From Centroscyllium fabricii (lineage: Eukaryota), in assembly GCA_051313645.2 (NCBI GenBank), contig JBNRSN020000010.1:5580001-5644000 (forward strand): a DNA stretch of 64,000 bases. Reading direction: 5' to 3'. Shown here piece by piece: positions 1-64,000 of this stretch. The notes beneath the pieces are model-generated. The model saw nothing but the letters and a program-made list of their open reading frames with translations, did no database searches and had not been told where the DNA came from. Made by a program: the position numbers and the translations under genes. Positions within the stretch are counted from its first letter, which is position 1, and the number at the start of each line of letters is the position of its first letter.

Positions 1-522
1 GAGGGGCAGTACTGAGGGAGCGCTGCACTGTCGGAGGGGCAGTACTGAGGGAGTGCCGCACTGTCGGAGGGGCAGTACTGAGGGAGCGCTGCACTGTCGG
101 AGGGGCAGTACTGAGGGAGCGCTGCACTGTCGGAGGGGCAGTACTGAGGGAGCGCTGCACTGTCGGAGGGGCAGTACTGAGGGAGCGCTGCACTGTCGGA
201 GGGGCAGTACTGAGGGAGCGCTGCACTGTCGGAGGGGCAGTACTGAGGGAGCGCTGCACTGTCGGAGGGGCAGTACTGAGGGAGCGCTGCACTGTCGGAG
301 GGGCAGTACTGAGGGAGCGCTGCACTGTCGGAGGGGCAGTACTGAGGGAGCGCTGCACTGTCGGAGGGGCAGTACTGAGGGAGCGCTGCACTGTCGGAGG
401 GGCAGTACTGAGGGAGCGCTGCACTGTCGGAGGGGCAGTACTGAGGGAGCGCTGCACTGTCGGAGGGGCAGTACTGAGGGAGCGCTGCACTGTCGGAGGG
501 GCAGTACTGAGGGAGCACTGCA
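1..522 (+). repeat. 33-bp minisatellite (about 16 near-perfect copies, runs off the window start)
   Basis: Unit GAGGGGCAGTACTGAGGGAGCGCTGCACTGTCG; gives the 11-aa periodic ORF 53-688. It runs directly into a Deu-domain SINE body. Confidence 0.97.
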
Positions 523-795
523 CCTGGAGAGGGCCAGCTTTTGCAGTGAGACATTAAACCTGAGGCACCCGCCTGCTCTCTTAGGTGGACAGAAAAGATC
601 CATGGCCACTATTTCAAAGGAGAGCCGGGCGAGTTCTCCTTGGTCTCCTGCAGCCAGAATTGATCCCACGAGCAAATTCACTTCATAAAAAAAAGATTAT
701 CGGGTCATTATCATGTTGCTGCTTCTGTGACGATGCTGTGCGCAGATTGGTTGTGATTCGCTTTGGGACGCCCTGAGGTGGTGAAAGGTGCCCTA
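523..795 (+). mobile_element. Deu-domain SINE (SacSINE1/AmnSINE-like) body and L2-type tail
   Basis: GAGACATTAAACCTGAGG...AGGTGGACAGAAAAGATCCATGGCCACTATTT resembles the Deu core; tail CTTTGGGACGCCCTGAGGTGGTGAAAGGTGC. Related copies at 5372-5660 and 7704-8035. Confidence 0.7.
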
Positions 796-1412
796 TTGGC
801 GTTCTTTCGATGGGGCATCACGGTTAAGCCTGATGCGTGCATAGTTCCACTGGGCAACTGGAATGTGGAACCATGGCTGATTATCCCCGGGCCATTTCCC
901 TACCCTGGGCTGAGGTCTCGAAATGCACCATCCTACAACAGCCTGGCTGGGGCCAGGAAACTCGACGCTGACCGTGGAAGGACCCTGTGTCTTTCCGCTG
1001 TGTCTGTCTCTGAGTCTGCCTGCGCGTGAGAATCTGTCTGTCTGCCCTCTATGCCCCCTTTGCCCTCTGTGCTCCCCCTCTGCCATTAATAGACAGTCAT
1101 CATGGGGTATGGGAGGAGCCGAGCGAGACAGATGTTTCTCCACTCCTCTCCTCAGCCTTCCCCCTGCACTGAGCCTCGGGGAGGGTGACCGAGGGCTACA
1201 GTTGTATCTGGAGGGCCCCCCCCCCCCCCCCCCCCCCGCATTGACACCCATGTGTTTTTGTTGCCTTTAAGTCGCGCGTGAGCGTGGGACTTCCGCAGGG
1301 TAGTGGGGGCTTGTCCTCTCAGAGAGGGGCATAGAAACAGAAGAGAAATGTTTGAGAATCCCTGTTGAGTTTTATTCCAAGCTCTGAATCTCTGCCCTTT
1401 CCCCTGCTGTAG

Positions 1413-1472
1413 GAGACTAAAGAGAAGCAAGTGCGGGACAAGAGGCGACAGATACTCTACACCATTGAGCGG
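1413..1472 (+). CDS. PATL1: PAT1 homolog, internal coding exon (ETKEKQVRDKRRQILYTIER)
   Basis: Polypyrimidine tract with AG at 1411-1412, donor GTGAGT at 1473; 60 nt, phase 0/0; the peptide resembles the PATL1 segment preceding TYSLLL. Confidence 0.85.
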
Positions 1473-1529
1473 GTGAGTGCTCCTCATCCCAGCTTCCTGG
1501 AGGGTGGGAGGCACGCAGGCTTTGGGAAT

Positions 1530-2068
1530 AGGAGTGTGATGGAATACTCTCCACTTGCCTGGATGAGTGCAGCTCCAACAACACTCAAGAAGCTCGACAC
1601 CATTCAGGATAAATCAGGCCGCTTGATTGGCACCCCATCCACCACCTTCAACATTCACTCCCTCCACCACCGGAACACTGTGGCTGCAGTGTGTACCATC
1701 TACAAGATGCACTGCAGCAACTCGCCAAAGCTCCTTCAACAGCACCTTCCAAACCCGCGACCTCTACCACTTAGAAGGACAAGGGCAGCAGACGCATGGG
1801 AACAGCACCACCTACAAGTTCCCCTCCAAGCCACACACCACCCTGACTTGGACCTCTATCGCCGCTCCTTCACTGTCGCGGGGCCAGAATCCTGGAACTC
1901 CCTTCCTAACAACATTGTGGGTGTACCTACACCATATGGACTGCAGCGGTTCAAGAAGGCGGCTCACCACCATCTTCTCGAGGGCAATTAGGGATGGGCA
2001 CTAAATGCAGGCCTAGCCAGCCAGCGACGCCCACATCCCATCAATGAATAATAATTTTTAAAAAAAAT
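1530..2068 (+). mobile_element. 3' fragment of a CR1/Jockey-superfamily LINE
   Basis: Post-RT peptide MEYSPLAWMSAAPTTLKKLDTIQDK...HHHLLEGN* followed by an A-rich tail; same family at 3574-4070 (-), 12615-18460 (-) and 40995-41115 (-). Confidence 0.8.
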
Positions 2069-2126
2069 AACCTCAGGATTTGGATCAGGCGGTACAAGTG
2101 CTTAAATCAATAATGGAGCAAGTTAC

Positions 2127-2900
2127 CCCCTCACACCTGCCTCCCCTCACCCTGTGTTACTGACTGTATCTCTACTGATGTTAATCGAGCTCCCTCACAG
2201 TAACTTAGTAACCCCTCCCCTGAGCACCCTGTGTTTCTCACTGTATATATCTACTGATGTTAATCCAGCTCCCTCACACTGTCACTCAGTAACCCCTCCC
2301 CCAGCGCCCTGTGTTACTGACTGTATCTCTACTGATGTTAATCCAGCTCCCTCACACTGTCACTCAGTAACCTCTCCCCCAGCGCCCTGTGTCACTGACT
2401 GTACCTCTACAGATATTAAACCAGCTCCCTCACACTGTCACTCAGTAATCCCTCCACCAGCGCCCTGTGTCACTGACTGTATCTCTACTGATGTTAATCC
2501 AGCTCCCTCACACTGTCACTCAGCAGCCCCTCTCCCCCAGCGCCCTGTGTCACTGACTGTACCTCTACTGATGTTAATCCAGCTCCCTCACACTGTCCCT
2601 CAGTAACCTCTCCCCCAGCGCCCTGTGTCACTGACTGTACCTCTACAGATATTAAACCAGCTCCCTCACACTGTCACTCAGTAATCCCTCCACCAGCGCC
2701 CTGTGTCACTGACTGTATCTCTACTGATGTTAATCCAGCTCCCTCACACTGTCACTCAGCAACCCCTCTCCCCCAGCGCCCTGTGTCACTGACTGTACCT
2801 CTACTGATGTTAATCCAGCTCCCTCACACTGTCACTCAGTAACCCCTCCACCCAGCACCCTGTGTCACTGACTGTCTCTACGGATGTTAAACCAGCTGCT
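2127..2900 (+). repeat. about 78-bp minisatellite (about 9-10 copies)
   Basis: Unit CCTCACACTGTCACTCAGTAACCCCTCCCCCAGCGCCCTGTGTCACTGACTGTATCTCTACTGATGTTAATCCAGCTC; 26-aa periodic ORF. The same unit occurs inverted at 31995-32300. Confidence 0.92.
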
Positions 2901-3573
2901 AATCACTGTCCCATCACCCTGTCTGAGGTGAGGGGAGTCTCGGGTTAGATGCAACCTGTCTCTCCCCTGCATGTTGCGCAGTTACGTAAGTACAACGTTA
3001 AAATCGATTATGCATTTAAGGGGAAGCTCGATGAGCACGCGAGGGAGAAAGGAATAGAAGGATATGCATATAGGGTAAGATGAAGCGAGGGAGGGCGGAG
3101 GCTCATGTTGAGTTTCAGCACCGACCAGTTGGGCCGAATGGCCATGTTTCTGCGCTGTAACGTTCTGTGTGAATGCCAATTAAAATTCTCTCTACTCGGC
3201 CACAGTGTGACATGTTTTCCTTGTGTCACAGCTGCCTTCGGGAGAGGGGGTGGAGAGAGGGAGGGAGAAGGAGGGTGGAGAGAGGGAGGGAGCAAGAGGG
3301 TGGGAGCAAGAGTGTGGAGAGAGGGAAGGAGAAAGTGGAGAGAGGGAGGGTGGAGAGAGGGGTGGAGGGTGAGGGGCGGGTTGGCCAAAAGAGAGTGGCA
3401 GTGAAATTCAATCCGCATCTATCTGGGGCTTCATTTGAGCCTGTCCCAGGGGTTGAAAGGTCATCTCTGGCCCCCAACCCGCACACCCAGTGCCCCACCC
3501 AAGAGAGGAGCCCGCCATCCCTCTGTGTGGGACTGGATTTGACCTCCAGTTGTCAGGGTGTGAAAGATCAATG

Positions 3574-4070
3574 TTTTTTTTTAATTCATTCGCCGGATGT
3601 AGGTGTCATATTTATTTCCCATCCCTAATTGCTCTTGAGAAGGTGGTGGTGAGCCGCCTCGTTGAACCGCTGCAGTCCGTGTGGTGAAGGTTCTCCCACA
3701 GTGCTGTTAGGGAGGGAGTTCCAGGATTTTGACCCAGCGACAATGAAGGAACGTCCGATATATTTCATGCTGGTGTGTGACTTGGAGGTGGTGGTGTTCC
3801 CATGCGCCTGTTGCCCTTGTCCTTCTAGGTGGGAGAGGTCGCGGGTTTGGCAGGTGTTGCCGAAGAAGCCTCGGCGAGTTGCTGCAGTGCATCTTGTAGA
3901 TGGTACACACTGCAGTCACGGTACGCCGGTGGTGGAGATCACTGGTTTGGGAGGTGTTGCCGAAGAAGCCTTGGCGAGTTGCTGCAGTGCATCTTGTAGA
4001 TAGTACAATCTGCAGCCATGGTACGCCGGTGGTGGAGATCACTGGTTTGGGAGGTGCTGACGAAGAAGCC
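3574..4070 (-). mobile_element. LINE 3' fragment (same family as 1530-2068) with an internal duplication
   Basis: ORF 3707-4078 contains AVCTIYKMHCSNSPRLLRQHLPNPRPLPPRRTRA; the T-rich tail lies at 3574-3585. Confidence 0.8.
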
Positions 4071-4247
4071 TGACCCACTACACTAGTTTTTTTTATTTGT
4101 AAGCCTCCCTACGCTGGCGCGACCCTGAGCCAGACTGCGATTGGGCGCTGTGCAGCACTGTTACTGCTTCTTGCCGTGTGTGGCTCTTGTAACCTGTGCC
4201 CTGACGGCTCTCTCCCTGCTTTCCCCCCCCCCGCCCCATCTCTTCAG

Positions 4248-4399
4248 ACATACAGTTTGGTGCTGGAAGTGCAGGATTTGGAGAAGAAGTTTCTGCAGGT
4301 GAGTGAGGAGGAGCGGCCGGCCGTGCTGGAGCACAGAAAGACCAAGATCATGCTGATGTACGAGAACCTGCGAGGGAAGCAGGCTCACAGCACCGAGAG
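4248..4399 (+). CDS. PATL1: PAT1 homolog coding exon (TYSLVLEVQDLEKKFLQ...MYENLRGKQAHSTE)
   Basis: AG at 4246-4247, GT at 4400; 152 nt, phase 0/2; resembles PATL1 TYSLLLDVEDYERRYL...MYDNLRGK. Confidence 0.9.
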
Positions 4400-4813
4400 G
4401 TGTGTGCACGTGGGCGAGAACGGGAGGGGGGGAGGTCAAGGCAGGGAGAGGGGCTGGGGAGGGTGAGGGAGGTCCCGGCGGGCGGGGCGGGGGGGGGGTG
4501 GTTGGGGAGAGGTCAGGGAGGGGGTGTCGGGTGTGGTCAGGGCTGGGGAAGGGGGGGGCAGTCGAGGCTGCGGAGAGGAGGGCGGTCAGGGCTGGGAAGA
4601 GGAGGGGGCGGTCGGGGCTGGAGAGAGGGCAGCATAGGGAGGGTCGTGGTGATGGGGTTCAAGGGAACGGGACTCAGTGTATAGTCAGGGAGCCAGGACT
4701 GGGGGAGGGGGGTGTGGAGGGGGGAGGCGATGGGCCGAGCAGCCTCCTCCTGCGATTCCCAGAGTCCTCTGCAGCGCTGTAACTGCCTCCCGCTCTAATC
4801 CTGCCATTCACAG

Positions 4814-4973
4814 AGTCAGCGATGAGCACTTTGTGCAGATCATGTGTATACGCAAGGGCAAGCGACTCGTTGCCAAGGTCCTGCTCCTCCTCAGCACTGA
4901 GCAGGCCGCCAACGTGGTGCTCGCGACCGCCCGCAATCTCCCCTTCCTGGTCAAGAAGGACATGCAGGACGAG
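4814..4973 (+). CDS. PATL1: PAT1 homolog coding exon (VSDEHFVQIMCIRKGKRLVAK...ARNLPFLVKKDMQDE)
   Basis: CAG acceptor at 4811-4813, GTGAGT donor at 4974; phase 2/0; highly conserved PAT1 C-terminal-domain motif HFVQIMCIRKGKR. Confidence 0.95.
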
Positions 4974-6532
4974 GTGAGTGACTGACGGCGGGGGGGGCGG
5001 GTGGCCAACAGCACGGCATGCTTGGCTCAGTCACCAGCAAACCAGCGTTTCCGGGTCAGGCGGTCCAGGGGGTGCCCTGAGGCCTGTGCTCGCGAACCAG
5101 CGGCGTTCCCCTGGAAGGGACATTAAATCCCAGGCCCTGTCTGTCCTGGCGGGCTTAAATTTCACAACGTCTCACAGCGCAGAAGGAGGCCATTCGGCCC
5201 ATCGTGACTGTGCCCGGCTCTTAAAGAGCAATCTAATCAGTCCCACTTCTCCCCTTTTTCATAAGAAATAGGAACAGGAGGAGGCCATTCAGCCCCTCGA
5301 GCCTGTTCCGCCATTCAGTTAGATCATGGTTGAGAGGTATCTTAACTCCATCAATCAGCATCACTATAAAGCTGTCGGAGGGGCAGTACTGAGGGAGTGC
5401 TGCACCGTCAGAGCTGCCGTCTTTCGGACGAGATGTTAAATCGATGCCCTGGACAGTATTTATGCCTCAATCAGCATCACTTAAAGCAGCTTATGTGGTC
5501 ATTATCATGTTGCTGTGTGCGGCAGCTTGCTGTGTGCAGATTGGCTGCTGCGTTTCCCACATTACAGCATTGACCACACTGCCAGAGTACTTCATTGGCT
5601 GTGAAGCACTTTGGAATGCTCCGAGGTCACGTGAGGCACTGCATCAATGCAAGTCTTGATTATTTGTTGACCCACTTTAGTTCCCTAACCCTTAATACCG
5701 TTACCCAATAAACATCTGGCAAACTCAGTTTTCAGCCCTTCAATTGACCCCCAGCCTCAACAGCTTCTTGGAGAAGACAGTTCCTGATTTCCACTAGTCT
5801 TCATATGAAGAAATGTGCCCCGAGATCACCCGTGCACGGCCTTGCTCTAATTTTAAGGGTACACTCCTTGTTCTGGAGAAATAGTTTCTCTCTCTTTACC
5901 CTAGCAAATCCTTTAATCAACTTTAAACACCTCAGTTAGGCCACCCCTTAATCTTCCGCACTCAAGCCTAGTCTGTGCAACCTGTGCACGTGATCTAACC
6001 CTACAACGCCTGCTCCCAGAATCCTCCACCACTCCGAGGGGTCATTCTTGATGTCAAGGTTCGTAGGTCATTGAAGCCTGTTGCCCGACATTGACTTCCG
6101 GTGACAAGGTCCACAGATCTCGTTCGCAATTCTCCAGCTGTCGAAGGATCCCTCCCCAGAACCGTAAACTGCCCACACTCTTCAAAGTGGGTTAGCCGCA
6201 GATCGAAACGCCGATTACAATTCCCTATTAACCTCATTGTTTAACAGGACAGTGTGGAGGGACCTTTACTCTGTATCTAGCCCGTGCTGTACCTGCCCTG
6301 GGTATGTTTGATGGGAGTGTAGAGGGATACCGGCGACGGGTGAGTGGAGGAGGCGGTTGGATGCTGTTTCGGGTGTCTTCGTACGTAGGCATGTACATTT
6401 ATGCGTCATTACGTTATGTGTGCGCATGAGGTTGACGTGCGTCTCTGTGTCCCGGCCGAAGATTGAGGTTGTGCTTCAGCGTGTTGGGTGAATGAAGTCA
6501 TGCTGTAAACGTGCTGCCCTGTCCTGTTGCAG

Positions 6533-6676
6533 GTGCTGCCCTGCCTGGCTGAACCCTGCTCCCTGCTTGTCGGCCGGCTCCCCTCCAGCGTGCTGACTGA
6601 GCTCCTGCAACAATTGACCGGCTCTCCTCAGTCCAGCGGAGCCGGGAGCCACTTCCCCGCCATCCTGCAGAACAAG
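6533..6676 (+). CDS. PATL1: PAT1 homolog coding exon (VLPCLAEPCSLLV...HFPAILQNK)
   Basis: TTGCAG acceptor, GTATGG donor at 6677; 144 nt, phase 0/0; VLPCL...LQNK as in PATL1. Confidence 0.92.
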
Positions 6677-6754
6677 GTATGGGGAAGGGTGGGTGGGGTT
6701 GGGCAGTGCGGGTGGGACAATTGGAGGAGGGTGGGGTGGGGATTATTAGAGGGT

Positions 6755-8035
6755 CAGTACTGAGGGGGCGCTGCACTATCGGAGGGGCGGTACTGAGGGA
6801 GTGCTGCACTGTCGGAGAGGCAGTACTGAGGGAGCGCTGCACTGTCAGAGAGGCGGTACTGAGGGAGTGCTGCACTGTCGGAGAGGCAGTACTGAGGGAG
6901 CGCTGCACTGTCGGAGAGGCGGTACTGAGGGAGCGCTGCACTGTCGGGGCAGTACTGAGGGAGCGCTGCACTGTCGGAGGGGCGGTACTGAGGGAGTGCT
7001 GCACTGTCGGAGAGGCAGTACTGAGGGAGCGCTGCACTGTCGGAGAGGCGGTACTGAGGGAGCGCTGCACTGTCGGGGCAGTACTGAGGGAGCGCTGCAC
7101 TGTCGGAGAGGCGGTACCGAGGGAGCGCTGCACTGTCAGAGAGGCGGTAATGAGGGACCGCTGCACTGTCGGAGGGGCGGTACAGATAGAGCGCTGAACT
7201 GTCGGAGGGGCAGTACTGAGGGAGTGCTGCACTGTCGGAGGCGCGGTACTGAGGGAGCGCTGCACTGTCGGAGGGGCGGTACAGATGGAGCGCTGCACTG
7301 TCGGAGGGGCGGTACGGATGGAGCGCTGCACTGTTGGAGGGGCGGTAGTAAGGGAGCGCTGCACTGTCGGAGGCTAAGTACTGAAGGGGGCGGCGCACTG
7401 TCGGAGGGGCGGTACAGATGGAGCGCTGCACTGTCGGAGGGGCAGTACGGATGGAGCGCTGCACTGTTGGAGGGGTGGTAGTAAGGGAGCGCTGCACTGT
7501 CGGAGGCTAAGTACTGAAGGGGGCGGCGTACTGTCGGAGGGGCGGTACAGATGGAGCGCTGCACTGTCGGGGGGCGGTACGGATGGAGCGCTGCACTGTT
7601 GGAGGGGTGGTAATAAGGGAGCGCTGCACTGTCGGAGGCTAAGTACTGAAGGGGGCGGCGCACTGTTGGAGGGGCGGTACTGAGGGAGCGCTGCACTGTC
7701 GGAGATGCCGTCTTTAAGATGGAACATTAAACTGAGGGATCCATTTGCCCCCTCACGTGGACGTAAAAGATCCCGTGGCACTAATTGGGAGAAGGGAGTG
7801 TTCTCCCTGGTGTCCTGCGGCCCAACATTTATCGCTCGTCCAACTAAATTAAAGAAAAAAATAGGTGATCTGGTTATTATTACGTTGCTGTTGGAGCAAT
7901 GCTGCAGTGAATAAATTGGCTGCCACGTTTGCTACTTTACAAGTGACAACACTTCAACAGTGCTTCATTGGCTGTAAAGCGCTTTGGGACGTCCTGAGGT
8001 CGTGAAAGATACTATGTATATAAAGTGAAAGCTCT
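6755..8035 (+). repeat. Diverged 33-bp minisatellite (6755-7703) followed by the Deu-domain SINE it derives from
   Basis: Roughly 28 variant units of the array at 1-522, then GATGCCGTCTTTAAGATGGAACATTAAACTGAGG...GTGGACGTAAAAGATCCCGTGGCAC and an L2-type tail. Confidence 0.9.
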
Positions 8036-8073
8036 CTTTTGTTGGAGTGATGTTTTTCGAATTGTTTTGCCAG

Positions 8074-8165
8074 TTCGGACTGACATTGTTCTACCTGATC
8101 CTGAGCCAAGGCGAGAGGTTACAGAGTTCCGAGGCAGCCAGCGAACTCATGCAGGACAACAGGTG
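8074..8165 (+). CDS. PATL1: PAT1 homolog coding exon (FGLTLFYLILSQGERLQSSEAASELMQDNR-W); not in the ORF track
   Basis: CAG acceptor at 8071-8073, GTGAGT donor at 8166; 92 nt, phase 0/2; resembles PATL1 FGLSLLLILLSRGEDLQSSD. Confidence 0.92.
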
Positions 8166-8207
8166 GTGAGTCTCTCCCAGCGTTTTTACCGTCTGCGTTG
8201 GCCAGTC

Positions 8208-8600
8208 ATAGGAGCAGGAGAAGGCCCGCGAGCCTGCGCTGCCATTCAATGTGATCATGGCTGATCCTCTATTACAATACCATATTCCCGCTCTCTCCCC
8301 ATTCCCCTTGATGCCTTTTGTGTATAGAAATCTGTCTATCTCCTTCTTAAATATATTCAGTGACTTGGTCTCCACAATCTTCTGTGGTGGAGAGTTCCAC
8401 AGGTTCACTTCCCTCTTGAGTGAAGAAATTTCTCCTCATCTCCGTCCTAAATGTCCTACCCCGTTTCCTGAGACTGTGACCCCTCGTTCTAGACACCCCC
8501 CCCCCCAAGCCAGGGGAAACATCCTCCCTGCATCCAGTCTGTCTAGCCCAGTCAGAATTTTATACGTTTCAATGAGATACAATTTTATACGTTTCAATCC
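8208..8600 (-). mobile_element. CR1 (HER1-like) LINE 3' fragment
   Basis: IETYKILTGLDRLDAGRMFP and NLWNSPPQKIVETKSLNIFKKEID, plus the CR1 3' UTR. Confidence 0.85.
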
Positions 8601-8639
8601 GTTCCCAAGCCACCAAAGTCCATCCCTCTTCCTGGCAGC

Positions 8640-10300
8640 TGTCTGAGGTTCAACCAGATTGTTCGCAACCTTAGTGTCGTATGTGACCCCGAGATGAGCT
8701 TCCGACCGCATACCCCTGCACCATCACAAAGACTGCCTACTCCCACCTCAATAACACGGCCCGACTCCGCCCTTGCCTCAGCCCATCTGCTGTTGAAACC
8801 CTCAACTGTGCCTTTGTTACCTCTAGACTCAACTATTGCAATCCTTTCTTGGTTGGCCTCCCATCTTCCGCCGTCCATAAACCTGAGATCATCCAAAACT
8901 CGGCTGCCCGTGTCCTAGCTCGCACCAAGTCCCATTCACTCATCAGCCCCCTTTGCTCACTGCCCGTGTCCTAGCTCGCACCCAGTCCCATTCACTCATC
9001 AGCCCCCTTTGCTCACTGCCCGTGTCCTAGCTTGCACTGAGTCCCGTTCACCCATCACCCCCCCTGTGCGCACTGCCCCGTGTCCTAACTCGCACCCAGT
9101 CCCATTCACTCATCAGCCCCCTTTGCTCACTGCCCGTGTCCTAGCTCGCACCCAGTCCCATTCACTCATCAGCCCCCTTTGCTCACTGCCTGTGTCTTAG
9201 CTCGCACCCAGTCCCATTCACTCATCAGCCCCCTTTGCTCACTGCCCGTGTCCTAGCTTGCACTGAGTCCCGTTCACCCATCACCCCCCCTGTGCGCACT
9301 GCCCCGTGTCCTAACTCGCACCCACCCCTTTCACCTATCACCCCCTGTGCTCACTGCCCCGTGTCCGAGCTCGCACCAAGTCCCATTCACCCATCACTCC
9401 CTGTGCTCACTGCCCCGTGTCCGAGCTCGCACCAAGTCCCATTCACCCATCACCCCCTGCGCTCACTACCCCGTGTCCTAGCTCATACCAAGTCCCTTTC
9501 CCCCATCACCCTCTGTGCTCACTGCCCCGTGTCCTAGCACGCACCAAGTCCCATTCACCCATCGCCCCCTGTGCTCACTACCCCGTGTCCCAGCTCATAC
9601 CAAGTCCCTTTCCCCCATCACCCTCTGTGCTCACTGACCCGTGTCGTAGCTCGCACCAAGTCCCGTTCACCCATCGCCCCCTGTGCTTACTGCCTGTGTC
9701 CGAGCTCGCACCCAGTCCCGTTCACCCATCACCCCCTGTGCTCACTACCCCGTGTCCTAGCTCGCACCAAGTCCCGTTCACCCATCACCCCCTGTGCTTA
9801 CTGCCCGTGTCCTAGCTCGCACCAAGTCCCGTTCACCCATCGCCCCCTGTGCTTACTGCCCGTGTCCGAGCTTGCACCCAGTCCAGTTCACCCATCACCC
9901 CCTGTGCTCACTGCCCCGTGTCCGAGCTCGCACCAAGTCCCATTCACCCATCATCCTCCTGTGCTCACTGACCCGTGTTGTAGCTCGCACCAAGTCCCAT
10001 TCACCCATCACCCCCTGTGCTCACTGCCCCGTGTCCGAGCTCGCACCAAGTCCCATTCACCCATCACCCCCTGTGCTCACCGCCCCGTGTCCTAGCTCGC
10101 ACCAAGTCCCATTCACCCATCATCCTCCTGTGCTCCTGATCTTCAGCGGCTCCCAGTTGAGCAACGCCTCGACTTTAAAATTCTCATCCTTGGTTTCAAA
10201 TCCCTCGATGGCCTCGCCCTATCTCTGTACCCTCCGCCAGTGCTGCACCCCTCCAAGATCTTTGAGTGCCTCCAATTCTGCCCTCTTGAGCATCCCTGAT
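8640..10300 (+). mobile_element. L2-like LINE 3' fragment containing a 56-57-bp tandem array (about 8905-10135, roughly 21 copies)
   Basis: The unit encodes ARVLARTKS.SPITP.L, the L2 post-RT motif, and is followed by the RLDFKIL-type sequence GACTTTAAAATTCTCATC. An unamplified relative lies at 25955-26395. Confidence 0.8.
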
Positions 10301-10610
10301 TGTAACCATGGAAGATAGGAGCAGGAGTAGGCCATTCAATGAGATCATGGCTGATCATCCAAACTCAGTACCCTGTCCCTGCCTTCTCTCCATATCCCTT
10401 GATCCCTTTAGCCTTAAGAAATATATCTAACTCCTTCTTTAATATATTTAATGAATTGTCCTCAACTGCCTTCTGTGGTAGAGAATTCCACAGGTTCACC
10501 ACTCAACCTTTGGTGGCCGTGCCTTCTGTTGCCTAGGCCCTAAGTTCTGTAATTCCCTGCCTGATCCTCTCCGCCTCGCGACCGCTTTTCCTCCTTGAAG
10601 AGGCACCTTA

Positions 10611-10981
10611 ACATAGAAACTAGTAGCATGAGTAGGCCATTCGGCCCTTCGAGCCTGCTCCGCCATTCAATGAGATCATGGCTGATCATCCAAACCCAGC
10701 ACCCCACCCCTGCCCTCCCCCCATCGAGCCTACACCGACACATATCCCACCCTATCCCCGTAACCCCACATCTTCAATCCCCCTAACACTAAGGGTCAAT
10801 TTATCCTGGCCAATCAACCTAACCCGCACATCTTTGGACTGTGGGAGGAAACCGGAGCACCCGGAGGAAACCCACGCAGACACGGGGAGAATGTGCAAAC
10901 TCCACACAGATAGTACCCGAGGCTGGATTTGAACCCGGGTCTCCAGTGCTGTGAGACAACAGTGCTAACCACTGTGCCGCC
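10611..10981 (-). mobile_element. HE1-like tRNA-derived V-SINE with a CR1 tail
   Basis: V-domain core GGAAACCGGAGCACCCGGAGGAAACCCACGCAGACACGGGGAGAATGTGCAAACTCCACACA, tRNA-like head with a B box (GGTTCAAATCC on the - strand), and a (CTATGTTT)-type tail. Confidence 0.9.
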
Positions 10982-11022
10982 TCTTTGACCAAGCTTTTGG
11001 TCACCTGTCCAAATATCTCCTT

Positions 11023-12025
11023 ACAAGAAGAAAATACTGCAGATGCTGGAAATCTGAAATAAAAACAGAAAAGGCTGCTGAAACTCAGCAGGCCAGGCAG
11101 GATCTGTGACGAGAGAAACAGTTAACGTTTCAGGTCGATGACCTTTTGTCAGAACTGGAAAAAAGCAGGAAATTGAATTATTTTTTAAGCAAGGGCAGGG
11201 GCTGAAAAAGCGGGGAGGGGATGAAAGAACAAAAGGGAAGGCCTGTGATAGGGTAGAAGGCAGGAGAGGTTAAGAGATATTAAGGGATATTCAAGGAAAG
11301 AGGAGATGGTAATGGGACAGGTTAAGAAACAAAGGATGGCTCTGGACGAAGTGTGAATTGTGCCCATAGAAGGAAAAACAGCTGCCATGTGGGAAGCGAA
11401 GAAAAAAAGACACACACAAAATGTGTGGATGAAAAATATTTGTATGATTGGGGCCGAGGTTATGGTCTGAAATTGTTGAACTGAGTAAGAAGGCTGTAGA
11501 GTGCCGAAGCGAAAGATGAGGTGCTGTTCCTCGAGCTTACGCTGAGCTTCAGTGGAACAATGCAAGAGGCCGAGGACGGTGAGGTCAGAGTGGGAGTGGA
11601 GCGGTGAATTAAAGTGGCAGGCAAGCGGAAGCTTGGGGTCCCCCTTACGGACTGAACAGAGGTGTTCCGCAAAGCGGTCACCCCATCTGCGTTTGGTCTC
11701 CCCGATGTGGAGGAGACCGCACCCTGAGTAGCGAATGCAGTATACTAGATTGCAAGCAGTACATGTAAATCGCTGTTTCACCTGGAAGGGGTGGTTGGGG
11801 CCCTGGACAGTGAGACGCGGGGAGGTATAAGGGCAGGTGTTGCATCTCCTGTGCTTGCACGGGAAGGTGCCGGGCGAAGGGGTATTGGGGGTGATAGAGG
11901 AGCGGACTAAGGTATCTTGGATGGAGCGGTCCTTTCGGATTGCTGAAAGGGGAGGTGAGGGGAAGATGTGTTTGGTGGTGGGATCACGCTGGAGGTGGCG
12001 GAAATGGCGGAGGATGATCCGTTGT
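11023..12025 (-). mobile_element. Penelope-like element 3' part (GIY-YIG endonuclease) with terminal repeat sequence
   Basis: ORF 11185-12123 contains PGTFPCKHRRCNTC...FTC..CNLVYCIRYSGCGLLHIGETKRR.GDRFAEHL and RKLEEQHLIFRFGTLQP. Confidence 0.9.
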
Positions 12026-12939
12026 ATCTCCTTTTGTGGTTCTGTGTTAAATTTTGTTGGATAATCGTTGCTGTGAAGCCATTTGGGGCATTTTACTACG
12101 CTAAAGGCGCTATATGAATGCAAGTTCTTGTTGTGTTGGAGGGTCCCTCACTGCTTCAGGGACTCTTGCAGAGGGAAGAGTCTACCGCCGTTTACCTGCC
12201 TACTAACTGGTTGAGAGAGTCTCCATCTCTGAGCCATACATAGGGCAACGAGGTAGGACTCCCAGGGTCTTCTGCGTTGTGGGTCTTCTGCGTTGTGGAT
12301 CTCTGCTTCAGCACGTGTTCCACACCAGGGAGAGCGATTCAAGTTTCTGTTGGTTTATCATAGAATTGTACAGCACAGAAGGAGGCCATTCGGCCCATTC
12401 TGCCTGTGCTGGCTCTTTGAAAGAGCTATCCAAATAGACCAATTTCCTGCTGCCCTTTCCCATTCAAGCACTTATCTGATTCCCTTTTGAAAGTTACTTT
12501 TGAATCTGCTCCCACCACCCTTTCAGGCAGCGCATTCCTAACTCGCTGTGTTTTTAAAATTCTCCCATCTTTCCTTCGGGTTCTTTTGCCAATTACTATG
12601 AATCTGTGTCCTCTGGGGTTTTTTTAGGTGTGTTCGTGTGATGTAGGTGTCGCTGGCAAGGCCAGCATTTATTGCCCATCTCTAATTGCCCTTGAGCAGG
12701 TGGTGGTGAGTCGCCTTCTTGAACCGCTTCAGTCCGTGTGGTGAAGGTGCTCCCACAGTGCTGTTAGGGGAGGGAGTTCCAGGATTTTGACCCAGCGACG
12801 GTGAAGGATCGGCGATATACTTCCAAGCCAAGATAGTGTGTGACGAGAGTGAACTTGGCGGTGACGGTGTTCCCATGCGCCTGCTGCCCTTGTCCTTCTA
12901 GGTGGAAGAGGTTGCGGGTTTGGGAGGTGCTGCGAAGAA

Positions 12940-14927
12940 GATAGAAACATAAAAACATAGAAAATAGGTGCAGGAGTAGCCCATTCGGTCCTTCGAGCCT
13001 GCACCGCCATTTAATGCGTTCATGGCTGAACATGCTACCCCATTCCTGCTTTCTCGCCATACCCCTTGATCCCCCTAGTTGTGAGTATTATATCTAACTC
13101 CCTTTTGAATATATTTAGCGAACTGGCCTCAACAACATAGAACATAGAACATACAGCACTGTACAGGCTCTTGGGCCCTCAATGTAGTGCCGCCCTTATT
13201 CCGTCTCTGATTTTTCCTGTCCCCCCTACTGTTCCTTCCCTTCCATGTACCTGTCTATCATCCTTTTAAAAGCACCCAGACTGTCCGCATCCACTATTTC
13301 AGATGGTAGCCTATTCCATTCCCCGACCACTCTTTGTGTGAAGAACTTGCCCCTGCCATCCCGTCTGAATCTTCCTCCTTGAATCTTGTGCTCGTGTCCT
13401 CTTGTTGTCGTTCTTCCCGCCCGGGGAAACAGTCTTTGCACATTTACTCTGTCGATCCCCTTCATCATTTTATACATCTCTATCAGGTCCCCCCTCTTCC
13501 TTCTTCGTTCCAGGGAGAAGAGTCCCAGTTCCCTTAACCGTTCCTCGTATGACTTTCCCCCCATTCCCGGCAGCATCCTGGTGAATCTCCTCTGCACTCT
13601 TTCCAGTGCCTCCACATCCCTCCTGTAGTACGGTGCCCAGAACTGCACACAGTACTCCACGTGTGGTCTCACCAGTGACCTGTACAACTGCAGCATGACC
13701 TCCCGGTTCTTAAACTCTATTCCCCTGTTGATGAAGGCCAATACACCATAGGCCTTTTTTACTGCTTTGTCCACCTGGGTGGCAGCCTTCAGTGATCTGT
13801 GTACATATACTCCCAGATCCCTTTGCTCCTCTGCTTCACTCAGGATCCTGCCGTTGACCCTATATTCCCTCTTCCTATTTGCCCTGCCGAAGTGCATCAC
13901 CTCGCATTTCCCTGTGTTGAACTCCATTTGCCATTCTTCAGCCCAGCTCTGCATCCTGTCTATATCCCTCTGAATCGTTCTACTCCCTTCCTCCTCATCC
14001 ACTACTCCCCCAATCTTTGTGTCATCTGCAAATTTGCTGACCCACCCCTCAGCCCCCTCCTCCAAGTCATTGATGAAGATTACAAACAGTAGTGGCCCCA
14101 ACACCGACCCCTGTGGTACCCCGCTGGTGACCGGTCTCCAGCTCGAGTATTGGCCTTCTACCACTTCTGTGGCAGAGAATTCCACAGATTCACCACTCTC
14201 TGGGTGAAGAAGTTCCTCCTCATCTCAGTCTTAAATGGCCTCCCCTTTATCCTTAGACTGTGACCCCTGGTTCTAGTCTTCCCTAACATTGGAAACATTC
14301 TGCCCGCATCTAACTTGTCTAAACCAGTCAGGATTTTAAACATCTCTATAAGATCCCCCCTCATTCTTCTGAACTCCAGAGGATACAAGTTCAGTTGATC
14401 TAGTCTTTCTTGATATGTCAGTCCGGCCATCCCAGGAATCAATCTAGTGAACCTTCGCTGCACTCCCTCAATAGCAAGAATGTCCTTCCTCAAGTTAGGA
14501 GACCAAAACTGCACACAATACTCCAGGTGTGGCCTCACCAAGGCCCTGTACAACTGTAGCAACACCTCCCTACTCCTGTACTCAAATCCCCTTGCTATGA
14601 AGGCCATCATGCCATTTGCTTTCTTGACCGCCTGCTGCACTTGCATTCCCACCTTCAGTGACTGATGTACCATGATGCCCAGGTCTCGTTGCACCTCCCC
14701 TTTCCCTAATCTGCCACCATTCAGATAATAGTCTGCCTCTCTATTTTTACCATCAAAGTGGATAACCTCACATTTATCTACATTGTACTTCATCTGCCAT
14801 ACATTTGCCCATTCACCCAACCTGTCCAAGTCACTCTGTAGCCTCCTAGCATCCTCCTCATTGTTCACACTGCCTCCCAATTTAGTGTCATCTGCAAATT
14901 TGGAGATACTACAATTAATCCCTTCGT
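12940..14927 (-). mobile_element. CR1 LINE 3' fragment (body 14158-14927, tail 12940-13134)
   Basis: SKFADDTKLGG...RPHLEYCVQFWSP; almost identical to the + strand copy at 48088-49035. Confidence 0.9.
13135..14157 (-). mobile_element. Second CR1 family 3' fragment nested inside the previous CR1
   Basis: Uninterrupted 319-aa ORF with GVPQGSVLGPLLF and KFADD; (TTCTATG)n-type tail at 13135-13155. Confidence 0.9.
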
Positions 14928-15992
14928 ACACACTGCAATCACAGTACGCCGGTGGTGGAGGGAGTGAATGTTTAAGGTGGTGGATGGGGTGCCAATCAAG
15001 CAGGCTGCTTTGTCCTGGATGGTCGAGCTTCTTCAGTGTTGTTGGAGCTGCACTCTTCCAGGCAAGTGGAGAGTATTCCATCACACTCCTTACTTGTGCT
15101 TTGTAGATGGTGGAAAGGCTTTGGCGAGTCAGGAGGTGTGAGACTCATCGCCGCAGAATACCCAGCCTGTGACCTCTTGTTGCCACAGTATGGCTGGTCT
15201 AGTTAAGTTTCTGGTTAATGGTGACCCCCCCCAGGATGTTGATGGTGGGGGATTCGGCGATGGTAATGCCGTTGAATGTCAAGGGGCGGTGGTTAGACTC
15301 TTGCTTGTTGGAGATAGTCATTTCCTGGCACTTCTGTGGCGCGAATGTTACCTGCCACTTATCTGCCCAAGCCTGAATGTCGTCGAGATCTTGTTGCATG
15401 CGGGCATGGACTGCTTCATTATTTGAGGAGTTGTGAATGTCGCTGAACGCTGCAGTCATCAACGAACATCCCCATTTCTGACCTTACGTTGGAGGGAAGG
15501 TCATTGATGAAGATGGTTGGGCCGAGGACACTGCCCTGAGGAACTCCTGCAGTGATGTCCTGAGGCTGTGATGATTGACCCCCAACCACCACAACCATCT
15601 TCCTTTGTGCTAGGTATGACTCCAGCCAGTGGAGCGTTTTCCCCTTGATTCCCATTGACTTCAGTTTTATTCAGGCTCCTTGATGCCACACTCAGTCAAA
15701 TGCTGCCTTGATGTCAAGGGCAGCCACTCTCACCTCACCTCTAGAATTCAGCACCTTTGTCCATGTTTGGACCAAGGCTGTAATGAGGTCGGGACCCGAG
15801 TGGTCTTGGCGGAGCCCAAACCGGGCATCAGTGAGCAGGTTATTAGTGAGTAAGTGCCGCTTGATAGCATTGTCGACAACACCTTCCATCACTTTGCTGA
15901 TGATTGAGAGCAGACTGATGGGGCGGTAATTGGGCGGCTTGGATTTGTCCTGCTTTTTGTGGACAGGACATACCTGGTCAGTTTTCCACATT

Positions 15993-16225
15993 ATAGAAAC
16001 ATGGAAGATAGGAGCAGGAGTAGGCCATTCGGCCCTTCGAGCCTGCTCCGCCATTCAATGAGATCATGGCTGATCATCCCAACCCAGTACCCTGTCCCTG
16101 CCTTGTTCCCATATCCCTCGATCCCTATCGAGCCTGCACCGACACATATCCCACCCTATCCCCGTAACCCCACATATTCAATCCCCCTAACACTAAGGGT
16201 CAATTTATCATGGCCAATCAACCTA
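15993..16225 (-). mobile_element. 5'-truncated HE1-like SINE
   Basis: Matches the 3' half of 10611-10981. Confidence 0.85.
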
Positions 16226-16907
16226 CATTGTCAGATAGATGCCAGTGTTGTAGCTGTACTAGAACAGCTTGGCTAGTTCTGGAGCACAAGTCTTCAGCAC
16301 GATAGCCAGGATGTTGTCGGGACCCAAAGCCTTTGCTGTATCCAGTGCGCTCAGCCGTTTCTTGATATCATGTGGAGTGAATCGAATTGGCTGACGACTG
16401 GCTTCTGTGATGGTGGGGACCATAGGAGTAGGCTGATATGGATCATCCACTTGGCACTTCTGGCTGAAGTTGGTTGCAAGTGGTTCAGCCTTGTCTTTTG
16501 CGCTCACGTGCTGGGCTCCACCATCATTGAGGATGAGAATATTCTTGGAGCCACCTCCTCCCGTTAGTTGTTTAATGGTCCACCACCATTCGCGACTGGA
16601 TGTGGCAGGACTGCAGAGTTTTGATCTGATCTGTTGATTGTGGGATTGCTTAGCCCTGTCTATAGCATGCTGCTTCTGCTTTTTAGCATGCATGTAGTCC
16701 TGTGTTGCAGATTCCCCAGGTTAGTACCTCATTTTTAGGGAGCAGCACGCTCTTCTACACTCCTTATTGAACCAGGGTTGGTCCCCTGGCTTGGTGCTAA
16801 TGGTAGAGTGAAGGATATGCCGGGCCATGAGGTTACAGATTGTGGTGGAATACAATTCTGCTGCTGCTGGTGGCCCATAGCGCCTCATGGATGCCCAGTT
16901 TTGAGCG

Positions 16908-17503
16908 TGGACCATGTACAGCAGGCACCTCAAAGCACTGGAGAGGTACCACCAACGCTACCTCCGCAAGATCCTGCAAATCCATTGGCAGGATTGGCGC
17001 ACCAACGTCAGTGCTCTTGCTCAGGCCAACATCCCCAGCATCGAAGCTTTGACCATGCTCGATCAGCTCCGATGGACGGGTCACATCGTCCGCATACCCG
17101 ATACGAGACTCCCAAAACAAGCGCTCTACTCGGAGCTCTGGCACGGCAAGAGAGCCCCAGGTGGGCAGAGGAAATGCTTCAAGGACACCCTCAAAGCCTC
17201 CTCGAAAAGGTGTAACATCCCCACCGACATCTGGGAATCCCTGGCCCAAGACCACACACAGTGGAGGAGAAGCAGCCGGGAAGGCGCCGACGACCTCGAG
17301 TCTCTTCGCCAGGAGCAAGTGGAAGCCAAGCGCAAGGAGCGCACATCAACCCCAGCACGCCACCCGCCCGCCCCTTCAACCACCGTCTGCCCCACCTGTG
17401 ACAGAAACTGTAGGTCCCACATTGGACTCATCCGTCACCTGAGAACTCATTTTTAATGTGGAAGTAAGTCCTCCTCGGTTCTGAGGGACTGCCTAAGAAG
17501 AAG
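16908..17503 (+). mobile_element. RTE-clade LINE 3' fragment
   Basis: ORF 16914-17456 with LERYHQRYLRKIL.IHWQD, QLRWTGHIVR.PDTRLPKQ and a C-terminal C2H2 (CPTC...HLRTH); (AAG)n tail; flanking GAGC duplication. Confidence 0.9.
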
Positions 17504-18459
17504 AGCTAGATCTGTTCTGAATCTACCCCATTTAGCACGGTGGTAGTGCTACACAACACGAGGGTGTCCTCCGTGTGAAGGCGGGACTTCATCTCCACAT
17601 TGACCATGCCCTCATGGACAGCTGCATCTGCGACAGGTACATTGGTGAGGACGAGGTCAAGTAGGTTCTTCCCCTCGTTGGTTCTCACCAAATGTCGCAG
17701 GCCCAGACTGGTAGCCATGTCCTTTAGGACTCGGCCAGCAGTGCTGCTACTGAGCCACTCTTGGTGATGGGCATTGAAGTCCCCCACCCAGAGTGCATTC
17801 TGTGCCCTTAGCTACTCTCACTGTTCAACATGGAGGAGTACTGATTCATCAGCTGAGGGGAGGGCAGTAGGTGGTGATCGGCAGGGGGTTTCCTTGCTCA
17901 TGTTTGAGCGGAAACCATGAGACTTCATGGGGTCCAGAGTAAAATGTTGAGGACTCCCAGTGCCACTCCTCCCGACTGAATACCACTGTGCCGCCCTGGT
18001 GGATCTGACCTGCCGGTGGGACATTGGCTGAAAGGTAGGTGTATGACTATGTCAGGCTGTTGCTTGATTAGTCTGTGGGACAGCTCAACTGGGCTGGGCG
18101 TGCCATAGCCGGTGCCGAGGACGATGTTCCGTCCAGTTTTATTATTGTGTTTCTTAGTGGTTTATTACAACCGAGTGGCTTGCTAAGCACTATTTCAGAA
18201 GGCAGTTAAGAGCCAACCACATTGCTGTGGGTCTGGAGTCACACATCGGCCAGACCAGGTAAGGGCGGCAGATTTCCTTCCCTAAAGAATGTTAGTGAAC
18301 CAGATGGGTTTTTAACGACATCCGATAGTTTCATGGTTACGATTACTGACACTTGCTTTTTATTCCAGATTTATTTAATTTACTAAATTTAAATTACCCC
18401 AGTGGTGGGATTCATACCGTGGTGCGATTTGAACTCGTGTCTATTGGAGCATTAGACTT

Positions 18460-21400
18460 GCACTTTATGCTGATTGTGAAAGGGGTCAGGAAGCCGAGAG
18501 GGTCGAAGATGCGTGCAGACGACTGCAGAACGCTGTTCTTTGTATTCTCCCTTTGCTTTAGAATGCTCACTGGTGGCCTGAGGTCAAACACGAAGTCATC
18601 GGTTTCTAGTCTCCACACTAAGCCTAACACCTTCAGCACTGCTCCGTGTGTTTCTGGCACCAACGTGTGGTCAGTCATACACTCCTCCCATTTCCCTTTC
18701 AGCTCAGGAGAGTTGGTCATCCACTTACAGAGGTCCATGCCTGCAGTCGACAGCATTTGCTTTGCGGTTGTTGTCACAGAGTAAGCCTCTTCCACATTGT
18801 GGGAACTTGCAATGAAGTCATCTGCATCGAGTGACTCTCTCAATGTCTCTACAACTTGTGGTTGTTCTGTTTCATATTGTTTCAGGTGCTTCTTGATTGT
18901 AGCTGCGAGCAAGAATGGACTCGGGGAGGCTCCAAACACCACTCTGGTCATCCTCAGCACGCGCAGCTCCTCATCATTTTCTCCATTTGGTGGGCCTGTG
19001 AGCCACAGGAATCTCACGGCGTCTCTGTCTCTCTCTGCTAGGTTTATCCGCAGGAAAGCCTTCTTGATGTCTGCCATGAATGCAATCTCGTTTAGTCTGA
19101 ACTTAATTAGAACACTGAGAAGATCTGGATTCAGGTTCGGCCCTGTGAGTAGACAGTCATTGAGGGATAGACAGCCATCTTCATGGGACGAAGCATCAAA
19201 CACCATTCTCAGTTTTGTCGTCACCTTGTCCTCTTGGAGTACTGCATGGTGAGGTAAGTAGTATTCCATGTTGTCTGCACTTGATGCGTTGTCCTTCGGC
19301 ATGTCCTCCGCAATACCCTGTTGTAAGTAGTCCCCCACTACTTCGTTGTATCTGCTGTACAACGTCACATCCTTCTTCAGTCTTTTCTTCATACCTTCAA
19401 ACCTCTTCTTGGCGATTCTGTAGTTGTCATGGAGTTCTGCTCTTTCTGGTTTCCATGGCAACTCCACGTAGTATCGTCCATCTTTGAAAGTTGTTCTCTC
19501 GAACATCTGTAGAGACTCTTATTCTGGGTTCTGTGTTTTCTCGCTTGTGATGCCCAGAGACTCGATCTCCCAGAATGCATGCAGTTGCTTGGAGACTAGT
19601 GTGTCCTCATCAAGTGGGATGAGCATGCATGTTGCCTCGGCGACACTTGACATGGACACTGGTCCCTGCACCGACCATCTGAAGGTGCTCTCCAATGCAA
19701 CCAAAGTCTCTGTCAGTCTCTCCACTCTGCCTGATACTATCTGTCAGTAGTAGTCTGCTCCTATCAGGACAGAGAGTTCAAGATCAGCGTAATCTCCTGG
19801 AAAGTCTGCTAACTGCAGTCCTTTCCTCTTGAGCTTGTGATGAATCTGCTCACCAGGAACCTTCATCACTGCTGAACACACCCGTGGGGTTTTTATTGCT
19901 TCTATTTCAATTCTCTGCTGGTTGTCCCAGACATTCTCCAAGATGACTTTCACTGCATTGTGTCGTGACGTTGCTGGGGCAGAGGAGCCAAACGTGTGAA
20001 GGGTGAGTGCCTCTTGTCTGATTACTGGTAGCTTCAGGCTCTTCACGAGGTTTTCATGTACAAAGCTTCTCTGACTGCCTCCATCTAGTAAGCAACGAGC
20101 TATCTTCCTGCCCGATGGGCCCTCCACCCATGCCTTTGCAGTTTGTAGCAGCACAGTGTTCTGCCCGTCTGGTTTCATCTTCACTGAGTGGGAAATAACT
20201 GAGGAAACAACAGCATCTTCAGAAAAAGTGGGGGTCTGCACCTCACTTCTCTTCCCAGTACACACAGCAATGTGATGTTTACTTCCACATGTTGCACAGG
20301 GCACATCCTTCACTCTACAGAATTTTGCGATGTGTCTCTGTCCTAAACACACAAAGCATCTTCCCAGCCTTCTCAATTTGACCTTGCGTTTCGCAACGTT
20401 GTGGTCTGGGCAATGTTCTGATTTATGGTCTGCACTGTCACAGAATAAACAGTTGTGTGTCCTTTGACTGGCTGTGTGCAGTGCGGCAGCAGATGGTATG
20501 CTGGGTCTTTTTGTTTTCATTTCACTGTAGGAGCATGACTGTTTCCATGGTCTGCTCTCTTTCTTTTGGTTACATGATCTTGTCATTTGTAGTGCTCTCT
20601 CCCTGCTCTGAACTTCCTTCTGTAGGAATGTGACTAACTCCGGATACCTTCCATTCATCATCTACTCCCCTCTGACAACTATAGTCAAGAGCTATGTTCT
20701 CTGGAATCATCTGTAGTAAGATTGGGCATAGTAGGCTTCCGACACTACACCCAGTGATTCCAAGCTTCTAATCTGAATTTCACATTCATCATATAGCTGC
20801 CTCAAGGCATTTACATCAGAGGATTTCTTCACAGAAGTTAGATTCAGCAGCTTTGACATGTGAGCACTGATCACAAGATCTTTCCTTCTAAATCTACTTT
20901 TAAGTAGAGTGATTGCATCATCATAATTATCGTCTGTTAACATCAGTCCTGCTACTGCCTTTGCAGCTGGCCCGGTGAGATAGGTTTTCAGATAGGTAAA
21001 CTTCTTTCTGTTGCACAGTGCATCATTGTTGTGAACAGCAGTCTCAAACTGGCTCCAAAACTCCTGCCACATACTGACTTCTCCATTGTATCTGTCGATA
21101 ATCAGTTTTGGTAGCTTTACTGATTGTCTCTGCGATCTGCCTGAGCTGCCTTCACTCACCCCCTGCGGCGCTGGTGGTGGACGGAGGTCCTCTTTTCTTT
21201 GTATCATGCGCTGCGCACGGCTCTTCAGCATGATGATGCGCTCCTTACATTCCTCCGTGGTTTCAACCTCTGTATCCAACTCCTCTAATAGAGTTAACTG
21301 TTCAATTCCACGGTCAAGTTGAAACAAACTTTCCGTCTTGGCTGCCAGCATTTCTAACAACATACTCAAGTGATCGGTATCAGGATTTTGCCTACCCAAC

Positions 21401-21797
21401 TCCGATTCAATCTGATTCAAAACTCGAATAGTAGCACATCGGATCGCACTCCGCTTTCTTCTCATTCTGCTTCGGTCCAACGTTCCTCTTCATGGTTCAT
21501 CCTACTCCCGGGTTTCGGCATCAAAATATGTAGTGAAAACTACTTTCAAATAAGGACGCGAGACGTCGGATGTAAGAATAAAAAGAATCTTTATCTTTAA
21601 CCTTGGATCGTTGCATTACAGCATTCAATAAAGATCGTGGCTTGATCTGGAGGCAGGAGACACGCTGGAGGAGCTCCCCACAGTCCGGAGTAAATTCAAA
21701 TCTAAAATGCCCGCCACACACGCTGCCAATGTCATGACGTCATCGCGCTCTGGACGCTCTTAAAGGGACCCTGCATCTTAATAGCAAATATAATACA
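18460..21797 (-). mobile_element. BEL/Pao LTR retrotransposon, 3'-truncated (5' LTR, gag, protease, RT, start of RNase H; no integrase or 3' LTR)
   Basis: Gag VKLPKL.I..Y.G....WQEFW, Cys/His knuckles, protease LLDGGSQRSF, RT YYLPHH.V....KVTTKLR.VFDAS, ADIKKAF and FGASPSPFLL; several frameshifts. Putative LTR 21529-21797 with TGTA...TACA termini. Confidence 0.92.
21506..21523 (-). promoter_or_regulatory. Primer-binding site, tRNA-Phe type
   Basis: The minus strand reads TGATGCCGAAACCCGGGA, one mismatch from TGGTGCCGAAACCCGGGA (complement of the tRNA-Phe 3' end), 5 nt from the LTR end. Confidence 0.85.
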
Positions 21798-21895
21798 AAG
21801 GAAATGTATTTCTTGCCTGTAAATCACTGTAAACGATATTCAGATACATTCAATGCAGTAAATGTAAACATTAACAACGTAACCTATTAAGTTGC

Positions 21896-22071
21896 AACAG
21901 TCGGGCCCAGGCCGGTGCCAGACTAGTGAAAAATCCGAACGACTGAAGCTTCGGCGAGCGCATGTGCAGACCATTCAAAATGGCTGCCGCGCATGCGCGA
22001 ACCATTCCATTTTTCACTAGTCCGGCACCGGCCTGGCCCCGCCGGTGCCGGATTAACAGTGTTGGACCTGT
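21896..22071. mobile_element. pogo/Tigger-like MITE remnant
   Basis: Internal inverted repeat CCAGGCCGGTGCCAGACTAGTGAAAAAT / ATTTTTCACTAGTCCGGCACCGGCCTGG; ends GCCGGATTAACAGTGTTGGACCTG-TA, similar to the MITE end at 39259. Confidence 0.6.
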
Positions 22072-22865
22072 ATTAAAAAGAGTATCATTACATTGAACTG
22101 GCATTTCTGTACTGTTAGTATTAAATGAAATTGCATTCACAGGAACCATGTTTCAGAACCATGCAATCCTTCCATTTTGTCTGAACTGAGAGTGATGAAA
22201 AACCAACCATTTAACTCTAACACTGATGCGAAACTCTGGCCCCAGTGCCTGCATAAACAATATCCACTTTCGGATCCTGTTAAGAAGAGGATGTGCAGTC
22301 ATGTTCCCGTATTTGTGCTAGCTCATTGTCCGAATGCTGGAACAGATTTGCCATTAGCTGCCTGATATTTCACAAAGCCACAGTCAAGAATGAAAGTTGA
22401 GGTGATGAATGGTTTGGCAATTGGGAGATTTGAATAGGATAGAACCAGAGGCACTGCACTAAGAGAAAGGACTTATCGCACAGAAACTGGAGAAATGACA
22501 GTGTGAGCCCAAATTGTGGTGCTGGGTTTCAATCTATAGTTCAATGAAGGATTAAAGTGGCATTAATCAGATTCCCATTTCACGTGCCACAACTTGATCT
22601 AAAATCTTTACCTTATAGTGGCCAGGACATTCGGACTCAAAGTTACAAATCAACACAGAGGTCCGAGCATTAAACTATGTTTGCGTACAATTTACACCAA
22701 AAACTTAAACACCCTATAAAAGCTGCACCCCACAATAAAGTAATGTAAATGGGGTTTAAGAGCTGCGCGAAATTCATTATTGAAGAAAGGTGATTTGTGT
22801 TGAATAATTCAAGTCTCTGAAGTAAAGACTAACATACAAACCGTTAACTCCATTTGCTCCAGATA

Positions 22866-23125
22866 CATGCGCAGACCAGTCGGGGAGAGGCCTGGGCATG
22901 CGCAGCCAATCAAAATGGCCGCTGCGCATGCGTGGTGGCCATTTTGAATGGTTTGCGCATGCGCGGTGGCCATTTTGAATGGTTTGCGCATGCGTGGCGG
23001 CCATTTTGAATGGTTTGCGCATGCGCGGCAGCCATTTTGAATGGTCTGCATGCGCAAACCAGTCGGGGAGAGGCCCAGATTCAGGCCGGACGACTGAAGT
23101 TTCCGGATTAACGGTGTCTGGATTA
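22866..23125. repeat. 31-bp tandem array (about 4 copies) inside a probable MITE remnant
   Basis: Unit GGCCATTTTGAATGGTTTGCGCATGCGCGGT, bracketed by the direct repeat CATGCGCA.ACCAGTCGGGGAGAGGCC. Confidence 0.8.
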
Positions 23126-23220
23126 TGCTGCTGTTCCCGCTAGGTTACCCGACCCTCCTGCCACTGGAAACAGTTTCTCCTTATTGAATACATCTATTAA
23201 ATCTCCCCTTAACCTCTGCT

Positions 23221-23675
23221 ATGACGTGTGAGGAGAGACTGGGTCGATTGGGCTTGTATTCGCTGGAGTTTAGAAGAATGAGAGGGGATCTCATGAAAAC
23301 TTATAAAATTCTAACAGGACTGGATAGACTAGAAGCAGGAAAGATGTTCCCGAAAGGCGGGGAGTCCAGAGCCAGGAGTCACAGTCTAAGGATAAGGGGT
23401 AGGCCATTTAGGACTGAGATGAGGAGGAATTTCTTCACCCAGAGAGTGGTGAACCTGTGGAATTCTCTGCCACAGAGGGCGGTGGAGGCCAATTCATTAA
23501 ATATATTCAAGAAGGAGTTAGATATATTTCTTGAGGCTAAAGTGATCAAGGGATGTGGGGAGAAAGCAGGGACAGGGTACTGAATTTGGATGATCAGCCA
23601 TGATCTCATTGAATGGCGGAGCAGGCTCAAGGGGCCGAATGACCTACTCCTGCTCCTATCTTCTATGTTTCTATG
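23221..23675 (+). mobile_element. CR1 LINE 3' end inserted into an older - strand CR1 (23130-24390)
   Basis: EERLGRLGLYSLEFRRMRGDL...GCGEKAGTGY* with tail CTATGTTTCTATG; host fragment SKFADDTKL in ORF 24193-24408. Confidence 0.88.
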
Positions 23676-24503
23676 CTCGAAGGAGAACAACCCCAGCTTT
23701 CCAGTGTCCCCACATAACTGAAGTCCTTCATCCCTGGTACCATTCCAGTGAATATCCCTCTGCACCCCCTCCATTGACATCCTTCCAAAAATGTGGTGCC
23801 CCGAATTTTTTTTATTCATTCACACGATGTGGGCGTCACTGACAAGGCCAGCATTTATTGCCCATCCCAATTGTCCTTGAGAAGGTGAATTGACCACTAC
23901 TCCAGCTGAGGCCTGACCAGTGTTTTTTTTACACGGTTTAGTACAACTTCCTTGCTTTTGCACTCTGCCTCTGTTTTCAAGCCAGGGATCCCTTGTACTT
24001 TGTTTTTTTAACAGCCTTCTCAACTTTAAAGATTTGTGTCTGTGCATTCCCAGGTGTCTCTGCTCCTGCAGCCCATTTAAGTTTATATTGCCTCCTCTCA
24101 TTCTTCCTACAAAAATGAATCGCTTCACACATTTCTGCATTAAATCTAATCTGTCATGTGTCTCTGTCCATTTCCCCAGTCTGTCTGTCCTCCTAACGTC
24201 TGTTATTATCCTCGCTGTTTGCTACATATCTGAGTTTTGTGTCATCTGCAAACTTTGAACCGATGCCCTGTCTACCCAAGTCCAGGTCATTAATATATAT
24301 GAAAAAGAGCAGTGTTACGAATACTGATCCCTGGTGGACACCACAGCACACCTCCCTCCAGTCTGAAAAACAACTGTCCAACACTGCTGTAAATTGCTTT
24401 GAACACATGAGTGAGTTACAAAGTGGAATATAATCGAGGGGTTCGGGTGTTTTTTATATATATATATATATATAACCTACCCAGGATTGACTTACAGGCT
24501 GCA

Positions 24504-25165
24504 ACAGTGTAGAGGGAGCTTTACTCTGTATCTAACCCGTGCTGTATCTGCCCTGTGAGTGTTTGATGGGACAATGTAGAGGGAGCTTTACTCTATATCT
24601 AACTCATGCTGTACCTGCTCTGTGAGTGTTTGATGGGACAATGTAGAGAGAGCTTTACTCTATCTAACCCCGTGCTGTACCTGCCCTGGGAGTGTTTGAT
24701 GGGACAGTGTAGAGGGAGCTTTACTCTATCTAACCCGTGCTGTACCTGCCCTGGGAGTGTTTGATGGGACAGTGTAGAGGGAGCTTTGCTCTGTATCTAA
24801 CCTGTGCTGCACCTGCCCTGGGAGTGTTTGATGGGACAGTGTAGAGGGAGCTTTACTCTGTATCTAACCCCGTGCTGTACCTACCCTGGGAGTGTTTGAT
24901 GAGACAGTGTAGAGGGCACTTTACTCTGTATCTAACCCCGTGCTGTACCTGCCCTGGGAGTGTTTGATGGGACAGTGTAGAGGGAGCTTTACTCTATATC
25001 TAACTCATGCTGAACCTGCCCTGTGAGTGTTTGATGGGACAGTGTAGAGGGAGCTTTACTCTGTATCTAACCCGTGCTGTACTTGCCCTGGGAGTGTTTG
25101 ATGGGACAGTGCGGAGGGAGCTTTATTCTGTATCTAACCTGTGTTGGACCTGCCCTGGGAGTGTC
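24504..25165 (+). repeat. about 67-bp minisatellite (about 10 copies)
   Basis: Unit ACAGTGTAGAGGGAGCTTTACTCTGTATCTAACCCGTGCTGTACCTGCCCTGGGAGTGTTTGATGGG; a single copy also lies at 6248-6325. Confidence 0.93.
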
Positions 25166-25255
25166 GGTGTATCGGAAGGCTGTGTTCAGGGTGGAATCTG
25201 TCTTAATTCTGCCCCGGTGGAATTGTTGATCTGATTGCTGTCTCCCTCTGTTCAG

Positions 25256-25405
25256 GACCGAACTGGTATTTGCCGTGACCCGGGAGTTGCTGAAGATGCC
25301 AGAGACGTCGCTAGCCAAACCCTTGTTCACACCTACGAATCTGCTGGCGCTGTTCTCCCATTACGTCGACAGGCAGACCCTGAACGTGCTGGAGTCCAAA
25401 TTACA
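25256..25405 (+). CDS. PATL1: PAT1 homolog coding exon (W-TELVFAVTRELLKMPETSLAKP...YVDRQTLNVLESKL-Q); not in this frame in the ORF track
   Basis: TTCAG acceptor, GTGAGT donor at 25406; 150 nt, phase 2/2, completing the Trp codon from exon 8074-8165; resembles PATL1 WTEVMFMATRELLRIP...YVDRQKLNLLETKLQ. Confidence 0.93.
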
Positions 25406-26397
25406 GTGAGTATCCGGATGGCGGGGGGGAGGAACGCCGAAATTCCGGGTCTTGTTGCTGTCTGCAAACAGAAAGGAGGAACTCCCATTTCAAACAGTGC
25501 CTTTCACGACCACTGGACGTCCCAGGGTGCTTCACAGCCATTGAGATAATTCAGGGAGAGCCTAGCACAAGAAATAGGAGCAGGAATCGGCCATCCAGCC
25601 CCTCGAGGCTGCTCCACCATTCTGTAATATCAGGGCTGATCTTCGACCTCAATTCCACTTTCCTGCACTATCACCATATCCGTTGGTACCCAAAAATCCA
25701 TCGACCTCTGTCTTGAATATACTCAACGACTGAGCCTCCACACAGGCCTCTGGGGTAGAGAATTCCAAAGATTTACCACCCTCTTGAGTGGCCAGTTGGG
25801 CTGACACATCCAATCTTCACGATGGGAGTGAGTGGAAAATAATTTGCTGGACAGCAAAGAGAAGGGTTTTGGTCCATTTGGTGGGAATGGGGTTTGGTTC
25901 ATGAGGATTGTGATCCCCTATCGCAGGGTTCAGAGGCCAGAACTTTTGCAACCTTGGTGTTGTGCTTGACCCCCCAAGATGAGCTTCCGACCCCATATCC
26001 GCTCCATCACCCGGACCGCCTAATTCCACCTCCGTAACATCGCCTGACTCCACCCCTGCCTCAGCTCACCTGCTGCCGAAACCCTCTTCCGAGCCTTGGT
26101 CACCTCCTAGACTTGACTGTTCCAATGATCTCCTGGACGGCCTCCCATCTTCCATCCTGCATAAACTTGAGCTCGTCCAAAAACTCTGCTTCCCCCATAT
26201 CCGAACTCGCACCATGTCCCGTTCACCCATCGCTGACCCGCATTGGCTCCCGGTCCAGCAACTCCTCAATTTTAAAATTCTCATCCTTTTGTTCAAATTC
26301 CTCCATGGCGTCTCCCCCGCCCCCACCCTATCTCTGCAACCTCCACCTGCCCGACAACCCTCAGATCTCTGCGCTCCTGCTTCTGGGCTCTTGTGCA

Positions 26398-27728
26398 CAT
26401 AGAAACATAGAAGATACATAGAAGATACATAGATACATAGATGATAGGAGCAGGAGTAGGCTATTCGGCCCTTCGAGCCTGCTCCGCCATTCAATGAGAT
26501 CATGGCTGATCCTTCAGTTCAGTATCCCGTCCCTGCCTTCTCTCCGTAACCTTTAACCCCTTTTGCCTGCAGAAATATATCTAATTCCCTCTTAAATATA
26601 TTTAATGAGCTGGCGTCCACTGCCCTCTGTGGCAGTGAGTTCCACAGGTTTCACCACTCTCTGGGTGAAGAAATTCCTCCTCATCTCTGTCCTAAATGGT
26701 TTAGCCCTTATCCTTAAACTGTGTCCCCTAGTTCTGTACTCTCCTGCCATCGGAAACATTCCTTCTGCATCTAGTCTGTCCAGGCCTGTCAGAATTTTAT
26801 GTTTCTATGAGATCCCCTCTCAATCTTCTAAACTCCAGTGTGTACATCCCCAAACTACATAGTCTCTCCTCATAGGTCATTCCTGCCATTCCTGGTATCA
26901 GCCTGGTGAATCGCCGCTGCACTCCTTCCATGGCAAGAACATCCTTCCTCAGATGAGGCGACCAAAACTGCACACAGTACTCGAGGTGTGGTCTCACCAG
27001 TGCCCTGTACAGCTGTAGTAAGGTGTCCTTGTTCCTGTATTCTAACCCTTTTGATATGAAGGCCAGCATACCATTTGCCTTCCTGACCGCCTGTTGCACC
27101 TGCATGCTCGCCTTCAATGACTGGTGTACAAGAACTCCCAGGTCTCTCTGTACTTCCCCATCTCCCAATCGATTGCCATTTAAATAATAACTTGCCCTCC
27201 CGTTTTTGCCCCCAAGGTGGATAACTTCACACTTATCCACATTATAGTGCATTTGCCATGTATCTGCCCAGTCCCCCAATTTGTCCAAATCGCTCTGGAG
27301 CTTCCTGATCCCCTCCTCTGAGCCTACCCCCCCTCCTAGTTTAGTGTCGTCTGCGAATTTGGAGATGCTGCATCCGATTCCCTGATCTAGGTCATTAATA
27401 TAAATTGTGAACAGCTGGGGACCCAGGACAGATCCCTGAGGTACCCCACTTGTTACATGCCTGCCATTCAGAAAATGAGCCGTTTATTCCAACTCTCTGT
27501 TTCTATCTGCCAGCCAGTTCTCTATCCACGTCAATACTTTTCCCCTTATCCCATGCGCCTTGATTTTACATGCTAGTCTTTTATGTGGGACCTTATCGAA
27601 GGCTTTTTGGAAGTCCAGGTACACCACATCTACTGGCTCTCCCCCATCTATTTTACCAGTTACTTCCTCAAAGAATTCTAATAGATTCGTCAAGCACGAT
27701 TTACCTTTTGTAAATCCATGTTGACTCT
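26398..27728 (-). mobile_element. CR1 LINE 3' 1.3 kb
   Basis: TNLLEFFEEVT, VYLDFQKAFDKVPH and RPHLEYCVQFWSP, with the tail at 26398-26445. Confidence 0.9.
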
Positions 27729-28039
27729 AGGAGCAGGAGTAGGCCATTCGGCCCTTCGAGCCTGCTCCGCCATTCAATGAGATCATGGCTGATCATCCAA
27801 ACCCAGTACCCCGTCCCTGCCTTGTCCCCATATCCCTCGATCCCTATCGAACCTGCACCGACACATATCCCACGCTATCCCTGTAACCCCACATACTTAA
27901 TCCCCCTAACACTAAGGGTCAATTTATCCTGGCCAATCAACCTAACCCGCACATCTTTGGACTGTGGGAGGAAACCGGAGCACCCGGAGGAAACCCACGC
28001 AGACAAGGGGAGAATGTGCAAACTCCACACAGATAGGCA
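27729..28039 (-). mobile_element. HE1-like V-SINE, 5'-truncated
   Basis: Same core as 10611-10981. Confidence 0.87.
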
Positions 28040-28508
28040 CCCACCCCCTCCCCCATTGGTGGCCGTGCCTTCAGCTGCCTGGGCCCTAAGCTCTGGAATT
28101 CCCTACCTAAACCTCTCCACCTCTCCTCATGAAAGACGCTCCTTCAAACCTACGTCTTCGATCACCTGTCCTAATATCTCCTCATGGCTTGGTATCAAAT
28201 TTTGTTTGATAATTGCTGCTGTGAAGTGCTTTGGGATGTTTTGTACTACGTGAAAGGCGCTAAATAAATTTATGTTGTTGTCTGAGTCACTGCTTCACCC
28301 AATCTCCCATCATCCCCTCTGTCTGGGGCTGGATTTGACCCCTTCACCCCCAGGTCCCACAGGGTGAAAGGTCAGAGTGCGACCCAGTCCCTCCACTTCC
28401 TGTTATGCAGCAGCTGTTTGTTGGCGGGAGTGCGCGCTTACACCTCGCTGACTATTCATCGTCTTGTCACAGTTTGACGCTCGTTCTCGTCTCTCTCTCC
28501 CCGGGCAG

Positions 28509-28530
28509 GCTCTCCGCGAAGCCACGGTAG
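28509..28530 (+). CDS. PATL1: PAT1 homolog terminal coding exon (Q-LSAKPR*)
   Basis: CT-rich tract with CAG at 28506-28508; phase 2 completes the Gln codon; TAG at 28528-28530; same length as the PATL1 terminus QLVQGIR*. Confidence 0.8.
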
Positions 28531-29622
28531 AGAGGTCACAGAACGGTGCCCTGGGGTCAACGCGAGGCATCCCGCTGGCCGCCACGACATCCCGGGCGCG
28601 CGTTTCCCCGGCGACCACAAACAAGGCAACGCGGAGCGGGTTCCAATAAAACCAAAACTTTCCTACTTTATTTTTCTAAGATCCCAGGGGTGGGGGTGGG
28701 TGTGGACTCTGGGGGCCGAGAAGGAAGCTTGGTCCTGCCCCACTCCCCCCTTGTGCTGATATCATGCGGGGGAGCTTGGCGGGGGGAGGGGGGTGGTGAG
28801 GTGCGTGTGCGACGCTTTGCGGTGCATTCTGCCTTCGGAAGCGGGCGGCGCCTCACGAAATGCTGGTGGTGTCCCTTTAAATCGTCTGCCAGCGTGTCTG
28901 GGGCGGGATTGTGGGTCACGGATTTTAGTCGGCAGGAGGAGGAGGAGGACAAGTGGTGGCAAGAGAGGAAAGCCCACGGTGGCAATTTGTCACGGCGATA
29001 ACTGCACAGAACGATAAGTCAGGAGGCATTCGCCATCAAAGATCGCTGTTTCCACGCGCCCGGTTGGCGCGGGACTCGGGGGTCCATTTGCATTGAATTC
29101 AGAGCCAATTCATAATGAATTGCATCCCATTCACGTTGAGTTCCCATCCAGTTCACAATGAATTTACGATTGGGAGTGAATTCACCTCCAGCTCGGCTTG
29201 CAGTCGATGCATTCCATGGCAAATTGGTATTGAATTCCTGTCCAGTCCACCCGAGTTTCAGTTCCCATTGAATCCTGACTGGCGGCCATGTGTGTGCCAT
29301 AAAAACTCTGTGCCTTTGCGCTGGCAGCCTCCGATTGCGCCAGCTTTCAGGGTATTAGCCCGAATGTTAGCCACCAAGATCCTGGGCAGAGCCGATCTGT
29401 TTTGGGGGGTGGCCGGAGGAGGGGGGCGAGGAGCAGAGAGAGAGAGGAGTTTCCTGGCCCTCTTAGACTTCCTCCCACACCTGACAGTTTACATTGTATC
29501 TCCAGCCCGGTCTTGCCCACCATATCTTTTGTTTTGTCCTCTTGTGCCTGCTGTATAAAACGAGCCCAGTGGAAGGGGCTGTTTAAACTAACCAGTCTGG
29601 AGCGACGGACTTATTTCCGCGC

Positions 29623-29653
<31 letters not shown>

Positions 29654-30714
29654 GCGGCTAGCTGCCAATGCCAGAGTGGGCACCGTGGCCTGCTCCCCGC
29701 CAACTGGGCAGTCTTGGGTACGGGGCAACTTCGCACGAGGGCGCTGCCGGTCACCAGAGTGCAGCCAGGTCAGTGTGTGCGCGCGCGCACGCTTGCCCGA
29801 TCGGTAGGTGGCCGTGAATACCCGCGATGCCAGTGGGTTCACCGTGGCAGAAACCCGTCCAGACGTGCCCACGTCGCAATTGAAAAACGGTGCTGCGGTT
29901 TTATTTCCCCTTAATTTTCTCCATCGTGTCGGGGCCTTTCAATCACTTTGGACTCTTATCGGGTTTTAATCTTTTTTTTTTGAAGAATCATTAAAAGAAG
30001 GGGGCTTTGTAAATGTGTAATTCCGCCCCCCACCCCCCAATCCCCATAGCTCACTTGGTGTATTGCCATTCAGTGTGTAGTACTGGAGGGGTTGGAGGGG
30101 GGGTTCAGCTCAGTTGTGTGGGTTGGGTTGTGTAGCGTAGATCTCCAGGCCAGACAAGACAAAAAGACAAGTGAAGGCAGGAGATTGTTGTGTCTGGCGT
30201 GACTGTGCGTTCGATTAGGTGCGGGACGGAATCTATGACTGTTGGGAGGGCTGGTCCCTTGAGGGTTTTGACTGCTCAACTCTTTCTCTCCCCCCCCCCC
30301 CCCCCACCTCGGTGACCTCTTGTGCAGAAATCCCGGTGTGCTCTGCCGCTTTGCTTCACTCTGCCACCTGCGATCGGGAATTTTCGAACCCTCTCCTTGA
30401 CAGAGGGAGCCCATGTGCGTTTTGCGTCATCTTTGGGAGATGAAGGAGTGGCGGTATTGGGGCTACTTTTTTTTAACTGAAGCATTTTTAACAGATGTAT
30501 ATTAATCCGCTGCATTACTGCAGATCTGATCCAGCTTGGGTCCGGCTACCGCCTTAACTCGCTGTGCGTGGAGGTCTTTGCTGCCATAAATGTCAGATAT
30601 CTCTGTCTGAATGGAGCAAGGGGACAACTCACCCCCCCTCCCCCTAGGATGTTGCCGTTGCCCCAGTTGAATCTGATGAGATTAAAGGATCCCCTGCAAC
30701 TGATTTCCCCCCAT

Positions 30715-31035
30715 CTCCATAGCTCAGTTGGTGTATGCCATTCGTAGTCTAGTGCAGAGCCATTGGGACTAGGCAGGTCCCAAAGTACACGGCGGGGGTG
30801 GGCTGCTGCAATTTTCTCCTTTCCCCACCACAGCACCCCCATAGCTCACTTGGTCGGTGCCATTCGTAGTCTGGTTCCGAGATATTGGGACTAGGAAGAT
30901 CTCAAGTACCCAGCGGGGGTGGGCTCATACAATCCCCCACCCCATCCCCATAGCTCGCTTGGTCGGTGCCATTCGTAGTCTGGTGCCAAGCCATTGGGAC
31001 TAGGAAGGTCTCAAGTACCCAGCGAGGGTGGGCTG
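30715..31035 (+). repeat. about 110-120-bp imperfect direct repeat, 3 copies (partial 4th at 30041)
   Basis: CCATAGCTCACTTGGTCGGTGCCATTCGTAGTCT...ATTGGGACTAGGAAGGTCTCAAGTACCCAGCGGGGGTGGGCT. Confidence 0.8.
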
Positions 31036-31994
31036 GTAAAATTGGACCCCAGCACCCTTGGGTTTGGCAAATTCTGACAGAGGTTCCTGCTCCTGGTCGC
31101 TCGGGCAAGGTACTGACTTCAGGTTGGGGGGACGAGACCACGCATGGCTGCGGGGTGGGGGCGGTTTGACCTGTGACCCCCCCCCCCCCAGTGAGCAGCG
31201 CCGTGACCCCCAGATGTATCATGAAAGTTGGACTGCTGGCACATCTCCCCCTTTTCAGATGCAAAAAAGTTTATTAGATTCCCCAACCACCTCGGGTACA
31301 ATCTCAAACCACCACCCCCCCACCCCCACCCCCCCCCGACTGTGCCAGGGAGTGTGGACAGTTTGCCCAAGGGCACGATTGGTTTTGGCTCCGCAATGCC
31401 TCCCTCGGTCGAAAAGCACCCAAGCCGCAAGCGAGCGAGTGGTTGGGAAGAGCTGCGGCAACAAGGGCGCAGGGGGGTTTCCGGAACATTCCACCCCGGT
31501 AACGCACGTCAATGATCGGTCTCCGGGCGGATTTGTACGTAAGATGGGAGTGGACGGATCGAATTGTGGATACCAGAGCTGTGTAACTGGGTCCAATTCG
31601 ATGGGGATAACCTGTCGCTGAGCTGAATGTGCAAATACAGAAATCTATATGTCTCTTTATTTTGCGTTTAATCCTTGTGACTTCGTGTCGCTCGCTGAAT
31701 GGGTCACCACCTTTGACCCGGGGGGTGATCTCAAATCGATGTGCACATTTGTAATTGGTAATTTTCAGGGGGAAGGAATGCTAAGAATAGAGATCTCTGC
31801 TGATAAATGCTACCCATTTACCCCACCCCGTCCCACCTCTGTTGCCACCATCTCAGAATGGTACCGGACCAGGGCAGTTCCAGGCTCCAATCCTGGCCTG
31901 TGCGGAGTTGACCGATCTGGTAAAGATTTCAACTGGCCTCAGCACCTCTGGGCCACTGGCGAGGTGGGGTGGAATTGATCCGGGTTCCCGCTTG

Positions 31995-32300
31995 GGGGGG
32001 GGTTACTGAGTGATAGTGTGAGGGAGCTGGATTAACATCAGTAGAGATAGTCAGTAACACAGGGTGCTGGGGGCGTGGGGTTGCTGAGCGACAGTGTGAG
32101 GGAGCTGGATTAACATCAGTAGAGATACACTCAGTATCACAGGGCGCTGGGGGAGAGGGGTTACTGAGCGATAGTGTGAGGGAGCTGGATTGACATCAGT
32201 AGAGATACAGTCAATGTCATGGTGCTGGGAGAGGGGTTACTGAGTGACAGTGTGAGGGAGATGGATTAACATCAGTAGAGATAGAGTCAGTAACACAGGG
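31995..32300 (-). repeat. 78-bp minisatellite, about 4 copies, reverse orientation of 2127-2900
   Basis: GTTACTGAGTGACAGTGTGAGGGAGCTGGATTAACATCAGTAGAGATA repeated. Confidence 0.88.
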
Positions 32301-34086
32301 ACTGCACCCCATGGTAGTGTTGCCCAAGATTCAACGCATGGGGGTTGGGGAGTGATGACGGCGGTGAAGAGAAGGTTAAGATCTCACTTGCCGCTGTGCT
32401 GGGTGAGCGAGGTTAGTTGTAGAACGCTTTACCCAGTTACCGTCAGCCGATTGGACCTGTGACCGCAACTGGCCACGGATCATCCCGGTCCCCTCTTGCT
32501 GCCTTGGACAGTGGCCCCGTACTCCTTCGCTCGCCATCTGGTCTCGCTACCTGTCGACACTTGCTCAGTTGTGCCCCGCCATTTCTGAAAGCGTGCACGC
32601 ACACTTCCGCCCTGCCAACCTCTCTACGGCCATCCTCATTGTGTTCCCATCCCGACACGGTCTTAAACCTTGAGGTTACAGGGCCAGAGAATGAGGGACA
32701 AAGACAAAAATCATTGACTTAAATCTCCTGGCTCCTTCCCCCGCCTCCCTAAATACAATCTCCAGGTTAGTCGACTCCTTGTGACTACACCTTACTGGGA
32801 ATGCGAACTCTCACGATATGGAAAAAATAAATCATTAAAATATATTTTAAAAACTTGCCTTTTTAAGTACCTGATGGACAATAAGGTTTCGAAAGATGTA
32901 GGGTTTAGCTGGGATTGAATTATTAACCTCTGACCTGTGTGTGTGTGAAGGTGACATTGGTTAAGCCTAGGGCGATATTTGCTATGCTCTCAAACACACA
33001 CACAGACTGTGCTGGACTATATTTTCTTTAGTTTGCCCCTTCCTCTCTTTCCCCCCCTCCCCTTTCCCGTCTCTCTCTGGGTTTGTTCCTGCGTTAATGT
33101 TCATAACACGGAGGAGAATTTTGCTGCACATTATTAAACACTTTTGCTTTTACAAAATGTACTCTATGTTTTTAAATACAAAAACTTAACACTTTTTTTG
33201 CTTTCATTAAAAAAAAAAGATATAACTTGGGAACTTTGTGTGGTGTTTTATTTCACAAGGGGAAATGAACGGCCTGAAGTTGGACGGAGCTTTGTGTAAT
33301 TAACGATCGGCCCGAGATTGGTCAGCCACTGGGACCCTGGGGGACAAATCAAGTCCCAGGCGGAGGGGATGATTGGCCCTTCTCTCTGATGGGGAGACTG
33401 GGACAGTTTCAGTGCGATTGGGTGAGAAATAAGGAGGAGGCCGTGCAGTCCCTTGAGCCTGTTCCGCCATTCAATGAAAACATAAGAAATAGGAACAGGA
33501 GTCGGCCCTTCGAGCCTGCTCCGTCATTCAATGAGATCATGGCTGATCTTCCACCTCCTCTCCACTTTCCCGCCCGATCCTTTTTTTTTTTGAAATGTTT
33601 ATTTCGAATATGTTTTTAAAAAAAAAGAAAACAAGATACAAAGAAAAACATATTTTAAAAAAACAAGCTATTTTTTCAATCAAAACGAACAAAATAAATT
33701 TACATATCCGAAAAGGAGTGAGAAGAAGTATAACTTATTAACTCCCACCCCTTCTCCATAAATCAATAAAATTACAAGCTTCCTTACTAATATATGCTGA
33801 TACATCATCTAACAAATATATAGTAATTTATATTCTATATTATTACATACTATATTATTATTATAATATATTATATTGTCATTATATAAACCATATACAG
33901 CATTACATTATTATATGCCAATATAATATGTTAACAGATAATTGTAACAATAAATATATAACAATCATATGCCAATATAGATAATTACTATAATTTAATT
34001 ACCGATATAACACCAACATCACAAAAAACGGAAAAGAAACTAAAGAAAATAAATATTAAGTAACCAAAAAATAAATAGTATAACCC

Positions 34087-37000
34087 TTATAACACCTGGT
34101 AATTGTCAACCCCCCTTTCATCCCTGTACCTCGTGAAGACCATGTCTTTATAACTTGTTTTGAACTGGTTTATGTTTGGACATTGCTTTAATTCCACATC
34201 AAAACCGTTCCATAGCTTCACCCCGCAAATTGATATACAAAAACTTTTCCTGGTTGTACGGATATTATAAATTTTGAAATTATATTTTCCCCTTAAATTG
34301 TAACCCCCCTCTCGATCTCTGAACAATTTATGAATATTTCCTGGTAGTAAATTATTTTTAGCTTTGAATATTATCTGTGCTGTTTGAAATTTCACAATGT
34401 CAGTGAATTTTAATAATTTTGACTGTAAGAATAATGAATTAGTGTGTTCCAGATAACCAACATTGTGAATGATCCGTATTGCTCTTTTTTGTAGGATTGT
34501 TAGTGAATATAATGAAGTTTTGTAGTTATTGCCCCAAACCTCTGCACAGTAATGTAAATATGGTAAGACTAGTGAACAGTAGAGAGTGTGGAGTGATTTA
34601 TGATCCAAAACCTTCTTTGCTTTGTTAATTACTGCAATGCTTCTTGATATTTTGGTCTGTACATGTTTGATATGTGATTTCCAGCTGATTTTGTCGTCTA
34701 TAGTTACTCCAAGAAATTTATTTTCATGAATTCTTTCAATTTCTACCCCATCTATTTGTATTTGTACCTGTGTATTTATTCTATAATTACCAAATAACAT
34801 TAATTTTGTTTTATTTAAATTTAATGTTAATTTATTTCTATCAAACCATATTTTTAGTTTACTCATTTCATTAGTGATGTCTTCCTGTAGTTGTTTCAAA
34901 TTCTCCCCAGAACAGAAAATACTGGTATCGTCCGCAAACAAAACCAGCTTCAATATGTTTGACACTCTGCATATATCATTGATGTACATAATGAATAGTT
35001 TTGGGCCCAACACTGACCCCTGGGGGACACCACAAGCAATGTCCAAACACGATGAACGAGAGTTACCCAACTTCACAAACTGTTGTCTTTTGCTTAAATA
35101 ACTTTTAACCCAGTCTAGCACTAGTCCCCTGATACCACATCTCTCCAGTTTATTGATTAATATGTCATGGTTGATTGTATCAAAAGCTTTTTTGAGATCG
35201 ATGAATACTCCAATTGCATATTGTTTGTGATCTATTGCATTTGTGATTTCCTCGATTGATTCTATTATTGCCATTGATGTCGATCTGTTTGATCTAAACC
35301 CGTATTGACTATCTGTAAGTAATTTGTGTTTTTCTATGAATATGTCCAGTCTGTTGTTGAATAGTTTTTCTAATATTTTAGAGAATTGTGGTAGTAAGGA
35401 GACAGGCCTATAGTTTGTGAAGTTGTGTTTGCTCCCAGTTTTGTACAGAGGTATGACTTTAGCTATTTTCATTTTGTTTGGAAATGAACCGGTTTGAAAT
35501 GATAAGTTGCAGATGTATGTTAATGGTTTTGAAATCCCCTCAATGACCTTTTTTACTAATGTCATGTCAATATCATTGTAGTCAGTAGACTTTTTGCTCT
35601 TACATTTTTTAACAATATCCAATATTTCCTTTTCATCCACTGCTTTGAGAAACATTGAGCTGGGATTTCTCTCCAACAACACATCTAGATTTTCTCCAGT
35701 TGTCCCTGGATCAGGGATTCTATCTGCTAGGTCAGGTCCTACATTTACAAAGAATGCATTGAAGCTATTAGCCACTCCATCCATATTATAATTTTCAGTA
35801 TCTTTATCAATAAAAAACTTAGGAAAACTATTTTGTCTAAAGCCATCTTTTATAATACTGTTCAATATTTTCCATATTCCTTTAATATTATTTTTGTTAT
35901 TATCTAATATATTCTTATAATAATCTTTCTTGCTTATCCTTATAATATTAGTTAACTTATTTTTATATTTTTTATATTTATTTTCTGCCTCTTTAGTTCT
36001 CTGTCTTATAAAATCTCTATAAAGTGTATTTTTCTTTTTGCAGGCATTTTGTAACCCTTTTGTGATCCATGGACAATTAATATATGTTAGTTTACTGTTG
36101 TATACCTTAACTGGACAGTTTTTATCATATAATGACCTAAATATTCCTAAGAATATGTCATATGCACTGTCAGTGTCTTTTTCTCTGTATATTATATCCC
36201 AGTTCTGTGCCAATAATTCATTTTTTAGTGTGTTGATAGATTCCTCTGACCTCAATCGTCTGTATTCTGTTTGCTTATCTATCTTGTTCCTGTAGTTGCT
36301 ATCATAGACTGTAAAAACTGGCAGATGATCACTGATGTCATTGATTAATAAGCCGCTTATTGTGCTTTTTTCAATGTCATTGGTGAATATATTATCAATT
36401 AAGGTTGCACAATGGGATGTAATTCTGCTGGGTCTAGTGATTTTTGGAAACAGGCCCATACTATACATTGTGTTGATAAATTCATCTGTAATTGTATGAT
36501 TACTTGGATTTAACAGGTCAATATTTAAGTCCCCACATATAAATATAGTTTTGTTACTTATTTTTGAAAACATGCATTCCATCCAGTTCTTGAATGTTTC
36601 GATACTTGTACCTGGTGCTCTATATATACAGCTTATGACAGCATTTCTATTTTTTTCCTTGCAGATTTCAATTGTTATACATTCAAGTAGGTTATCAACC
36701 ACAGTTGTCATACTGTCCAAAACCTTAAAGCTTAAGGTTTTATCCACATATATAGCGGCGACTCCACCACCCTTGTTTTGTCTATTATTATACTTAAGTT
36801 CATAACCATCCAGCTCAAAGTCCATCCCTTTCTCACTGTTGATCCAGGTTTCAGATATTGCAATTATATTGAATGGTTGTGAAAATGTGTGCAGATAGTC
36901 CTTGATGTTTTTAAAGTTTGTATACAAGCTTCTGCTATTGAAGTGGATAATTGATAATTTGCCCTTTGATTTGATGTTCTGGTTATACTGCGCATCAGTG

Positions 37001-37188
37001 TAATAACTGCATTTATTGTTGACAGTGGAGAAGAAATTATTGTCTGGGTCTATATCATGTTCCATATCCAGTATGTTGTGATCCGTGTATTCAAATGCAT
37101 TCAGTTCCAGTTGGTCATATTCATTTATCCTCTGAGTTATGTGTCTGTTGTCTCCCGATGTAAAGTGAGTTCTGTTAATGTCTGTCAT
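34087..37188 (-). CDS. LINE ORF2: APE endonuclease plus reverse transcriptase, 1033 aa, uninterrupted
   Basis: HFNSRSL, IAISETW, GDLNIDL, LIDNIF, SDHLP; NYRPVSLL, QYGFR, FIDLKKAFD, GVPQGSVLGP, LFADD. Confidence 0.95.
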   Translation of the reverse strand: MTDINRTHFTSGDNRHITQRINEYDQLELNAFEYTDHNILDMEHDIDPDNNFFSTVNNKCSYYTDAQYNQNIKSKGKLSIIHFNSRSLYTNFKNIKDYLHTFSQPFNIIAISETWINSEKGMDFELDGYELKYNNRQNKGGGVAAIYVDKTLSFKVLDSMTTVVDNLLECITIEICKEKNRNAVISCIYRAPGTSIETFKNWMECMFSKISNKTIFICGDLNIDLLNPSNHTITDEFINTMYSMGLFPKITRPSRITSHCATLIDNIFTNDIEKSTISGLLINDISDHLPVFTVYDSNYRNKIDKQTEYRRLRSEESINTLKNELLAQNWDIIYREKDTDSAYDIFLGIFRSLYDKNCPVKVYNSKLTYINCPWITKGLQNACKKKNTLYRDFIRQRTKEAENKYKKYKNKLTNIIRISKKDYYKNILDNNKNNIKGIWKILNSIIKDGFRQNSFPKFFIDKDTENYNMDGVANSFNAFFVNVGPDLADRIPDPGTTGENLDVLLERNPSSMFLKAVDEKEILDIVKKCKSKKSTDYNDIDMTLVKKVIEGISKPLTYICNLSFQTGSFPNKMKIAKVIPLYKTGSKHNFTNYRPVSLLPQFSKILEKLFNNRLDIFIEKHKLLTDSQYGFRSNRSTSMAIIESIEEITNAIDHKQYAIGVFIDLKKAFDTINHDILINKLERCGIRGLVLDWVKSYLSKRQQFVKLGNSRSSCLDIACGVPQGSVLGPKLFIMYINDICRVSNILKLVLFADDTSIFCSGENLKQLQEDITNEMSKLKIWFDRNKLTLNLNKTKLMLFGNYRINTQVQIQIDGVEIERIHENKFLGVTIDDKISWKSHIKHVQTKISRSIAVINKAKKVLDHKSLHTLYCSLVLPYLHYCAEVWGNNYKTSLYSLTILQKRAIRIIHNVGYLEHTNSLFLQSKLLKFTDIVKFQTAQIIFKAKNNLLPGNIHKLFRDREGGYNLRGKYNFKIYNIRTTRKSFCISICGVKLWNGFDVELKQCPNINQFKTSYKDMVFTRYRDERGVDNYQVL

Positions 37189-37233
37189 GGTTGTTTGTAG
37201 GTGTTTGTTACCTCACAGTCCAGTTCATGTTGA

Positions 37234-37932
37234 TCATTGGTACTCGTCCAGATCCACGATATTTCTGATAATCCTCACTTTGGCTTCCTCGGGGGTCCCG
37301 TTTAATTTGATGAATATTTTACAGTTTGAAGTCCAAGTGTTTTGTATTTTTCCCTGTTTTTTAAGGCAGCGAGCTTTTCTGGCTATGTCAGCATTGTGTT
37401 TAGTTAGGTGCTCGTTTATGAAGACGTTTGATCCCTTTAGCCTTCTTCCTTGTTTCAGCAGTGCGGTCTTGTGTTTTCTGTTAGCAAACCTCAGTATGAT
37501 AACCGGTTTGTCGCTGGCTTTTCTCCTGTGCAGAGGGTGACATGCTTCGATGTTATTACAGTCCAGTTCGATCCCCTTGGACTGTAGAAAAGTAGCCACC
37601 TGTTGCTCCGTTGAGCTAGCATCCAGTTCACTAGGCTCACCCCCATTGTCGGTGGCCACCGCCCGAGCGTATGACCGGGGCTTTGTATGGAGTCCAGTGA
37701 TGATCACATCATTCATCCTTGTGTACTGCTCCAGGTCCGCCACTCTGCTCTCCAGATAGTCAACTCGCTTGTCTTTCTCAGCGTTCTGGATCCGCGGAGC
37801 CTTCACTTCCTCGACCAGCTCCATGATACTCTTCTGCTGTAGCCTGACAGCAGAAACTTCCTCCGTTAAGAAGTCGAGCGACTTTTTAATGTCGTCGATG
37901 TCCTCTTGTGACTGGATCTTCTTGGGACCCAT
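37234..37932 (-). CDS. LINE ORF1 (coiled coil plus L1-like RNA-binding domain), probable start MGPKK
   Basis: Heptad region ending LESRVADLEQYTRMNDVIITGL, then IEACHPL, VIILRF and VFINEHLT, typical of transposase_22-like ORF1. Confidence 0.85.
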   Translation of the reverse strand: MGPKKIQSQEDIDDIKKSLDFLTEEVSAVRLQQKSIMELVEEVKAPRIQNAEKDKRVDYLESRVADLEQYTRMNDVIITGLHTKPRSYARAVATDNGGEPSELDASSTEQQVATFLQSKGIELDCNNIEACHPLHRRKASDKPVIILRFANRKHKTALLKQGRRLKGSNVFINEHLTKHNADIARKARCLKKQGKIQNTWTSNCKIFIKLNGTPEEAKVRIIRNIVDLDEYQ

Positions 37933-38075
37933 GTAGCCCGGTTTCGTGCGAGTTTTCCAGGCAATAATCTCTGAATCTCTGAATCTGAGTAGCTGCACTC
38001 CACAGGGCGCCAGAGAGTTAAGATAATTTACTCGTAAATCTTCTTTTTCTTTGGACAGGCATTGATTTTACCCTA

Positions 38076-38359
38076 TTAAACTGCCGTTCCACTCTCCCTG
38101 TTAAACTGCCGTTCCACTCTCCCTGTTAAACTGCCGTTCCGCTCTCTGTTCCTGGTCTTTTTAAATTGCCGTTCCGCTCTCTGTTCCTGGTCTTTTTAAA
38201 CTGCCGTTCCGCTCTCTGTTCCTGGTCTTTTTAAACTGCCGTTCCACTCTCCCTATTAAACTGCCGTCCCACTATCTGTTCCTGGTCTTTTTAAACTGCC
38301 GTTCCACTCTCCCTATTAAACTGCCGTTCCACTCTCCCTATTAAACTGCCGTTCCGCTC
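38076..38359 (-). repeat. 5' tandem monomers of the LINE (25- and 35-bp variants, about 10 units)
   Basis: Core TTAAACTGCCGTTCC(A/G)CTCT repeated with two alternative spacers. Confidence 0.9.
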
Positions 38360-38614
38360 TCCTCATATCTCTTGGTTTCTTCCGCATCCAAAAATCTATC
38401 GATCTCTGTCTTCTCAATGACTGAGTATCCACAGCCCTCTGGGGTGGAGAACTCCAAAGATTCACAAGCCTTTGAAGAACTTTCTAGTCCTCTCAGTGGC
38501 TGACCGGTTATTCTGAGACTGTGACCCCGAGTTCTGGACGCCCTAGCTCGAGGAAACGGCTTCCCGGCATCTATCCCGTCTGTGAGCTAACTCCATATAC
38601 CCACCTTTGGCCCA

Positions 38615-39558
38615 TGTTGGAGAGTGTATTAACTGACACTCGATGCGAGGTTTCAGATTGATATTCAAGTGGTCTTTATTACGCCGGTGGGGAGCCAGTC
38701 TCTCACCAACAGACTTCTCCAACTTGTTACAGTGCGTACAGCATTTATTTATGCAGGTTGAGCACCGTTAATCCAGCACCCCCGGGACCAGGCCGGTGCC
38801 GGACCATTGAAAATTCCAAACCACTGAAGGTTTGGGGAGGAGCGCGCGGGTAGAACACTCCCCGGGTCCCGGAGCGCGCGGGTAGAACACTCCCCGGGTC
38901 CCGGAGCGCGCAGGTAGAACACTCCCCGGGTCCCGGAGCGCGCAGGTAGAACACTCCCCGGGTCCCGGAGCGCGCAGGTAGAACACTCCCCGGGTCCCGG
39001 AGCGCGCAGGTAGAACACTCCCCGGGTCCCGGAGCGCGCAGGTAGAACACTCCCCAGCAGGGAGCCCGGGGATCGAACACTTAAAAGACCTGAAAAAGCA
39101 GAAACCCAAACGCCCAACGCTTTCGGCGCTCACTCACCCTTCCGGGGAAACGGCGCCGCCGAGCGGCTGCTCTGCAAAATGAAGAGCGCCGGTTTCCAAT
39201 CGTGCCGAACCACTGAAGCTGCCGGACCATCGGATGCCGGATTACCGGTGCTCAACCTGTACTTTCAAATACCTCGTAGCGACCTTGTGACTTACAATCT
39301 TATTGGACTCCTGCAGTTGCTTAATTGGATTATAAGCTGCATGATTCAAACCGGCCAATTGACCTCTGGATGATGGCATGCAGCTTTTGGTTGATTTTAC
39401 TAACTCTGTACAGCTGCTGATTGAAAGATCAGTTTTGATCACATTACAAAACCTCATCAAGGTGCTTTCTGCTTTGATAAGCAGCCACGAGTTTCTGCGC
39501 ACACATACTGCTTTGCAAGCTGTCAGCAAATTTTTAACTTTAACACTTTCCATCTTCA
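38615..39558 (-). repeat. Putative 3' LTR of the provirus (about 440 bp after removing the MITE)
   Basis: Minus strand: PPT AAAAGGGGGG-C then TGAAGATGG...; TATAAA across the MITE insertion site; AATAAA at 38675-38680; ends ...CCAACA. The second LTR is not available, so the left boundary is tentative. Confidence 0.6.
38754..39259. mobile_element. pogo/Tigger-like MITE with an internal 32-bp tandem array (about 38839-39056, 7 copies)
   Basis: TIRs CAGGTTGAGCACCG.TAATCC.GCA / TGC.GGATTA.CGGTGCTCAACCTG; TA on the right and TG (mutated TA) on the left. Confidence 0.88.
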
Positions 39559-39674
39559 GCCCCCCTTTTGGTTCGTGGCCCCTGCCCAAGTTAACCACAC
39601 ACACACACGAGTGTGTCTCCTGCTCCTCACGGTGATCAAGCGCTGGTTTGGGGGACCCGGCACACTCCGCATGC

Positions 39675-40156
39675 TTATATTAGTTTATTTTGCTCGCTGA
39701 CTATTGCTTTGGCTATTTCCTTGTTTCTCCTCCTCCTGCCCGTGGCGCATGCCGCTATTCCCCACCTTACTGCTAAAACTAACTGTACTACCACAAGTAT
39801 GTGTGATAGAATTCGGATCCAGGGGTGGATGTTAACATTCATTCCCCAGTCCCATATTTTCTGGTACCATGGGACTTCCCTCAATTTTTTCATCTATGTC
39901 TTTTCCTAATGTCTCAAGATTTCCCCTCAACACATGGCATTGCTTGACCATCTTCTGTAAGTTGTTTTTTATTTCTCATAAATCCTTTGGCAGTTGAGGA
40001 ATTGGAGCCCCGATCTGATCCTCATACTCCTGGAAGTCCCTTCCTAGTTCCTCTGTCACATTAGGCGCTTCCTTGGGCTTGTGTATATTAGTCTGGTATG
40101 CCCAATGGACACGGGATGCACGTCAGTGGTGTAAAGCAGAAGTTAGGCATGGTAAT
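39675..40156 (-). pseudogene. env: env C-terminus: Trp-rich membrane-proximal region, TM anchor and basic tail
   Basis: VPWYQKIWDWGMNVNIHPWIRILSHILVVVQLVLAVRWGIAACATGRRRRNK, immediately upstream of the PPT and LTR. Confidence 0.75.
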
Positions 40157-40538
40157 AGAAACATAGAAACTAGGAGCAGGAGTAGGCCATTCGGCCCTTC
40201 GAGCCTGCTCCGCCATTCAATGAGATCATGGCTGATCATCCAAACCCAGTCCCCTGCCCTCTCCCCATATCCCTATCGAGCCTGCATCGACACACATCCC
40301 ACCCTATCCCCGTAACCCCACATATTCAATCCCCCTAACACTAGGGGTCAATTTATCATGGCCAATCAACCTAACCCGCACATCGTTGGACTGTGGGAGG
40401 AAACCGGAGCACCCGGAGGAAACCCACGCAGACACGGGGAGAATGTGCAAACTCCACACAGATAGTACCCGAGGCTGGATTTGAACCCGGGTCTCCAGTG
40501 CTGTGAGACAGCAGTGCTACCCACTGTGCCACTGTGCC
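40157..40538 (-). mobile_element. Full-length HE1-like V-SINE inserted in env
   Basis: V core and tRNA head; GTAAT duplication at 40152-40156 and 40539-40543. Confidence 0.9.
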
Positions 40539-40540
40539 GT

Positions 40541-40819
40541 AATGTTGCATACAAGGTCCGCGTACCGGTATCTAGTTGTGGTCGCACAGTACCCACCACC
40601 CCCACTCCCACCCCTTGTATCCTGAGTGAATGTTATGGTGGTCAGCATGCAAAACCTTTAGCATGCACCCTTCCGTCTTACTGTATCCACACTCGTCCTT
40701 TCGGCCCTCTCTTGTTGAATGCAGGCACACTGATGGTTCCCTTCCTAGCACATCCATCAAAGGATACACCTCTCGGTGCCCTTCCATTTTACAGCACAGG
40801 TGTTGACCAGATAGTTCAC
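40541..40819 (-). pseudogene. env: env internal cysteine-containing fragment
   Basis: LSGQHLCCKMEG...VCLHSTREGRKDECGYSKTEGCML; lies collinearly between the other env pieces. Confidence 0.55.
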
Positions 40820-41477
40820 AGAAACATAGAAGATAGGAGCAGGAGTAGGCCATTCGGCCCCTCGAGCCTGCTCTGCCATTCAGTGAGATCATGGCTGATC
40901 ATCCAAACTCAGTACCCTTTTCCTGCCTTCTCCCCATATCCCTTTAGCCTTAAGAAATATATCTAACTCCTTCTTGAATATATTTAATGAATTTTATTTT
41001 TTTTATTCATTGATGGGATGTGGGAGTCACTGGCTGGCTAGGCCTGCATTTTAGTGCCCATCCCTAATTGCCCTTGAGAAGATGGTAGTGAGCCGCCTTC
41101 TTGAACCGCTGCAGTCTTATTGTTTTTTGTAGCGGTTGTTTACAACTGAGTGGCTTGCTGGTGTGGTAACCCTTGTATATAATGTTTACCACTGTTATTA
41201 TTGTACCAATAATGGGCTGTGCAGATGTAAGGCACAGCCCTGTATACTGTGTAATACTGTTGGGAGCCAGGTCAGCCACACCTCTAACTCCTCCCCCAGG
41301 TGAGGCCCCTTTATAGGTGGAAACTGACCGAGGCTCCTCATTCCTGTACTGAAGTTCGTTCCGGAGGGTAGCTCCGTTCTTTAGCGATTAAAAGCCTTTA
41401 GTTTCGGTAACTACTCGTCGACTCTTTTAATCTAAGGTATTGACGATACGTCAATTTTAATCGCTAAATATTTTTAA

Positions 41478-43144
41478 ATGGAGAGCAGCGCAGTTAAACC
41501 TGAGAAGCTGGACATCAGTCCCCAGGACCCTGCCGCTGCTACCACGTTCGAACACTGGTTCGGCCTCCTGGAGGCCTACATGGACGCCGCCAAGGCTACA
41601 TCGGACGGGAACAAATTGCAGGTCCTCCGGTCGAGGATCTCCAGCAGGGTATTCACCCTCATCAGGAACGCCTCAACCTACACAGCGGCCATACGACAAC
41701 TACGAAAATGCTACGAGCGCCCGGTCCATTCGGTCTACGCCCGACATGTGCTTGCGACCAGATCTCAGCTACCGGGTGAGTCCAATGAGCAGTTCGAGCA
41801 AGCGCTCCTGGTACGGGTCTGTGGCTGCCAAGTCAGAACAGCTGAAGAGGAGGCAGAACTCCTCGTTCGGGACGCTTACGTTACGGGACTAAGGTGTGTG
41901 GAAGCCCGCCAGCGGCTACTTGAGAAAGACAATCTATCCCTCGAGGAGGCGACTAAGATAGCCAAATCAGTAGAGGGGGCCCGAAACAAGTTACAGGCGT
42001 ACAGCGGCACTAACCCGCAAGCCTACAACATATGGGCCGCGCCACAACAGGCCCAGGCCTGGGCAGCACCACAACGGGCCGAGACCCCCACGATGGCTGC
42101 GACAGCCACAAAAGATAAGCGCTGCTACTTCTGCAACCAGGGACTGCACCCACGAGCGAAATGCCCGGCCAGGACAGCGACTTGTGAGAGATGCGCCAAG
42201 AAAGGTCATTACGCTAAAGCCTGCAGATCAGCTCCAGCACCGTCTAACCAAAGGTACAACAGTGCAGCCTGTGAGAGCACCGACAGACACCAGGTAAGCT
42301 GCAATAGCAGCGCGATCCAGCGACGGTCCGGGGGTAGACAACAAGCGCCCCCATCTCCCACCTCGATGCGGCAAAGGCCGGCCAAGCGCGACCCCCCAAC
42401 GCGGCCAGCTGCGTGCGAATCACGGGCACCGCCAACCCGACCACCGCGGCCCGCTGCGTGCGAATCACGGGCACCGCCAACCCGATCACCGCGGTCCGCT
42501 ACGTGCGAATCACGGGCGCCCCAGCGCGCTCACAGCGGCCCACCAAGTGCGACCCCCCGGCGACGCCATTTTGTACCCAGGGCCCCTCCATGTGTGAGCC
42601 AGGGGTGCCGCCATTTTGTATCCAGGGCCCCTCCATGTGTGGGCCAGGGGCGCCGCCATCTTGTATCCAGGGCCCCACCATGTGCGAGCCAGGGGCGCCG
42701 CCATCTTGTGTACAACCCTGACCAGCAGGGGCCCCACGCACACAGAAACGCACGGCTGCGGCAGGCAAAATCAGAGTGAACCAGGACAGGCCACATACCC
42801 TGTCTAACTCTATAATGCCAATTTTGATTAATGACTACACTGTTAACTGCCTTTTTGACACAGGAAGCACTGAGAGTTTTGTACACCCCGATACAGTGCA
42901 GCGCTGCGGACTGCAGGTCCTGCCCACCAACTACCAAGTCTCCCTAGCTTCACAGTCCCACACCGCGGACGTCACCGGCTACTGCTCCATCACGCTCACC
43001 GTCAAGGGGCGCGTGTACCGTAATTTTAAATTGTATACCCTCCAGCAGTTGTGTGCCCCAGCCTTACTAGGTTTGGATTTTCAGTGCCACCTCAAGAGCG
43101 TGACAATGGAGTTCGGCGGGACCTTCCCTCCTCACCGTCAGTAG
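41478..43144 (+). CDS. Gypsy A gag and protease (frameshifted relative to Gypsy B)
   Basis: ORFs 41478-42779 (CYFC...H....C and CERC...GH....C) and 42776-43144 (CLFDTGSTESF, LLGLDF). Confidence 0.85.
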
Positions 43145-43286
43145 CCGGGACAATCCCTTCCCAAAGCGGAGCCCAGCCTGCGGCCTCTCCACCCTGAAAA
43201 TCGACCCCCCCTCGCTGTTCGCCAACCTCGATCCGAAGTGCAAACCCATTGCTACTAAGAGTCGGCGGTACAGTGAGGGGGATCGT

Positions 43287-45719
43287 ATGTTTATCAGGTC
43301 GGAGGTCGGGCGGATGCTGAAGGAGGGGATAATTGAAGCCAGCACCAGCCCCTGGCGCGCCCAAGTTGTAGTGGTGAAGTCTGGCGAAAAACAGCGGCTG
43401 GTTATCGATTACAGCCAGACTATCAACCGCTACACCGGGCTCGACGCCTACCCCCTTCCCCGCATCTCGGAAATGGTCAATCAGATCGCCCAGTACAAGG
43501 TGTTCTCCACGATCGACCTTAAATCGGCGTATCATCAGCTCCCGATTCGGAAAGCCGACTGCCCCGACACCGCCTTCGAGGCGAACGGTCGGCTCTACCA
43601 CTTCCTCCGGGTCCCCTTTGGCGTGACCAACGGAGTGTCAGTGTTCCAACGGGAGATGGACCGTATGGTTGACCAAAATGACTTGCAGGCCACTTTCCCT
43701 TACCTGGACAACGTGACCATCTGCGGCCACGACCAGCAGGACCACGATGCCAATCTGGCCAAATTTCTCGCCACGGCGGACAAGCTGGACCTTGCGTACA
43801 ATAAGGACAAATGTGTCTTTAATACAGACCGGCTCGCCATCCTCGGATACGTGGTGGAGAACGGGGTCCTCGGCCCCGACCCACAGCGTATGCGACCCCT
43901 GCAAGAACTGCCCCTACCTCACAACCCCAAAGCCTTGAGGAGATGCCTAGGATTTTTCTCCTATTATGCACAATGGGTCCCACAGTTCGCAGATAAGGCT
44001 AGACCACTCCTCAAGGCTGCCGTCTTCCCCCTTTCTGTAGAAGCCCAAACGGCATTCGCAAGGATAAAGGAAGATATTATCAAAGCGACCATGCTCGCTG
44101 TTGATGAATCCATCCCTTTCCAGGTGGAGAGCGACGCTTCAGACTTCGCCCTTGCTGCCACCCTGAATCAGGCAGGCAGGCCCGTAGCGTTTTTCTCCCG
44201 CACCTTACAGGGACCCGAAACTCGCCACTCCGCAGTGGAAAAGGAGGCCCACGCCATCGTGGAGGCCGTGCGCTACTGGCGTCATTACCTGGCCGGTAAG
44301 CGTTTTACCCTGCTCACCGACCAACGGTCGGTGGCGTTTATGTTTAATAATAAACAACGGGGTAAAATCAAGAATGATAAGATCCTGCGGTGGCGGATCG
44401 AACTCTCGACTTACGAGTACGACATTCTTTACCGACCAGGTAAACTCAATGAACCCCCGGACGCACTGTCCAGGGGAACGTGCGCCAGTGCCCAGCTCGA
44501 CCGGCTGAAGGACCTCCACGACCGCCTTTGCCACCCGGGTGTCACCAGACTCGCCCATTTCGTTAAGTCCCATAGCCTCCCCTACTCCATCACGGAGATC
44601 AAGGCTATGACCCGAGAGTGCCCTGTCTGCGCCGAGTGCAAACCCCACTTTTTCCGGCCAGACGCTGCGCACCTCATTAAGGCCACCCGCCCCTTTGAAC
44701 GTCTCAGCGTGGACTTCAAAGGCCCCCTCCCTTCCACCGACCGCAACTCATACTTCCTCACGGTAGTAGATGAGTTCTCCCGCTTCCCCTTCGCCTTCCC
44801 CTGCGCAGATATGACGAGCGCAACGGTGATCAAACACTTCACCACGCTGTTCGCCATTTTCGGTCTCCCCAGCTACATCCATAGCGACCGGGGGTCATCG
44901 TTCATGAGCGATGAACTGCGCCAGTTTCTGCTCCAGAAAGGGGTTGCCACGAGCAGAACGACCAGTTATAACCCCCGGGGGAACGGCCAGGTAGAAAGGG
45001 AGAATGGGATCATTTGGAAGGCGGTCACCCTGGTTCTCAAGTCCAGAGGCCTTCCGGTGTCCCATTGGCAGGCAGTCCTCCCAGACGCGCTGCACTCTAT
45101 ACGCTCTCTATTATGTACCGCTACTAACGCCACCCCGCACGATCTGATTTTCTCCTTCCCTAGGAAATCGACTTCGGGGACAGCTCTTCCTCCATGGCTG
45201 ACGATTCCGGGGCCGGTTTGGCTTAGAAGGCATGTCCGGAGCCTCAAGACAGACCCCCTGGTGGACAAGGTACAGCTCCTACACGCGAACCCCCACTATG
45301 CATTCGTGCAGTTCCCGGACGGGCGTGAGGACACCGTGTCCATCAGGGACCTGGCTCCCGCAGGAAGCACCACCGCAGAGCCCCTGGCCGGCCAGCAGGC
45401 CGCTCAGCCGCGGTATCCAGAAAACCCACCAGACACACGATGGCCCCTGAGCTTCCCAGCACAGAACTACGACGCGGACGGCGGGGACCAGCCGGATCCA
45501 CCGCCACCAGAAGCCACGGCACCCGATCAGCGGTCACCACCGGCAGATGCAAGTGGTACGAACCAGGAGGCGCCACCACCAACACCGGAACGCTGGCGGT
45601 CCTCCAGGCAGACACGACTGCCGGACAGACTGATCATGAACTGTTTGGCCCATTCACCCCCCACCCCCCCGGACTTAAAATTTTCAAGAAGGGGTGAATG
45701 TGGTAACCCTTGTATATAA
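43287..45719 (+). CDS. Gypsy A RT, RNase H and integrase
   Basis: IDLKSAYHQ, PFGVTNG, YLDNV, VESDASD, HDRLCHPG...CPVCAEC, SVDFKGP, IHSDRG, GNGQVEREN. Confidence 0.93.
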   Translation: MFIRSEVGRMLKEGIIEASTSPWRAQVVVVKSGEKQRLVIDYSQTINRYTGLDAYPLPRISEMVNQIAQYKVFSTIDLKSAYHQLPIRKADCPDTAFEANGRLYHFLRVPFGVTNGVSVFQREMDRMVDQNDLQATFPYLDNVTICGHDQQDHDANLAKFLATADKLDLAYNKDKCVFNTDRLAILGYVVENGVLGPDPQRMRPLQELPLPHNPKALRRCLGFFSYYAQWVPQFADKARPLLKAAVFPLSVEAQTAFARIKEDIIKATMLAVDESIPFQVESDASDFALAATLNQAGRPVAFFSRTLQGPETRHSAVEKEAHAIVEAVRYWRHYLAGKRFTLLTDQRSVAFMFNNKQRGKIKNDKILRWRIELSTYEYDILYRPGKLNEPPDALSRGTCASAQLDRLKDLHDRLCHPGVTRLAHFVKSHSLPYSITEIKAMTRECPVCAECKPHFFRPDAAHLIKATRPFERLSVDFKGPLPSTDRNSYFLTVVDEFSRFPFAFPCADMTSATVIKHFTTLFAIFGLPSYIHSDRGSSFMSDELRQFLLQKGVATSRTTSYNPRGNGQVERENGIIWKAVTLVLKSRGLPVSHWQAVLPDALHSIRSLLCTATNATPHDLIFSFPRKSTSGTALPPWLTIPGPVWLRRHVRSLKTDPLVDKVQLLHANPHYAFVQFPDGREDTVSIRDLAPAGSTTAEPLAGQQAAQPRYPENPPDTRWPLSFPAQNYDADGGDQPDPPPPEATAPDQRSPPADASGTNQEAPPPTPERWRSSRQTRLPDRLIMNCLAHSPPTPPDLKFSRRGECGNPCI

Positions 45720-46239
45720 TGTTTACCACTGTTATTATTGTACCAATAATGGGCTGTGCAGATGTAAGGCACAGCCCTGTATACTGTGTAATACTGTTGG
45801 GAGCCAGGTCAGCCACACCTCTAACTCCTCCCCCAGGTGAGGCCCCTTTATAGGTGGAAACTGACCGAGGCTCCTCATTCCTGTACTGAAGTTCGTTCCG
45901 GAGGGTAGCTCCGTTCTTTAGCGATTAAAAGCCTTTAGTTTCGGTAACTACTCGTCGACTCTTTTAATCTAAGGTATTGACGATACGTCAGCTGGGCCAT
46001 TTCAGAGGACATTAAGTGTCAACCACATTGCTGTTGGTCTGGAGTCACATGTAGGCCAGACCAGGTAAGGACAGCAGATTTCCTTCCCTAAAGGACATTA
46101 GTGAACCAGATGGGTTTTTGCAACAATCGACAATGATATCATGGACGCCATTACTTAGACTAACATTTAATTCCAGAATGAAATTGAATTGAATTTAAAT
46201 TCCACCAGCTGCCGTGGTGGGATTTGAACCCTGTTCCTG

Positions 46240-46515
46240 GGACTAGGGACAGGGTCACTGGCAAGGCTTGGAAGCTAAGCAGAGCCAGGCCTGGTTAGTA
46301 CTTGGAAGGGTGACCACCAGGGAATACCAGGTGCAGAAGGTCACGAAAGGAGCCCTGGGGAGGGGCGGTTGGCTGAAGATTGTCGGAAAGATGGAATGGC
46401 GGCGCGCACGGACACAGCGGCTTTGCTGGACTCTTGGGAGCTTGCAAGATCACATTTCGTTGTCCATGTACTTGTACATTGTATAATGACAATAAAGTTG
46501 AATTATTATTATTAT
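46240..46515 (+). mobile_element. 5S rRNA-derived SINE (SINE3-like)
   Basis: 46269-46340 GGAAGCTAAGCAGAGCCAGGCCTGGTTAGTACTTGGAAGGGTGACCACCAGGGAATACCAGGTGC matches the 5S internal control region; unrelated body, then AATAAA and an (ATT)n tail. Confidence 0.75.
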
Positions 46516-48087
46516 CATATCCTCAGAGCATTTGACTGAGCATCTGGCTTACTAGTCTAGTGACATAACTACTACGCCACCGCCTCCCCCAATTGGCATC
46601 CACCGCCTTCTGCGGTAGAGAATTCCACAGGGTCACCACTCTGGGTGAAGAAATTCCTCATCTCAGTCCTAAATGGCTGACCCCGTATCTTTAGACTGTG
46701 ACCCCTGGTTCTGGACTCCCCGACCATCGGGAACATCCTTCCTGCATCTAGTCTGTCTAGTCCTTTTTAGAATTTTATACATTTCAATTAGATCCCCTCT
46801 CATTCTTCTAAACTCCAGCAAGTACATGCCCAATCAACCCAATCTCTCCTCATACGTCATCCCTGCCATCTCAGGTATCAACCTGGTGAATCTTTGCTGC
46901 ACTCCCTTCGTGGCAAGAACATCCTTCCTCAGATAAGGTGACCAAAACTGTACACAATACTCAAGATGTGGTCTCACCAAGGCCCTGTATAACTGCAGCA
47001 AGACGTCCTTGTTCCTGTACTCAAATGCTCTCGCTACGAAGGCCAACATACCATTTGCCTTCTTAACCGCCTGTTGCACCTGCATGCTTACCTTCAGCGA
47101 CTGGTGCACAAGGACACCCAGGTCTCGTTCCACTTCCCCTTCTCCCATTCTATTACCATTCTGATAATTTGCCTTCCTGTTTTTGACACCAAAGTGGATA
47201 ACCTCACATTTATCCACGTTATATTGCATCTGCCATGCTTCTGTCCACTCACCCAACCTGTCCAAATCATACTGGAGTTTCTCGGCATCCTCCGCAACAC
47301 ACACGCCCACCCAGCTTTGTGTCATCTGCAAACTTGGAGATATTCATAGAATCCCTACAGTGCAAATAGAGGCCATTTCGGCCCATTGAGCCTGCACCGA
47401 CACATTTCCCACCCTCTCCCCGTAACCCCACACATTTAATCGCCCAAACACTAAGGATCAATTTATCCTGGCCAATCAACCTAACCCGCACATCTTTGGA
47501 CTGGGAGGAAACCGGAGCACCCGGAGGAAACCCACGCAGACACGGGGAGAATGTGCAAACCCCACACAGATAGGCACCCGAGGCCGGATTTGAACCCGGG
47601 CCCCTAGCGCTGTAAGGCAACAGTGCTAACCACTATGCCACCGTGCTGCCCGTCTAGATCATTAATATATATTATGACTAGTTGGAGTCCAAGGACCGAT
47701 CCCTGCGGTACCCCACTAATCCCTGCCTGCCACTCGGAAAAAGACCCGACAATTCCTACTCTCTGCTTTCTGTCCGCCAACTAGCTCTCTATCCAAGTCA
47801 ATACGTTGCCCCAATCCCATGTGCCTTAACTTTACACGCTAATCTCTTACGCGGGACCTTATCGAACACCTTTTTAAAGTCCAAATACACCACATCCACT
47901 GGTTTTCCCTTCTCTATTTTACCAGTTACATCATCAAGCAATTCCAGTCGATTAGTCAAGCACGACTTACCCTTTGTAAATCCATGTACTAGATGTATGT
48001 TTCCCCTCTTGTCACACCTATATTTCCACCTGATATTGAAGTGAGGACGCGGTTTCTGACCCTACCGCCGGTACCAAGAATACCAAT

Positions 48088-49035
48088 TGTAGTATCTCCA
48101 AATTTGCGGATGACACTAAATTGGGAGGCAGTGTGAACAATGAGGAGGATGCTAGGAGGCTACAGAGTGACTTGGAGAGGTTGGGTGAATGGGCAAATGT
48201 ATGGCAGATGAAGTACAATGTAGATAAAAATGAGGTTATCCACTTTGGTGGTAAAAATAGAGAGGCAGACTATTATCTGAATGGTGGCAGATTAGGGGAA
48301 GGGGAGGTGCAACGAGACCTGGGCGTCATGGTACATCAGTCACTGAAGGTGGGAATGCAAGTGCAGCAGGCAGTCAAGAAAGCAAATGGCATGATGGCCT
48401 TCATAGCAAGGGGATTTGAGTACAGGAGTAGGGAGGTGATGCTACCGTTGTACAGAGCCTTGGTGAGGCCACACCTGCAGTATTGTGTGCAGTTTTGGTC
48501 TCCTAACTTGAGGAAGGACATTCTTGCTATTGAGGGAGTGCAGCGAAGGTTCACTAGATTGATTCCTGGGATGGCCGGACTGACATATCAAGAAAGACTG
48601 GATCAACTGAACTTGCATCCTCTGGAGTTCAGAAGAATGAGGGGGGATCTTATCGAGATGTTTAAAATCCTGACTGGTTTAGACAAGTTAGATGCGGGCA
48701 GAATGTTTCCAATGTTAGGGAAGACTAGAACCAGGGGTCACAGTCTAAGGATAAAGGGGAGGCCATTTAAGACTGAGATGAGGAGGAACTTCTTCACCCA
48801 GAGAGTGGTGAATCTGTGGAATTCTCTGCCACAGAAGGTTCTTGAGCCCAGTTCGCTAAATATATTCAAAAGGGAGTTAGATATAATACTCACAACTAGG
48901 GGGATCAAGGGGTATGGCGAGAAAGCAGGAATGGGGTACTGAGGTAGCATGTTCAGCCATGAACGCATTAAATGGCGGTGCAGGCTCGAAGGACCGAATG
49001 GTCTACTCCTGCACCTATTTTCTATGTTTCTATGC
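48088..49035 (+). mobile_element. CR1 LINE 3' fragment inserted in env
   Basis: SKFADDTKLGG...GYGEKAGMGY* with tail TTTCTATGTTTCTATG. Confidence 0.92.
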
Positions 49036-49880
49036 CTATCAGCAAGGTTATTGCTGCCTTACACCTTTGTACCACGGGGTATACCTGCGTAATCCCTGTA
49101 AGAGTACATGCGCTTAATGGGCCAGGGTTTTGACTTGGGTTGCGGAGTTGGGTGCCATTGATCCAATCTGGCACTTCACCCCGCTGTTCCTGTGCCAGAT
49201 TGTGTCTCAATTGCCCGACAGTCCACTGACCATACGCATGGCACAGATTCCGCTTAATCTCATTCCTCATTTGTTCTTCACCCCTTAGGTTTAATTGGTT
49301 GGTGGCGCTGGCCTGATTCTCCATAACCTTTATTACTTTGAGTAGCTCCCCCACTGTTTGCTCACCTAATCCTGCCCCTGTGGCTGACAGGCCCGTTTCC
49401 CTCTTCAATATTTGTTGTATTCCCTTTCTGTGCTCCTCTGGACTGCTTGGATATCGAGTGCATTGACTATTGCAGTTCTCATATTTACCCCTGTGAGGTT
49501 ATCTGTTGCTAACCCTCTCCTAGTCCTGTGGTGGAATGCAGCAGGCCCTCGGAAAGTGGTCAGGCCGGTCGCATCCGCGGCGTTAGTTATCACATTCATT
49601 ACCGTATCGTCATACAGCCTCAGTTTTTCTAAATTCGTCACAATATATAGGCCACTGTGACATTGTCCAATTCATCAGGATTGGTATAACCTCGTGCTTT
49701 GTTATCGTACAATAGTTCTCCTTCAGTGAATAGCTCCAGTCCGTTCTCGGGCCCAGGCGTCAACTTTGGACACCTCCGTTCTTCAGGTGTTGTTGGTTCG
49801 AGGGTTAATCCTTGTGGTGTGGTCCTTGGGGTTGTCGGGTGAGGTGTTGTGGTGCTGTGTGCAATGTCCATCTTATAACA
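49036..49880 (-). pseudogene. env: env central part: Thr/Pro-rich stretch, furin site RTRR, fusion peptide and heptad region
   Basis: STTTPHPTTPRTTP...RCP; HHRTRR|GLATDNLTGVNMRTAIVNALDIQAVQ; NLCHAYGQWTVGQLRHNLAQEQRGEVPDWI; frameshifted over three ORFs. Confidence 0.75.
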
Positions 49881-50122
49881 ATGATAACAAAATACTGCAG
49901 ATGCTGGAAATCCAACACAACAACAGAAAATGCTGGAAAAACTCAGCAGAAAAACTGATTGATAAAGGGAACTACCTAAAACGTTCACAACTAGGGGGAA
50001 TCAAGAGGTATGGTGAGAAAGCAGGAATGGGGTACTGAGGTAGCATGTTCAGACATGAACGCATTAAATGGCGGTGCAAGCTCGAAGGACCGAATGGTCT
50101 ACTCCTGCACCTATTTTCTATG

Positions 50123-53100
50123 TGATACCTTATCAATAACCTCGGGGATGAGAAGTTATGGGTGAATAAAAGGCTTTTATTTGCTAAGACATGGGCATGA
50201 CCCAGCTAGTCGACTGCTCCCGGAATGATCGGGGGGAGGGCATGCCCCAGCTTGTCGACTGCTCCCGGAATGATCGGGGGGAGGGAGACAGTCACCTTTA
50301 TACCTGGTCCAGGGAGGAGGAGCCACAGGCGGAGTCAGCATGGGCATGCCCAGACAAGCTATACAGGGAGAACTATATACACACAGAGAGGGTCATACAT
50401 ACAATGCTAAAGGTTATAGATATGGTACAGATATTGTAACCGTTATATAGTGTTTATTACCACTGTAATAGTGAAGCACAATATCAACCAGCATGTATCG
50501 CGGCTGGGTGCACCATACACTGTTTTGTATTGTGACACTGTCACGGGGTCAGGTCAGCCACACCTCTAACTCCTCCCCTCAGGTGAGTGCCTTATAGGTG
50601 GGGTCTGACCTGGCCCCATTCATTCTGTACCTGATGTTCGACCGGAGCGTAGCTCCTTTCTAAAGCTAATAAAAGCCTATAGTTAAGGTAACTACTCGGC
50701 TTTTGTATTATTGACGATACGTCAATTTTATTAGCTTTAAAGTTTTAAATGGAGAGCGGCGCTGTGAAACCCGAAAAGCTGGACGTCAGTCCACAGGACC
50801 CAGCCGCCGCCAATACATTTGAACACTGGTTCAGTCTTGTCGAGGCCAACATGGAGGGCGACAACCGACGGGAACAAACTATACGTTCTCACATCGAGGA
50901 TCTCCAGCCGGGTATACACCTTCATCCGCGACGCTAAGGCGTACACTGAAGCCGTGGAAAAACTGAAGGCATGCTACGTGCGCCCGGTCCAGTCGGTCTA
51001 CGCCAGACATGTGCTGGCGACCAGACAACAACTAGTTGGTGAGTTCAACGAACAGTACCTGTTGGCGCTCCAAGCCCTTGTCCGGGCCTGTGACTGCCAG
51101 ACACGGACGGCACAGGAGGAGGCGAATCTCCTCGTCTGGGACGCCTATGTAACGGGGATCAGGTCCGCCCAGGCCCGCCAGCGGCTGCTGGAAAAAGAGA
51201 CACTAACGCTGGAAGAGGCGATCTCCCTCTCCAACGCTGTGGATGGCGCGCGCCGCAGATTAGAGGCGTACAGCGGCCAAAACCCACACGCCACCTTCGA
51301 CTCCTGGGCGGCCTCACGGCGGGTTGAGACCCCCACAACGGCAGCGGTAGCTGCGAAGACATCGGAGGATAAAAGGTGTTATTTCTGCGGCCAGGGACTA
51401 CACCCGCGAGCGAAATGCCCCGCGAGGACTGCGACCTGCGAGATGTGTAAGAAAAAGGGACACTACGCCAGGGCCTGCAAATCGGCCCCGGCGCCCAGCT
51501 CCAGACACAACAGCGCGGCCTGCGAGAGCTCCAACGCCGGCCCTTGGCCTCAGGTAAGCTGCAGTTGCAGCGTGACCCAGCGACGGTCCGGGGGTAGGGT
51601 ACAAGCGCCCCCATCTCCCACCCTGATATGGCAGAGGCCGGCCGTGCACACGGCAAGCCAAACTCGGCCACGGCCGGCCATGTGCGACCCCCCAACACCG
51701 GCATCTCGCCCAGCGCGGCCCGCTGCGTGCGAATCACGGGCGCCGCCAACCCAGCCACCGCGGCCCGCTGCGTGCGAACCACGGGCACTGCCACCGCATC
51801 CACAGCGACCCGCCACGTGCGAATCACGGGCGCCGCCATCTTGTCCGCAGCGACCAGCCATGTGCGACCCCCCGGCGCCGCCATCTTGTCTTCAGCGGCC
51901 AGCCATGTGCGACTCCCCGGCGCCGCCATCTTGTCCACAGCGGTCGGCCATGTGCGAATCACGGGCGCCGCCATCTTGTGCACGGCCCCGGCTAGTGGAG
52001 GGCTCCCACACAAGCACACACACTTCGGCCTCAGCCACGGTCGACCAGGCTAGGCCGCACATCCTATCAAATTCCATGATGGGGATTAAAGTCAACGGCC
52101 ATGCCACTAACTGCCTGTTCGACACCAGAAGCACAGAGAGCCTCATCCACCCCGACACAGTGCGGCGCTACGGACTGCAGACCCTGCCCACACGCTACCA
52201 AATCTCCCTTGCTTCACAGTCCCACACGGCGGACGTCTCCGGCTACTGCTCCGTCATGCTCACAGTCAGGGACTGCGTGTACCGTAATTTTAAATTGTAC
52301 ATACTCCAGCAGTTGTGCGCCCCAGTCTTGCTGGGACTGGATTTCCAATGCCACCTGAAGAGCATCACAATGGAGTTCGGCGGGACCCTGGCCCCCCTCA
52401 CCGTCAGTAGCCGGGATAATCCCTTCCTAAAGCGGAGCCCGACTTGCGGCCTTTCCACCCTGAAAGTTGACCCCCCCTCGCTGTTCGCCAACCTCGACCC
52501 AAACTGCAAACCCATTGCTACTAAGAGTCGGCGTTACAGTGCAGGGGATCAGACAGTTATCAGGTCGGAGGTCGGGCGTATGCTGAAGGAGGGGATAATT
52601 GAAGCCAGCACCAGCCCCTGGCGGGCCCAGGTCGTAGTGGTTAAGACTGGCGAGAAACTGCGGATGTTGATCGACTACAGCCAGACCATTAACCGCTACA
52701 CCGGGCTCGACGCCTACCCACTTCCCCGCATCTCGGAAATGGTTAACCAGATCGCCCAGTACAAGGTGTTCTCCACAATCGACCTTAAGTCGGCGTATCA
52801 CCAACTCCCGATCCGGAAAGCCGACCGCCCGCACACCGCCTTCGAGGCGAACGGTCGGCTCTACCACTTCCTCTGGGTCCCCTTCGGCGTGACCAACGGG
52901 GTGTCGGTATTCCAGAGGGAGATGGACCGCATGGTTGACCAGAACGGGTTGCAGGCCACTTTCCCCTACCTGGACAACATGACCATCTGCGGCCATGACC
53001 AGCAGGACCACGATGCCAATCTGGCCAAATTCCTCCACACGGCGAAACGGCTCGATCTCACGTACAATAAAGATAAGTGCGTCTTTAGTACAGATCGGCT

Positions 53101-56100
53101 CGCCATCCTCGGATACGTGGTGGAAAACGGGGTCCTCGGCCCCGACCCACAGCGTATGCGTCCCTTACAGGAACTGCCCCTACCTCACAACCCCAAAGCC
53201 CTGAAGAGATGTCTGGGATTTTTCTCTTATTACGCGCAATGGGTTCCCCAGTTCGCGGATAAGGCCAGACCGCTCCTCAAGGCTGCCGTCTTCCCCCTCT
53301 CGGTAGAAGCCCACACGGCGTTCGCCCGGATCAAGGAAGATATTATCAAGGCGACCATGCATGCCGTTGATGAGTCCATCCCTTTCCAGGTGGAGAGTGA
53401 CGCTTCGGACTTTGCCCTTGCCGCCACCCTGAATCAGGCAGGCAGGCCCGTAGCGTTTTTCTCCCGCACCTTACAGGGACCCGAAACTCGCCACTCTGCA
53501 GTGGAAAAGGAGGCCCAGGCCATCGTGGAGGCCGTGCGCTACTAGCGTCATTACCTGGCCGGTAAGCGTTTTACCCTGCTCACCGACCAACGGTCGGTCG
53601 CGTTTATGTTTAACAATAAACAAAAGGGTAAAATCAAGAATGATAAGATCCTGCGGTGGCGGATCGATCTCTCGACTTACGAGTACGACATTCTTTACCG
53701 ACCAGGCAAACTAAATGAACCCCCGGACGCACTGTCCAGGGGAACATGCGCCAGTGCCCAGCTAGACCGGCTGAAGGAACTCCACGATCGCCTCTGCCAC
53801 CCGGCTATCACCAGACTTGCCCATTTCGTTAAGTCCCGTAGCCTCCCCTACTCCATCACGGAGATCAAGGCTATGACCCGAGAGTGCCCTGTTTGCGCCG
53901 AGTGCAAACCCCAATTTTACAGGCCAGACACGGCACACCTCATTAAGGCCACCCGCCCCTTTGAACGTCTAAGCGTGGACTTCAAAGACCCCCTCCCCTC
54001 CACCGACCGCAACTCGTACTTCCTCACAGTCGTAGACGAGTTCTCCCGCTTCCCCTTCGCCTTCCCCTGCCCAGATATGACGAGCGCAACGGTGATCAAA
54101 CACTTCACTACGCTGTTCCCCATTTTCGGTCTCCCCAGCTACATCCATAGCGACCGGGGGTCGTCGTTCATGAGCGACGAACTGCGTCAGTTTCTGCTTC
54201 AGAAAGGGGTTGCCTCAAGCAGAACGACCAGTTACAACCCCCGGGGGAACGGCCAGGTAGAAAGGGAGAACGGGATCATCTGGAAGGCGGTCAGCCTGGC
54301 CCTGAAGTCCAGAGGCCTTCCAGTGTCCCGTTGGCAGGCAGTCCTCCCAGACGCGCTGCACTCCATCCGCTCTCTGCTGTGTACGGCTACCAACGCCACA
54401 CCTCACGAATTGCTCTTCTCCTTCCCCAGGAAGTCGACTTCGGGGACAGCACTCCCACCATGGCTCACGATGCCGGGGCCGGTCTTACTTAGAAAGCATG
54501 TCCGCGGCCATAAGACCGACCCCCTGGTGGAGAAGGTGGAGCTACTGCACGCTAACCCACAGTACGCATACGTGCAGTTCCCGGATGGGCACGAGGACAC
54601 AGTTTCCATCAGGGACCTAGCACCCGCCGGGAGCACCGCAGCAGAGCCCCTGGTCGGGCCTCAGCCCGACCAGCCACTACCTAACAACCACTGGCCTACA
54701 CACCAACCACAACCCACCGGATTTTGGCCTATGCACACACACACACCGGAGACCCGCCACTACCAGCCGAGGACCAAGAACCGGACGCCGCACCGCAGGC
54801 ACAGCAGCAGCCGGAGGGCCCGGTCCCACCGACACTACCGGCACCAGCGCCGCCGACACTGCAGGCACCAGCGCTGCTAACAGAGGCCCGGCGGTCCTCA
54901 AGACAGACGCGACCGCCGGAGAGACTTATTATGAACTGCTCTGTCCATTCACCAAGCCGGAATTAATTTTCAAAGAAGGGGTGAATGTGGTAACCGTTAT
55001 ATAGTGTTTATTACCATTGTAATAGTGAAGCACAATATCAACCAGCATGTATAGTGGCTGGGTGCACCATACACTGTTTTGTAGTGCGACACTGTCGCGG
55101 GGTCCGGTCAGCCACAGCTCTAACTCCTCCCCTCAGGTGAGAGCCTTATAGGTGGGGTCTGACCTGCCCCCATTCATTCTGTACCTGATGTTCGACCGGA
55201 GCGTAGCTCCTTTGTAAAGCTAATAAAAGCCTAGAGTTAAGGTAACTACTCCTCTTTAGTATTATTGTATTATTGATGATACGTCAGATATATAACACAG
55301 TGGTTTACCACATTCACCCCTTGTTTAAAATAAAGTCCGGCGGGGTAAATGCTGTGCAACCATTAAATGTTCAGTCTGTCGGGTGGCCGGGTCTGCCTTG
55401 TCGAGCGGCGCACCGTTGGCGGCGGTGTCGGCGGTGGGGGTGTCGGCGACGGTGTTTGCTCCGATGCGGGGCCCCTTGCGGTAACGGTCACTGGCGCGCT
55501 CTTCCATTCGTCATCCGGCTGGTGGGTGCGTAGGTTAGGGGGCCATACCGTGCTGCCTGCAGGTGCTGGGTGGGCGTACCGTGGTGCTGGTGCCTCGAGG
55601 GGTATGACGTACCTTGGTGCTGGTGCCCCAAAGGTGGCGGTGGGCGGGGGGGATGCGGGCTGATTGGTCCTACTGGTCTCGGGGGCACCCAAGGGTGCCA
55701 GGTCCTTGATGGACACCGCATCCTCGCTCCCGTCAGGGTACACCACCTAGGCGTACTGGGGGCTGGCGTGCAGGAGGTGGACCCGTTCGATCAGGGGGTC
55801 CGACTTATGGCCCCTCACGTGCTTCCGGAGCAGGACGGATCCTGGGGATGATAGCCAAGACAGCAGCGAGGTCCCTGAAGCCGACTTCCTAGGGAAGGCA
55901 AAAAGTCACTCGTGAGGGGTGGCGTTAGTGGCCGTACAAAGAAGCGACCGAATGGAGTGGAGCGCTTCGGGGAGGACGTCCTGCCAGCGGGAGACTGGGA
56001 GGCCTTTAGACCGTAGGGCTAATAGGGTGGCCTTCCAGACGGTGGCGTTCTCCCTCTCTACCTGTCCGTTCCCCCGGGGGTTATAGCTGGTAGTCCTGCT

Positions 56101-59100
56101 CGGGGCGATGCCCTTGGCGAGCAGAAACTGACGCAGCTCGTCACTCATGAAAGAAGCCCCCCGGTCGCTATGGATGTAGCTGGGGTACCCGAACAGGGAG
56201 AAGATGCTGTGCGGTGTCCTAATGACCGTTGAGGAGGTCATGTCCGGGCAGGGGATGGCGAGTACTCGTCAATGATGTTTAGAAAGTACACGTTGCGGTT
56301 AGAGGAGGGGAGGGGCCCTTTAAAGTCGACACTGAGTCGCTCAAAAGGGCGGGTGGCCTTGATCAGGTGTTCCCGGTCCAGCCGGAAGAAGTGCGGCTTG
56401 CACTCCGCACAGACCCGGCAGTTCTTGGTCATGGTCTTGACCTCCTCGATGGAGTAAGGAAGGTTGCGGGACTTGATAAAGTGGACGAACCTGGTGACCC
56501 CCGGGTGGCAGAGGTCGTTGTGCAGGGTCTGAATACGGTCCACTTGTGCGCTGGCACATGTACCGTGGGGCAGGGCATCTGGGGGCTCATTGAATTTCCC
56601 GGGCCAGTACAAGATATCGTAAGTGAAAGCAGAGAGCTCAATTCTCCACCTCAATATCTTGTCATTCTTGATTTTACCCTGCTCTTTGTTGTTGAACATA
56701 AAAGCGACTGAGCGTTGGTCAGTCAGCAGGGTAAATCGTTTGCCGGCCAGGTAGTGCTTCCAGTGTCGCACTGCTTCAACAATGGCCTGGGCCTCCTTCT
56801 CAACGGAAGAGTGTCGGGTCTCAGGGCCCTGGAGGGTGCGTGAGAAGAAGGCCACGGGTCTGCCCGCCTGGTTAAGGGCGGCGGCCAGGGCAAAGTCGGA
56901 CGCATCGCTCTCTACCTGGAACGGGATGGACTCGTCCACAGCGTGCATCGCGGCCTTTGCAATGTCCTGTTTTATGCCGCAGAAGGCCATGCGGGCCTCT
57001 GCCGACAGGGGAAAGGAGGTTGATTTAATAAGTGGGCGGGCCTTGTCCGCATAATTGGGGACCCACTGGGCATAATAAGAAAAGAACCCCAGGCACCTTT
57101 TCAGGGCCTTGAGGGAGTGGGGGAACGGGAGCTCCAGGAGGGGGCGCATGTGGTCCGGGTCAGGACCGATGACCCCATTCTCCACAACACTGCCGAGGAT
57201 GGCGAGGCGGGTTGTCCTGAACACACATTTTTCCGTGTTATAGGTCAGATTCAGATTTTTGACAGTGTGGAGAAATTTCTGGAGGTTGGTGTCATGGTCC
57301 TGCTGATCGTGGCCGCAGATGGTAACATTATCAAGATACGGAAAGGTGGCCCGCAGTCCGTACTGATCAACCATTCGGTCCATCTCCCTTTGGAAGACCG
57401 AGACCCCGTTGGTGACACCAAACTAAACCCTGAGGAAGTGATAGAGGTGGCCGTCTGCCTCGAAAGCAGTATAGTGGCGGTCCTCTGGGCGGATGGGGAG
57501 CTGGTGGTACACAGACTTCAGATCGATGGTCGAGAAGACCCGATATTGTGCTATCTGGTTCACCATGTCCGCTATGCGGGGAAGGGGATACGCATCTAGC
57601 TGCGTGAACCGATTAATGGTCTGACTGTAGTCAACGACCATTCGGTGCTTGGCTCCGGTCTTTACCACCACTACCTGCGCCCTCCAGGGGCTATTACTGG
57701 CCTCGATGACCCCTTCCTTCAGGAGCCGCTTCGCCTCTGACTTAATAAAGTCTTTGTCCCCGGTTCTGTAGCGCCTACTTTTGGTGGCGACGGACTTGCA
57801 GTCCGGGGTGAGGTTGGCGAAGAGTGAGGGAGGGGCGACCTTAAGGGTCGTGAGACCGCAGGTAGCGCGTTGTGGGCACTGCGGGGAGCGCTGGTTGCTG
57901 ACCGTGAGCGGGGGAAGGGGCCCACCATACGCCATAGTCACGCTCTGGAGGTGACACTGGAAATCGAGGCCCAGCAGTAAGGGAGCGCAGAGCTGCGGCA
58001 GCACGAATAGTTTAAAATTTTGAAAATGTGCGCCCCGCACTGTCAGGGTCACAACGCAGCGACCACAGACGTCCGCGGATTCGGACTTTGAAGCCATCGA
58101 AATTTTTTGGCTAGCCGGTGTGACTGTTAGGGAGAAGCGCTTTACCGTATCGGGGTGTATGAAGCTCGCCGTACTCCCGCTGTCGAAAAGGCAGTCCGTA
58201 CTTTGCCCGTTCACCTGCACCGTCATCATCGATTTGCTGAGTGGTTGGCTCCTGTTCTGGTCAAGGGTGATGGAGGCCAGTATCGGGTCGGTCGAGTCAG
58301 TTGAGAGGTCTGGGGCCTGGTCCCAAGATGGCTGCCGCCACGCGGCGGTCTGTGTGGGAGATGGCTGTGTCCAAGATGGCGTCTGCTCCCACGCGGCGGG
58401 CTGTGTGGAGGATGGCTGTGTCCAAGATGGCTGGCCCCACAGGCCACACGCGGCGCTGCCCGGTTTGGAGGTCGATTGCGCTGCTGCTCTGCATACCTTC
58501 GCATAGTGGCCCTTCTTTCCGCACTTGGAGCAGGCCGCGTCTCTTGCCGGGCAATTTCGCCTGGGGTGCTGAGCCTGGCCGCAGAAATAACACTTTGGGC
58601 CTTTGGAGGTTGTGGCCGCAGTCATCTCATCCGCTGGTCGCAATGCGGCCGGCTGTGTCCAAGATGGCGGCGTCCGCGATGTGCGCGCGTGGTCAGAGGA
58701 GTAAGCGGCCATATTATGTGACGCCAAGTCCAGCGAGTTTGCAAGTTCAATCGTCGCCTGCAGGTCCAGGCCATTCTGCTCCAACAATCTCTGCCTGATA
58801 TAATCTGACCTGAGGCCGGTAACATAAGCGTCCCTGATGAGGCTTTCGGAGTGCACTAAGGCCGTCTGTGACTTACAGTTGCAGGCCCGGCAGAGGACTC
58901 TCAGCGCTCGTAGGAACTCCACGCCCGATTCCCCGGGTTGCTGCTTTCTGGTGGCCAGGAGGTGTCTGGCGTAGACGATGTTCGGTGCCCGGGTGTATTC
59001 GGCCTTCAGGATTCGGACCGCCTCGGTATAGGACGTAGCATCCGCGATTATTGAGTACACCTGGGGGCCCACCCGGGCGTTGTGAAGGCGCAGTTTGTCT

Positions 59101-59544
59101 CTGTCCGTCTGGATGATCGACGCGGTGGCTTCGAGGTACGCCTCGAAGCAGTTGAACCAGTGCGTAAACGTGTTAGAGGTGCCTGGTGTGTGGGGATCCA
59201 GTTCTAATGTCGCTGGTTTTAGCATTAGCTCCATGATGAAATGTAGCGAATAAAATTGAAACCTTATCAATAACCTCGGAGACGAGAAGTTATGGGTGAA
59301 TAAAAGGCTTTTATTCGCTAAGACATGGGCATGCCCCAGCTAGTCGACTGCTCCCGGAATGATCGGGGGGAGGGAGACAGTCACCTTTATACCTGGTCCA
59401 GGGAGGAGGAGCCACAGGCAGAGCCAGCACGGGCATGCCCAGACAAGCTATACAGGGAGGACTATATACACACAGAGAGGGTCATACATACAATGCTGAA
59501 GGTTATAGATATGGTACAGATATATAACACAGTGGTTTACCACA
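50123..59544 (-). mobile_element. Gypsy LTR retrotransposon C, full length, degraded
   Basis: 5' LTR 59257-59544; 3' LTR 50123-50434 plus 55292-55312 (split by Gypsy B); TSD CTATG; gag-pro-RT 57423-59270, RT-RH-IN 56238-57383, IN 55363-56241 with stops and a frameshift. Confidence 0.96.
50435..55286 (+). mobile_element. Gypsy LTR retrotransposon B, full length, nested in the 3' LTR of Gypsy C
   Basis: LTRs 50435-50724 and 54986-55286; TSD GATAT; PPT AGAAGGGGTGAA; gag-pol essentially in one frame (50749-54966) with a frameshift near the start, a TGG>TAG stop at 53543-53545 and a late frameshift; close relative of Gypsy A. Confidence 0.96.
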
Positions 59545-59636
59545 CTATGTTTCTATGTGTTTCTCTCCACCGATGCTGTCTGAACTGCTGAATTTTTCCA
59601 GCATTTTCTGTTGTTGTTTTAGTCCATCTTATAACA

Positions 59637-59990
59637 TTGTCCACACAGCTCAGGACATATCCTTCCCCCTACTTGACCCAACACCTGCCAGTGTCTATTA
59701 CATCTTACCATATTGCTGGCATTTGTCATTCCACTTGGTCCGCATGTTCATTGATCCAAGTTCACCCAGGTACCGTTACACCCGGAGCACCCCTTTCCTT
59801 GTTTTTCACACTCGTAGCTGTTTGACATGGTGAAGCCTCCCGTGGAGTCGCCATTGGGGGATCTTAACTTGCAATCCATTTCTTCCAGCCCGTTATTTGG
59901 GTTTACAAGTGCCGTCATCAGGGTTGTTGTGACAATCCATCTTATGGGATCCATGTTTATCTGTAATTTAAACAGAGATCTGGTCGTCAC
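59637..59990 (-). pseudogene. env: env N-terminus (signal-peptide-like, Cys-rich)
   Basis: MDPIRWIVTTTLMTALV...DCKL...YECEKQGKGCSGCNGTW; directly downstream of integrase and joined to 49880 through the 15-bp duplication. Confidence 0.6.
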
Positions 59991-59999
59991 CAGATGTTA

Positions 60000-60896
60000 G
60001 TGCGTCCTTTATGCCCGTTTTTCCTCCATTCCTGTCATTTCAATTGTGTGTTATGTTTCCACCTACCCCCAACCTTTAATGTCGACCCAAGTGCAAGTGT
60101 TGCTGGTCATAATCACTTCGAATGGTCCGGTCCGCCTCAGAGAATCCTGACCTATCCGCTGGGACCTGGATGAATACTCGGTCACCCACTACGGGCGAGG
60201 GTCCTGATATTCCTCCAGTCTAGTTATCCCTATCTCTAATCTCTTCCCTTATTTCTCTCCTGAGCCCCTTTAGTTGGTGGTCTAATGTTTGTACATAACA
60301 CCTGATTTTGTCCCTTATTGGTCCTAATTCCTCACTCCCAGAGGCCACAGCTTCGGGCAGCTGTATTGCACGTCTGGTCACAAGTTCATATGGTGTAAAC
60401 CCGGTCATTCTACGAGGAGTTGCCCTGAACCATATTTGGATACATAGAAACATAGAAGATAGGAGCAGGAGTAGGCCATTCGGCCCTTCGAGCCTGCTCC
60501 GCCATTCAATGAGATCATGGCTGATCATCCAAACCCAGTATCCCGCCCCTGCCCTCCCCCATATCCCTCGATCCCTATCGAGTCTGCATCGACACATATC
60601 CCACTCTATCCCTGTAACCCCACATATTTAATCGCCCTAACACTTAAGGGTAAATTTATCCTGGCCAATCAACCTAACCCGCACATCTTTGGACTGTGGG
60701 ATGAAACCGGAGCACCCGTAGTAAACCATACACAGGAGGACGTCCAGCCACCTTGTCCGGGCTCGGTTATTGCCTTTGTTACAGTCGTATTTATGGTCCG
60801 GTTCATCCGTTCCACCATCCCTGAGCTTTGCGGGTGATCGGGTACGTGGTCTGTCCTTCGTTTTTGCACGACTGTCTTCCACCGTACATCGATTAC
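60000..60896 (-). pseudogene. Integrase remnant of the provirus, split by a V-SINE (60443-60717)
   Basis: HVPDHPQSSGMVERMNRTI and RATPRRMTGFTPYELVT.R. Confidence 0.85.
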
Positions 60897-61855
60897 TAGT
60901 TCAAGTTCAAGTTATATTTGTCACATGTACTAAATACAATTTAGACAGTGAAATGCTTACTGCGATCCGAACACACCGCGCAACAAGGAAATTACGCACG
61001 GAGCCCGCAAGACGTCAGCCATTCTACGGCGCCATCATCGTGGGTCCCGTTCCTGCTCCGGCTTCTCTGTTCGATGTTCTTCCTCCTCTGCTGCTCCGTT
61101 TACTTTACTCCGCTGCTGCCTCTACCGTTGTTTCTCGTCGCAGATGTGAAGCGGGTGCGGTGTCCGATGGCCCGGGCCTACCACATGGCCCGACGCCAGG
61201 CCGAGACCCCTGAATCCTCCCGAACTCCCAGCCGAATAGGTCTTAAAGGGGAAGCAGAGCAGCATCTTTTCCTCCCCGCGCTCTCATCAATTGGCCAATC
61301 GGGGGCCACCCAACCCCCATCACCGCTCTCTGATCAGTTGCTGGATCGGGGGGTCGGGCGACGCCCGAGCGGCAACAGATCAGAGAACGGGGAGGGAGTT
61401 TGGGCGGATGCCCTCTCCGCTCTCATCAATTGGCCGTTCGGGCCGACTCTCTCCACCCCCCCTCATCAGCTGGCCGCTTGGACTGAAGAGCGAGGGTGGC
61501 ACTATTAGCAGCGCTGCAGCGGCCACTCAAACCCATTGCAGCGCTTGCCGAAGCTGGCGCTGGCAGCGCGGGGCGAGGTGGACTGTCGCATAAGCAAATT
61601 TCAGGCACAGTCCGGCGGGCGGGCGTTGCACATTCATTTCCACGAGGATTGCTGATCGCTAATTAGCGCGCGCTAACGTTTAGCGCCTGGCACTAATTTG
61701 GCGCCGGCCCATTAGCGCCGATTTTCAGCGCTAATGGGCCGACGCTAAGGCGCCAATTTCACGCCCATAGAGTTATACAGCACAGAAAGAGGCTCATTGT
61801 GTCCGCGCCAGCCATCAGGCCCTTTCTATTCCCATTTTCCAGCGCTTGGTCCATT
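60897..61855. mobile_element. Composite insertion: retroposon 3' tail ((TTGAAC)n on -), GC-rich palindromic MITE-like segment and CR1-like tail
   Basis: GTTCAAGTTCAAGTTATATTTGTCAC at 60899; hairpin CCCATTAGCG...CGCTAATGGG at 61708-61738; interrupts pol. Confidence 0.45.
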
Positions 61856-61859
61856 AAAA

Positions 61860-63850
61860 CAGACCTCCGCTTCCTTTGTCACCGCGACTGGCACCTCTAG
61901 AGCCACTACTTTGGCTTTCTGCTGGTTATCTACTTCGGTCACCCACCTGACCAGGTCGTCATAAGTCTGCATTGTGACCAATCATGTCTTTAATATGGCC
62001 TGGTGGGCATTGCTCAGTCCCTCTTTGTACATCTTTAGGAATGCCAAATTGTCGCTGTGTGATGAAATATGTATGTTCATCAGTCTGTGCTTTTCACCTG
62101 GACTTGCCTGTGCTAGGAATGTATGGAATGTATGTACCGCCCACCTTTGTCTATTGTATATGTCGGGCTCCACCCTTGTCTTTTGTTATACGGAGGACTC
62201 CAGAGCGGCTTGAGCCATTCGACCTGGAGAACTCAGTGTGAGAACATGCACCACAGTTCTTAGTTATTAAAAGCCTACCTTTAAGTCCTTAAACCTCTCG
62301 CTTGGATTATTAATGGCCTATCACCCTGTGTGGCGCTATTATCACGGAGTACTCATAATTGTGAGCAGATTCCCTTTTATTTTGAGTAATTCCTATGACT
62401 ATTCCCCAGTTTACGGGTACGACTCTCATAACACGAGTTACGTCGTCCCTAAACTGCGTATAAGCAGCCTGGTGAAGTGCGGCTGTGGGGGCTACATCCT
62501 GACACCATGTCCCATCCCTAAAGTCTGTTCCTAATCATTGCCACATGTCTTCACATGGCCAGGCCCTGAACCAGTCCCAGAAGGTCACGGTTATCGAAAT
62601 TATGACAGATCCTCATCTCCCTCAGTTTTTTGCCAAAAAGTCCATGTTACTTTGTCGCGGCTCTGGGTCTGGCAATAATTGCAACAATTTTAATCTGTGT
62701 CTCCTGGAGAGAATGATACGTATGTCATCTTGTCTTGATCTGGGACTGCCAGGGAACCTCCGCCTGACCTGCAGGAGTTCCCGGTCGAAATTCTACCTTA
62801 ACTTCCCCAGTCATTATCATCCCTATTATGTTCGGCCGTCTTTCTATCTAAGTCGCCTCAATCTATTCCATCCTGGTCTTCTCCTTTCAATGGCCCTGGT
62901 AATGCTGGGACTGTGGCCATTACTGGTACCCTGGTAAAATGTTGCCAGCCGTTTTTGGTCAATGTACGAGTACCGCTACTCAGTTCGTAATAGGCACGCA
63001 TTACTAATATTATGGCTTTTTCTTCTTTCTTTCTGTTTGGTTTGGTTTTCCTACCATTCTCTTTGTTTACTAGATTCATAGAAATATAGAAGATAGGAGC
63101 AGGAGTCGGCCATTCGGCCCCTCGAGCCTGCTCCGCCATTCAGTGAGATCATGGCTGATCATCCAAACTCAGTACTCTGTCCCTGCTTTCTCCCCATATC
63201 CCTTGATCCCTTTAGCCTTAAGAAATATATCTAACTCTTTCTTGAATATATTTAATGAATTGGCCTCTACCGTCTTTTGTGGTGGAGACTTCCACAGGTT
63301 CAACACTCTCTGGATGAAGAAATTCCTCCTCATCTCAGTTCTAAATGGCTTACTCCTTATCCTTAGACTATGACCCCTGGTTCTGGACTCCACGACCATT
63401 GGGAACATCCTTCCTGCATCTAGTCTGTCCAGTCCTGTTAGAATTTTATATAAGTTTCAATGAGATCCCCTCTCATTCTTCTAAACTCCAGCGAGTATAA
63501 GCCCAATCGACCCAATCTCTCCTCATACATCATTCCTGCCATCCCAGTTATCAGTCTGGTGAATCTTCGCTGCACTCCCTCCATGGCAAGAACATCCTTC
63601 CTCCGATAAGGCGACCAAAACTGCACACAATGTTCAAGATGTAGTCTCACCAAGGCCCTGTACAACTGCAGCAAGACATCCTTGTTCCTGTACTCAAACC
63701 CTCTCCCGACGACAGGTACATCGTTGGCTTGCCAATCATTTTTAAGCATTATTTTCAAATAACCATTTGTTTATTACTGCTAGGTACTGTGTGAGGGACC
63801 CTTCTGGCCACCAATCGAGCGCGTCCTCCTTACCGGCCGCCATTCTGTCT
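61860..63850 (-). pseudogene. RNase H-like (61860-62240) and gag-like (62250-63850) remnants of the provirus
   Basis: MAQAAL...DIYNRQRWAV resembles SAQAAEL...IYTDSRYA; candidate gag start MAAGKEDALDWWP near 63843; MHR-like TQNKRESAHNY. Heavily degraded. Confidence 0.45.
63078..63708 (-). mobile_element. CR1 LINE 3' fragment
   Basis: RGFEYRNKDVLLQLYRALVRLHLEHCVQFWSP...GYGEKAGTEY*. Confidence 0.9.
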
Positions 63851-64000
63851 GGGTTTAGTTATTGTCAGAGGTACACCTGTTGCCATACTTCATCCCGAAG
63901 TCAGCGCACTACTTGCAACTTATACCATGCGTAGTGTTCCGCATGTTTCGCCAAGATCCCTTTCGACCACTTGACCTTCAGGTTTCTTTTTGTTCTACAA

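Follow-up and report, generated by a model that had tools for sequence, protein, structure and literature searches.

A fragmented provirus with a probably F-like envelope gene in the genome of the shark Centroscyllium fabricii

Lokiretroviruses are organized as LTR-gag-pol-env, carry RATP in the integrase core, and encode an Env in which a signal peptide, an RxKR site and a long post-cleavage subunit are recognized by eye (PMC7947760; PMC9040795). Foamy virus Env is a structurally F-like subclass Ib fusogen with a long C-terminal subunit, laid out with a long leader and a receptor domain inserted before the SU/TM site (PMC11468914). F-like Envs occur in errantiviruses too, where the F-type Env is grouped with baculovirus F (PF12259; 10.1101/2023.10.26.564294). 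Further, gamma-type Envs with a furin site and CXXC are described from anamniote and chondrichthyan ERVs (10.1101/2021.11.23.469661; 10.64898/2026.05.06.723177), and the Ovex1/SpeV/CrocERV37-40 and SnRV-related ERVs are unclassified elements with a reconstructable Env (PMC4299795).

The analysed DNA is a stretch of 64,000 nt from Centroscyllium fabricii (hereafter the window), which holds a provirus in pieces on its minus strand. The preliminary description had proposed either a lokiretrovirus-like element or another unclassified enveloped retroelement, and the latter fits best; we find a fragmented provirus, a non-gamma Env and a long post-cleavage subunit. With a probability of about 0.55, we read the locus as the defective remains of a provirus with gag, a deleted pol, env, PPT and LTR, whose lineage would be neither Loki nor foamy in layout and would have encoded a putative F-like (subclass Ib) class I fusogen; this placement draws on about 200 decayed integrase codons and on by-eye comparison. 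The features, in the order of transcription, are as follows.

63715..64000, minus strand: possible 5′ part of gag, matrix-like by eye; disrupted, running off the window end, single-copy in the window
63077..63712, minus strand: LINE fragment inserted in the gag-like region, named CR1-type by eye; matches other LINE copies of the window
61830..63075, minus strand: gag-like remnant, broken up by stops and frameshifts and probably by a ~260-bp insertion at 62061-62322
60895..61780: non-viral insertion with internal inverted repeats, located where PR, RT and RNase H are expected
60728..60890, minus strand: C-terminal part of the integrase catalytic core, HPQSS at 60836; Pfam rve_3 E 0.09
60441..60727: SINE within the integrase, with a 7-bp flanking duplication
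60040..60434, minus strand: remaining integrase in three frames, RATP 60426, VGD 60189, GPF 60128, WKH 60061
59622..59957, minus strand: env piece 1, with ATG, weak signal peptide, Cys-rich N-terminal domain and one in-frame stop
49881..59621: nested insertion, 9.7 kb, of LINE/SINE pieces and two Gypsy elements
49036..49880, minus strand: env piece 2, frameshifted, with Thr/Pro stretch, GP-x-x-GL strand and RTRR (49527), then a fusion-peptide-like segment and a long helical region; profile E 1e-29
48093..49035: insertion, 943 bp, CR1-type LINE fragment
47990..48092, minus strand: env piece 3, a frameshifted beta-strand region containing an NIG motif; weakly supported
40820..47989: nested insertion, 7.2 kb, of LINE/SINE pieces plus a Gypsy element whose two LTRs are identical
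40541..40819, minus strand: env piece 4, conserved Cys/CG/YC region; profile E 2e-7
40157..40540: insertion, 384 bp, SINE
39675..40156, minus strand: env piece 5, with FCF motif, pre-membrane heptad helix and Trp-rich segment, ending in TM, basic tail and stop; profile E 8e-16
39559..39573, minus strand: polypurine tract (PPT)
38615..39558, minus strand: putative 3′ LTR, TG...CA, AATAAA at 38749 and 38680

The five env pieces were found on the minus strand where they had first been reported, and the proposal that they are parts of a single gene was confirmed, pieces 2–5 being collinear in a profile of natural relatives and piece 1 being joined through a 15-bp duplication. The profile, A2, comprises 26 natural relatives and leaves out 7 of 33 proteins (P0007, 11, 12, 20, 25, 27 and 30) for being short, chimeric or spurious; of these, P0025 is a Calx-beta repeat protein and P0027 consists mostly of a caspase domain. 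Searched against 2,398 stop-free stretches of the window, A2 matched eight, all within env pieces 2–5 and in order (profile positions 44–92, 93–115, 120–182, 185–317, 379–418, 414–442, 462–499 and 528–587), and gave no off-target match at E<1 among the 2,398. Pieces 2, 4 and 5 are collinear with natural shark proteins; tblastn of P0002 and P0016 against the window gave E values of 2e-36 over piece 2 and 2e-13 over piece 5, respectively, and piece 2 and P0002 share 44% identity across 120 aa (E 2e-28).

Segment scores of env pieces 1, 3 and 4 were compared with 500 shuffles. The score of the C-terminal part of piece 4, a piece shorter than in relatives, was reached by 0/500. One half of piece 3 aligned at the expected position with a score reached by 6/500, while the other half, also at the expected position, scored at chance level (193/500). 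Piece 1 showed no similarity to the relatives (184/500 and 480/500 shuffles reached the score), and it was assigned to piece 2 only because of the 15-bp duplication, whose two copies, at 59622 and 49866, are the only ones in the window; among 4,732 random flank pairs taken as a control, one had ≥12 nt in common. These results show a single env gene of ~680 codons (681 estimated), interrupted by four insertions.

The long post-cleavage subunit that had been noticed amounts to ~447 codons after RTRR, and the TM segment was likewise recovered (hydropathy 2.2); the signal peptide (0.64) and the fusion peptide (0.85) are weakly hydrophobic. A heptad signal was clear before the TM (2/500 shuffles), but none was obtained after the cleavage site (468/500, 76/500), where the preliminary description had placed a heptad-like region. 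Like the gamma-type Envs, the present Env has a furin site and, in piece 1, CXXC motifs, and comes from the same hosts. However, a gamma-type Env is marked by a short TM subunit that contains an ISD and CX6CC; neither was found in any minus-strand frame of the env pieces, in agreement with the preliminary description, and an ectodomain CX6CC is likewise absent. The TM subunit is more than twice as long, and Pfam gave no TLV_coat match for 22 window pieces and 26 relatives. Screens for gamma-type Envs select gamma-type features and would miss the present family.

Of the 33 relatives, 21 were traced; 15 of these come from sharks of six genera, and one is a multi-copy frog protein. XP_078086612.1, GCC29952.1 and KAM5193609.1 are intact, and apparently full-length natural ORFs were found in Chiloscyllium (739 aa) and Mantella (677 aa), the Mantella protein being present in 12 copies with 97.5–99.9% identity. 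The conserved A2 columns are P, RxxR, N, P-x-W, P, G, then C/CP/CG/C/GxG/C/C/C and W. Two basic sites are present in the relative from the frog, and the N-terminal domain of one relative is weakly Ig-like. No ISD was found in 31 relatives, and the sole CX6CC among these 31 falls inside a TM segment. A tree of the window piece and 14 of the 26 relatives, with 12 short rows omitted, had one well-supported branch among 12 inner branches. A phage collection searched with P0002 gave no match.

The claim that the Env is F-protein-like was sustained in part: language-model similarity and motif order judged by eye speak for it, whereas Pfam and PDB searches were empty. In the ESM Atlas, where shuffled proteins score 0.9 in 4–10% of searches, the relative P0001 matched a Baculo_F cluster at 0.93 (196/256 features; family on 61% of members) and a Fusion_gly cluster at 0.91 (family on 83% of members), while the full-length P0021 reached only 0.82, with an 874-aa chordate cluster lacking a Pfam family. 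By eye, the conserved A2 columns follow the same order as in the Loki Env consensus proteins. Above cut-off, Pfam assigned no family, Fusion_gly, Baculo_F and foamy Env included, to the 22 window pieces or 26 relatives; at E<10, A2 retrieved none of the F proteins of the PDB, and PDB sequence searches with A2, P0021, the gag pieces and the integrase tail gave nothing significant. Weak Pfam matches to GP41 (E 0.04) and BIV_Env (E 0.02) and weak single-member NCBIfam matches were dismissed as noise. Judged from sequence, the Env is probably F-like. F-likeness is not diagnostic of Loki, because the foamy Env is F-like as well.

Upstream, a gag-like remnant was additionally recognized by eye at ~61830–64000. 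It contains PVNW (62417) and TQN (62387), similar to the capsid major homology region, EGL (62023), similar to a capsid C-terminal end, and CFN (61861), similar to the start of a zinc knuckle; the assignment of 61830..63075 follows a by-eye reading and known family motifs, and neither Pfam nor the PDB supported the gag-like pieces. PR, RT, RNase H and the integrase N-terminus were not found between the gag and integrase remnants. The block at 60895..61780 gave no significant Pol-like tblastn match and, one chance-like FRDD excepted, was free of RT, protease and zinc-knuckle motifs; the window copy lacks RT, RNase H and the tether. With the integrase core as query, all 41 PDB sequences listed were integrases, Pol chains or an integrase fusion (best E 0.005), whereas the part at 60040..60434 had no Pfam or PDB match, and homologue searches with the integrase pieces yielded 0/428 and 0/1 candidates. 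The integrase end, an acceptor-like AG and the env ATG (59954) follow each other within ~90 nt of single-copy sequence. The position of env between integrase and PPT/LTR stands as described. The putative LTR carries an inserted terminal-inverted-repeat element of ~506 bp (about 38754–39259), so the LTR proper is ~440 bp. No second LTR was found in the window, so this one is putative. Scans of the window for tRNA and Rfam families found none.

A divergent lokiretrovirus, which would be the first from cartilaginous fish, is an unlikely reading. The Env motif order is common to Loki Envs and the integrase core has RATP and TG.TP.E as in Loki, but this core (RATP...TG.TP.E) is by eye about equally close to gammaretroviruses. 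The Loki label of the preliminary description was not borne out: RT and tether, which characterize that group, are absent here, as is the region where its second RNase H would lie, and the integrase tail and Env N-terminus are unlike the published Loki consensus proteins by eye. Loki integrases form a clade of their own in the published work. Of the tail signatures that we derived from 11 Loki consensus Pol ends, K[AT]YYD is present in 11/11 shown and a KLSPV/KVSSV-type motif in 10/11, while all frames of the window integrase tail lack YYD, Y.D.K, KLS and LP.HL motifs. Of the Loki Env layout (signal peptide, short F2-like part, RXKR, hydrophobic fusion peptide, coiled coil, TM), the cleavage site, the pre-TM helix and the TM are present here. 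In the complete Loki Envs compared, the signal peptide runs straight into the GP motif and the fusion peptide is long and hydrophobic; in contrast, the window Env family has an extra variable domain of ~150 residues between signal peptide and GP motif and a shorter, polar fusion peptide, a length of 680–740 aa vs. about 550–600 in Loki (by eye), and no Fusion_gly (PF00523) match in Pfam. As the preliminary description had stated, cartilaginous fish lie outside the reported Loki hosts (0/6 chondrichthyan genomes; Fig. S1, PMC7947760); that screen covered just six such genomes. Scyliorhinus torazame, negative there, carries four members of the present Env family. A foamy-like ERV is considerably less probable still. 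The F-like structure of foamy Env, the two basic sites of the frog relative and a cartilaginous-fish foamy ERV among the references of PMC11468914 agree with it, as does the long C-terminal subunit. However, the leader and receptor domain expected before the SU/TM site in Spumaretrovirinae were not seen: a signal peptide replaces the long leader, the extra domain is N-terminal, and a foamy-type receptor domain has no room before the site because only ~75–80 residues separate the GP-GL motif of the relatives from the basic site (layout from PMC11468914). Moreover, foamy Env has no Pfam match here, a GPF motif and a zinc-knuckle-like remnant are present, and the ~100 nt from env to PPT leave no space for accessory genes.

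A shark member of a described but unclassified group (Ovex1/SpeV/CrocERV37-40, SnRV-like, or with epsilon-type Env) is rather doubtful, though a stronger candidate than Loki; it overlaps with our preferred reading. The 874-aa cluster found with P0021 agrees with it, the Ovex1 Env being 873 aa. By description these elements resemble ours, being unclassified, with Env and, in some, a GPY/F motif plus gag zinc finger as here (PMC4299795), and the Env of epsilonretroviruses belongs to neither the gamma nor the beta type (10.1101/2021.11.23.469661). However, none of the 21 traced relatives (of 33) bears a bird or reptile name, an SnRV-like elephant-shark ERV combines a gamma-type Env with a Loki/Gypsy-style integrase tail (PMC4422223 supplement, by eye), and the SnRV integrase core seems less similar than that of Loki or MuLV by eye. 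If such membership were true, the novelty would be confined to the F-likeness of that type of Env. An env-carrying, errantivirus-like Ty3/Gypsy element in a vertebrate is very unlikely: the top Atlas clusters are arthropod Baculo_F/Gypsy Envs and the short polar fusion peptide is reminiscent of that group, but Baculo_F gave no Pfam match, the host is a vertebrate, and tblastn showed nothing significant against the Gypsy Pol proteins of the window itself. The region in which a Gypsy RT with a single RNase H would lie is missing. The capsid and integrase-tail motifs look retroviral, resembling those of gamma/epsilon retroviruses, which counts against Gypsy. Intact vertebrate homologues were not found in the errantivirus survey (10.1101/2023.10.26.564294). 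That gag, integrase, env piece 1 and LTR derive from different elements, with only env pieces 2–5 belonging together, is the most improbable. Piece 1 lacks homology to the relatives, the gag-integrase link spans a deletion and the LTR is unpaired, but the 15-bp duplication, the single-copy junction from integrase to env ATG and the canonical order on one strand throughout argue for one provirus.

For the preferred reading, an ancestral virus would have expressed env from a spliced mRNA, its product entering the secretory pathway by the signal peptide and being cut by a furin-type protease at RxKR/RTRR. The variable N-terminal domain, Cys-rich here, may have served as a receptor module ahead of an F2-like strand, and the ~450-residue C-terminal subunit may have started as a prefusion trimer and refolded into a six-helix bundle, like paramyxovirus F, baculovirus F and foamy Env. 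The window copy is dead and therefore has no present viral function.

More tentatively, an undescribed retrovirus lineage may be present in a frog, where it would have been active recently, and in sharks belonging to five or more orders; it would combine a canonical-type (non-Loki, non-foamy) gag-pol with an F-fold envelope bearing swappable N-terminal receptor domains. Since apparently full-length natural ORFs exist, public genomes give access to its fold and to the linked RT. Where retroviral env came from is debated, with independent env gains for Loki and canonical retroviruses preferred in PMC9040795, and an Env family widespread in sharks and a frog but invisible to Pfam offers a direct test. 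If true, vertebrates would have a third retroviral lineage equipped with an F-type fusogen, which would speak against independent gain of unrelated Envs by Loki and canonical retroviruses and favor an F-like Env that is either ancestral in retroviruses or has been exchanged widely between them.

Nested mobile elements have piled up in the 38615-64000 part of the window. Between them, single-copy remains of a provirus lie on the minus strand in the order gag-like region, remnant of the integrase, env in five pieces, polypurine tract and LTR-like end; from the integrase onward, this agrees with the order proposed in the preliminary description.

Features of the window
38615-64000, minus strand: provirus remnant with nested mobile elements
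59622-59957, minus strand: env piece 1
49036-49880, minus strand: env piece 2
47990-48092, minus strand: env piece 3
40541-40819, minus strand: env piece 4
39675-40156, minus strand: env piece 5
41162-45990: Gypsy element inside the dead env, 100% identical 292-bp LTRs, 5-bp flanking duplication
50436-55286: second Gypsy element, LTRs 92% alike
38754-39259: TA-flanked terminal-inverted-repeat (TIR) element inside the putative LTR, holding a 32-bp tandem array; related sequence near 21900-22080
62061-62322: candidate solo LTR (TG...CA, flanks near-duplicated) within the gag-like region; blastn found no other copy of it in the window
34087-38067: LINE whose endonuclease-RT ORF (1,041 aa) is open and is preceded by a 277-aa ORF
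18412-21489: BEL/Pao-like LTR element, fragmented (by eye)

The Gypsy at 41162-45990 is a recent insertion and, by its identical LTRs, the youngest of the Gypsy elements; a third, older one lies on the minus strand. The LINE, with a GC content of 31-35% over most of its length vs. ~50% nearby, is probably young and was possibly acquired by horizontal transfer. Four insertions, together with stops and frameshifts, disrupt the window env, and no PR, RT or RNase H was found in the window's provirus copy; the element is a real, dead provirus. Its integrase tail carries RATP, VGD, GPF and WKH motifs and appears nearer to the type of gamma- and epsilonretroviruses.

As a query, the longest of the open env pieces retrieved one relative, the bamboo-shark protein P0001 (44% identity, E 4e-15), and P0001 retrieved 32 more at E≤0.001 from 1.84 billion representatives. 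Of these 33 proteins, 26 were aligned (A2), seven short, chimeric or spurious rows being left out. The A2 profile contains no window sequence. When the whole window was scanned with it, 8 of 2,398 stop-free stretches matched, each of them within env pieces 2, 4 or 5 and perfectly ordered. A 15-bp duplication with exactly two occurrences in the window flanks a 9.7-kb insertion and joins piece 1 to piece 2 (at least 12 nt were shared by 1 of 4,732 random flank pairs); no similarity was found between piece 1 and the relatives. The proposal that all five pieces belong to one gene is thus supported for pieces 2, 4 and 5 by profile and for 1-2 by duplication, and piece 3 matched weakly but at the position predicted by the profile gap. 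The env comprises ~681 codons, ~447 of which follow the basic cleavage site RTRR in piece 2, in line with the long post-cleavage subunit (roughly 450 codons) described before.

Neither an immunosuppressive domain (ISD) nor CX6CC was found in the window env pieces; the ISD was also absent from 31 relatives, and the single CX6CC among relatives sits in a TM segment. Therefore, the Env family is not gamma-type, as anticipated, the type selected for by an anamniote survey (10.1101/2021.11.23.469661) and likewise by a chondrichthyan syncytin survey (10.64898/2026.05.06.723177). Judged from sequence, the family appears F-like, with a probability of about 0.8. In the ESM Atlas, a language-model protein search, the nearest clusters to P0001 were Baculo_F (0.93), Baculo_F/Gypsy (0.92) and Fusion_gly (0.91). 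By eye, the conserved A2 columns follow the same order as the lokiretrovirus Env consensus proteins in the supplement of PMC7947760: a GP-xx-G-L strand ~75-80 residues before the basic site, a first-helix Asn, L-x-x-G-x-x-P-x-aromatic, an L-x-x-P strand, N-hydrophobic-G and C...CP...CG...C; the ectodomain ends in a heptad helix, Trp-rich segment and TM. The claimed F-likeness is favored by these clusters and this motif order, but no Pfam family reached cut-off for window pieces or relatives, and the A2 profile matched no F chain in the PDB. The heptad signal of the first helical region was not significant, and the full-length relative P0021 gave only an uninformative 0.82 Atlas match.

The suggested lokiretrovirus label fared less well. 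RT phylogeny defines the lokiretroviruses, which have a tether plus RNase H and an F-like Env, and the screen in PMC7947760 was positive in 0 of 6 chondrichthyan genomes, consistent with the earlier suggestion that cartilaginous fish lay outside the reported hosts. F-likeness is not diagnostic, because foamy Env (PMC11468914) and errantivirus and baculovirus proteins (10.1101/2023.10.26.564294, PMC12583693) share the fold. The Loki Pol ends shown in the PMC7947760 supplement carry K[AT]YYD (11/11) and a KLSPV-type motif (10/11), both absent from every frame of the window integrase tail; the integrase core segment resembles Loki and MuLV to about the same degree (by eye, alignment of PMC9040795). 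The Loki Envs seen lack the ~150-residue N-terminal domain of the window Env, and their fusion peptide is longer and hydrophobic. Scyliorhinus torazame, Loki-negative in the screen, is the source of four Env-family members, three of them probably from the screened assembly, judging by their accessions, although these copies, too, may have lost RT. Integrase tail, Env layout, S. torazame and the non-diagnostic F-likeness therefore argue against membership, and the provirus is probably not a lokiretrovirus.

Nor does the foamy layout apply, because the Env family has no space for a receptor domain ahead of the cleavage site. Ovex1- and SnRV-related ERVs are described as unclassified and as having Env, some also a GPY/F motif and zinc finger (PMC4299795), the Env of epsilonretroviruses is reported to belong to neither the gamma nor the beta type (10.1101/2021.11.23.469661), and the SnRV-like elephant-shark ERV of PMC4422223 has, by eye, a gamma-type Env. 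Searches of an open-access library, and passages of 10.1101/2023.10.17.562709, PMC8227577, PMC11521997, PMC12440569, PMC12690878 and PMC13709493, yielded no account of a family of F-like Envs from shark ERVs; subscription papers, bioRxiv supplements or Repbase could hold one. That the family represents a third vertebrate retroviral lineage with F-fold Env is a tentative proposal, somewhat less probable than its opposite.

Gene order, collinearity, the junction duplication, motifs and decay were observed, and the working steps of Env are drawn from family knowledge. Env would be translated from a spliced mRNA (an acceptor-like AG precedes the ATG), carry a signal peptide, undergo furin-type cleavage, use its N-terminal domain as receptor module and refold F-type into a six-helix bundle. 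Later, the provirus lost most of its pol and took up insertions of LINEs and SINEs, of three Gypsy elements and of one TIR element.

Family members differ in their N-terminal domains. The single-member P0021 (Chiloscyllium punctatum), an apparently full-length 739-aa ORF with a weak likeness to Ig V domains in its N-terminal part (E 0.05-0.9), is a candidate for co-option. P0027, a short Env-family stretch fused to a caspase domain, is probably a gene-model chimera. The cluster of P0032, from the frog Mantella aurantiaca, has 16 members; the 12 retrieved are each 677 aa and 97.5-99.9% identical, a likeness that implies recent amplification of an intact relative.

Among 21 relatives with a source looked up, 15 come from sharks (Chiloscyllium, Mustelus, Scyliorhinus, Pristiophorus, Heterodontus and Heptranchias) and one from M. 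aurantiaca, so that the shark host suggested for the window DNA is likely, short of proof. The named relatives are all labelled hypothetical or uncharacterised, one additionally "Ig-like domain-containing", and the provirus marks an Env family that is poorly annotated and occurs in sharks and in at least one frog.
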